Shown here piece after piece: positions 1 through 64,000 of a stretch of DNA of 64,000 nucleotides; position 1 is the first letter of the stretch; each line of letters starts with the position of its first letter. The notes beneath the pieces were generated by a model. The model did no database searches and had not been told where the DNA came from. It worked only from the letters and a program-made list of their open reading frames with translations. The stretch comes from Ascidiella aspersa. Its lineage: Eukaryota. A program made the translations under genes and the position numbers. The stretch is taken from assembly GCA_963924565.1 (NCBI GenBank), contig OZ004615.1, positions 7,378,001-7,442,000 of the forward strand, given 5' to 3'.

Positions 1-475
1 AGTACAAATTCAAAAAATATTCGCGCTTAGCGCCAACCTTTCTCTTATTTCAGTACTTTTTTTACCGTTGGCAATGAATTTAAACCCAGCAATATACAAC
101 TCGTCTTCATACAATTCATATTTGTGACATAACAAACAACTTAAATATGCTAGAATTAGATGCTGATACAATTAGCCTACTCGCGTTTACTAAATAAAAC
201 CACAGATGTTGAAGGAGTGGGTTGATTATGAGTCTCATTAATGTCTTTGTCTAGAGGAATTAACCTATCTTCTCCAAGGAAGGGACAGATTGTAGAAAAT
301 TGTTCATTTTATTGTCTGATTCAGACAAAATATCCACTCGATTTTCGTTGGCTTAAAGTGAGCCAGCAAGCGGTCTGAAACCGTTCTGTTTATTGACTGA
401 CCACTCAAGTTTGCGAAATCCGTAGGAATAATTCTGCCTAAAAGAAAGGTAAATACGTAATTGATCCTTATCGTA

Positions 476-1036
476 CAGTGGTTCTCAACCTTTTTTTTTA
501 CCCGTGGCCCCTTTGTGATGCTGTCAAATAGTCGCGGACCCCTTACATTTTTCTGGTGTAATATCTGCGTTTAGTTATTTTTAATTATTTAGTATATCTG
601 CCTAGTGCACCTTATGTAAGGTAAAGTAGCAGACAACGCCAAACTACTTTATGACACGCTTATTTTAATGTGATTTCTGCTGCTGTATCTCCGAAGTACG
701 GCAAGTCTTAAAATGCGTGGTTGTGTTTTTGACAATGCTAGACGTTGTCATCTTTGGGAACGATAGAAAAAGACAAAATCAAGTACATGTGAACTGTTGT
801 AATGATGCCTTCCATTTTACAAAATATTTGTGTTACATCACAATGGAAGTGGTAAGTCACACTCAATGCGATTTACAACATGTTACAATGTGATTTTATC
901 ACTTACCAAGAATGTGATTAAGAATGTTACCCAGCGTTAATTAATATAATAAAGGTAAATTTAGAAGTTTTTGCGAACCCCCTTAAAATGTTTTGCGGAC
1001 CCCCAGGGGTCCGTGGACCCCTGGGGGGGAACCACC
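476..1036. mobile_element. hAT-type MITE (CAGTGGTTCTCAA / GGACCCC family)
   Basis: Left end cagtggttctcaacc; subterminal (c)ggacccc repeats; degenerate right end ggaaccacct. Confidence 0.65.
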
Positions 1037-1722
1037 TAATATAATATTTCATTACATATAACACGTTACACGGGCGTTGCTATAAGTCGTTTTTCTCGAC
1101 TTTGTCTTATACGCGGAAATATAATTTCTGTCCAAATACGGTTTCAACAAAAGCCCTGACTTCATATAAACAATAAACAATACAACGGAACTGGCCAACA
1201 AATATCTGATAATAAAAATATCGATGTGTTTACTGAATGGCGCTTTAAACCATGTGGTTAACACTAAACGGATATGCGTAAGAACTCGCAGACCTTCTCG
1301 CTAGGCGGAAATTTGTGTCAGAAAAGTTATTTTGCAAATTTTTGCAAGGTTGTCTGCCATGGGCTTTTTTTCAGAAATTTTCCATTGCGACATTTTAACA
1401 GCGAATAAAAACGAATTATTTGTGAAAATAACAATGTTATACGCTACAATGTCAAACAACTTTCGCATAATCTGCAGGTTTACATTTAATCGCTTCTTAA
1501 AACTTTGTGTGCGATGTTTCTATCTAAACAATGATACTATAATATCTTATAGTATCTTTGATCTAAAAAACAATACCTTAATGCTGATCATTGTGGCTAT
1601 GAAATATATTATTCGGAAATGGAACAAGTTGCGATATTAACTTGTTTCAAAAGTTTTAAGAAAGCCCAGCTGATTTAGAAGCAAATTTAGAATATTTTGG
1701 CCGACAAAGATTTCTATCATTG

Positions 1723-3826
1723 TGTATATTTCAACAGGGGAGACATGACCACCGTGCTATCTGATTCCACTAAATCGAAACTAAAACCAACTGCCATTGT
1801 AATTTAAAGAACATACTGTCAGGTCGCTTATAGATTTATTGTACTTTCACATAATTTAGCATATTTCGCTTTCAATAAAAGAGCTTACAGCGCAGCAAAA
1901 CGCGTATCGCCAGTAAGGCGTGCATTGTTGACTGTTGTGTTTTATCCAGCAGTAGCGTGACACTATATAGCACAAGAGCGACTGCGATGGGGAGTGGGAG
2001 TTAATTGATTTGCCAGATCGGCCAGGAAAGGAAATGAGTATCGAGGTGAAATATTTAACACTTTACCAGGCGAACACGCTATAATTACAAGCACAAACAG
2101 ATATACGTCGTTCCTCTACATCATTTCCCTCCTCCCTGGAAAACGAAAAAGGTCTCGAGCAGTTCGTTGGGCTGCGCTTCTTCTTTAAAATCTTCCCAGG
2201 ATCCGATCACGAGTCGACCAGGAACCGCAGAACATCGGACGTTTGTGCAATATCGATCCAGCACGTATTGGGAATCGTGGCGTTCAATAGAGCTAAAAAT
2301 GTTCATGAATTCCTTGTCTTGGCGGCAAACGGACAATTCCAGGGGTAGCTGATTGTACGACACGATGCAATCTGAAATGGTACTTAAAAGGCACAATAAA
2401 CAACAATGCAAAACACTTTTGAATAGCCTATAATGCAGAAAATGATTGTCTTAAAACGCAATTCTAATTTCAAATCGCAAAACAGAAGTTAGTTGCTTAG
2501 AGTCTTTTGCTCTAGAATACCAATTAAAAGGGGGTAAGGTGCTAATCTCAGAAACGCGAAAACAAATTACATCGCCTAGTCCACATTTGATGGGTTCCCT
2601 AAATAGCAGACATAATAACCTTGGCGCAAAGGGTCATTCTAGAAAGTTACTCTCTGCATGCTAGTAACTTCATGTGGACTACATGACGGTTATCTCACAC
2701 CGTCTGAAAAGTAAATGAGGCATCAAAGGCCTTAAAAATCATGGGCTTATAATACCCAGAGCATGCTCGCTTGCAGTCACAAATGAGATAAATCTCGCGT
2801 TATGTTGGGAATTGGCACAAGGTTTGGCCTTCTGCTCTGTTTTCCTTCTATAATGAAACATAACGGTTAAGTGACGCAGGGATTTCACACAAAGTGGTCA
2901 GGTTATTTTCGGTGAGATATAAAGCATCAATCACCATAACACGTGACCATAGAGACAATAGCCGCAGTGGCTTTGACACTTTAGAAGTAACGACTTCTGT
3001 AAGTGCTGGTTGAGATAGAATCTATCCGTTTATTGGTTTTGACATTAGATATCACGAGAGATGTTCGCAGTCAACCTCGATCGTAATATTTTCACCTTAA
3101 AAACTTTACCAAAAAAAGGGCCATAATTTCGCAACAATAACTATAACAGTCTTGCGTAACCACTAATTTAAAGCGTCAAACGATTTTTCTCTGCATTACG
3201 GCTAATCAAATATCAATTTAACAAGCAATAACGCTGGCATAAACTTGTCAACAAACGTTTCAACAAATCATAACTGATCGGCGTAGCTTAAAAATACTTA
3301 CAAGCGAGAAACTGCGCTAGCAAACCAAATGATACTTTCTATGCAACCTGACAGTATGCATAAAATTTAAATCAGAAGGGTTTAATTGCCTGTTCATATC
3401 TCAGTCGGGGTCTCCAATGTATATTTCAACAGGTGAGACATGACCACCGTGCTATCTGACTCCACTAAATCGAAACTAAAACAAACTGCCATTGTAATTT
3501 AAAGAGCATACTGTCAGGTCGCTTACAGATTTATTGTATATTCACATAATTTAGCATATTTCGCTTTCAATAAAAGAGCTTACAGCGCAGTAAAAACACG
3601 TGTTGCCAGTAAGGCGTGCATTGTTGACTGTGTGTTTTGTCCAGCAGTAGCGTGACACTATATAGCACAAGAGCGACTGCGGTGGGGATTAATTAAGTCG
3701 AAATGCCGACTGGATTTGCCAGAACGGCCACGAAAGGAAATGAGTATCGAGGTGAAATATTTAACACTTTACCAGGCGAACACGCTATAATTACAAGCAC
3801 AAACATACATGCGTCGTTCCTCTACA
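1723..3826 (-). mobile_element. Non-autonomous LTR retrotransposon (TRIM/LARD-like, probably Ty3/gypsy-derived)
   Basis: Two ~400-bp direct repeats (1723-2120, 3418-3826) with TGTA...TACA ends and a 4-bp TSD ATTG (1719-1722 / 3827-3830). Minus-strand PBS TGGAGACCCCGAC next to the 5' LTR (12/13 to the tRNA-Trp PBS TGGTGACCCCGAC). PPT AGGGAGGAGGGAAA at ~2137-2124. No gag/pol ORF in the 1.3-kb interior. Confidence 0.9.
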
Positions 3827-4351
3827 ATTGTAATTAATCTCTTAATTCTCTTCATTACATAAAGGCATATAGATACTTCATTTAGCTATATTCTCTTTTT
3901 AGGAATATTTTGGAACCAGCAGGCATTCTTGTTTTTATTTCTCATGTTTTTTTCGAGAGAGATTTAACAATGAACAAAGTTATTTTAACACATACACCGA
4001 ATGAACAATAGAAAACGATTGGCCCAAAGCACAACCGGTCGTCAACGTGGATTGCGAATTACTTCATTGCAGTGAGAGTTCAACTTAAAACACGTGTGTT
4101 TTATGACCCTGTATTTTATTATCATTTTATTTTCATTTTAACAATTAAACTAACATTTAGTTACCACTATTAAACTTTGCCAGCCTCAGAATTGGGTCTT
4201 TCCCTGTAAAATTTTGAGAGAAAAAAGTGGCAAGATTTAAAAAAAACGCAGAAAATCGTTTGTTTTGTGGTCGTCGTTGCAGCCGAATGATTCACGCAGT
4301 ATTCAATACTTGTTTCCAACGCATTTTGTATTGCTGTAGTATAGCTGTTAC

Positions 4352-7300
4352 ATGAGAACGCAATTTTGTCAACTTTTTAAATCGGCCAGATTTTACTTAC
4401 GTTACACAAAAAAGATGGACATTTTGTCGAAGCCTAATATCCACATGAAAGATGAATCGCTGGTTTACCAGAAGATCAAAGCTCTTGTTGACGGCGGGCC
4501 AGGCTCTTTGCAGGTTCGTCTGTTCGGAAATCTTCATAATAATATTTGTCAAACTAAGCAACTGTTTGGGGCGCTGGTTAAGAATCATACCACAACTCAC
4601 ATTATTTGTTTGGGTTAGGGTGCTAGTTAGTTTTTGGTGAGGGTGGGTCAATTATTATTAAATTAATATTGCTTAACCCACCCAAACCCAGATGCTAAGC
4701 AGCACCCTAACCTAAATACTGTGCGTTGATTTAATAATTGTTTCAACGCTGTGGTAGGTATATAGACCAGCGCCCTGTTTAGCTCTAGTTCTTATGTACA
4801 TATAACTGTAACTAACTATACTTGAAAATTTTATAATAACATGTCTTTTGTTGTAATCTTATAACTTTGTTGTCTTCCATTATAACAGTGGTTTCCAATC
4901 CGATTTCTTTCCAAGATCTTGCCCAAATCCATTGTCATTCAGTGCAAAATGTGGCCGCCTAGTGAATTTACAATTTAAATAGCTGCTTTTAATGTATATA
5001 TTGTCCTATTTTGGCATTGGATTTCGGCCCTAAAAATATTTGGCGACCATAATTAGTGAAATGCATTCTGGGTTGCAAAATTTTAAGCTTAGGGGTGTTG
5101 AATGTCAATATATATTTTAGAAATTATTTAGAATTCTAATTTTTGCTTTATTGAAAAGCTTTTACATACAATTGTATTTGTATGGGTATGACTTGAGTGC
5201 AATATATAAACAAATATTTACTTTCATCAGGCATAATTGATGTTATAAGTCTAGCAGTTTTACCTATCATATGTGTGTGCAGTGTGCACCAGGTTGGAAA
5301 GTAAGGCCTGCTCTGGGGGTAAATCCCCGCACAGTTTTTCGCTCAGCCGCGGTCATAGCCACACATTTCATGTAAAATCAACGTTAAATGCGATCAGCCG
5401 GAAAAGTTCGCTCAAACGCGCAAAACTTTCGTCGCTCTAAATTTTCAGTGTAGTACTCCATTTGCAGCTGTGCAAATATTGCAAATAACGTTATTACAGC
5501 CGTGCAAATTTTGGCAGAAATATTATTTCAGCCGCGCAATTTCAAGCTGCAAAATCATCTCCCCCGCGCAAAATCCAAAGTTTCCAATCTGGTGTTTGCA
5601 GTAATGATGCAATGATTTATTAAGTACAAATTAAAGTCAATTTTATGTTAATCATCTATATAACCAAATGCCATGTAACTAATGAACTGCATAACTTCTT
5701 GTCTTCAAATAGAACTTAAATTTTTTTATTCTTGTTTTACTTTTTCATTAGGTTATCAGTGACTTTGACATGACATTAAGTCGATATTCCTACAACAACA
5801 AAAGATGCCCCAGTTGCCATGGTAAGCTATTGATAAGCATCATGCATTCCCTAAAAAAACATTTTTTAAAGTTATCAAGTTGAAAAGATCTCTTTATATT
5901 GAATGTTTGCTGCATTTTTAAGTTTTATTAAATGCCTTTAAAGTGATATACATATTTTCAATTCTTTAGGTCTTAAACCTTTGTATTAAAGCTAAATTTT
6001 GATTTTGTAGGAATTTTGGAATCATCTTTGGTCATGCCGCAAAGCTCAAGGGAAAAATTATGGGATCTCAAAACAAAGTATTACGCAATTGAAATAGATC
6101 ACAGTATGACAACGGAGGAAAAAATACCTCACATGATTGAATGGTGAGCGTATTCATTTGTAGTGAGCTACCATTATCAAGGAAAACGAACAGTTTTCAA
6201 CTGAAATTAAACTTTTGAGAACAATTGCCTATATCAGTGGTCGGCAAGCTTTTTTGGCGTGGCCCAAAGTACTCTTTTTAGAGCTATTAAAGGCCCACTA
6301 CAAAAACCTACTACGAAAACAGTGGCGGTTTTAGGATATTTTTTTAAGGTGAAGTATTACACGGTGCCTTGATGACCAAAACAACAGTCATGCCATAATG
6401 TAAAACATAGTATGAAATGACAAATATATGTGCAAAGGGCGGAAAATTTTGCGTTTACAAAAATATAGTTCAGGTAGGCTGCTCAGGACCACATTTGGCA
6501 CAATGGGAACCACGCTGAGACTAGGGTTGGGCATTTGACCGGTCAAATAAAATCCGGTCAATTGACCGGTCAAATACTCGTCAAATAGGTCAAATATTGG
6601 TCAAATACTATACACACTATCAAAATGCAATTAAAGTTAAAAATAAACCTTGATTTTAACTTTAAATAAGTATATGAACATTTTGGCTTATGTACAATAG
6701 TTTACAAAACAAAAACAATTAGTTTTTGATTATCAATAAGAATTTTTGCAAAACCATGCCCATCTTGCAAGCAATACTATAGCAGTATTGTAGTAACTTT
6801 TACCATTACTACAACCACCAAGTAAAGCCAACAAGTTTATTAACCAAATTTTACAACAAATAAATGCATCAGTAAAAAAGATTGTGGTATACCCAGTGGT
6901 GGGAAACATTTTTATTGTTAGCAGTTTCTATCGAAAAAGTCACATTTTAAACCGGTCCTGTTACAAAAAGTCTTATTTTTAGGCAGTGAACAGATAATTT
7001 TTAGATATACGACAGAACTTCGTTTTATGAAGACAACCTCTTCTTTTCCTATCACATTCTTATAAACCAAACTATCTAACAACCTATTCTTGAGATTAAA
7101 GTAGTTGCAAAAACTGGGTGCAACCCCAGGTTCCAGCAAATGGTGCGAACTAGCTGAATCCCATCACTGCTATATAACAGCCACATTAAAAAGCAGAGTT
7201 TTTTACTTGTACTTATGACGTAGCAATTCAATTTTCAGACAAACAATCACAAAAGAAAAAAAATAATTATAAAAAATTAACACAATGTATAACTTTTACT

Positions 7301-10300
7301 TGAGAACTTAACCACTGCACATTATGAAAAAAACAAACACGTGAGCTACTTGGATCTCAAAATTCGGTGTATCAGATAAGATGCAAAAATCTATTGGCAG
7401 TAACCAGTAATGCTAACCGGTTCGCTGATCTCATAAAATTTTGTAAGGCGGGTCTATAGAACCGGCTTAATCCCACCACTGGAACTAGTGTTTTCTTTTA
7501 TGACAAACGCGATTCATGATATATGTGTACTTATTCTAAACAAAATAAATCTACTTTGCTATTACAAACACTTTGTGATTACCACAGAACCTGTGTTTGC
7601 ATCAGGTAAACCCTACCATTTTATATTTGAATTCTTTAAAAAAGTTACAATCAAGATTATTTAAAACTCAAATCACAAAGCAACTCTTAAAAAAGTATTT
7701 GACCGGTTAAATAAAGTGTGGTCAATTGACTGTATTTGACCAGTCAATTGACAGGCTTGCCAACCCTAGCTGAGACAATATAAAATTCTAAGCCACATGT
7801 ACAACAAATGAAATGCAAATGAGTGTACAACTATAAATGCAAATGAATGTACGGCAATTAATGTAAGTGTATCATGCGGCCCACAACTTTATGATAACAC
7901 TAATATATTCAAAAATGACTCGCCGCCCACTAAAAATGGATCTGCGGCCCACAGTTTGCCGACCACTGTCCTATATATTAACCCAAAGCTGTAAACCAGT
8001 TTTGTTTGGTGAAATATTATTAAACTTTAGGTAGATTGTTTAGCATTGATTCAGAGACAAAGTGAAATGCAGTTCTATCAATTTACTGACAATATTTTTA
8101 TTACTATTTTGTTTATTGCACCGCTCCGAACAAAAATCAGTCAGCAAAGGTCTAAAAGAGCGGTGCGCTTCTCAAGCTTTTATGAAAAAAAAAAATTTTT
8201 AGAACTTTTATCGTCGGCATTATGTGTTCTGTTGGAGGGCAAGATTCTGTTGTTAATACACATACTAAGCTTATTTTGTTTATCTTAATAATTGTAATTG
8301 TTTTTAGGTGGAGTAAAGCACATGCTGTAATGAGTTTGTCAAATATTGAGTTTGAACACATACAAGAAGCAGTCACAGCATCTGATGCCAGGCTAAAGTA
8401 TGACTCGTTTTTTACAGTTTACTGCCATTTGAAATGTTTTTTTTTTGTTTACCAATTTTAGCTTGTTTTAAGTGTTTCTTTGAGCTAGATTATATATTTT
8501 AATTGTCACATGTCTGAATATATATATGTACAAAGGGATGGCTGCGATGAGCTGTTTTCTGAACTCAACGACCTATCAATCCCTCTCTTGATATTTTCTG
8601 CTGGAGTCGGCGACGTGTTAAAAGAGGTTATCAAGCAGAAGTCGACTTTTTACCCAAACATGAAAATCGTTGCCAACTTTTTGAATTTTGATAAAAATGT
8701 GAGTTTTTCTCAAGTATTGTTTTGCTACTTTACACCTATATAACTAATGTAGGAACAATACCGTATTTTGAATGTTCTTACCAAATGTTCAAACTGCTTA
8801 AAATAAAAATATGCATAAATAACGACAACAATAACAGGAACATGCAAATCTGTAAATTTTTTTATAATTTTTTTGAGGAACAAAAAGTAGCTTGTTAAAA
8901 AATGATCAAGGTTCTCCCACAATGGTGTTTAAACAGGGGCAGAGAAAACAATGCATCAAGGACGAGGTTGCAAGATTATAAGTCAGAGAAAAATTTCAAG
9001 TGTACATCAACAAAAAGAAATCGTTTTAGCATGGTAGATGATAAAATAGCAACAGAAGTGCAATAATTATAGCCTGATATATGCTGTAAATAATGTTGAA
9101 ACAAATATGCCCTGTTTTTGCTTCTAGCAATTCGTTTCATGAAACTACATATTCAAATTAGTACACTTAACTTGCAACATTTGTAAAAAGGGTTATGAAG
9201 AAAGTGACAATAGATTGAAACGTACAAAACATTTGCCTGCTTTAATAGACCATACTACTGGTCATGCAAGTTATAGCCCGTCGGCCCAGGTCGAAACATT
9301 TTAAGTTCCTTTGTTTCCCCAGGGTCACATGAACGGCCTTAAAGGTGACCTGATCCACGTGTTCAACAAGAACGAAGGGGCGCTTTGTCACTCGGAGTAC
9401 TTCAACAAGATTCGCCACCGGCACAACATTCTGCTGCTCGGCGATTCAATGGGCGACCTTCAAATGGCCGACGGGGTCGAGGATATGTCGACTTGCCTCA
9501 AAATCGGATACCTCAACCATAAAGTAAATTGCCTTTAAGCCGCGACAGACTGATCGATCATGAAGCAATTTGGCTTCAAACCTCAGCGGTTTTTATAACT
9601 TCCGACAGACTCTTGAAAAGTGCGGTTTCATAAATGTGCTCTACTGCGACTCAATTGTTTTCGTTATCGTTCCCCCCAGCACTGCATAAGTTTATTTAGT
9701 CTAAAGAATTAACCCACCAGAACCGAATCACTGAAATAAGCACGTTGCCACTCACTTAATGATTTGATCAAAATTTAGTTTTGGCTTTTTAGTTTTATTA
9801 CTTTTTTCACCCTTATTTATTTAGTCTTTACTTGACTTGCTATGCTTAGTGCACCCGACAGTAAGTATATCTTACACCAAGATAAGTGACCCTCATCAAA
9901 AGGGTCACTGAACCCAGATACTTTTAGGCGTTTTCGAATGTCAACAGCGACGGCCATGTCTTTAGGGTATATTTTTCCGTTCCCTATGTTCATGCGTGAT
10001 AAGTGCCCTGTTTTCCATATTCTTAGGCCTTCAGTTCACACTCAAACAAGTTAAAGGTCACCGAGCTTTATATGCAACGTAAACAAATAAGTGTTGTTTT
10101 TATAAACAAAAAACTTTGTTATGCTAACAACGAGCAACCTCGCCTCTTTAGGTCTAACTTCAAATTCATGCGTTACAATTAATTATCTTTTATATATAGC
10201 CCTTTAGGTTTTCGCCAAGCCAGTTAAAAGTCTGGTTGTGTTATTTTTTCCAGGTTGACGTTCTGCTAGACAGCTACCTCGACGCTTGGGATATTGTGCT

Positions 10301-10367
10301 TGTGGATGACCACACCATGGATGTTACCAACGCCATCCTGTCTCTTATAAAAGGCCCTAAAACCTAA
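4352..10367 (+). CDS. NT5C3: Cytosolic 5'-nucleotidase III (HAD family, pyrimidine/m7GMP nucleotidase), 7 exons, 310 aa
   Basis: Exons 4352-4513, 5752-5821, 6011-6143, 8308-8397, 8536-8698, 9323-9523, 10254-10367, all GT-AG and phase-consistent (933 nt). Motifs: [13 protein letters not shown] (HAD motif I), [68 protein letters not shown]. Confidence 0.96.
5287..5594. mobile_element. MITE in NT5C3 intron 1
   Basis: TIR caccaggttggaaa / tttccaatctggtg; internal cagccg(c/t)gcaa repeats. Confidence 0.6.
6522..7768. mobile_element. hAT-type non-autonomous element nested in 6235-7968
   Basis: TIR TAGGGTTGG / CCAACCCTA, subterminal TTGACCGGTCAA repeats, perfect 8-bp TSD GCTGAGAC. Confidence 0.9.
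6894..7481. mobile_element. Third-level nested MITE remnant
   Basis: TIR CAGTGGTGGGA / TCCCACCACTG, with a second right-end-like copy at ~7160-7169; no clear TSD. Confidence 0.5.
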
Positions 10368-11026
10368 TGCATCTTATAAAACCGCTTCACCGTACCTCAC
10401 ACAATTTGCTGCTCCTGTTAAAGTGTTTGGTGTTGGAGCTTCTTCGATCATTTTGCCTGCTGAGCGTTTCATTTAGTGATAAAAAGTTATTTTGTCGTTG
10501 ACACGCGTTTTTAGCAAAACGTTTCCGAATTTTATTGGATTGTATGCCTGATAGGTTTAACCAAACGCTATCTATAAACTAAATATGCTATTTGCTATGT
10601 CGAACACTGCCCGATCTATTTCTGCTGTGTATACTGTCTGCCATTGGTTTGGTTTCTGCATATTAGTAATTGTAGTTGCCAAGATTTGTGGTGCCATTTT
10701 GGTTGTGCGCCTGTTCTATTTCGTAGAACTATTGGTTATGTATCAAAGGAACGTTTATTATGGTGGTAAAAACGGGATATCTCTGCAAAGAAAACTGTGA
10801 AATGTGAAAACACTATTTCAGGACAGGACAATTTTATTCCAACCTAGTGTGCATCCTATTAACATATTTAGACACAATGTCACGAATGCTATGCACAAAA
10901 ATATCCGCTTTTCACGCACAAGAGAATTTTTACTCATTAAAAATAGACAAGTGTAGCAGATTACATCACAAAGACCGATCAGCAGTTGCAGACATTGGAT
11001 AAATTAACTCGTGCTTGTTAGAAGCA

Positions 11027-11352
11027 AAATTAAGAATATTGTTGGACAAAAGCCCAAACCGCAAAGGGTATACTAAATATATTTCAAACAAGTTGAGCCA
11101 AATTACCATAGCATTTTTAATTTAGCGTAACTTTCTTTTAACACAAAATGTTTTCTATTAATTATACTGTAACCAAAATAAAGCTGAATTAAGATTTATG
11201 TAGGACGAAAACCCAAACCGGAAAGGATATACACAATATATTTCAAAGTTAAGCCAAATAACCATAGCTTTTTTAATTTGGCCTAACACTTTTTTAAAGC
11301 AAAATGTTTTATATTTATTCTTAGGAAACTGTAACCAAAATTAAGCTAAATA
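11027..11352 (+). repeat. ~160-bp tandem duplication downstream of NT5C3
   Basis: aattaaga...ggac(a/g)aaa..cccaaaccg..aagg.tatac...ctgtaaccaaaat.aagct occurs twice. Confidence 0.8.
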
Positions 11353-13119
11353 ATTTGGCTAAAAGCTGGCTTCTTTTAAAGTCCTAGAGCAAAACATAAT
11401 AATCGGCCAATTCCACAAAAATGTGAAAGATATAATTAACCGCTAGACGATGCAAAAGAGCAAAAACGGTACTTTTCTGTCCAGCGTCGCGTTACAGCAA
11501 AGCACAATAGCGCGGCGTGCGCTCAAGTGCTGTTCCAAATTGCTTTTCAAAAGGGTCGCTTTTGTATAAGGTAAAAACGTTAAGAATGTAAGTACGTTGT
11601 TGTGGCCTGTTAGCGCCGAAACATGGTGCTGAGATTTGTTGTAGACTTGAAATTCCAGGTACCTGGCTGGCGCGACTAATTACTTAACTGTTTCGTTAGC
11701 CGTTCGGCCAAAAGTGAAACTAAGATTGGAGGCGGGAACATATATTTAAAGGTGCCGAACTTACAACAATGATTGTGTAACTGTTAATAGAGTTTGACAC
11801 AGGTTTAGAGCTAAATTTGTGGTTCAGAAAGACAGTTACTTTTGTAATAGGAAATGTCTGCAAGGTCAGTTTTACTTGGAGACCTATGATATGAATCAAT
11901 ACGGTTTTAGCATGGCAAAATGACAACTGTATGTTATTGTTAGTGTATCTGAAGTGCTCTTTTGTATTTGTTAGCCCAGCATTATAACAAGTTGTTCTAA
12001 AACGAAGCAAGTTGTGTATATGTAAAACTAAATTTCATACAATTGAAGCTTTCTTGTATAATTGAATTGTTATACCAGTTTCACAATCCAGATTGTTTAG
12101 ATAAACCTTGTTAGCTGCAAGGCTAATGGTCGATTGTTGCCTAACAACGGTATAAAAATCTTGTACCGATTGATTGCGACGTGCATTGTAATCCCCTCCA
12201 TTGCTCTTTATCGTCAGGCACACGATTAGTATTTGTATCGCGTTTCATTAATCGATCAAAAGCAAGTATAATGTAGCGATCAGCGACCGCCTAAATCCAT
12301 TTGTAAATTACGCGTTCAATCATTAATTTTTTACCAATGAATACTCCGTGGAGAATAAACAGCAAGTTCATTTACATGTTTATGCTGCGCTTACAATTTT
12401 TTTTAAACGGGAACCGTGCTGGGTCATGTTACTATAGTGTTTTATTATTGTGCACATCACTGGGTTTGTACGAAAATCTCGGATTATATTAGCTAGAGCC
12501 AGGGTGCATTATTAACCTAGTTGTGATGCGCCATGCTTGCCTTACTGTAACAATGTGTTTAGTGGTGGAGTATAGAAGTCATTGTGCACCGGTTGACAAA
12601 ATTTAAATAATGTTTCGATTAAATTGTTCAAATCTTACAGGACGCTTTTCGTTTTAAAGTGAAACAAAAGGGTGATTTTTCTTTCATACGATGCATGTTT
12701 TACAGCATTAACGGGACCGTAAAAATGCGTGCCTAACTCAAATTGAACGCCATTTATGCATTCACATGCATTCAATCTAGAAGGGGCTTATTTTGTGTTT
12801 TTATTACCCCTTTACTTCGTAAAGTATCAAAATACTAAACAAATTTTGGTATATTTTTCATCTTTCATTTTTATCTGAAAAACAGTCCATCCGGAATTTG
12901 GAACGCTTTGAAATGTTAGCATAATTTCCCGCTTGATTAGGTATGTTCGAATATTCTGTTATGATGTTATTTGATCTAGAATTGTGCATTCCATGTTACT
13001 TATACACCGGTAGGTTGTAAATGCGTAACCTATTGGTATCGTTTTGTTTCCCCCTAAAGTGCGTTAGGGAAGCATTCCTTTTTTGTTGTTTCGGCATCGC
13101 AACTTTATTGCCAGCGAAT

Positions 13120-16100
13120 ATGGCGTCGGCGCATTCGAAACGCACCAAGCTGTGGTACACGATCCAACCCAAGGAAGAAAGGGACGGTGCTGGCAGCTGC
13201 GAGTATTTAACTCCGATCGGCAACGAACGCGCAAACGGAAGTCCGACCTATCACAAAATCGGTAAGTTTGCAACAGTTAGCGATACCTTTCTCACATACT
13301 CTGGCTGAAGTGCTGTGAATTATGCAACTGTATTTACGCCTGAAGTAAAAACATCTTATTAAACAAGTGTGTACAATTGTGATCTGGCCCTTTGATTAAG
13401 TCCTTGAGGTACGAGTGTTATTTAATGTTTATTTGACAAAAGTGTTTGGATTAAGTTATGTTTCGAGCATGTATAACCCGACAGAGTTGGGACATAATAC
13501 ACCCTTGAGAATTGACCCTGTTTTCAAAGAGTGTAAATCCTTTCATTCTAACTAAAAAAAATACATGTAAAAAATAACACTACATACAGTCTTTCAACGA
13601 GAGGACAATTAAAAATGTATTTAATTTTAACTTGACTCAAACATATTCATACACATGAATGCAACTGAGATCTGGCCCTTTAGTAGTCGTACTGTTTAAC
13701 GATAACGCCACACATATCATAGTACACTGGGTCTGGGAGCCTTTAGAAAGGGTCAAACCGGAATCAGTTAGTGACAACCTGTGCATACGAAAAGGATGCG
13801 GGCAATGATGCCATGGTTGACTATTCACGTGCTCCCACTTAGGGAACGCGTAAGGCTGCTTTGCATTTAATGCAACCACGAGAACACAATAAACAAGCTG
13901 GTCACACTTCAAAATTGTGGCGTATAAAGTAAAGAGGCAAGCTTATGGATAGCGTGGCCCATTTCTCGTTTTAAAAAGCAGCTTAGTTGGTTGAGCGATG
14001 TCCAGGTATGGATATACCTCACTGCCGGCTATAGTTTATTTTCTGGGTTGGCCTTGCTTGTGTATATTTCAACAGGTGAGACATGACCACCGTGCTATCT
14101 GAACTCCACTAAATCGAAACTAAGACAAACTTTCATTGTAATTTAAAGAGCATACTGTCAGGTCGCTTATAGATTTATTGTACATTCACATAATTTAGCA
14201 TAGCTCGCTTTCAATAAAAGAGCTTACAGCGCAGTAAAAACGGGTCTCGCAAGTAAGGCATGCATTAGTTGACTGTAGTGTTTAATCCAACAGTAGCGTG
14301 ACACTATATAGCACAAGAGCGACTGCGATGGAGATTAGCTGAGTCGAATGTCGGCTAGATTTGCCAGAACGGCCACGAAAGGAAATGAGTATCTAGGTGA
14401 AATATTTAACACTTTACCAGGCGAACACGCTATAATTACAAGCACAAACAGACATGCGTCGTTTCTCTACACTTGCACAAAATCCTTATTGATGATCTGA
14501 TTTCGGTTAGTCCATCGGTACGACTTCTAAAGGGCCAGATCGCAGTTACACACACTTGTGTATGAATATGGTTCAGTGAAGGTGTAACCAACATTTTTTT
14601 AAAGATTCTTTCGTCGAAATTCTGTACGGTGTTATTTCTGTCCGATTATACATACTCGAAACATGACTTAAGTAATCCACAACTTTTATCAAACACATGA
14701 AATAAAACTCGTATCTCAAGAACTTACTCGAATCTTGTATTGGGGTTTAACATTTCACGCCTGGGCGGTAAGAGGTAGTTCGGAACAATTCGCCCTAAAC
14801 TTGGACGAAAACGTTTCAAGGCGTCAAGGACCCCAAACAATTCCCCGAATGCCTCATATCGCCGTCAACTACATCACTTGACAACTTGTAACTGTTTCCT
14901 AATTCTTTAGAATAGGGATGTGTTTAAAAACCTAGCTCTGATTTTTTGGCTCTGTGGACCTATCGCGGACTCGTCACGCGTAGATTTGGTAGATTGACAA
15001 GTTTTTTTTTAATTCAAAAAACGTGGGACCTTACATTTTTGTAGTAGCTCTTTAAGTTAATTAGAAGCACAGCTGTGATACGAATCGACCAATTTAAAAA
15101 AAATAAACGTCAATTGTGACAATAATGCAAATTAAAAATATAAAATATAACAAACTACGACAAATTAGAGATTGCGGGAAAACATTTAATTATAATTACA
15201 GCAATTCTAAGCAATGTCTTTATTCTCAAACATAGAATAAAGATGGTAAAGTTTAATGCCGCTTTTCCAAACTTATTGGTAAACAATTTGATGGTCCCAT
15301 AACCTTCAGAATTTGCTTTTTATCGTGGTTTAAAACAACCTCAACAGTTGGTGAAAAAAGTCCTCCAGTGTTATAGCGGTCGCGGCCTGAAAGAGTTAAA
15401 GTATTTTGGCGCAATTTTTGTCGAAGGTTGAACGATTTTAACCAGTGCGCTCGGCTCTGAAGTGGCCATCAATAGGCACTTGATTTAGGCCTAAAGCTTC
15501 AACACTGAAACTACTGAAATAGGATGCGAGTGCGCGACCAGTTTGCGCCACATTATTGCCAGCTTTTCCCTAATGTAAGTTACATTGCCGACTTCGACAT
15601 TTCGTATGAGTACACACAGTTAAGATAATCTTTCGCTCTTCATACCTCATGCGCAACACACCATAACAAACAACTAGAAGTGGAATAAATCATATTGTTG
15701 AAATGTTTTTAACGTGATAGGTTTTATTGCCTTATTCACATTTCACATTCTCTTTTGTGCAATTTTTTAGTGTTTTAAACGAGTCATTTTTAAATTACCA
15801 GTCAAGTCGTTTATAAAATAACTCAAGTCCCACAGAAATTCATCAAATCCCGATCAAGCCATAATTAGAGCATATCAACTCCAAGTTAAGTCCTTGTCAT
15901 ACAAAATCGAAATTTAAAGTATAAAAATTGTTAAACTTGCCCGATTGTGAGTAATAACTCTTCTAAAAAGTAAAAAAACACAACATATAGCAAGTGAATT
16001 GATTTGTTTCAAGAAGTAAGATAAATAACCCAATTTTATAAAAAATATTAAATGAAAACACCTATACCCTAACCCCAGTCATTTGTCCAAAAGACTTAAG

Positions 16101-19100
16101 TCGAGCCATCTAATTTCAAATGGTGACTTAAGTGCACTCAAGTCAAGTCATTGACTCATCTGTAAATCTTTTATACAGGTGCAATGGAAGCCAAAGACAT
16201 CAAGGAGATTCTGTGTCGGAAAATTGCCTATTTATCAGGTATGCCCTTTATTTTCAAAGTTTACTTGACATCAAGTTTTCCAAAATGTTGTGTCTACTTT
16301 TTCGTTGTTTTTTTGTTTTTTTTTAAGAATTATCACATATACTATGTACAGACCTCATTAATCCGGACCCTGAACAACTGGAATCTCCTTTATCCGACAC
16401 AATATGTAGAAATCGCTTTTCTTCCTATGTCTTCAGCTTTTAAAATTCAAAAAACGGCTCTCTGACTACGATTTAAAAAGTGTTAATAAATGTGGTTCTT
16501 TAACTTTTTGCTGAATACCATATGTGTTCGAGCGGTGACGATCCTCGTGGTAACATAATAGCGAAAAACACTACGCAACCATGTTGTTTTACCTATATTT
16601 AAACTTTCCACTAACGTACAGAAGTTAGAAGTAACGTTTTGCGTTTAAGCGTCGCGATTTAAACTAAGTTTTAACGGTTTCAATTACCCTGTATAAAGGG
16701 CAGGTTTCGATTGGAATACCCTGGGCCTGGGGTTCAAATACACTACTCGGGCTTTGGAATACGTTTGAGGAAATACCGTACTTAATCCGTGAGATTAATT
16801 TTCCTAGTTCGAGAATGGAACCCTGTTAAATCTAATTTAACAAAACAAAGTGTTTCGCATTACCGAGGTCAAGTTGCATATATACATTAAATCAAAACAG
16901 CTTGGATTTGCCACGAATTTAAAAAAAAATCATGACAAATATGTTTATTTCGCCGTTAAAATTTCTTTGAGGGTTTTGTGTGCTGGCTGGCTTCTGGTTA
17001 CGTACGCCGCACACACATCAGTATCCCGCGGTTATTTAGACAAGCACCTGCTGTGGCGCTACAAACAGTCGCGGTCGGATTAGACCGGCGGTTGAAACCG
17101 ATCCTGAGCGCAACAACATCAGCATACCTACTAACGACTGTTCGGAAACTGAAATCGCCGGTAGACAAAGGCGCCCAAGGGTTTAAACGCGGCTACAATC
17201 AGAATCCGGTACAAGCGATTTCCAGATCGCTCGATATAAAGCGGGCCAGTCCTGTTTACATCAATTAGCCCGCAACACAACAAAGGCCAAACGTCGCGCT
17301 GTAACCCGCCTTTGTGCTGTACCCAGGCGGAAAGGACAGGCGAGGGGGTCACATCGTAACCATACCCAACGTCACCGAACGCTACCCTTACACCGAGCAT
17401 GCCATCAGCACCACGCTACGATACCTCTCGTCCATTTTAAGGTAACGTTGCTTTTTCATTTGGCACTCATGCAGTTTAAGTTGCAACCGTATGCTAGTAT
17501 ACGTGATTGCATTGGTTACTACTATACTTGCCAAGGGTCACTGAATCTATTCCCTTGAGCAACCGCCAAATGATCCCTGTACGACGGTGTATTGACCGAA
17601 CTGAACATATTTTCTCCTGCATCAAGGCAAAAAATGTCATTGGTCATAACGCAGAACATAATGTTTTACATTCATTGGTTCTAACTGCTATATGATTTTT
17701 ATCTTTTTTTATCGGGTACTGCTAATTTCAATGCAAGGTTCGGATTTACTGGTTTTTACTTAAATTCAAACAAAATTCTCTTAATAATGTGTGTTTTTTG
17801 TAATGCTAATGCAAAAGACGCTATAATCCCAATTAAACTGTGCTATATTTTGTAGGTGTTATACTTTTTGGTGTAATACTTACACACCTACAAGAAGCAG
17901 TGTTCGGTAACATTACGTTCCTTGTACATTCGATTAGAATATTCACACAATCTATATATGGAATATTCTAAAATCCGTGAAACGTAATTTAGGTATAGGG
18001 TTAAGACGTACAGGTTTTTTTAAGGTTAAGCTTTGGTGACCCCTGTCAATTTTAAGGGACGAAACTATTTTACCTGAGGACGAACTGCTAATTTTCTGCT
18101 GTAGTTAAGGTATAGGAAGAATAGGCTATATTTGAGAAATCGTTTGATAAATTTGAAAGGCCGTTTCGGTTCCTCGTTACACCTTGAAAAACACTGCGTA
18201 CTGGAACCCGTACATGTACTAACTTTTGTTTATTACGAACTTCAGCACACAGAGACCTTTCACAATTCTGCTCGACGCTCGTTGTTCATCATGGAAAGCA
18301 GCCAAGCCCCTTATCAGGATAATGCAGGTGGCTCGTTTTTTTCTTTTGTGATGTATCTAATAATTTTCCGCGTAGTCTTGCTAAAATGTATAAAAAGCAT
18401 ATTCCTTTAAGATTATTAGCAAAGATGTCGATTCGTGACTTATGAGAGCAGTCCATTTTAACTATTTTTGTATGGTACACTATTTTGTATTAGTTCAAAA
18501 CAAGCACATTATGTCAGCCTAAACTAAAATGTGTCCAGATGCCTTTTGACTAATATTATTGCACCCTTTTGTTTGGTAAATGTACGGAAAAATATACCCT
18601 TGCGATATAAAGCATTACTACACCTATATAATTTTGTGTATCTCCATACCATCAATATAGTTTACCAACGTTGGGGTAAAAGCTAATATGCTCGAACGAC
18701 CGCCGAACAATCTTTGTCTCAAGTGTAAACTTTTCTTTCTGGCAAATTTTCGACAATGTAACATTTGAAAGAACAATTTAACAATTGAAACAATGCCTGG
18801 CACCAACAGTATGTTCATTACACGCTTTGCATTAATTTTTCAGTATTGCATGAGAGGCAAGATAGGCATGGTTTGCATCGTCAAGCCGGCAGTGTTCTGG
18901 GAACGGCAGCGCGCCAACTACAAGTTCAAAAAGTTCAAGGACCGCCTCGACTTCCAGGTGACCACAGTGCAGGCTTTAATATGCTATTGCTCTCAGTGCA
19001 ATAACGCTTATTGAATTAGGACGCGTGCGTATTATGAATTATTGAAAACGAAAATGTGGCTTGTCTATGGGGCGTTGCAAAAGAGCTGCGGTACATCGAA

Positions 19101-22100
19101 AACGTGGTATATCAAATAACATCGATATTTTAGGTCAAAGGCCTGAAATTCCTAAACGTTTAGTGTTGGTACACCTGAGAAAAATATACTTTAATAACCA
19201 CTACTTATAGAAACAAAACAATCAGTTATTTCCCAACAACGCATGTATTTACATCCAAATGATGAAGGCCTATGTTAAATGGTTATCTATTGAAAGGCTG
19301 ATATAGCCGCATATTTTGTTCAAACGATTAAAATAAAATTTTAAACACTTTTTTTATTGTAAATTGCGCATGTCTGCAATAGAGGCTTTTGAGTGACTAA
19401 AAATTAAAATACTGATGTTTGTCGAAAACTTCCGGTATATGTTTGAGTGCCATTATGTTTTTAGGCAATTTTTGTTTCTTTGGAGTATTCAATGTGACCA
19501 AGAAACCTCCTGTGTTTGTCCAATCGCCGCAAAATAAATTCGCGTACCCTTTTCAAGTCCCGTTATTGTAAAACAGCAAATTCAATTGCTTTGTGGCTTC
19601 TCTCGTTTATACATTTCATCGCTTACCGACTGTTAAGTAAACATAAACGTACATTGTACCAGTTTACCTGTTACTCCGCGCAATGCTATGAAGGTTCAAG
19701 TTCAAACGATACGTAATATATTTTTAATTATATTCCCTAGTATAATGTTTGTTTGGTTTTACTCAGGGTCTTTAATGGCTCTATTAACAATTTAAATGCT
19801 ATTTGATTGCAGAAAATTAGAAATTGCTTTGAGATGTTTAGATTACGCCTCTCATAAATTTATACTTTCAAATTTTATTTTAACCCAAACTTCAGGAATA
19901 TTATGTTGCTTAGGATGATATTGAACACACTTTTATTTTGGATCCGAACTGAACCCCATATGTTTAACCTAATTTTAAGATCTGGTTGAACTACAAACTT
20001 TTAAAAGTTGGTCCTATTATAATTTTTGTTTGCTAAAGTTATATACGCTTTAAATGTGCCAAGAACTGTTTACACAATGAAAACATTTAGCCCAATGTTT
20101 AAAGCACTCTTTCTCTAATCCGCCCTTAGTTATACAAACGTCCACACCCGGTCCAACTTACGTTTTACATTGTATCGTAAGTTCAGGCAACAACAATATA
20201 TATTTGTTGGAGACGTCTAGGAATATAACAAATTTTTTGTTGCCACCAAAGTAGGTTTTGTTTTAATGCATTGCTGCTGCTCACAAAAAAAAAGTTAGGC
20301 CATTTAACCCATCGTTAAAATACAACACTTGTCGTCGTTTACATTTTCCTGCTAGAAAGATTTGTAGCCAACTGGCTCCACAGCGCCACCGACGACGGTA
20401 ACACAATTCAATTAAAAAACTTATTATACATAGCTAAAAATAGACATGGGCAATTAAAAATAAAAACAATTGACTGACAAAACTTAGTTACTAAAACGTA
20501 GTCGTGTTACCATTTATTAACTTTTGCCAAAAAAAACGTAAACATTTAACTCTCTGTGCATTTGGTGGTGCGCTTGATGCTGTTTTATCCGCTTCACGGT
20601 ATAAAACTTTCGTTTAATTCATTTAAACTATAGCTCTCATCTTCAATCTAAAACGTTACAATTGCATTCGTTTCCCCGTGCGAGCGTTTAAAGTTATATC
20701 TCTTATCCACTCATTTTGAGGATTTTTTGGGCCGCCTTCAACCTGTAAGTTTTAGTGGCGCTGATGACACACAAAATGCTTGACCTTCGTACAACTGCGT
20801 TTCACAAGGTCGAATAGGAGTTTAATAGTTTGCATAATATATTCCCTATTTTACCGCATTGTAAAACGTATAGATGCTAAATATCCGCATTGTATGTTGT
20901 ATGCACAATTCCGTCGACAACGATTTAAACTATGTATGAATTCATTACGCCAAACTTCGCAGAAGTGCCCTTTTCATGAAAAATGATATATTGTTTTCAC
21001 AACGTGAAAGTGAAAAAGTGTATAATTCTTAATAAACGTTTTTTGTATGCATAAGAAACCGCTATACCAGTAGAATTTAGTGTAAATTACAATGGATTCG
21101 CTTGCTCTCTTGTTTGACTTAAAAATAGAAAAATTAGAAATTTCAAGTAACTTTTACTAGTCCACAGGACCGACAGGAGTAGGGCTTGAGCTACGGAAAA
21201 ATGCCAAAAAATTCGTAAAATGACATGGTTGACATTTGTTAAAACATTTTTGGTACCATTTTAAGCCAATCTAGAGGGCGTGGCCGCAAATTTTTTTTTT
21301 TTGAAGCTTTTACATGTTTCGTTTCGCTCAACAAAAAATAAAAGGAAGATTTTGCTCTACTAATTATCGTGCTATATCTAAACCTTACCATCCTCCATAA
21401 CCCTTTACCCATCTCTCCCACCTTTTCAGACGCACCTCGTCTCCGTGGAGAAAATGACCCGCTTCGTGAACCCAGATCAGCTGACTGGAGAGTTCGGTGG
21501 ATCGCTCTGCTACGACCACCACCAGTGGATCCGGAACAGGATCAACTTCGAGAAGTACGTCACCGACGCCGAGGAGAAGATGGACTTCATCCAGACGGTC
21601 GGGAGCGTTGCTAGGCGTAACCAGGTGAGAGGCGAGCGACGGTCGCCCTTTGGTTTATTTAAAAGTTTAGACGGGCAATTTAAACAGATCAATATAGTTG
21701 GTTCGTCGGATAATGTCGTCATTTTAATATAGGGTGGAGTTAATCTTGTTGCGTTTTAGTGGAACTGACCATCCATAATAAGAAAACCGAATAATGCATA
21801 TTAACGACATTTTACTAAGATGTTTTTGTACACCGGATTAAAACCAAATTTAAATATAAATAAATTCAAGCCAATTTCGAGCGACAAAAGAGAGCCCAAG
21901 ACATAGAGCATTCGAATGAACTGCCAATCAAAAAATACATCATTTTATTTTACCTTACCTGGTCTTCTTTCAAATTGAATTTCAATAACCTTGCCTTTCA
22001 ACGTGTAAAAAAACAGGAAATCCTAAACAAGTTGTCAGAACAGTGACACATATCGACAGGAAAAAACCCTATCCAAGATGGCTTTTTACTGAATAAATTG

Positions 22101-25100
22101 ATTAAACACAATAAAATTTTTTTTTGTGTTTTTGCAGCCTAGTACATCCGCGTCTAGTGCTGAGTACAGCGACAGCGGCAACGCCACAGGCAAGACTCAC
22201 ACGAGCACGTCGTCAAACGCGCCGTCTAGCGGCCATCACCGAGGTCAACCGTGTCCGCAGGTGGCGCCCTCGCCAAAGCCTCGATATCGTACCACGAGTC
22301 GAGACGGGGAATACGTCTACCACATTCCTAAAGAAAACAGGTTGGACATTGTTTTTTAGGCACATCCACCTATTGTGTTTTTTACGAGATATAGCAATAT
22401 TGTTCTTCGTTGTTGCCGTATTTGTCCTAAAAATTTAAAATAATTGGGACTGTTGGAAATTGTATGTTTCAGTTGACGAGCTGTCGTACAACCGTGCTTC
22501 ATCAGGCCAAGACACGGTTGTGCAAAACCTCGTAACACAATTTTTAAAAATGTAATGTTCATGTGAGGGAAGCATATATTACCACATGAAAAGGTAAAAA
22601 ATTGCGCTGAACAAAACTAACCTTGACTTGTGAAACCTTCCAAATTGCATCAACGTTGACGTATATGCATGAAGCGCAATGTAAACTTGTTTTTCTTGAA
22701 GTTCGGAGCGGTTCGACGACCCCTTAACCCCTGTTCCCGCTCCCCGAACTTCTGTGACGTCACCAATCCAGCCGAAGAGTCCTGTCGCACCACCAAGAAA
22801 ACGCAGAAGCAGGTATATGACACAATGTTTAAAATAAAGTTCCCAGGCTATTGTAAGTACAATCGTCATACGGTTTCATTTGTAGACATTCTTAAACTTT
22901 TGAAATATAAAAAAACAGGTAATTACCAAATACAAAGTTCAAAAGCATACTAAAGTGCTATTTTTTGTGCTAATTATGTAATTCTTGTATTAAAGTTAAG
23001 ATACAACAAAAGTTTTATTCTTGTCGAATATGTTTCGTTTCGTCTAGCCCAGTGGTTCTCAAAGATGTTTTCATATTTCTCCCTTAAATACTTAAACAAT
23101 GTTAATTCCTCCCCAAAAAATCTCACAAAGGAATATTGACAACATTTCACAGTATGTGGATAATGGATATGATGTGCAAGGTGCGTTTTTCTAATTCATC
23201 TCACAGATAACAGTGAACATTACAAAAGTAGGGTACAAAGCGTTATTCATTGTTAATGTGAACCATGAGCTTCATGTTGAAAACAAAAAACAATGAAAAT
23301 TGAGAAGAAAAGCATGTCAGTTTTGCCCGAAGATCACCGCGTTTGCCAATGTAAAGTGTTCCTTTTTTTGGTTAAAATATCTGTAATGGCACTAAAACCA
23401 AATTCAACTTAATATGTATTCGGAAATGGAAGAAGTGTTTGCTCTGCAACGGTTAATTTGGCATACTTAGCACAAACTTGTGGCTCCAACCACATGTTTT
23501 TTAAATGAATGATTTGGAAAAAAGTCTCTCTCGAGCATTTGCTTTGGCATTTTGCAGAGTTTAAAATATATACTGGATCTGGGCAATCTTATGTTTTACC
23601 CTTTCTTTACTTTACTTTTACGTATTACTTTTACCATGCTTTTACAACCATGCTAAAACAAACAAAAAAAATCCTCTTCAAACTTGTCATAAAAGTCTCT
23701 CGCCCTCGAACGTTTTTAGGTTCGGATAACTGTAAAGACTAAATATCGCGGGCCAAATATTAAATAGTTTGTCGAGCATTATTAACTTGAAATTATTAAA
23801 CGAAAATCACATAAACAAATTTTTGATTTAGTAGGAATATTAAAGCCCATATATGGAAGTGTGGGCAACATTTTAACGTTTTGAATAGCTTTTATTTATT
23901 TTAAAAATCAGATGTATTGTAAGTTTTATAAAATTATCGTTTAGTTTCAAATTTGTCCAAATTTAGTTTGTATTTTTTCGTTTTCTTTATAAACTATTAA
24001 TAAGCGTATTTTAGCAACACTAGGAAAATGTGCCACCAGCCGGAAAAGAGTTAACCCCAGTTTTTTACTGCTTTAAACCGGGGCTGCGGAGTCGGTTAAA
24101 AACAACCCGAGTCCGACTCTCGAGTCCGACTCCGGCCAAAAAAATACACCCGAGTCCGAATCCGACTCCGGCCAAATGTAAGATTTTGCCTAGTCCCGAG
24201 TCCAGCTCTGACTCTACAGCCTGTATTTTACCCATTTACGCAACTAAATTAGGGTGGTTTTCTGCAATCCACTCATATCGGTGTTATAATTGATCCACCC
24301 GCATTACATGGTTTAAAAATATTTCACATTTGTTATTACACTTTTACAACTTACATTTTGCCGCCTTAACTGTTTTAAAATTTGATACTGCGCATGCGCA
24401 CGTCGGACTCGGGACTCGGGTAGTTTTATGCGGTCTTACTCAAGTCCCGAGTCCGACTCCGGCAAAACAAACCGACTCCGTCGAGTCCCGAGTCCCGAGT
24501 CCGACTCCGACTCCGCAGCCCTGCTTTAAACTAACTTTAACAATATTTAAATGCCAGGAGTCTCCCACCGGAACGGGAACGCCGAGAGAGAAGAGTGAGA
24601 ACCAGCGAGAAAAAAGGCAAAGAAAGAAGGCAAGACGCTCCAAAGAACCGCTCTCGTGAACGTCCCAAGTCGGAGAGATACGAAGTTGGACCAGCCCCAT
24701 TTAATCATCTCTACGCCCTTCCGGACCCCGCCCCGGCCGAAGAGGACCCAGGTCCTGGGATGACCCGGTCGGTGTCGGACGTGACCCCCACCAAAGGACC
24801 CCACCGTAACGGACCGAGGCTTTTGCGCCGAAGACGCGAAAAAGACTATGGAGAAATGTGAGAAAAAATGTTGTATAAAAGCGGTTCAATGCAGCAGTGG
24901 GCAAATAATTCGCTCGCCGCTGGCCAAACCACATTCTTTAAAGTCCCAGTGGGCCGGACTAACTTTCGACCTATCCAATCCATTTGCCGACTCTGTGTGT
25001 AAGATGTTAATACTAATTTAGAACATTTTCAGCGCACTATATGAAGAAAAATATTCTCAACGACCCCAATGAAAAGAGAGAGTAAAAAATCATAAAACTA

Positions 25101-28100
25101 ATCGGTTTAAATATTTTTTCATTTGATTTTGGCGCACTTAGAAACCTTTTATGACGCACCGGTATGCCGCGCTGAACTGCACCGAACCGATTTAGCAGCG
25201 CTGGTTAACTAGTCGCATTTAATAGATTATAGTTTGTTTGCTTTTTCGCAACCACTTCAGAGTGAGTAAGAGTAGACTGTTATAGGGGACACAACATATC
25301 AGAATTCGAAAGCCGAGTCAATTATTAAGAATATTGTAGTCTTTTCACATACTATGCTCTTTGAAGCCTTGGCAACACCATAATATCGTTGTGGTTCGGA
25401 TCTTTGAAGCGGTTACACTGTAACGTTACATCGAGTTTGGGAAACTAAAGCAATGCGGGGTAATAAAATATCAATCCTACTTTGTCATAATTAAATGCAT
25501 TAAGAAATAAAACACAGTTTCAATATGAAGAATGAACTCTCGAATGGGATGCATACTCTTTCGCTAGAAGATCCACAAAGCACATTTCGACGAGCTTTAG
25601 TTTACCCACGTCTGCATACATGTTAAAAATATAGTAACAAAATAAATAACGTCAGTTTCGACGGACTCCATTTTGCTTTCAGCGAGCAGCTGACGCCCAG
25701 CAGATCGGTTCCCAACCTCGCCCAATCAGCGTCGAGTACGTCAGGCGATTCGGATCGCGTCAAGCGTCAGTTGCGTCACGCTCTGGCGCACTTTCCGAAC
25801 ACAACGTTAAAGCAAGGCAAGAGAAAATGCAAAAGACATTTAATTTTTTTATTTGTTTGTTTTTGCAGTGTCGGGATATTTTAAAAATTTTCTTAAAACT
25901 GGAAATATGGATAATTATTAAAAAATGCGTGAATTGTTTTTTTTATCATAATATAATAATAATAATCCATTGTTACAACTGTTATTTCCTTTCCGAAAAT
26001 TTATTTTTATACTATTTCAAATACAGACTTGAACTCTGTAAGATCCTCCACGAACGATTAAGGTGAAAAAGATCTAAAACAACTTTATTTAAAATACGGA
26101 ACAAAAACGGCATCATCAGTTCAGCTAAAAACTGTAAACACAAAGAAAATATAAAAGAGAGAGCTTTACATACGAAAAAATTCACATATAGTACAGACGT
26201 ATATCCCTCTATGAGCAACTATATAATAATATTATTATTTAAACAATTAAACTCTTTAACTGTCACTTTACAGGCGAGAAATTATTGGAGCAACTGCGAC
26301 GAGTCCACAGCGAGACAGGATTCCACACGAGTCCTTCCCAACCCATCTCGGATGAAGGGATGATGATGATGGACACCATCAACAAACTGCAGGTGAACTT
26401 GGTTTTCTGTCGTTATCAAAGAGAAGTAGTACAGCCATCTTACTAGCCTTTACCAAGTAGGTGAAAATTGGAAGAAAAATATCGATAGCAACGCAAGATA
26501 ATTTTTACGGCAAGCAAAAAAAGAAAGAGAATATTCACCGGACACACTAAAGTAGTTCCAATCGACATATTACAACTAACGGGTGTAAGCGTAAAAGAGC
26601 TTTCCGGGCAAATAGCCACTTCAAAAAAAGTTACAAACAAAAAAATAAGTTTAATTCTTAAACCTATTCTCAACTATAGGTGACTATTTACGTGCAATAA
26701 GTAATTGAATCCCGTTTAAAGAATTACGTTTTCCAGAAAATTCTCCACAATCTGGAGGAGACCTCGCCTCAGTACAAAGAGGAGGAGCGCAAGAGAAGGA
26801 GGACTCGGAGGAAGACGGTCACCGGGATCCCGGAGGTGGACGACGCCAACGGAAAGACGGAGGAGCTCTTCACCCCAAGAAGAATCCAAGAGAACCTCAA
26901 AGTGGTGAGTTAAATACTTTGTTGAATGGAGAAAAGATCTACCATTAGCAAGTAAGCCCAATTACTGCTGCTTTGAGAGCTTCGTTATTTGTTACACCAA
27001 TTAATTACAATAGGGGTTCTTAAACTTTTTTTACCGCAGATCCTTAAAACTATTTTTGCTTTGCGTGAACCAGTGTAGGCAAGATAGTTTAAGAGATGAC
27101 GTCATAAATTGACGTCACAATGCAAATAGACAGAAATATGCTGTTTCGGTCAAAAACATGTAAAAGCGCAATGAAGTCTAAACACATAGGTTCAGCGCGA
27201 AAACGGTTTATTTTTAATTTAACACCTTTCTTTAAAAAAACAATCAGATTTCAAATATACACAAATTTCAATTAAGGCTTCATAGACCCCCTAAAACTAG
27301 TTCACCTATTTCACGTACCCCCAAGGGTTTTATGGACCCCAGTTTAAGAACACTTGAACTAAAACCTCTAACTTTTATCACGCAATTGCCACAAACAGAA
27401 ATTGCAACGTTGCCATTCGGTGCTGACAAACCTTTAGCTGTTACAGCAAAGACTACAAGTGTTTACTGTTGCGTCGTTTACTACGCCTTGACGTAGGTTT
27501 AAGTAGACCAAAGTAATTTTTTTATTGTTTAAGTAAAAAGTTTTTTTTTTCGAAATTACATAGGTAATTCAAGTAAATCTGGTAAATGATGTTGATTCGC
27601 ACCTATATTCAATTATAACCAATCGGCAAATAGTTATATTTTTTTTATATTATTACTAAAATCTAAGCGTAATATGAACAATTTAGTTCCTAAGCATCAA
27701 AATTATACCGTCAACAACAGCGTTTTTAAAACGCTTTAATGTCATGTTTGTTTGTCTATAGGTAAAATTCAATTCTTTATCGGATATTTTTATCGCGCAA
27801 CCAAATAAAATATTTGGAATATAGAGAAACAGATTATATTTACTAATATTTTCTTTCCATTATTTCCACAAAATCACAAAGCTTCCACTATAAATATATT
27901 TTTATTAAAAATACAAAAGTAAAAAACAATGTTCGAGCGTCCATATAACGGCGCAATGGTGGCGGTCCTTTCGACTCGCGTTGTCTTTTGCCCATTCCCA
28001 TTGTCTCAATACCACAAGTTTGGGTATTTTGCTCTGAAAGAGAAAGGCGCTTGATAGCTGCGCAGCCACATTTCCACGGCGGTTGATTCGTTTGGCGTTA

Positions 28101-31100
28101 AAGGAGCCATGAGTGGGGTTTGGCGACACAAATCCGTGATGTCTTCACTTGTTATCAGCGGTAAATCGTCGGGAAAATCATCAACAAAATCCACGACTTC
28201 AGGATTCAAATTGAAACTGTCACATCCAGACACGGTCTGAAAGATAAAAATTTGGACAATTAAAAAGGAATGGTATTTTAGCGAGCAACTACGAACTACA
28301 CTCTCACCGTTATTTTGTCAGCTTCCAGAGTAGCACCAGAAACGAATGGTACAAGATTCATTGGTTCCAAAACTTTCTCAAATGCGTCCATCAAATTCAC
28401 ATCGCAGTTAATCTTCTTTCTCATGTTTGTCGGCTCAGGTTTTAGTTTTGCTTGCTCCGCCATTTCTTCTTCGTAATAACAAAGCCAATCTTCCTCTGAT
28501 GGGGATTTTTGTTTATCAGCTCTGTCACTTCATTCCAGTTGGTTTTGGGAATTTTTACGAATGGTAGCTTCTGTTTCGACCACAAATCCAAATAATACTC
28601 ATGCTCGGGAGTCAGCTTTCCTCCCTGTTCTTCAGCTCCTGGGTAGCTTGTTATTATAACTGACGATTTCTCCAGCGCTGGTCGCTTTTTGGCAATTTTG
28701 GATGCGATTTCCTGTATTCGGCCAACTTGATCTGATATACCTTTAAATAAGTCAAAAAAGTTTCAGAAAATATGTTATAGTACTTGACTTTAAACTAAAT
28801 TAGGTTATTGTACCTTCGTATGCAGTAATCACATCTTGAACCAACTTGCTGCTTTCTTTCATTCCTTGTAAGCATGTATTCTGAGAAGTAAACAAATGGC
28901 GACAATTATGAACAAGTTACTTAAATTTTTCTTATGCTTACCCATTTCTTATGGTTACCTTTTAATTACAAAAAATAAAATAATGACAAATTATTACCTT
29001 TCCGCTTAAGTTTTCGCCCATCCTGAAAACATTAGATGTCCACCGAAGTAGTAATAACACACTAAAAAAATATATATTGAGAAATGTGCATAAACAGGAA
29101 TTATATAATTATTTTTAAATCAGCTTGTTTAAAAAATACACAAACCAAAAAATAAAATATTTTGCTCACCTGCACACCAATGTGCGGCCAGTTATGCAAA
29201 GGCCGACTAGCATTATCACGGCAAGTACCATCATCGTTACGTTGAATAATAAATCTGCCAAGAATTCTTCCACTGATAACGGAGCTGTGCCAACGAGACA
29301 CTTTTTGAACTCAACAAACTTACTTTCGATTTTAGGTTCAGGTGGACCTTGTAAACCGAAAACCTTGAGCGGAGCGAACGAATTGTCGCCGACAGTAAAA
29401 TAAAATTTCATCTTTTTCGCTGCTATAAATTCTCTTTAACTATAACGGGTATAGCAAGAAACATTGAAGCAATATAAAAATTTCCAAAAAAATTTAATTT
29501 GCCAAACTCCCATTGTTTAGCCTTATGTGTGACGTAACAGGAAGTTAGTACTATGTGGATAAGTACTTTACTGTAAATTGGGTTTGTATAGAAATAAGAT
29601 TAAACAAAATGGACTATAACAACTATATATACGCGAAATACAGTTTGGTAAAAAATTATATATTATACGGGCGCCTTAATCAAAGAAACTGTAATCAAAC
29701 CAATCATTATAGCTCATCATAGAACCTTCAAGGCCTGTGTGTTTTTATAACAAGATTTGAAACAGAGGTGGTGAAGCCTACTATTTTAATGCAAACATAT
29801 TTTAAAATAGCTGTTTTAAAGTAAATGACAGAATATTACCCTGTAAAAACATTTTCACGTCGAAACTGGAACTAATGTTGGCCTTCATTTCAGATAATTT
29901 CATACGTCTTTGAGAATAAACTCCAATATTTTAAAGAAATAAACTCCAATATTTTTAAATTAAACTTTTCGTAGCCTATTTCCTTTCCTTAAACGCAGAA
30001 AGTATATTTTGTCAATTAAAAGTTTATTTGATTTTTAAGTTATATTTGTATTGTGGGCTGGGACTACTCTTGGTGTGATTACGGCTGGTCGTTTGGTTAA
30101 CTTGAATCAAGTCATTTGACAAACCATTGACTTAGACTTTGGCAGTTGTATGTTTAGTGATGCTGTGTGTTACATCTTGAAATATAAATTTGTCTGAAAT
30201 AACTAAAAATAACTAAACTGTATATCACTTTAAATGAACACAGTATGACACAACAATGTGTTTTGCTAAATTATCTGGTATCGGTAGTAAAATATAATAT
30301 GAAGTATCGGAGATCCTAGCCATAAATATGTAAAACCAGTTTGTTTCTTTGATATTATAATCATAGGAGTATAGTTTCCTTTAAAAGGCACTGTTTGCCT
30401 AAAATATGGTACCGTACATTTAAGTGCCGTTGTTTAACCGATCTTCAACACTACATTTCTGTAATGAGCAGATAAAAGATAGCCCTACTTATGCCTTAAC
30501 AACACAAGTTCGACAAACAAACGCGTGTTTTTTATGTTAAAGGTGCACGAATGGGTTCGCGGACCAGGTGACGGCCACTTGCGGCATCAGAGCGCCTTTG
30601 GAACTTCTCTGCGATCAACGCAAGCGCTCGTGAAAAGACACCGGGATATTCTATCCAAATGCACAGTATGTAGTACGCTATTCGTCTGTGTGAATGCCAT
30701 TTAAAATGATATGCTACTTGTAAAAGGTTTAATTCAGGCCACGTTTTGCTTTCTCAAATCATTGGTTTTTGGTTTTCGGAAAAATTTCCAACAATACAAG
30801 AGCCAAATATTAATGCACTAAACACGAAATACTAGAAATGAAGCTCATAAGAAAAAAAATTCATTGGATATTTGAAATATTACTTGCATTTCGGTTTTGG
30901 TTGGTTTTCCTATAAATCACGGTTACTAAACGAAAAAATGGTTAAGAAGCCACGACCAAAGTAATAGTTGCGTTGTCAATTTAAAATATTTTGTTGTGTT
31001 GACATTGACCCACCACAAAGGAATTCATACACGTGTCTTAGGGAGTGATATGATTAGTTTTATGTCGATTGCAGGAGCCCTTCAAGATCCTAATGGAAAT

Positions 31101-34100
31101 CAAAGGAATGTTCGAGAAGATAACAATCAATAACGGGGAGTGGGGTTCGGGGGATTACCAGCAACCCCAGGTGGGTAGTAAAATCACGACTATAATAGTC
31201 GTTAGTACAAAAAAAAAGTTTTATTGAACAAATATTTGTTGCAATAGCCAAAATTAAGAACATACATGGCCAACATGGGTATAATTATTTAGGACCAAAA
31301 AATTCAAAAATACTATTTAATAATGAGTTGCAAAGCCAAAAAGGTAGAGTAATTCGGCATCATCTTGACTAAGACCTTTTGATACAAGCTTGTATCATCT
31401 TCAGATAAATTTGCTTTGTGATTCATTATCAAGCTACATTACAGATTCGTGCGTAGTGTACCCAACTATTTAATAAGATGAGACAAAGGAAATTTTAAAT
31501 ATAACACTGTGACCTAGATTAGTCTTTAAGGAGTTATTGGGTTATCTGAGTTGTTTTCCGAACGAGTAGTATTTTAAGGTTTGTTAATTATCTTCTAACC
31601 TTGTTAACTATATATTGTATTGTAAAATAAAGTGGGTGAAAAGCCTTCGCAAGAATCTCGCAGCTGTGGAGGAACAATGTATTCAATTTCAAGACAGACT
31701 TCGCAAAAGAGGTGAAATCCTGCAAACATCCTACGTCTACCACAAGTCGTCGGAACAGGTTTGTTGCCTGCGGAAAAGTCCCACTTTGTATTTTTTCAGC
31801 GAAAAGTACATGTTTGTAGGAGGATTGTGTGATTGGTGACAACCTATCAAAAACAGAATGTGTGTCAGAAAATACAATTATTTAGATTTTAGAGTTTAGA
31901 CAATTTATACGAGCTAAAAGTAAAAAGTTTGGAAAGTAAAAACATTGCTGAAAGAACTTTGAATGATTAAGTATTGACAATTTCTAGTTATTTAAAACTT
32001 TAATGCGACTGCTAACACCACCTTATTGTAATAGCTTTGCAATTTGAATTTTCTTATATTACATGTTGCAATTTTCCAACTGTTTATTTTCATGCTATTT
32101 TTGCATTACACGATATATTAGCTTTGCGATTACATACAAGCGCTTGTTCAGTTACCCGATTCTTACCAAGGTGACCATTGACTTCAAAATGTACCAATTT
32201 TTTTTAGTTGTTTTATTTTCCTAAATTTTAAAATAATTTCTTAGGCAAACGCCAAACTCGACAAGCTGCTAGAGGTGTGTGGCAACGAAGCTAGCTTACT
32301 CGACTCGCTCGATGCGGTTCAAACAATGCTTGATGAACTCCATTATCAACACGAGGTAGGTGTTTTACGAATTATACAAAATGTACACATTGAGATAAGA
32401 AGAGCCCAGCTCGTCAATAATAGTCATACGTTTATGAGCAACGTTGGTATTCGGCGTTGGTTTTTAAATGTGTTTTTTATTCCAGTAACGCAGAAAAAAG
32501 TAAGTGGCACTGTGTACCATAAATTAAAACAATACTTATAAACTTTAGAACTATATGTGCCATACAGTCGTTCCTGTTTAAAGTTGCTAAAAATTATAAT
32601 CTTCGCTGCTTTTGCATTTTCTGTTACTTTGACACTAGCTTTAGATTTGGTTTCTTCATTGAATTTTTAGGACGTGCAGAAGACGCACGACACCGTTGTG
32701 AAGAGCGCAACTTCCTTCCTGCACAAGTTAACTAGATACGCGCAGAACCTACAACAGGATTGCGGGTGAGCCTTCTGTACTTAAAATATTTTGGCAACTA
32801 GTTGTAGGTCGTGAAAGATACATGCAAAGAAAACAGTACATAGGTTCGATGCCACTAAATAGTAGATTCTGTTGTGATATTTGATGTCTTAGAACTCAAT
32901 GGGGCCTCTTAACATGGGAACCTGTGCTACATTCAATTCAACCAGGTTGTCAGTTCATCGAGCGAAAATTGGCATGGGTTTCATTTTCACACTAAATACA
33001 ACAAAATTATTTAAATTAGACCTACACGTCTACCACTAAATAATATTTAAATCTAAAACTATTAAAGAATATTTATGATATACAGTAGGCAAAACGTCAC
33101 CGTTTCCGAACTTTCACTTACGTTTAATACTCTTTTATATTTTAGCATCAACAAGTACGTGTTACAAGTGCGCCACACGGTGGCCATGATTCAAGATCGC
33201 ATCCGGTCGAGCGAGGGCGTAGTTGCGACAAGCAGGGATCGATTGGAACAGGTGCTCCAGCTGCAGACCGCGCAACGCGACGTAACTCAGGTGTGTAGTG
33301 CTTCGTTTAGTCGACCAAAAGAAAAAGCGGGCAGACGCTTTTATTTCGTTTTTACTTGTGAAAAAGTGACGAAAAAATGGATAAAAATATCCGATCATGA
33401 CAAAAAGTAGTTTTCTATTTTTTGGTATGCTTATCTACAATTAAATCAATTTAATTTATGTTTATCTACAATTATATCAAGCAAACACCTAATAAGTAAG
33501 TGAAAAAAATATTGCTGATCATCGATATTTTGATTATTTAGGTGATGTATTGTAAATCTGAGTGATCGTAGAGTAGTGCTAAACTGTTTTCCAACTATTA
33601 TTTTAAAGTGAAAAAGGTCTGCTCGTCGTGGTTAAAATCGTAAAACTTAACAATTACCAGGCTATCGCGTCATTATTGGTTGAACGCCCATTAGGATTTT
33701 CAAATACAGTTCAAAGCAGGTGCCACTATTTATAACAATGATTTTCTTGTGATTGATTTAAATCCGATTACTCCCGATTGGTACTTGACCCATGTTAACG
33801 AGTTGTGCGCCTTACTTTGCCGACGTGACAAGCGTGACATAATACCTCAGAGTGGATTTAGATTTCGACACGTTGCGAATGAAACCGTTTTTTTGTTTTG
33901 CAGGCCATCGAATGGCTGTGTGAGGCCCGTAAGGCTCTGATGCTCACACATCGTGCTTTGGGAAAATCGGCCAGCGAAGTCAATTTCCTCATTAACCAAC
34001 ACGAGAGCATAAAGGTAACATATCGATATTATATAAGCGTTAATTAGCATCCACAAAACATTGTTATTACTCTTAAACTTGATAGCACCCTTTTTACTTA

Positions 34101-37100
34101 TGAATGTTTAGTAGTTTTCAAACTTGTTTTTCTGTTTATTTACCAAAAAACAACAGCAACAACAAAACAGTATATAGACTTATAAAACAGCTGAAGTGCT
34201 ATGTTCGCCAATGTGCCACTTAATAACTTCAATTTTTCCTACTAAATAACTGACCGACTCAAAACAATCTTCAAATTCCTTTTTCCAAAACTGCTGTGTT
34301 TTATTTTATTGTTTATCTCTTTTTGTTCTTTGTATTAGGTAAAATTGTAATTTAAGGGTTATATAACTCCCAGAGACCCAGACAAACGATTCCCGATCAT
34401 CTAATTTAAAATTACTGGTAATCAATTCGTAATTTGCACCTTCTGCGAACTTTCATAGGTAAGCGGAAAACTCGCCTACGACAACGGAAACAAGAACCTA
34501 TCTTTGATTTCTATCCTCCGCCGAACCCTGGAACTTTCGCCACCGAGTGTCGCCCCAGGGTCGCCGAAGCTTAAACGATCTCGAAGCAGGTTTGTGAATT
34601 AATTTATTAACAGGCAATATATGTAGTGAGTTACGTGCTGCCCACCCGAAAACATTGTTGTATAATGTATAGTGATATTTTCTAACGTGAACCAAACTTA
34701 TGGATCGAATTCTACAAAAAAACAAAAGTCATGAAATATTTTTCACTTCGGTCTTTCAATCTGAATATAACTCTTGCAATATATCTGAGCAGTATAACTA
34801 GGATATTTAAATAACATGTGTATATATATTTTTTTAAACCGAGCAACAACCAAAAACAACTTCAATTCAACATATAAGTGTCTTTTTGGCTTTTCAAAGA
34901 TTGAAAGCTTATTGTTCGAGTTACGTTTTTAATAAATGATCGTTTTGTAGAATTTAGTTATACACTGTCACACTAAAAATACTTTTTTTTGCTGCAGCGG
35001 TCATCTGATGTCGGCAAAGGGGAAGCCCATACCCACTCTGGAGGAGGCGTGGGACGCGTTCATTGAAGCGTGGCAGGAACGGAGGAGCAGGTTGGCGGTG
35101 GCCCGGCTCTTTCACGAAAATGTGGACCAGGTGAGCAAAATGGTTATCATCAAGTGCAATGGGCAAACTAACGGCGTTTTATTACAGCGAATAGAATTGA
35201 GTGAGTCTTGTGATTGAATTAAGTGTATTGCCGCTTTTAAATTATTTCAATATTGGTTTGATCATAAGTTAATATATCAAACCTATAACAGATCTTGCCG
35301 CTTAATTTGTGTTTTCAATATTTACCAAGTTTCTACATTTAAATTGTTGCTATTTTGTCGCAAGTATATGTCTTTAGGTAAAGTTGGTTCACTTTAGTTA
35401 ACTTTTAATTACCACTAAGTAATTACAGCAACAAGCACAAGAAGATTTTTTTAAGTTAAAATGGTAGTTTGGTTGATTTGATCAATGTGCTTCGAAAATC
35501 CGCTCTGACAATAATAGACTGAGTTGCTAAATGGATTATATTACAAGGCACCACTTGAGTAAATCATTTTTTGCGAAAACTAAATGTGAATATAATATAC
35601 TTGATCGGCTACATGTGTGAAGACAGAATTTGTACCTGGTCAATGTTTGCCTTTAGCTCGTCAAGCGTGGATCGCAATTGGAAATCGACTTGGACCAAGC
35701 TTATCCGATGTCGTTTGTGCCGGTCGACCACAACCATAACGAGAATCGCACAAGGGTGAGCATTATTTGGCAATGTTCGATAAGTGAGGGACAATATTGG
35801 TGACCCTATGCATCTTTGCGCCAAATAAACTAATCACTAGTTTTCCGAGCCAGTGACAAATCAATGTTAAAACAAGTCTAATAAACGTTATTAGTAGGGC
35901 CATTTTTATTTTAACCTAAAAAAACAATTTTTTAACTTTATTTTTATCCAATTTTAACTTTATTTTAACCTAACGGAATTTGTTGTTTGTAGAAGCCACA
36001 GTTCTTACTTGAACTGATGCCAGTTCCCTAAACATAATATTTTGTCGATTTCAGACCCAAACGTTTTAGCTTGCTTAGGCATTTTTGTATTACAGAATGT
36101 CAGTAGGCTATTTCTAAAATCCAAATTGTTCATCTTCGAAAAGACCACGTTTATGAAGATAAAGTGTTTTATAAAATTTTTTTAAATACGTAACAATAAA
36201 GAAAAAAATGGACAATTTGCGATAAAAGTTACTGCTGATCCAAGTGGGCATTGTGACATATTTCCTGCTTTTATGGGTTAATATGGTTTAATTGTGTCGC
36301 AGTTCCTGATTTACAATGCTTCCACGACGATTTTTATAACTTTATTTTAACCTATAAACTTCTTAGAAACAGTCCCCTAGGTGCTAAAAACAACTTTATT
36401 ATTTGATTCGTGGACAGACAAGCTCCATAAAATTTTTTAACTTTTTCACCCTTGTATCGGACGAGTACTGATACCACCCTTGTATCGGACGAGTACTGAT
36501 GTATTATCTCCGATCCGATATTATCGTACATCCCTCAACGTAGTTTAGTTCGGCGACCTACTATTTGTGAATTTGTCGTCCGGCAATGCCACATACCACA
36601 AATTACGTCACTCCTGGCCCCGTTAACGATCTTAACCCTACAACCGAAACACGTCCATTTACATAATTGCCAATATCCTACTCTACCGCCCAGCTTCCCA
36701 TGGAGCCACTGCGCGAAGCCCACTACGCCTTCACTGATGACGTAGCTGACGTCATGCGACTGGGCAGCAACCTCCTTCGCGTCTTTGACATGTCTGAAAG
36801 CAAGCCGGGCTCTCAAGTCAGGTAGGCTTGTGGTATTTAACCTTGAGTCTGCTCTGCTCCATAGTGTTTTGTCATCCTAGGGATTTAGCATTACCACAAA
36901 AGTGCTAAGCTCGCTTCCCAAAATCGAATATGAAATATATTTTCCCAAGGGTATGATTCTCATAAGTACCAGTTTTTTATGACTAGTTGCTACATTTTTG
37001 GACACAGGCGTGTCATGCAAGCATATGTCATACTAAGTGTTTGGTGATAAATATAGTGACATTCGAGGACATAATTCTGTTTTAAAATATGTTGAAAACC

Positions 37101-37751
37101 GCAAAAGGTTAACAGTACTTATATAAATGCTTAAAAATTGTTTTCAATTGTTTGTTTTCAATTGTTGGTTGTTTCACGTTTCAAGTCAAAACATGAAAAT
37201 ATAGTAACCTGTTTCTTAGTAAAATTGTGGTGACTAATCTCCATTTGTTAAGTACTCAAATTTATGACAATTTTGAGTGCCAAAAAATTGAGACTTTTAA
37301 CTAAATGTAAAAGTAGAATAAGTTTCTTACCTGAACGAGTAAAAATGTACTTAACGAAGTTCAGATTTCTCTTTTTTGCTTTTTTTATTTTTTTAACTTA
37401 GCAATCCTTGCTGCGATAGGTTTCCTAAATTAAATTAAAACCTCTTTTATGCAGCAAAAACCTTAGAAAAACTTAGTGCAGAAATGCTGGCTTTACAATA
37501 ACCACCCTCTGAATGTGACTTAACTGTAAAATCACGTTACAAATTACAAGCCTTAATTGGAAATTTGTTTTAGCCTGACCGGGGGAGGTCCTTGGCAGAC
37601 GATCCAGACGAAAATGAACGAGCTTGATCATCTCCAGTGCTCAGTGAGATCCAAGTGGACTCGACTGAAAGAAGGGCATCCGAATGAAGATGTTGGAAGC
37701 AGAAAAAGGAGAATGAAGCCCTACCGCAGCTGGGTGGAAGGAATTAACGAG
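13120..37751 (+). CDS. SESTD1: SESTD1-like module (SEC14/CRAL-TRIO domain + spectrin repeats), 24 exons, 1073 codons; 5' part of a larger gene
   Basis: Exons 13120-13261, 16179-16238, 17327-17441, 18246-18327, 18844-18957, 21430-21624, 22138-22340, 22702-22812, 24558-24857, 25683-25816, 26274-26392, 26737-26904, 30543-30665, 31075-31170, 31633-31758, 32245-32355, 32671-32765, 33146-33290, 33904-34014, 34459-34589, 34998-35130, 35657-35755, 36694-36821, 37574-37751 (3219 nt, open). Peptides MEAKDIKEILCRKIAYLSGGKDRRGG, VCIVKPAVFWERQ...KDRLDFQ, QLTGEFGGSLCYDHHQW, VHEWVRGPG, QAIEWLCE match human SESTD1 as recalled (MEAS..LAFLSGGKDRRSG, VCVVKPDEFWDK..KDRLGFE, QLTEDFGGSLTYDHMDW, VVNWLEGPG, QAVEWLSE). 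Confidence 0.9.
13393..14730. mobile_element. Foldback/MITE-like element with two tiers of inverted repeats, interrupted by the solo LTR
   Basis: Outer imperfect IR ~13393-13490 / ~14635-14730. Inner IR ~13641-13693 / ~14517-14570 (gatctggcccttt / aaagggccagatc). Confidence 0.65.
14061..14471 (-). mobile_element. Solo LTR of the same family as 1723-3826
   Basis: Colinear, highly similar copy of the LTR (tgtatatttcaacaggtgag...ctctaca) flanked by the 4-bp TSD CTTG (14057-14060 / 14472-14475). Confidence 0.92.
14747..15399. mobile_element. Possible TTAA-flanked non-autonomous DNA transposon
   Basis: ttaacatttcacgcc ... ggcctgaaagagttaa imperfect TIRs bounded by TTAA. Confidence 0.35.
15770..16160. 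mobile_element. Degenerate copy of the GACTTAAGTC MITE family
   Basis: Shares ataattagagca...gtccttgtcata, cagtcatttgtccaaaagacttaagtc and aagtcaagtcattgact with 62180-62701. Confidence 0.6.
24079..24523. mobile_element. hAT-type MITE with GAGTCC/GACTCC subterminal repeats
   Basis: TIR cggggctgcggagtcgg / ccgactccgcagccctg; perfect 8-bp TSD CTTTAAAC (24071-24078 / 24524-24531). Confidence 0.92.
27011..27356. mobile_element. hAT-type MITE (AGGGGTTCTTAAAC family)
   Basis: Ends taggggttcttaaac / gtttaagaacacttg; similar to 41982-42268. Confidence 0.7.
28006..29411 (-). pseudogene. Nested antisense 5-exon gene for an unknown single-pass membrane protein (~332 aa) with one frameshift (pseudogene, allele or assembly error)
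   Basis: Minus-strand exons 29411-29170, 29022-28998, 28880-28814, 28740-28308, 28236-28006 with GT-AG introns of 147, 117, 73 and 71 nt. Total 998 nt, one short of an open 333-codon frame. Hydrophobic segment LLFNVTMMVLAVIMLVGLCITG. AATAAA on the minus strand at 27906-27901. Confidence 0.7.
36447..36500 (+). repeat. 28-bp tandem duplication within a GTATCG-type MITE remnant (related to ~56540-56630)
   Basis: cacccttgtatcggacgagtactgat twice, followed by gatattatcgtacatccct. Confidence 0.6.
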
Positions 37752-39264
37752 GTTGGTGAACAACAAGTTTTTTAGTTTTAAGTTTATTGCACCTATATGC
37801 CATTTCTAAGTTCATTGCACCTATTTACGAACTTAAATATTGGAAAGGAGTTAAAATCCCTAGATGACACGAACTTTGTTGACTTTGTGTTCTGTCCACA
37901 TTTAAGATTTTATATCTCTATTAGCTTTGACTATATTAGATATGTCATATATCATAATAGTTCATCAAAATACCATGTGGGGCTCAATAACATTGTTGTC
38001 AAATTGATTTTGGTAGTTATTTGAGTGCGATGTTACGATTCAGACTGTCTAACAAAAATCGCTTTGCCGTGAATTTAAATTTGTCGAATTTTGTTATTCT
38101 TGAATTTATTTTAGTCCGGTCCCATAGTTGTTACAATTTGGTGGCTTTGGAGGTTTCGAAGTTAAATCGGGACTGCATCGAATTCCAATAGCTATATTGA
38201 TAGTCGCAAGAGGTCTTGAGACCTCTTTCAGAACGCCAAGGCCCCGAAAAGGGGCAACAAAATCCTTACTACATTTCGCATCATTCGTAGTCATACATAG
38301 CCAGTATACGCAATGGAAGTTGCCGGGGCGTCTCCTACCGCATTTGTAACGAATTCCTATCTTCTCGCTGAAGGGGGGCACTCAGCATAGCAAGATGCTT
38401 CTTACCCTCTGTGAGAGAGCAAAGCAGCGCTACGACAGTGGTAGGACCACGTCAAAGATAAGAGCGAAATCAAGTACTTCAATTAGTGTTGAGACCAGCG
38501 TAACCATACGCTAATGCTGCTGTTTAGAGAAGGCGGGTTGAAAGAATTGTCTATTCGAAAAGCAGCCAGTGATCTTTGCATTCGCATTCCATTCAATTGA
38601 AAGTTGCAACAGCGAATGTGTCAGAAACTACCAATCGAAGCCAATGTAGAGTATACGTTGCCCGAAAAGTTTAAATAAGTCTTTAAAAGCATTTTAAAGA
38701 ATCGATTAGGTTGTAAAGCTGATTGATAAATATTAGGCAGTTAGCACTTACATAAATATGGAAATCAATGATGGGTATAGATATGTCAAAATAAAATTCT
38801 GCAATATCCTTAGTACGGTCGATCACTACAAAATCTTTAATCAAAATTAATTTTCGCTTATACGGTACCGTCCTATTCCTCGTTTGCAGCGCAGACACAG
38901 TACACAGCCCTTGATTGTGCAGTTGTTGTGTTGGTCAGTAGTTCTGGGTTATGATAGCTGTTTGTGGATCAATTTATCGGTGCTGTCGTTTCGCGGTAGG
39001 GCTATTTCTCTGTGCTATACGTGACACATTAAACGTCAAACAGGACACTAAAGCCTTTCGACATTTCAGTGATTCCCAGGGGACAAGACACATTATAATT
39101 CGCTGATTTCCGTTCGACTTAGTCCATTTCGATAGTGTTGGCACCGGGAGTTGGCTGCCAGTAGCAGATAAGTTGTTCGCGTCAGGTTGTTTACGTTCTC
39201 GTTGACATACAGGATGTTGGCGAACGGTTAGGCATTTTTTGCCGATAAAAGTTTGTTAAACGTA

Positions 39265-39816
39265 ATGTCAAATCGAGATTCAAATCCAGGAAGTGTTAAT
39301 GCAACCAAAAATTCCGAAACCGCGCATCGAGAATCGTTGTACGACAATTTTCCTTCGCAGCCGAGCGAAAAGCATCGCGAGGATTCAGCCGAAAAAGTCG
39401 GCGTAAAACTGCGCGGATTGAGCAAAGGACAAAACAAGGGTCGTAAAAGGGACGCGGCCAACTTTGAGTCCTGCGAAGATCTAATGGATTACCAAGCCTT
39501 CGAAACCTCAAGTCGACCTGCCGACCAGCAAAAGCCCGAAAAGAATCCAAACGAAACCTCTCCTAAACGCGTCAAAACAGAGCCTCCACAATGGGAATAC
39601 GTTGCGCTCGATAGCCAACAGCAACAGCAGCGGACTGTTGAAATATTGGACAGCAGCTTAGAAGCAGGGACAGCTGACAGGCCATTAACCATAGCGCTGG
39701 AACGCAACTCACAGGGAGATAGCACTGGCCCTCGGCGCTATTCGGACCATTGCGAAACCGTTGGTCGAATATCTGTCCAGTCCGACGCGGCTCAAATCGA
39801 GGTTGATGTTATCAGC
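39265..39816 (+). CDS. CCDC141: Internal alternative first coding exon of the CCDC141-like module (184 aa)
   Basis: ATG at 39265 with an in-frame TAG upstream (39229-39231). Strong GTAAGT donor after 39816, phase 0, in frame with 40316. The exon ends in TVGRISVQSDAAQIEVDVIS, resembling the human CCDC141 N-terminus TVSSVAVQAGDSKIVIAVIK (recalled). Confidence 0.8.
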
Positions 39817-40315
39817 GTAAGTGGCCTGTTCACGCCGATGTACTGTATTCCACAACGACTGCATTGTGAAGACATGCTGTTTCGGCGATATCAGCGCCAG
39901 TAATGTAGTTTAATCTACCAGCCCTATATTCTAAAACAAACGTATACCCTATCTCGAAATCTTTGATTAGAAAGACAAAATATGTTCCGCTTGCTATCAT
40001 TATGTAAACGATTTGTTGGAGAAAGTAAAACTTTTAATAACAACACTTACTTTAGACTAACTAGTTACCTTAATTTTTCCAGTAAAGTCTCTTTAATGAT
40101 TGACAGCAATTTTAATTGTATTTTTATGTTAAACCAAAACGTATTTTCGCTAGACGAAAACAATGTCACCTCCAATGCTTAAACTCAAATTGCTAGAATC
40201 ACAGCTATGAAATAATCATTTCCAATTTAAGAATTGTCCATTCTAACTGTAGCGTTGCTGCCCAGCACATTATATTAACTTTAAACGCTCTTAATCACTA
40301 TATATCTTTTCGCAG

Positions 40316-43300
40316 TCGACGGACTGGGTTCGTATGAAGCTGGTGCAATGCTCGCCAAGCGCGTTCGAGATAGGACGGAACCTGAAAGAGGCCCAGAAGC
40401 TGCAAGAACAACACGAGCAGCTGCTGGGAAAGATCAAGGTAAGGACACAAGATAAATCTGAAAAAGAATGCGTTTCGGGTATCGCTATAGTAGTGGATAG
40501 AGGATTGTTTTGTTCTTTTAGGAGAGCTGTAGCTAACTAGAGTTACGGTAAAACATTCGCACAGCAACGAACGCCTAAATATTTGTTACTGGCTTTACAA
40601 GACTAGAATATGGTGTTACCTCGATACGTCAAGCTTTTCCTGTTAGATTTGACACCACTCGGCAAACGTACCAACCAAAACGTATGTTAAATTAGAAGTT
40701 TGTCATGATTCGCCAGAAATATATGTAAGAATATTGGCATAACAGGTAACTGAAAAATACAATAATGGGGGCCTTGTGAAGGTGAGTCTAAGTCGAACAG
40801 ATTGTAAATGTCGAACCTAAAAATACACTTATTACTGTATATACGCCTCTAATAAACCAAGTACACTTTTTCCAGGTCAACCGCGAAACTAATAAACGCG
40901 GTATATAATATTAATGCCGCCGCCGTTAATTATATTCTATCTAAGCCATATTAAATTAGCCTATTATCTTGAAATAAAGGTTTTTTGTTGTAGAAATGAG
41001 TTATTTTAGTAAAGAATAATGCGTTGTATGCCGTTCTTTAATATTTGTTTCGAACAAATCTGGCAATGACATAAACACTGCTACGGAAAATTCTCTATAT
41101 CTCTACAATTTGCAAGAAGTAATAGATGGTGTAAAATAAGCTATTCTTTCCTTCAGTACGTTAAACATTTCAGAAAATCACGTTTCAATTGCGCAATGTC
41201 GTCTTTATACCACCAAATAAGGGCCGGCTTCAACCATGGTAATGAAATCACAGTTTAGGCCTACATGCTGCTGTCACCCAAACGCGACCATTACAGTAAT
41301 TACTACAACGTTGTCACAAATGTCAGAAATAGTTAACAAATAAAAAATAGCCATATCTCAAAAACTATAAATCAATTTAATAAATCTGACTCCAATTTGT
41401 AATAAGCACCCTAAAATTGTACCCTAAATGCGGTAAAACATTGCTGACATCCTTATTGTTTGTTGTTGTTATTGAAAAAAATAAGTAATTAATTATAGTC
41501 AAGTGGGTTTTATCCCTGAAACGTAATTGTACATAGCGAAACCAAAGTCGCCAGATGTTACGCGACCATAAAAAGTTCAAGAACCACTCACGAAAAGGAG
41601 TGTCGCTCATTCGCAGGAGAAAGAAGATGTGGTCGTGGCGCTCCTGGAGAAGGAACAACAATCGGACGCCAGCCTGAGCGACGACCAGCAAACCCTCGGA
41701 ACTTCCCCGCCGAGCCCCATCTACACCCAGGAGCCGGGGTCTTCCAAGGAGCGGAAGATGCACAAGGCGATGAGTCACTCGTTGTGCGATCTCTGGCAAG
41801 ACTTGAACGAGCTCTTGGCTCGCCGACATTCGCTGCTTAACACTTCGGTTCGGTTCTACGACGCATCGCAAAAGGTGAAGCGAATTGATTGCCATGTTCT
41901 TTACTACGGCTGTTGGAATTTCTGTGGAAGAGCCCCCGGCCTTGTAAATATCGCAGTTACCAATAACTTATATAGTTAAGGAAGGGATTTCTAAACTTTT
42001 TATACCGCGGGCCCCTAGTTCTTTTTTGCCTCGCGTTAACCACGGTAGGCAAGAAATTTTTAAAAGTAACGTCACAAATTGACTTCACAATACAAATAGA
42101 CTTCATAAATCTACTGATATCGGACAAAAAACGTGAAAGTGAGATCAAGTCGAAATACATTCAGTGCAAAACCGTTTTATTATTTCGTAAATATACACTA
42201 ATATTTCAATTAGACCTTCATGGACCCCCTAAAACTATAGTTCACGGACCCCCGTTTAAGAACCCCTGAATTAAGGGCCATAATAAATCGACCCTTGTTG
42301 TTACTTTAAACAAAAAGGTGCGATAGAACTGTCCCCGGTGGTAGTGGTGTTAATTAACAAGTAGTATCTCGAGAAGCATATTGATTTGAATATTTTGTTA
42401 AATAGCCGTACAGATTGAATGTAAAGTTAGATAAGTTTATAGCCTTTCATTGCCTTACAACGAACCTTCATACCCCTATACCGATATATGTACGATACCA
42501 GTTATATTTATCCGCTGGATAATTGATATCCTATACGTCATACGAGATAAAGTTCGTTTTTGATCTTTGATTTAACATAAAGGGGTCACACAAAGGTCGG
42601 TTTTACACTTTTATAACGGGTTTTCTGTCACACAAACTAATAGCGAAACTGATATAAGTACTTAGTTATGCTATTTGTGGACACTGCATTCAGCCATAAC
42701 GATGGGTTTTAGCAATTTGGTTTGTCGAAACTATACCGTTATTTATAGTAGGGAATGACATCGATATTATTTCCATTGACCATATTTAGCAACACAAACA
42801 AACTTTAATACTATGCAGTTGGCATTAAATTTATTCACTCATAAACTCCCCATTTCACTGCAGTTCGGCAACCAGCTGACCTGCATGGAGCAGTATCTTA
42901 ACTGGCAGGGTCTGCCGGCCGATAGGGCCAGCGCCACCAGCCTTCTGGCAACACTGGAAGAGATGCACCGGGACATGACGGCGGCCAATCGATCGTGCAC
43001 CACCTGCGGTCGAGAACTCATGAACATGCTCAAGGCGCTTAAGACCAGGAACTCAGAGCGACACAAGGTTAGCGGAGATGGTATTTTGGGACCTACAAAT
43101 ATTTACGATGCCTATTTGACGGGGCATTGACAGCAATTTTTGCAGGGTTACAATCGGCCAACAGGGGCGAGCCTCTAGGACATAAAAAAGTTGGCAAAGG
43201 TACATAAAAAAGTTGGCAAAGGTATATATTATATAAAAAAAACGTGGCAAAGGTATAAAATCGGGACGTTGCATTTCGTATATGAATGATGAAAATATTT

Positions 43301-46300
43301 GTGGGGCGCGCGAAAAAATCCATTCATAAGGTTGACAAGAACATTCATTTTTTCGAGTTTCACGATATGCATGGCGCCTTTGGGTCACTTATGTGTCGTT
43401 TTATCAAGCTTAAATTAATTAAAATTTTATACAATATTTGCGCGATTCGCTTAAAACATTTCATTTAGTAAAAATAGAAAAAAACCGTGCTCCTACTGGA
43501 TCCGCTTGTTGGCCAATGCGCCATGAAATATTTTCTTGTGACATACAAAAGTTTTAATAATTAAAAAAAGTAAACTTTAGCAGTCATAAATAAATTTTGA
43601 ACGGAGCAGCAAACATAAGTATTGAGAAACTCGCCAAAAAGAAGGGATGAAATTATTTCCTTGAAACATCCCTAAATACACACCACTTGGCTACTAAAAT
43701 AAGTAGAACTGGTTTTGCAATCCCTTAGCCAGACTTGACAAACTAGATAATTTTAGTTTTTTAAATTCAAAGAATAAGAGCAAAATGTGGCTAGTTCTGT
43801 TATTCTTATCTTATTTAGATTTTACCAAAAATTCTACTTGGGATATTATTGTCTTTTATTAGAAACGAAGTGTTTGAATTATTACCTTTTGGTCAAAACA
43901 ACTTGTTGGTGATTTTTACGGTAAAGCATACGCTGTGCTAAAAAGTAAAAACATTCGCACAGGAGTATTTATCGTTTACAATTTATTGAGAATAAATTGC
44001 GATTTAAACCAAATCGATTGGGAATATATGAATATATTCTTAGTTTAAATTCTGTTTTTTTCTTAGTAATTTTACTTAGTAATTTTGAACTTAGTAATTT
44101 TAATTCACATCTAATTGAAGAAAATTAAAAATATCTAATTCTAGTTACAACCTAATTTAGAAAAACTGAAATGCTCTAATTGTATATAATCTAATTTTAA
44201 AAAGTTAAAATAAATCTAGTTGTCGAAGTGTGCCCTGGACGCATCGTTGGCTAATAACGAAATATTTTTATATATTTCCCACCTTTGCAAAGAGTTCTGT
44301 CCCATATTTAAAAAATGACTTAATAAGGGGTTGGCTTATGACGTTCAGCAATTTCACTCCAAATTGTTTCAGGCGAGTTTCGGCGGCGCTTGCACGGCGA
44401 TCGAGTGCACTCTCGAGTCCCTGGTGGAGCGGAGGAACCAGATCGAGTATCGCCATGAAAAGAGAAAGCAGGAGCTGGAGCACGCGCTACGCGTCAGGGA
44501 GTGGGAGGAGCAAGTCGACAAGGTATGTCATGGTTGTGATCAAAGAATGATAAAAGGGCAGCAAGGGACAGCGCTTTAACAGCGACTTTCACTTTTAACT
44601 TTAATTCTTTAAAAAAAGTTGGGACCATTACCGCTTTTTGTGCAGTAAAACAAACATGGTTTCAAACCTTTTTTGCGTCATATTATTATGCTATAGTTCA
44701 GTGGGTTTCTTAACCTGTAGCTAGTTTCACCCAAAGGGATAATTTGACAATTTTGTAGGGGAAATTTTGGCTATGACACTAGATCATATATTTGAAAGCT
44801 AGTTTACAGCCTTGCAACAGTTTAAATTTTAATATTTGTTTGAATGCAAATTATTATTATAGATCTGTTTAGTGTCATTTATTTTTAATCGCTTCAATGT
44901 CATATTTTAAAACTTTGTGAAAAGGGTCGATTGAAATACAAAATTAGGTTATTCGTCGGGAAAGTGACCTAATAAGAACCACAGCCATAGAAGGCCATTG
45001 AACCACAGCTATATATAAAAATATTGTAACAGGAACCACAGCTATAGATGAAAATATTGTAATAAGAACAATTAACGTTTTTTATCATATTTTTTCACTG
45101 ACTTGAGTGATGTTTCCTAGACTTAATCCTATATCGCAGATTGTCGACTGGTTCGACATGACGCGCGAGAAGGTTCTGGAAGATCGCGACCTCGGATACG
45201 AGAAATCAAACACGGAAGGAATCCTTTGCCACTTGGAGGAAGTAAAAGAAAGGGCACAGGTGGTAATTTAATTTATAACTAAAGTTACGATTACGTGCTT
45301 GAATAAGAAACGTGAACACCCACCCTGAAAAATATCTTATGATTTACATAACAAATTTTAATCAGTACTTGTTGAATGATTTGTTTGTAACTCACGTTTT
45401 TAAAGCGTGGCTGTGTTCTTTTGATGATGCACATTTTGTACAGCTCATAGCGGGTTTTGCGATTATTGAAAGACAATAAACGACATATATTGTACAGAAC
45501 TTTGTTATTATCTGACGGTAAAATGATGTCTGTAATAAAAGTCCTATTTTAACGCAAACTAAACTTTGGCTGACGAGTCGCACAGTTTCTTTTAGCAGTA
45601 TACGTCTATTACAAGCTTTTTTAGTCATATTTAAGTTATTACAGCATATAAGCGATTTTTATATTTTACAACATTTTTTATATCTTTCCATTGTTAAAAC
45701 TGTGAAATATAAGTTATCTTGCTCACCTAAATTAATTAAACTTACAGAGTAGTTCAAGCATGATTTAAGAAATTCTATATTTTGTTCAATCGATTAAGGT
45801 TAAAATCGAGGAAGCGAAAGGTTTGGTGCACAGAGGAAGGGATGACCTGAAGGCGTTCGGAGCCGATCTTGTGTCTTCAAAGTCCTCCGAGATGGACGAG
45901 ATCGGAGAGAGCTTCATGAAGTCCCTGGATCTGAGGAGGGAGGAGCTGAAACAAGTCTTGCTTTTTTTCGATCTTATAAAACAGGCGAGTTGCAGGCAGA
46001 CCTATAAGGAGAACTTGCCACCTAGATGTTGGGAAATGTCGGTAGTGTTGTTGTTGGCCCAATTTGGCAAAACTTCTGATGTTTTAGCGAGGGTTGTGAT
46101 AGTGATATGATAAGGGTAGTGCTATTGAAATAATTGGATGAAAAGTGTATATGTCGCAGCCGTTGTAAAACTGTTTTGCGGCACACTATAACTATTAAAA
46201 CAAATTCGCGGTACACTATTTGCAAACCGTACAAATATAACACAAAGAACAAAATGTTCTGCGGCGTACTTGCGAATCTTTCAAGGCACACAGTTTAAGA

Positions 46301-49300
46301 ACTACTGCTCTACGGTGGTAGGTATAATCATTATTCTAGTGTCTGAGTTATTAGCTCTTTTTCTACTCTATTATTAGTTATCGAAATTAGACAGCTGTCA
46401 GTCCTTTTCCGTTTAGTCTTTTATAATGTCTGTTGAAACCTATTAAAACCATTCACTGCAACCCTTTTCCACACATCGCTTTCTGCCGAAAGACAAAAAA
46501 AATTGTACTGCCGTTTACAAATAGGCATCATTTTGGGCTTTGTGGCATGTTAATCATTAGTTCAATACGCGTATGATACCGTAATGTATAAGGTAACATA
46601 CTTCCACATTTCGTAACATCTTCATACGTCACGCAGGCCGTTTCTTCCCTGGAGGAGTTGGAGCGGAGATTGCGGAGCGGCAAGTTCTCCCTTGTTCCGG
46701 AGGAGGCCGAAGAGCAATACTCCAAGTTTACTTCGAGCATCCAAGCCGCCGCCGACACTCCTCTCGATAAAGCAGAAGCCATTCTGAGCTCAACGTAAGG
46801 ACGCGTCATTAAAACCTATGATGTATATAGGGTAGTAGCACTGTACCAGTACTGTAGTTACTCAACTTTTATAAAGCAAATTTGAACAATATTCAGCGAC
46901 CAGTTAACGAGTCTTGCGTAAACTGACGTTCTCCACGGAGGAGTGCAATAGTCACTATAGTTGTACTTAACTGGTTTAACCTAACGTTTTGATTAACTTA
47001 GTCATTTGTTTAAATTTGCTGTCATTTACCATGTCGATTTTTTCTGTAATTTTGGAAACATATATTATATGACGAATCATATAGATCTGATAAAATATTG
47101 GTATGTTTTTTTTTTGAAAAAACCCGCTATGTCACGTTAACTGCGCCATGTTGTTATATTTTTAAAATCTAGATCAACGTGTTCAACCTGCGGCCGTCGA
47201 TGAATAGTTTTTTCGGCCGTTAACACATATTATAATAAGCATGTTTTGGCGGCCGTGCCCGTGCTGGCATGCGTTAATGGTTGATATGCTAAATGCAGAT
47301 TAGGATTTTTTACGACTGATGCAAAAATAGGTCAGTCTAGCAAATGTATAACAATCTGAATGAGGATGTCACATAAGAAGATAAAACAAGAATTGATTAT
47401 ATATAATTAACGGCTGAGCAGGCATGTGTTGTGCTAGTTGTGAGTGGGATTATGGCAAAACTGTCGGACAGATTGAGTGGTAGTTATAAAAAGTCTTGTT
47501 TAAACGAATAAGTTGTGTGAGTGTTTCTAAACTGTTATTAAGCAAATGAAGAGAAAATATATTGAAGATTAAATGACCATCAGGCACAAAAAACCTGTAT
47601 TTCGGTAATAGGCCAAAAACCCCAAAAATTAAATTATAAACCACAGACAGTAGGCACTTGGTCCCAGGTCAACAAGCTTTGTACCACCCTAAAACTGCAT
47701 GCGCGCCGTTTCGACAAACAGCCGCTCAGCTGCGTCACGTGTCTCATTTAAAAACCCATTAGTTAAACCCAATAAACGCATTTTTTTCGCGCTTCACGCG
47801 ATTATAATATATTTCAGTTCTATATTTTTGCACGAGATCATTATTGAACAATTAGTATATGAAGAATAACTTTTCTATGACGTCACGTGACGTCATATCT
47901 AAAAAAAAAGGTTGGACACCCCTGAGCTAGATGAACCGATATGTCTTTTTTACGAATGCTTTTGTCTCATTGCCACAACTAACTTAAGTAAAAACCAACT
48001 GGACAGAAAACCCGATTTTTGAATAACAACTATCACTAAAAGCATTTAACAATAAACTGGAGCGTTTTTTGTATAATACATATTTACCGAATATAAGTTA
48101 GATTTGAACACCATTATATACCTTATTATTTATTCCCTTATTATTTTACATTTATCACGCAGAGAGCACTTTAAACCTCCTTTGTTATTTTCCAGAAGCG
48201 AAGAGGAGCAAACGGCAGCTGAGGGAATCGTTTTCTCCCGAGATGCGATCATCCGGAGAAAAGAAGAACTTCTGGGCATTATTCGGAGGCATCGTCAGGA
48301 CTCTTCCCGCATCAACGACATGATGAACCTCTTCTTCAAGAATTGTGAACAGGTATTGGTAAACCGATTTGGTAGAGAATTGTACACACTATACTTTTAT
48401 TTTGTTGTGTATATTTTTTATATATAGAGCGCTATCCAAATATTCGAAGAAGATTATTATGCTTAGCATATCTAAATCAGACCTGGGGAACCTACGGTCC
48501 AAGTAATTTAACCCGGTGGTTATTTTTCAAAAACCTTTTGGAAAAAAATTAAATCCTTTTTTTTGATTTTGGACTATTTTATTAAAATTTACATTTGTAA
48601 GGCATCCTTGCCAATTCCTACTCTTACCAGCTTGTCAAAACAAGAATAATTACAGGTTTATTTAAAAAAATCACACTTTATACTATATTTTAGATTTATT
48701 TTAGATTCACTTGTTGTGTATTAGATACACTTTTCAAAAAGAATTACCCTCCCCTGGTCTAAATAGTTTCGTCCAACGAAATAAATTTAGTATATTTTTT
48801 CCTCGCACTGGTATTTTTTACACTCAGGGGCTTTATGTACATAATATAAAGGTTTGTAAGATGCACTTCGTTTCAATGCACCCCAGTTTGTATTTCATGC
48901 TAACTCTCTCATTTGCAGCTCAAACTCTGGACTACCGAAGTGGCAGAGGGAATGCTTTCCGCCAACGGTGCTATGGGAGATAACGAGGAAACAGCGTCGC
49001 AGCTGGTTCTCTGGCACAACATGCTCGCTAAAGACGTTCAGGTTAATACGTGTTTGCATTGTCATCTTGTTTATCTTTAATTTGCGAGCATTTTTTTCAA
49101 TTGTGCTTGTAAATTGCGGCCATGAATTTAAATGACAGCAAACACTCTTCAGAATATTTTGGCATATTTATCAAAGTCCGTCATTTAGATTTTCTTTGAA
49201 TTGTAGAGATGATGCAATATGTCAAATTTATTTTCTTATGCATCTAGTAAAATGGAGGACTTTGAAATTTTTAGATAATACTATGAAGAATCTTGAAAAT

Positions 49301-52300
49301 GAGAATGATTAAAGAAATTAGTTGAAATGTTGAAAATAAATATTCGAAACAAAATATGCTACGTAGAAATTTATTAAAATGAATATGGGGTTTGATACTT
49401 AGTCTCCTTCTAACAACAGCCTCCAGGAATTATGCTCGAAAATCTGGCGACTTTTTGCCGAAGATATTATTCCTGGTCTACATTTCTCTTGCTTACATAA
49501 TTTGACAAAACTACCCGCGTTTTGCCGCAGGCGAAATCTTGTGACCTTGAGATTCTCGTGAAAACGGCCAATGACCTTTTGGACGTCGGGGTCAGCAAGC
49601 CGGTCGAGGTCAGAGACCGGGCCAACGAGGTCAGGATGTCGTGGGCCACCATCAATAGAAAGATTGCGCAACGGGTCGCCTTGGCCAACAGCTTCGTGGA
49701 TTTTATGAACGAATTTGAGAAGGTATTTTTGTGCAACGAAACGGAAAATATCGCCTTTAAAGATCGAATTATCAAATATCGATTAATAAAATGCATATGC
49801 TGGTTAGTAAAAATTGTTTTACGCTATAGCTGAACGTAGCATGCTTTAAAATAATTTAAACACATAATCTGTCGAAGTACGTGGTTGTTATTTATTCGGC
49901 CAAATATTTAACATTAACTTATCGATTGGTTTATTATATATTTCAACTCGTTTATTAAACACAAAACCTGATATTTCCTAAAACTGTGACATCTCTACTA
50001 GGGGTTTCTCATATCATAAAATAGGCGCAAACCAAAGTTAGTTCAATACTATGTATATAAAATAGTAACGTTTCCTATTCTAGACGCTTTGATTGGATGT
50101 GGTTTACATTCATTGCTTTAAACGCTATTCACTCGACCCCCTTTTGTGAAACGAGTTTCACGCGGATCTAATAGCAGGGTTAAAAACGATAATGGTTTAT
50201 TTTGTGAGAAGACAAGCAATATAATTTCCCTACAAAAGTATTGCGTGTCGTTCCTATATAGAACAGTTGCTTAACTGTTTAGTGGAGTCAAATCGGAGAA
50301 GCATTTAAACGGGCCTAATTGGCCCCCTTTTTAAATTATAAATTTATGACCAGCTATCGAATTAATGCACAATCACAACCTGAATGGCCTAATAAATTGC
50401 ATGAAACTGCTTTTCTATCTTGCAACGTTTAAAGATAGCTTCTCATATCATTGTCAAATTTAAACTGATATATATAGTTGTCAAATCACCCTTCAGGGGT
50501 AATTACCCAAAGATTAAAGAACCACTGCTATAGAGATATTAGCGGTTTACCCAGTACTTCAACTCAAAACCCGTGTCCTACAGATTAAGGTCGAAATCCA
50601 GCTTACACACGCCAACGTGTCAAGCCACAAGCAACGCAAGCTGAGCGAGGTGGCTCAAAAGGATCTGCGCGGACTGGAGGAGTCGGTCAAACTCGTACAT
50701 GACAAATGTCTCCAGCTGAACGAAAAGGGAAGCTCGACCAGCGCTAAACTGAAGGAGGGGATTGCTGGTGAGTTGTGTAGCCAACGTAATTCGAAAATAA
50801 AAATCATTGCTGGCAGTTTCTTAACTAGATTAGGTAGTGAAATTATTTCGTAATGCTAGAACTATTGCATATGGATTTTAAAGAGGTAAAAAATATGGAT
50901 TTATAGATCCAATAAGACTGCAGACTTTTTTATACAACTGTAGGCTTACCACTATAAAACAGATCCACTATAAAGCAGTCTGTGGGGGTTCCTTTAGTAT
51001 TTTGCATTTATTCGTTTTATTGCTTATCCACGATGTGTTAAACTATAGTATAGATCAGAGTTAGATCAATTACATTAATTCAGTTTATATCCAAATACAA
51101 TTACTCCCTTAAATATTTCAAATACATTACAAATACAATTACATTAAAATCTGTAATTAATTGCATCAATTGCAATTTTCGGCATTGAAACGTCAATGTT
51201 CTCAATATCAAGTAATAAGCCAATTTTTTGCAAATTTTAATTACAATTGCAAAGAATGAAAATGCCTCAATTATATTGCAATTACAACTACATTAAAACC
51301 TGGAATTAATGACATCAATTACAAATTACAATTGATCAAACTCTTATATATATAGTATATAAAAAACGGGTATTTTGATATAAAAATGATGCATAACTTG
51401 CGCTTTTGCGTTTACCTTATTGCGTCAAAAACTGAGAACGGCCCTGATCTGCAGAGGACGAGTTCGACACCAGCGGCGCCACCGAGTCGATAGGTGAGCG
51501 CCTTCAGGAAATACATCGGCTCAAGGGCGAGATGTCAGACGTGTGGCTGTCGTGGAGGTACAAGTCGGGCGTGAGTCGGGAAACAGACGCGCAGTGGAAA
51601 CAGATCGAGAAGAACATCAACCGGGTAAGTTTGGTTTGACCAACTTTCCAGGCAAAGAGCCGCTTCGGCAGCGGTGTTGTTTGTAAAGAAAGGTATACTG
51701 TTAGCATATAAATTTTCTGTGATCAACATCCCTAACAATTAATTGTGACAACTTTTATAAGTCATTAAAAACAAGGACTATGACATATTGGTAATGTAGT
51801 CCTTTTTATCATTTTTTTTTTTAATTTGTTTTCTTTTATCATTTCTTCGTTTTTTATTTTCGCTGAATTAAAGATGATTTTAGTGAAATGAATCTTATAC
51901 TTAGTATACATTTTCGATATATAAAGTAAAATTAGACAAAACGCAATACTATTTAGGAATTTTATACGGCAAATGTCTTCCTACACTTCAAGTCATAATG
52001 TTTGTTGCAAATTGATTGGAGGTTTTAGTTTGACATATAAGAATAGCAAAGCCCATAGAAATGCTACATATACTTATATATAGGCTTTGATATAGATTCT
52101 TGTATCAAATATGCAGCTTATGGGATCTCTGGAAAACGTGGAGCAGTCGGTTTTCATCAACGACGAAATCGAATTCGGAGAGGACTTTGAGAGAAATCAG
52201 GAACTGACGCGAGCGCTTGAAATCAAACAGACTCTCCTGCAATCTGTACACGCCGAGATCGAAAAAACAGTTACGGTGGGAACTTGGTTAAAATATATTG

Positions 52301-55300
52301 CCAGCTTAATCATAATATTAAAAGTACTTCGGGTTGTCGTTACAACCATGTTAATATGTATTTGTTATTACTCGTATACAAGCATGGTTCACTGTTTAAT
52401 ATATACTGCGATAAAGTGAGCATTACAATGAATTTAAAAATCAATCTATAAATTAACAAAAAAATATTTTATTTTTATTTTTAGGGTTTTGAAAACGCAT
52501 ATTGTAAAGTTGTATTGTATTAGTGCATAAGAAAAGACAGACATCTTTCTATGCAAATTAGGCTTAAAATACTTTATATTTTTCTTGTACAAATATTACG
52601 TTATTAAAATGTTAAAAACGGTTTAAATAATCAGCCTTGCAGCCGTTAGTTTTGTTGGGTTTGCTCTTTTTTACGACTAGTGTGAATCAACAGTCAACAC
52701 ACATTACTCTACAGATCTATTATACAGTGTTGTAAAAAAAACTTTAGTCACTTTTTTTCAGATGACTCGACTTGACTTAAGTCATTTTGGAAAAAAATGA
52801 CTTTGACTTGACCAAGTCTTTCGAACAAATGACTTGAATTAAAAAGAGGTGTTTTCTTAAAGCATTTTTTTTATAAAATGAGGTTATTATATCCTTATAT
52901 TTCTACATAAAACAATTTTATTGCTATATGTTGCTTTTTTGTTACCATTTGGTTGTTTTATTGCTCGTAATCGAGCTAGTGTACCAATTTTTATGGTTTA
53001 ACGTTTGCTTTTTATGACAAGGACTTAACTTAAGATTAACTTGCTATAATTTTGACTTGACTGGGACTTAACTTGTGATTTATTGAAAAAGTCTTGACTT
53101 AGACTTAAGTTATTTTACGAATGCCTTGACTGCGACTTAAGTCATTTTAAAAAACTTGACTTATAATTTGTTGTAAAAGTCTTGACTTGGACCTAAGTTA
53201 TTTTACGAATGACTTGACTGAGACTTAAGTCATTTTGAAAAACTTGACTTGCAATTAATTGAAACGTCTTGACTTGGACTTAAGTTATTTTATGAATGAC
53301 TTGACTGAGACTTAAGTCATTTTGAAACAAAAAACAAATTTACAACACTGTTATAATAATACTGATACGTTATGACATTAGCACGGCGAGCTCTTCGGCT
53401 TGCGTTCGCCCGGCAAAGAAAAGAGCGCGACGGAAGAGACAGGAGCAGAAGAGGACGAAGAAGATACGCAGTATCCGGTAAGGAGGAGGATTAGGGCTCT
53501 TCTGGTCCGTCACCAGATGCTCAGCACCAGGATGAAGCATTACAAGAGCGCACTGAAGGCGGCAGCGACGTGCCACGAAAACGTTGTTAAGGTTTGGCTG
53601 CATTGCTTACAGTACGTTTGAATTTTTTTGCCTTTGGATTTTTATATGAGCGTTGCGATGTTGTTGGATGCTGGTTTGACACAAGTAATTACAGTCTTTA
53701 TTTCAGAAGGTCCTTCAATGGTATTACGCTATTTGATGTATATAGAGTAGTTATTTTTAAATTGAAGTCCGGCGATCCTTGGGGCTTCGCGCAAAAAGTT
53801 GAACTTAAATAACCCTGTAGCGCATTTTGTCCAATGCCGGCACGTTTTACGAGAGAATGTTACTATTGCAACTTAACGCAGTTAAGGTAATTGCAAACTC
53901 TGCACCTGACATTACACGTTTGTCGCTCGCCCAATAACGCTTGATTGACCCTTGCTGATTAGGCAAAGGTTATCGCGAAAAACGTTGTAAAGGTTTGGAT
54001 GCAATGCTTTCAGTACGTTTACATTGATTTTTTGGCCTTTGGATTATGATATAAGCGTTGCGATGTTATTTGATGCTGGTCTGACACAAGTTATTACAGT
54101 CTTTATTTCAGAAGGTCCTTCGATAGTATTACGCGATTTGATGTATATAGAGTAGTTATTGTCAAATTGAAGTCTGGCGATCCCTGGGGCTCCGCGCAAA
54201 AAGTTGAACCTAAGTAACCCTGTAGCGCATTTTGTCCAATGCCGGCACGTTTTACGAAAGAATGTTACTATTGCGACTTAACACAATTAAGGAAATTGAT
54301 AACTCTGCACCTGGCGTTAGACATTCGTCGCTCGCCGAATAACGCTGGATTGACACTTGCTGATTAGGCAAACGTTAACGCGAAAAACGTTATTAAGGTT
54401 TGGTTACAATGCTTTTAGTACGTTTCAATCGAAATATTTTTTGGCCTTTGCATTGTAATATAAGCGTTGCGATGTCATTGCTTGCTGGTCTGACACAAGT
54501 AATTACAGTTAATATTCCAAATTTTCGTTTGATAATATTGACTGCAAAGGTACGCGTTTTGATGTATATAGAGTAGTTATTGTCAAATTGGGGTCTGACG
54601 ATCCCTGGGGCTCCTCGCAACATACTTTAAATTCATTGAATGGTAAATTACATTAACAAGAGTATATCCTCCTTATTGCAGTTTTATGATTATAAATTGC
54701 TTGTTTAAAAATGCGGTAAGTGGTTTGTACCGGATTTAATCTTGATTTGAATCTAATAAAGGAAGCATAAGGGACCGGACTAATGAATTTAAAAAACACT
54801 GATAAAGCCTGCATATAGATAAAGTAATAGTTATGTGGCTCGAAATTTTTTTTGATTTGGACACATGTATTTTTGTCCTTTTCTGATTGTTTTTATTCGA
54901 TCCACAATTCGGACAATAATAAATTGCTGAAAATGTGATAACAAGGTATGTGATATTTGAAACCTAGATTGCTGCATGTAAGCTACATAATTTTGAAAAA
55001 TATTTTTAAAATCGTGGCTATTAACATATTTTGTGTAAATGGTGGAATTTTGGAGTTACTGTCATAAAAGATATCTATAGGTGGCACATATCTGCTGGAG
55101 CCCATAAGTTTACAACTGCTTAAAAACTATATAAAACCACAACAAAAATAACAAGTAGAATGTATTGCACTTTCAGCTACGTCAGGCCATTAAAGAATCC
55201 GAGAAAGAGCTAATGAGCAAAGACTCACTGCGTGACGTCATCGACATGCCGAGCAGCCCTAAGAAGGAGGCCTTCGTCACGGTCCTGCTTCGCAGTCACG

Positions 55301-58300
55301 CCCGACTGCGCACGCAAGTCGATGACGTCATGAACGCGGTGACGTCGGGAAACTTCGAGGTGCACCAGATCATCAACCGGCACGAGTTGGGACAGGTTGG
55401 TGTAATTATTATGTAAAGTTCAAAATAAAGTTTTTAGTTGGAACGGTGTGCATTCAAAGAAAATATATTTTAAATATTTTAGATGCTCTTTACTATTTTA
55501 TAGTAGTGCGTTAAATATATCAATATACAAATATATCTATTACAATGAGTACTCACGTTATTTTTATTCGAGTAGATTTATTTTGCGACAATTTGTAGAC
55601 CAACATTTCAATAACGTAGAAAAAATAACACTTTTACATGTTTAGACGTATTGTGGGATTGTGTTTAATTTTCATTTTTACTGTTTCTGCATGTTGATAT
55701 ATATGCCTAACCAAGTACCAACACGTAAAACCTATTGAAAAATGGAAATGTGCCCTGCTAGTGTCCAACGTACCATGCTGATGGAAAGGCCGACACTCCG
55801 GCATGAAAATAACATTACCTCGTCAGTTTATATCAAAAAAGCAGCGCATTTACATTTTTATTCTCCAGCCCCGTCTCGGGCAAGGACGCAAAACACTTGA
55901 CGAGATCACGATGGAGGTGTCGGTGTTTTACGCGCATTGGAAGAAACTCTGGCAGAACTACCAGGAAAAGCTGGAAGGCCAACAACTCAGCGCCTGGTTC
56001 ACGCAGAGCTACAGAACGGTGAGTCTCGCCTGAAAGTGGTTTGTAGGATTGCTGTGTGCATTAGATACTTAAAAAATCGATTCTCGCCAGGTACATCATG
56101 CACGGAAATGTAATGCAGCTTGCTAATGAATCTCAAAGCCAAAAAGGTGGAATAAATCGACATCATCTTGATAAAGGCGTTTCGATACGTTCTTGTATCA
56201 CCAGTCACATTAACTGATGATACAAGAACCTATTCAAACGTCTTTATCAAGATGATGTCGATTTACTCGACGTTTTGGCTTTGCCGATTTTCTATATTTT
56301 GGACAATAAGTGCCGTGATCCAATGCGATACTGTATGACTTCATTACTAAGCTCACGCAAGCAAAATATAGATAAAATAAAAACGTTCGAAAGTATTTTT
56401 TAGACAATTGGCTCATTAGCGTAAATAAATTTATTTACCTCCATTTATTAACCTACTAGTTTCTGATAAATTTCGTTTCCAAGGTAAAAAATGTTTCATT
56501 AGGTCGCGCATCATGGCTGAAATTCCTATAATAATTTGGAATCGAATCGGCACCGATACCACCCTAGTATCGTACGAGTACCGATACTTTAACTTGGAAT
56601 CGAGTATCGGCTCAGATCCGATATTATCGGATTGCGCAATCGCATGTATGCGACAGGACAAGACGATTTTCTTGCTCAGTTTTGACATTAATGTTGATAT
56701 ATTTCATTAAGCATTTAGGTCGTATTTTTGCCATGCTACCAAAAAAGAGACGTTGTTTTATGCATTTCCGATAAGTTTTTTATAAACGAATACGAGTCTG
56801 CAATGAATTGAGAGAATACTGAAAATCAATCGTTTACTTGATATTTTTTATAACTTGAAATCCACTTTGCTGACCCAAAATTGTATTTTGAGTCACGTTT
56901 TTATTTTTTTAACATTGACTTGAATTGATTTCAACTTATACTGCGAGAGCTGGATCACTTAATCAAGTGTTTAACTTCTCGATTCTTGGCGCAGCACTGC
57001 GAAGCTATTAATCGCTTCGAGGGAAGGCTGGCTAGGCTGGACGACAAGATTTCGACTTGCAAGGTCAAGAAGCGAGCTGTCGCCTTACAAGAGGAAGCCA
57101 ACGAGATCTTGATAGAAATACAGGTGATGTAACAACAGTAGGAAGTTTAGCTGGCCAAGAACATTGCTTGTATAATTCCAATCAGGACAAACTACGATTA
57201 ATTAGCAGAATGGCTGTAGTAACGCATTTTTACCCTATCAAACTTGTCACCAACATTAATGCGGACTTTGGTTTAAAAAATCATAAATAAAATGGTTAAA
57301 AAATCTTGAAGGAAAGCGTGAGCTGTTCGTTTTATTTTAATTATTCTTTTCCATTTTATAAAGTGAGTTTGCAGCAGCTATTGGTACTATCGAACACTAT
57401 TTTAAAAATCAGGGTGTTTCTTTTTTTCCCATTTCTACTTTGACCTGACGAAGCACGGTTGTGCGAAAGCTTTCAAGATTCCAATACAGTTTGTCGTTAT
57501 TTAGAGTCATCTGGTTACCCTATCCAGAGTTAGACCAATAAAAAAGATTTCTTTTTTTAAAAAGACTCAGTACCTGGTCGCGGCGCACTAAAGGCTACGT
57601 CTAAGAAAAAACTCCACCTTTCTGACTTTCATTTTTTGATTCGTTTTTTTCTCGCAGGAGGCGAAACTGGAGTGGGAGGAGTTCGCGCGCTCGTGCAAGA
57701 GACGACTGAAGAGCGACAACCCGAGGTTCGAGCGCACCCAGAAGGAGATTGCGGAGGCGCAGATGAAGATAGGAGCGGCGGAGGAAAAAGCGAGCAAGTC
57801 CGCCTCCTCCGCTCACACCATGAGCAAGTTCTACGCGATAACGGAAGAGGTTTGATGATTTTAATTGCTGTGTTTTGTTATTAAACATTGAATGACTGCG
57901 TGGGTTGAGTGGACAGTTCGGAGCTTGTATATCTTTTTTAACATCTTTATAAAATGTCTGACATTATAATACAAGGATTGCTAGACTATTCTGCTGTTGC
58001 CACATTAGGAGTTCAACGTATGTTTTGCAAGGGTTAAGAAGATTTCAAATATTAAACATTTAGTACAACATTAACCTTATATCCACATTATATTTATAAG
58101 ACCCTAATGAAAACTCAAACATTTATAGACATACGAAAACAACGTTGATCTAGCCCTTTAGAACTACTGTAGATTCCCTTTAACATAAAGTCATGCGTAC
58201 GTAGAGGTAGTTGCAATTTTGCCACTGGATAGAGTTTTCTAGTCGATTTTTCTTGCTTAAAACCTTGGTTGATCAAACTGGGTTAGCCCTCTGAAGCCCT

Positions 58301-61300
58301 TCACTATGTCTTTCTGCCAATAACGAACTATAATTTGAATAACCAAAATGTCCCAGACACATCGACATTTTCGATAAAAATATTTAAAAGGTTCTGTCAA
58401 AAGTGTTCGTACGAATTATTGTTAGATTTAAAAACTCACTGAAAAATTGTGAACTTCATACCTGTAGCAAAGCAATTATTCTCACACTATTCCTAATTTT
58501 AAATTGATTTTGTTTATTTTTAGTGCGAATCGTGGAATCGTGAATTGCAAAAGTTGGTGGAGACGATTCGACACAAGTCATCACTCATCAAGTACGTTAT
58601 ACAAGAAAAATCTGGGTTATTATAGTTATACAGGAAGAACGTGGATTTTTATAGTTATACGGAAAAATCTGGGTTATTATCGAACTGCAACTTGACGCAC
58701 CAACATATTTAAATCTTTCTTCTGTTGATGCGTCTTAATTTTCCTAAAAGCATTACCACAAATGATTTTTTTGAATCTTTGCTCTTGTAGCAGCACGCCC
58801 TTTGAAAAGATTAAAAAAAAAACATTCACACAAAACATTAAGCACGAGGCTTGACAGTTAAAGTAAAAGAGATCACCGAAACATCAACATTCGCCACCTA
58901 CGACCCGCAGTCTCCGGGTTTCAAAAGGAAACAGCAGCAACTCTCAACATTTGTTCATCGCTATATTGCAGGACTTCAGACGAAGTGGACGACCTCGTGA
59001 GGCAGCTTGGCAAGAACGTTCTCGAACGTTTGGAGGAACAGCGAGATCGCACGCACAAGTTCGCCTCCATCATCGTCGAGGCCGAGCAAATTGCGGAACG
59101 GGGATGCGGCGAGGCGATTGCAGTGGACGTTCCGCCTTTCCGCAAAATGATGAAGCGAAAACAAAGCGATATCGTCGAGTCGGTCAGCAACCTCAGGTAT
59201 ATCATTTTAACTGTCTCTGGCACGCACAACGCCATTGTAAGGTGCTCCACGCTCTGACCTGGCGAGGTTGTTCATCAGGGGATATCTATTCCAGGGACCT
59301 TGCATCCACATATTTTAACGCGATTAGTATGGGCCAAACGAATTTTGGACTAGATTCACCTCAAGTAAATTAGGGGCAACCAAAAGTCCATTTTAAGGTG
59401 TTCCTCTTTCTGTCCTGATCGATGTGGGATTATTGTGAACCATACAGTTCGAAAGAGTGCTCACTGCTCACTCACAAATACAATTTTACAGTCACAGTAG
59501 CCGGGCAATACACTGAAGCAATCAAGTGAGCGATAAATCAGAAAGACTTAGTGTTGTTATGCCCTGTATATTTGCAGATAAAAACTTGACTAACCAAATG
59601 TGATAAAATGTTTAATTTAAAAAATGGCCACCAAACTAATGGTCAGAGTATTCGTGTCGCAGGCCTGAAACTTAAGCCTTTCACGGGCCAAATATTTTTG
59701 GTCTGTCGGCCCAATTTGGCCCTTGGGCCATATGTTACACACCCCTGATTAAAACTTATTGCTGTTAGCCTAGCATGTCCATGCGGGGCGATATGAAAGC
59801 AAGCTTAAGTATTGCTTCAACCGTCAACCAGCAGGTGGGCACTGCTAAAGAGAAACTGCAAGTAAAATTTGGCTTTCACAAAACCTTCCAGCAAAAGCAA
59901 AATGACTGTCGCCTGTGCAGTATGCAATGTGTTTTTGTTGTATGTCTTCGGACTAGTTTTACTAGGGTTTTTGTTTCCATAGATACTGATGATGCCATCG
60001 TTGGCGAAATATAGATATATTCTCTAACATTTACTAAAATGTCTGACTATACCACTGTTACTTATCAGGAGTTGAAGTTGACATTTGTTTGATAGGGTCA
60101 GGGCGATTTCAAACATTTCACATGCGACATCTCAAAAACATGTATCAATCGTACATTCGATAAAAGCCAACAACAAACTATACTTTAGCGTTTACAGCAG
60201 GCATTTTATGTCATACCGTCCCTTTTCTTCAGGTCAGAGGTGGATCACTTGCATTCGCGCCTGGAAGAGGTTAAAAGCACTTACAGCGAGCCCCAGTCGC
60301 CCATAGCAACCCACAGCGCCCCACCAACCCACTTACCGGAACCAGAGACGCCCCGGATGGTCCCCGGCACCCACCTCATCCCGTTCAGGGAGCCCGAACC
60401 CCCTCAAACCCCCACCCTTGTACCCCCGCCGGCCTTTCCCGAGCGCAAGTTCGAGCCCTACGATATGTCGGTGCTCCTGGATGAAAATCTCAAAAAGAGC
60501 AGCGGGGAGGAAGAGTCGGACTCCGCTCCTCTTCCGAAAAAGATCGAGAAAAAGGAGCTCTTTACACCACCTCCGCCGCCTTCTCTCCCTAGATATGATG
60601 AAGGTAAACCTTGTTTTCTGTTTTCTATGTTTTACACGTGTTTTCGTAAGAAACGCGATGGAACTGTAAAAGATTGTAATAAGAAGTCTTTTTTCATTGT
60701 ATGTTTGTGTTTGGGTTATTGCGATAATGATCACGCCACAAAAAATATGAAAATGACATATTTTTTAACTTATTATAAAATAAATACCAAACATAGCAAA
60801 GCTCGCAACGCTTTTGTGTAAAAACATTAAATATGAAGATTTTAACTTTTACCCTTGGCTATGTTAGTTTGTTTTATGTATGGGATGGCGTAATCCAATA
60901 TCGTAAGATAATGGTGTTTGGACGTTCATATTGTTAGTTACACACAAATGTCTTGTCTTTTTTCATGCGTAAATTAAAGCAGTGGATTTACATTTCTTCC
61001 CAGCTCCTCTTACGCGCACGGTTGGACGTCCATCTGCGAGTCCTCTCCTCGCGTCCACCGACACATCCTCATCCTCCTTCTCCGTGTCCTCCGCATCGGA
61101 AGAGTACCTGGTGGAGTCTGTGACCTCAGACAGCGACGAGAATAGAGTTGTGACAGGTCGGTGGTGAGCAACGCGTATAAGACAAAATACACACACACTT
61201 GAAAGTATTTCCCTGGTTTTAAAGTTTCCTTTTTTAAGCCATTTTTGTTTGAATTAAGCGTTCTGTTATGAAAGAATAGGTCAGTGTTTCTTAAACTTTT

Positions 61301-63137
61301 TTTGTTTTGTTCACTCCTATCATCGATCTCCAGATTTCATTCACCCTTGTCTAATGATATGATAAAACTATCTCGTTTATATATAACAGCACAAAATGAT
61401 TTAGGTTGTTTCGATTTTTGTTAAGATCAACTCAAGCTAGGTTTTACCACTGAAAATATACAATCTCTCGATTCCAGAAATATAAATCTACAAAAGCACA
61501 AAACACAGTTTTTTTTTTTGTATTGAACACTTAGTGCAAACCAACTTCACTATTACAATAAGCAAAAAACACCAAAAAACAACAATTCAGTAGTTGATTT
61601 ACTGCAGAGCTATCATGCATTTCTGACGGTTCACCCTTATTCACCCCCTTTGATTGGTTCACCCCTGCAAAAATTTTGTTCACCCTGGGGTGAACCATTC
61701 ACCAGTTTAAGAAACCTTGGAATAGGTTACAATCCGCAATATAGCATTTTGCCTGGTGTTTCTTTAGAACTATTGTTTCTATGCTTTATATACTCGTAGA
61801 GTACTGGGTTTTACTAAATTCGAAAATCTCAAGCATTTAACAGTTATTTGAGTATGTGACAGTTGTGACACTGTATCCTGACGGTGCTTGTAGCTTCTTA
61901 CATGGCGAATAATCCACGTTTCTAACGTTTACATTTTTATACTAAATGTCAAACGAATTAAAATAAAACCCCCATAGTTAAAGTAGCATGATTGTCACTA
62001 TAAGTATGACCGAAACGTAACTTGGTAAACAAGCCAATAACAAATAACAGTGCAACTAATGATGATGCAAGTACGTATCGAAACGTATTTACCAAGATGA
62101 TGTCAATTTAGTCGACATTTTGGGTTTTAAGAATCATTAATTAATTATCAAGCTACATTACAGATTCGGGCATAGTGTACAGTGTTGTAAACAAGTCATT
62201 TTGAAATGACTTAAGTCCCAGTCAAGTTATTTGCAAAATAACTTAAGTCCAAGTCAAGTCTTTGAATAAATAACAAGTCAAGTCCCAGTCCAAGTCATCA
62301 GTTGCGCAAGTTAAGTCCCAGTCAAGTCATAATTAGAGCAAGTCATGTCCTTGTCATAAAAATAAAACGTTAAACTATTATAATTTTTAAACTCGTATGA
62401 TTATGAACAATAACTGAACTAAAAAATAAGGAAAACGGATAATATAGCAGGCAATTTGTTTTTTGTGCAAAAAATTGGACAAATAGCTCAATTTTATTAA
62501 AAAAATACTTAAAAAAATGCTTTATTTCAACCCAAGTCATTTGTTCAAAAGACTTAAGTCAAGTCAAGTCATTTGTCCGAAAGACTTAAGTCAAGTCAAG
62601 TTATTTTGCCCAAATGACTTAAGTCAAGTCAAGTTATTTAGAAACAATGACTTAAAAAGTGCACTTAAGTCAAGTCATTGACTTAAGTCATTACAACACT
62701 GATAGTGTACAAAAGTAATTTTATTTAGCAGAAAATCCCACTCCAAAACCAACACTATATTTATAAAGATCATAAATCTAGGGTTCTTAACAGTTGTTTT
62801 TTGTAAAGAGTGGCTTTGTCTCAGATGTTCTTGCGTCTATCTTAGCAAATTACCTGAACTCATGCTATTTTTCATAGCACGAAAAGTTGACAGGACCGCG
62901 TCAGACCGTAGCGACCGCGACACTTCCACGTCGTCGGTGACCACTAACAGCAGGGGACAGACGCCGCCGCCCAAGCCGCCGCGACACGCGACACAACATC
63001 GGCGCAGCAGCGACAAGCGACAGCGCAGACAGGAGCGTCAGCGCTTCTGGGAAAGGGACCTCGACCAGTACGCGGCAGCTTGGCTGGCAGAACGTGAGGG
63101 GAATGCCCCTAAAGAGGAAGCGCAAGGTTGTGAGAAG
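40316..63137 (+). CDS. CCDC141: CCDC141-like spectrin-repeat/coiled-coil module followed by a Pro/Ser-rich region; probably 3'-incomplete
   Basis: Exons 40316-40438, 41617-41874, 42864-43067, 44373-44522, 45140-45259, 45799-45984, 46637-46794, 48196-48352, 48919-49041, 49531-49722, 50584-50767, 51455-51624, 52117-52275, 53382-53591, 55177-55395, 55869-56018, 56995-57123, 57658-57849, 58524-58591, 58972-59196, 60233-60603, 61004-61156, 62878-(63126 or 63137), phase-consistent. WVRMKLVQCSPSAFEIGRNLKEAQKLQEQHEQLLGKIK and AMSHSLCDLWQDLNELLARRHSLLNTSVRFY align to recalled human CCDC141 (WVQLQLAESQPNLLEIG...[40 protein letters not shown]). Confidence 0.85.
41982..42268. mobile_element. hAT-type MITE, same family as 27011-27356
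   Basis: Ends aagggatttctaaac / gtttaagaacccctg; TSD agttaagg / aattaagg (7/8). Confidence 0.75.
47170..47930. mobile_element. Degenerate hAT-type MITE
   Basis: Left caacgtgttcaacctgcggcc, right ggttggacacccctg, with ctagat-like sequence at both ends; boundaries approximate. Confidence 0.5.
51056..51345. mobile_element. MITE with AATTAC internal repeats
   Basis: TIR agagttagatcaatt / aattgatcaaactct; many caattac(a) units. Confidence 0.65.
52725..53350. mobile_element. hAT-type MITE of the GACTTAAGTC family with internal ~70-bp tandem triplication
   Basis: TIR CAGTGTTGTAA / TTACAACACTG; dense GACTT/AAGTC repeats; three ~70-bp units at ~53090-53325; TSD ctattata / ttataata (6/8). Confidence 0.85.
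53575..54620 (+). repeat. ~400-bp tandem repeat, ~2.6 copies, starting inside exon 53382-53591
   Basis: Units start at ~53575, ~53976 and ~54381 with cgaaaa(a)cgtt(g/a)t(t/a)aaggtttgg and remain colinear. Confidence 0.9.
61282..61719. mobile_element. hAT-type MITE with TTCACCC subterminal repeats
   Basis: Ends cagtgtttcttaaac / gtttaagaaaccttg; flanked by gaataggt on both sides. Confidence 0.7.
62180..62701. mobile_element. hAT-type MITE of the GACTTAAGTC family, opposite orientation to 52725-53350
   Basis: TIR CAGTGTTGTAA / TTACAACACTG; perfect 8-bp TSD ATAGTGTA. Confidence 0.92.
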
Positions 63138-64000
63138 GTATACTGCAAATTCAAGTAAAGCCCCTCTCTCTCACCGTAACACGTCACTTTCCATATTTTC
63201 TTGTCATCACGTGATTTGTTTTCTCACGCATTGGTGATTTTTGCTGTCACGTGACTGATCTGCGCACCTTTCTTTCCTTGCACTGCTAACACACGCCGAC
63301 CACTATTTAACTCATTATCGTACACGAGTGTATTGTTACTAATATTGTCGGTAAACACTCCAAGTGTTTTATTTAACACTTCAAAGTTCATGTAAAGTTC
63401 GTCAAATTACAAAAGTGTTTTTATTGTACGCGTATAAATGTTTTCTTTCGTTGCCAAAATCGTTTCACCTCCGTTAACAAACTGTTGCACACTGTTTACT
63501 TCACGAGACCAATAACCTACATTCAATTTGTTGTCACTTTTTGTCGATTTTTAATATGCAGGGCTTGTCAGCATGATCATAGTAACACACTCAAAATTAA
63601 AATTGCCAAAAGGCTTATTACTACATTTGCAAGAACATTTCACTAAGAAATAAAAAGACTACAAGTTTACTGATGTTCATTTCGCTACAAACTGTTTTTT
63701 TGTTTTTCTTTACGTTTATTTCACTGTGTGGCCGCCATTCACCCATTTTGTACAAACGCTACTTTTAATTTATTAATTTACATTCTTTTCCAAACTTTCA
63801 TTTTCACTTCATCATATAGTTTTAGTAATAAAGTATTCAAATAACAATCGGTTTGGTGAATTCGCATTGATTGCAAAATCAAATGCACCATGTAAAGATA
63901 TAAAGAATAGTTCTTAATTTTAAAAAACAAGTTGATTAAACTTGTATCACACACTTTTGTGTTAAGGATTTAAAATCGAAATACGATAGTTAAAAGCAAC

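Follow-up and report, generated by a model that had tools for sequence, protein, structure and literature searches.

The SESTD1, CCDC141, and TTN genes have been proposed to descend from a single ancestral gene, 'connectitin' (Hanashima et al., 2025; PMC12198301). In this hypothesis, titin and its two upstream neighbors arose from one Trio-like gene; cnidarians and placozoans are reported to have the connected gene, bilaterians are treated as having three separate genes, and fused forms in tunicates, crinoids, and annelids are absent from the discussion (PMC12198301). Mammalian CCDC141 carries an Ig and a transmembrane domain at its C-terminus (PMC12657953), and in Drosophila the zormin and D-titin isoforms belong to one gene (PMC12198301; PMC12657953).

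Here, we describe a 64,000-nucleotide stretch of the genome of the tunicate Ascidiella aspersa (the window, meaning the whole stretch analyzed), which holds counterparts of SESTD1 and CCDC141 upstream of titin. Their order and orientation are those of vertebrate SESTD1 and CCDC141, which are separate neighbors upstream of TTN. The best explanation, to which we give an even chance, is that the two form one splice-compatible unit with an alternative start in an ATG exon. As in connectitin, Sec14, spectrin repeats, further spectrin repeats, and an Ig-rich titin follow one another on one strand, and the relation to Trio/kalirin, a paralogue with internal starts, is likewise shared; unlike connectitin, splice compatibility here is limited to the SESTD1–CCDC141 junction. 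Nested products with internal starts in one locus are also a feature of Drosophila CG15822/zormin/sallimus and of kalirin, with its internal promoters. However, the fly Sec14 gene CG15822 is described as separate, whereas in the window the Sec14 module appears joined. The sequence-only reading of this DNA had suspected that a fused ancestor might already have been proposed; the idea was indeed published in 2025 (PMC12198301), and the window is a modest extension of it.

Locus organization and gene identities

The gene order, all on the + strand, is SESTD1-like, CCDC141-like, and titin, with the following features:

13120..37751, + strand: SESTD1-like module, about 23 exons (crude splice chain and tblastn)
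17327-17441, 18246-18327, 18844-18957, 21430-21624, + strand: Sec14-type exons of the SESTD1-like module (tblastn)
30543-30665, 33146-33290, 33904-34014, 34998-35130, 36694-36821, 37574-37751, + strand: spectrin-repeat exons of the SESTD1-like module (tblastn)
37574..37751, + strand: last SESTD1-like exon, stop-free, ending in phase 0
37752..37775, + strand: GTTGGT donor and read-through to TAG (direct reading of the letters)
38790..39033, + strand: putative polyadenylation hexamers, AATAAA at 38790 and ATTAAA at 39028 (motif match)
39265..39816, + strand: possible alternative start, candidate first coding exon for a CCDC141-only product (ATG, 184 codons, phase 0, GTAAGT)
40316..40438, + strand: acceptor exon shared by both readings, 123 nt or 41 codons (tblastn with crinoid P0020)
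40316..63137, + strand: CCDC141-like module, about 22 exons, 1,323 aa (splice chain and tblastn)

A crude splice-chain model, computed locally, comprises 47 exons and 2508 aa with zero stops, several of its exons being doubtful; once a spurious bridging exon and the ATG exon are taken out, about 45 exons and 2,310 aa remain in the fused frame. The earlier reading had put the open frame at about 2450 aa across 47 exons. By the same local computation, the Sec14 module and the CCDC141-type repeats lie in one unbroken reading frame, the 37751|40316 junction being in phase 0 on both sides.

Position 63137, where the span described earlier ends, is not a stop but a phase-0 donor-like site (AAG|GTATAC), with a read-through stop six codons in, at 63156-63158. 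Downstream DNA, recommended earlier for a search for Ig or titin exons, does contain them: the first titin Ig exons (Z1-type) lie on the + strand at about 76,090 in extended coordinates, roughly 12.9 kb past 63137. A direct CCDC141-to-titin join was rejected: 63137 is in phase 0, phase 2 is needed before the titin ATG (76080), and the join reaches a stop after 36 codons. The proposal that this chordate keeps the ancestral giant gene is supported for the SESTD1–CCDC141 join and unsupported for an extension into titin, a direct join being out of frame.

Named SESTD1 proteins were recovered by phmmer with exon 21430-21624 as query, and SESTD1-named proteins from a fish (P0009), an acorn worm (P0060), and amphioxus (P0080) match the window collinearly by tblastn, at 17311, 18259, 18835, 21424, 30534, 33871, and 35038. 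Pfam searches with 20 single exons or open frames, the single exons being too short as queries, gave nothing above threshold, the best result being a weak Spectrin_SESTD1 at 42780-43127 (E 0.043); CRAL_TRIO_2 and Spectrin_SESTD1 are both present in homologues that match window exons. A genome search rejected a second copy of SESTD1 or CCDC141 elsewhere.

The CCDC141-like module consists of spectrin or coiled-coil repeats plus disordered stretches, and crinoid proteins match it collinearly by tblastn at 40307, 41758, 44388, and 49528. Its identity is drawn from similarity to crinoid and annelid proteins bearing DUF7799 and Spectrin_7, together with its position between the SESTD1-like module and titin on the same strand. 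Mammalian CCDC141 ends with an Ig domain, whereas the window shows no such C-terminal Ig: with Ig-rich segments of P0112, P0118, and P0119 as tblastn queries, no Ig exon was found in 44,000-64,000 at E<0.01, the first Ig matches being those of titin, nor did Pfam find any domain in the 3' open frames. A DUF7799 and Spectrin_7 profile search of the whole genome gave no usable match, because introns split these domains.

The Sec14 plus spectrin-repeat arrangement can be likened to Trio/kalirin as well as to the crinoid and annelid proteins. Trio/kalirin identity is nevertheless ruled out. Kalirin proteins P0096 and P0108 match the Sec14 exon only (tblastn), and the genome has another, Trio-like Sec14 exon at a distance of 1.2 Mb (C9:6142439-6142600), so the locus is not Trio; the spectrin repeats are also not followed by a RhoGEF-PH.

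A spectrin repeat split at the boundary

Direct reading bears out the earlier description of exon 37574-37751: behind a ttttag acceptor it has no in-frame stop, and its final complete codon, GAG, directly precedes the phase-0 donor GTTGGT. This donor carries T at +3 and takes a middle rank by a generic matrix (22nd of 47); as had been noticed, the same hexamer follows 55395. The SESTD1-like protein does not end after its third spectrin repeat. The last exon starts a fourth, its final ten or so residues corresponding to the first half of helix A, and a stop arises only on reading into the intron, where seven more codons lead to TAG at 37773-37775.

When scored with a profile of this boundary in related proteins, the last 13 residues ahead of the donor were surpassed on the + strand by 9 among 1722 GT-preceded open 13-mers (top 0.5%) and on the − strand by 2 among 1796 (top 0.1%). 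The alignment of the last exon with the annelid protein was reached by 26 of 2000 shuffles; local pairwise alignments with the crinoid and acorn-worm tails were not significant on their own, and a word-indexed protein search with this exon gave no candidate. Of these comparisons, weight is given only to the annelid alignment and to the profile test anchored at the exon's end. All four differences between haplotype contigs within the exon (37613, 37631, 37649, 37707) are synonymous.

The acceptor at 40316 (tcgcag|TCG) is in phase 0, as previously read, and its exon ends at 40438. Single copy in the genome, exon 40316-40438 begins three codons before the helix-A Trp and matches residues 878-925 of crinoid P0020 (tblastn, E 4.5e-6, 40% identity); the CCDC141-like exons shared by the two readings start with it, whether entry is from 37751 or from the ATG exon. 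One exon thus stops mid helix A on a complete codon and the other would supply the second half, so that 37751→40316 splicing would rebuild an ordinary spectrin repeat. The join reads INE|STDW, where crinoid and annelid proteins show an uninterrupted IDE-STEW. The earlier impression that WVEGINE|STDW resembles a spectrin helix A is supported by these continuous homologues and by the start of the Pfam Spectrin domain, 10 residues before the boundary point (871-975 in P0020, 915-1019 in P0112).

A phase-0 intron placed three codons ahead of the helix-A Trp occurs at six junctions within the gene (26904|30543, 33290|33904, 37751|40316, 44522|45140, 48352|48919, and 57849|58524), and four of the Trp exons that follow are exactly 123 nt. 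The frames, splice signals, boundary homology, and recurrent intron position are shown; the SESTD1/CCDC141 boundary is real, conserved, and splice-compatible.

Fused protein models in other animals and a two-gene alternative

In the two crinoid proteins, P0020 (1569 aa) and P0112 (2141 aa), a single chain includes the domains CRAL_TRIO_2, Spectrin_SESTD1, Spectrin, DUF7799, and Spectrin_7, and both proteins collinearly match exons from each of the window's two modules. Annelid P0119 has Spectrin_SESTD1 (132 bits), then DUF7799, Spectrin_7, and six Ig domains. None of the three shows a break in sequence at the window's intron point. The crinoid proteins (XP_033111497.1 of Anneissia japonica and its Antedon mediterranea homologue) are named 'triple functional domain protein-like', and the annelid is Owenia fusiformis; these fused forms are gene models whose names do not reveal fusion, and the crinoid ones are automatic predictions, possibly chained by homology to Trio. 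Like the window, they join SESTD1- and CCDC141-type modules, with eight collinear exon matches. Unlike it, the crinoids have a disordered linker of 150-200 aa before the boundary, and the Owenia model lacks the Sec14 domain and has the six Ig domains. Because two crinoid and one annelid single proteins cross exactly there, the 37751|40316 join is supported, at the level of compared sequences, as ancestrally continuous.

The 'SESTD1' models of amphioxus (P0080) and acorn worm (P0060) end at the homologous point, with tails beginning VS and VG, respectively; the window's read-through begins VG. A Val-first tail is expected from reading through a GT donor, which suggests that both models may have been cut short at an unspliced donor. 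Fish SESTD1 (P0009), unlike the window, has no helix-A half at its end.

It is possible, though we consider it clearly the lesser prospect, that the window holds two genes in conserved order: a SESTD1-like gene that stops at 37773-37775 and is polyadenylated ahead of its neighbor, and a CCDC141-like gene that starts at the ATG exon, the open, in-phase boundary being a relic of an old fission. The stop lies just seven codons past the exon, and AATAAA at 38790 (about 1 kb beyond it) and ATTAAA at 39028 are the sole canonical hexamers between this stop and the ATG exon. The amphioxus and acorn-worm models, as annotated, terminate likewise. The seven haplotype differences in 37752-38000 give no signal of constraint directly past the donor, and no fusion read was found in RNA run X3, the sole RNA run of the species, of which about 6% was read: its 31 reads in 36500-42100 all fall on repeats (37306-37338 and 42022-42084) and none on exons, so that the run speaks neither for nor against the join. 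Two DNA runs were also compared with this interval. But under a two-gene arrangement, a fast-evolving lineage would need to have kept a half-helix of no use, the lack of a stop, and a donor of matching phase, and such a relic would also need to persist in amphioxus and acorn worm, at a boundary that is continuous protein in three other species. The read-through codons, moreover, score as non-coding in codon usage (−0.78 per codon, vs. +0.43 for the tail before the donor).

From the sequence comparisons we therefore favor one splice-compatible unit, and think it fairly probable that a fusion transcript crosses 37751|40316. Its product would combine Sec14 with about nine spectrin repeats in about 2,300 aa; where 37751 is left unspliced, a SESTD1-only protein would end seven codons later. 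The comparison suggests that the first junction may never have fully split in several bilaterian lines: feather stars, one annelid, and, probably, this chordate. If true, the SESTD1/CCDC141 fission moves to the vertebrate stem, and a chordate becomes available in which fused and split products could be compared experimentally.

A candidate ATG exon in the boundary intron

The separate ATG exon that had been proposed at 39265-39816, splicing to the same 40316 acceptor, has the required frame and phase. An in-frame stop lies 11 codons upstream of the ATG, which has a purine at −3; the frame is then open to 39816 and the exon closes exactly before a perfect GTAAGT, its phase being the only one compatible with the acceptor. 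At 223 codons, the open frame surpasses every other one on both strands of the window (P ~1.5e-5 for the local composition). In-frame entry from 37751 into this exon is impossible at any nearby AG, as read from the letters. An acceptor-like AG at 39250-39251 precedes the ATG by 13 nt. Acceptors a few bases before an ATG also occur at the SESTD1-like start and the titin start.

Its open frame, splice fit, and lack of polymorphism make an alternative first coding exon the most likely role of the ATG exon. A start there would yield some 1,500 aa of CCDC141-type protein alone, a product separate from SESTD1 as in vertebrates. That both the 37751→40316 join and this internal start are used is what we infer.

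If the gene were obligatorily fused, as the crinoid models have it, the ATG exon would instead be a chance open frame or an untranslated feature, and there would be no CCDC141-only isoform. None of the retrieved proteins is homologous to the exon, its codon-usage score (0.10, weakly coding-like) falls inside the range of minus-strand open frames, and the crinoid proteins need no such exon. However, chance sits poorly with the longest frame on both strands, with its exact donor in the sole fitting phase, and with the stop and purine that frame its ATG; nor does it account for the absence of haplotype differences in 38793-39835 (1,043 nt), where about nine were expected. We regard an obligatory fusion as unlikely.

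Improbable, finally, is one primary transcript from the SESTD1 promoter with three outcomes—a fused protein by 37751→40316 cis-splicing, SESTD1 alone by intronic polyadenylation past the read-through stop, and CCDC141 alone by trans-splicing of a spliced leader to the acceptor that precedes the 39265 ATG by 13 nt—a fission intermediate that, if true, would make this tunicate a living example of gene fission in which trans-splicing provides the new 5' end.

A transposon in the intron was also considered and rejected, since 37760-39260 is single copy.

A probably retained connected locus and its precedent

The SESTD1-like module (13120-37751) and the CCDC141-like module (40316-63137) very probably retain, in their genomic architecture, an ancestral connected state. 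A sequence-only reading had proposed a fused SESTD1-CCDC141 gene with an internal CCDC141 start; its observations are confirmed, and its interpretation has partial support, a fused transcript being probable but unseen in RNA. That fusion and internal start operate jointly is an evenly balanced proposition. The same reading allowed that a fused ancestor might already have been proposed, and the literature search recovered such a proposal: a single ancestral gene, SESTD1-CCDC141-TTN or "connectitin", a TRIO/KALRN paralogue; cnidarians and placozoans have it in connected form, it is "diversified into three genes in bilaterians", and kalirin internal promoters correspond to the three start sites (Hanashima et al., 2025; PMC12198301). 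Connectitin being already published, the evolutionary inference is therefore not new. Crinoids are unmentioned in that paper, and Ciona is used for synteny alone; a later paper (PMC12657953) repeats the connectitin idea and describes CCDC141-TTN joint transcripts in mammals, and our literature search found no further paper using the term. Absent from both is a SESTD1-CCDC141 junction that living bilaterians still keep open or fused.

Identity of the locus and its relatives

Exons were searched singly. A phmmer search with the Sec14 exon (21430-21624) against 1.84 billion representative proteins gave 109 matches, the named ones including SESTD1 of fish, lamprey, and primate, and also kalirins. 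Among the matches were amphioxus SESTD1 (P0080, 1103 aa), an acorn-worm SESTD1-like protein (P0060, 888 aa), and a RefSeq protein of the feather star Anneissia japonica (P0020, 1569 aa), named "triple functional domain protein-like", with CRAL_TRIO_2, Spectrin_SESTD1, Spectrin, DUF7799, and Spectrin_7 domains. The tblastn matches of P0020 follow the exon order through both modules and take in 40316-40438 (E 4.5e-6) as well as 41758-41871; its homologue in the feather star Antedon mediterranea (P0112, 2141 aa, the same domain set) matched eight exons collinearly between 17314 and 49752. A partial protein of the annelid Owenia fusiformis (P0119, 2458 aa), carrying Spectrin_SESTD1 (132 bits), DUF7799, Spectrin_7, and six Ig domains, aligns to P0112 in two parts, residues 197-588 matching its SESTD1 repeats (44% identity) and residues 637-1749 its CCDC141-type part.

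Each module is single copy in the genome. Kalirins match only the Sec14 exon in the window (tblastn), and at a distance of 1.2 Mb the contig carries a separate, Trio-like Sec14 exon; the window gene therefore belongs to the SESTD1/CCDC141 lineage, and a Trio identity is ruled out. The Sec14-type exons at G000:C9:6142439-6142600 (-) and G000:C1:25034602-25034709 (-) show 44% and 53% identity to the window's and probably represent the Trio and DBS/MCF2 genes; the former shares its chromosome with titin, as reported for amphioxus.

An open junction between the modules

The window (G000:C9:7378001-7442000, + strand) belongs to a 308.6-Mb assembly; its positions 37400-40700 were read directly, with the following exons:

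37574-37751, + strand: last SESTD1-like exon; acceptor ttttag, no in-frame stop, a complete codon and then GTTGGT
39265-39816, + strand: ATG exon, 184 codons; phase-0 end, perfect GTAAGT, in-frame stop 11 codons 5' of the ATG
40316-40438, + strand: exon common to both readings; acceptor tcgcag at 40314-40315, phase 0, 123 nt

The stopless phase-0 exon described earlier is thus present, as is the recurrence of its donor hexamer at 55395. Because the donors at 37751 and 39816 and the acceptor at 40316 are all in phase 0, both donors fit 40316, as had been claimed. A phase-0 intron lies exactly three codons 5' of a helix-A tryptophan at six junctions within the gene:

26904|30543: next exon starts VHEW
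33290|33904: next exon starts AIEW
37751|40316: next exon starts STDW
44522|45140: next exon starts IVDW
48352|48919: next exon starts LKLW
57849|58524: next exon starts CESW

The exons 3' of these junctions are exactly 123 nt long in four of the six cases. Given this shared position, 37751|40316 is built like the ordinary repeat-to-repeat junctions that flank it.

At the position of this intron the three fused proteins run unbroken (crinoids ..FEAQIDE-STEWVR.., annelid ..QQLFDE-SHEWIR.., window ..WVEGINE|STDWVR..), and the Pfam Spectrin model starts ten residues before the boundary in both crinoids. The "SESTD1" exon thus ends within helix A of the next repeat, its tail forming the first half of that helix; the WVEGINE|STDW join had been suggested to resemble such a helix. 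Two separate genes with a relic boundary are possible, if less likely. Left unspliced, the 37751 donor leads through seven codons to a TAG at 37773-37775. The amphioxus and acorn-worm SESTD1 models break off precisely at the homologous point, amphioxus after ..HREMKQ and acorn worm after ..EQSINE. Their short tails open with VS and VG, respectively, and the read-through in the window with VG; a GT donor translated as a codon yields such an initial Val, and Val in all three is unlikely by chance (an estimated 0.07 cubed, roughly). Codon usage scores the tail before 37751 as coding-like (+0.43 per codon) and the read-through, of seven codons only, as non-coding-like (-0.78 per codon).

A small end-anchored profile from four other lineages, scoring the 13 residues before the boundary, placed the window tail ninth among 1722 open + strand 13-mers that precede a GT. 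Of the eight that equal or exceed it, most are ends of other exons predicted for this gene; just 2 of 1796 - strand 13-mers score as high. When the last exon is aligned pairwise over its whole length, significance is reached against the annelid only (26 of 2000 shuffles). Boundary homology stands on position and pattern rather than on high identity.

The fused frame and its expression

A crude splice-chain model, built from a generic splice matrix and a codon-usage table learned from the best-defined exons, gave a stop-free chain of 47 exons and 2508 aa. It omitted the clear exon 30543-30665 and ran a spurious bridge through the ATG exon; ~45 exons and ~2,310 aa (988 aa to 37751 and 1,323 aa from 40316) is a fairer estimate of the fused frame, which the earlier reading had put at ~2450 aa across 47 exons. 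Within the chain the 37751 donor ranks 22nd of 47 under the generic matrix, in mid-range, and GTT donors number eight, among them the identical GTTGGT at 55395.

Raw reads from one RNA run under the same species label (X3; ~6% sampled, 7.8 million reads) and two DNA runs were mapped to 36500-42100. X3 placed 31 reads there, all 90-95% alike and all on the repeats 37306-37338 and 42022-42084; the zero reads on exons of either module at this sampling count neither for nor against fusion. With RNA reads on repeats alone, the proposed junction count, 37751->40316 versus 39816->40316, therefore gave no answer. Short high-copy repeats (36500-36686, 37306-37338, 42022-42084) reach a DNA word depth of ~33,000, versus ~100 elsewhere. 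The DNA contigs depart from the reference at four positions in exon 37574-37751 (37613, 37631, 37649, 37707), every change being synonymous when read in the SESTD1 frame; seven differences fall within the 249 nt 3' of the donor.

A candidate internal start

Since no nearby AG gives in-frame entry from 37751, the ATG exon is possible only as a first coding exon, and it is likely a real alternative one. Its open frame of 223 codons is the window's longest on either strand (P ~1.5e-5, local composition), its perfect donor lies in the one usable phase, an in-frame stop precedes its ATG, it falls in a stretch free of polymorphism (38793-39835), and the surrounding intron is single copy. Against it stand a codon-usage score (0.10) no better than that of the best minus-strand open frames and the lack of a homologue among the retrieved proteins. 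An obligatory fusion lacking the internal start is distinctly improbable. The CCDC141 N-terminal motif ascribed to this exon by the earlier reading is a putative one, the protein searches here having given no match named CCDC141.

P0119 begins with an initial Met and ~196 disordered residues (residues 1-196) where the Sec14 domain would stand. This suggests a general tendency of the locus to have alternative first exons of disordered sequence. Across 38793-39835 (1,043 nt), zero differences occur in either of two haplotype contigs, where the overall rate predicts about nine; the flanks hold 22. This block spans the ATG exon and ~470 nt 5' of it, the latter a possible promoter or 5' UTR.

The downstream end and titin

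The last modelled CCDC141-like exon is stopless to 63137, which had been given as the end point; a phase-0 donor-like AAG|GTATAC stands there instead, and read-through meets a stop after six codons (63137-63158), as in the design seen at 37751. The window gave no Ig exon; Ig matches begin with those of titin, at ~76,070 in extended coordinates (continuing past 64,000), where an acceptor at 76,078-76,079 precedes the titin ATG at 76,090. Joining 63137 directly to titin is out of frame, with a stop after 36 codons, and therefore only the first of the ancestral gene's two junctions is demonstrably open here. Between the CCDC141-like end and titin lie two long open frames, disordered-looking and matching no Pfam family; they may represent additional exons belonging to one gene or the other, or have arisen by chance:

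L002 (downstream stretch) 1605-2138 and 2443-3123 (extended 65605-67123), + strand: open frames of 178 and 227 codons

The start codons at 13120 (SESTD1-like), 39265 (ATG exon), and 76090 (titin) each lie 5-13 nt past a pyrimidine tract and AG:

13113-13122: tract and AG before the SESTD1-like start
39250-39267: tract and AG before the ATG-exon start
L004 (downstream stretch) about 4078-4092 (extended 76078-76092): tract and AG before the titin start

Such a close AG is common by chance; these could be spliced-leader trans-splice acceptors or mark 5'-UTR introns.
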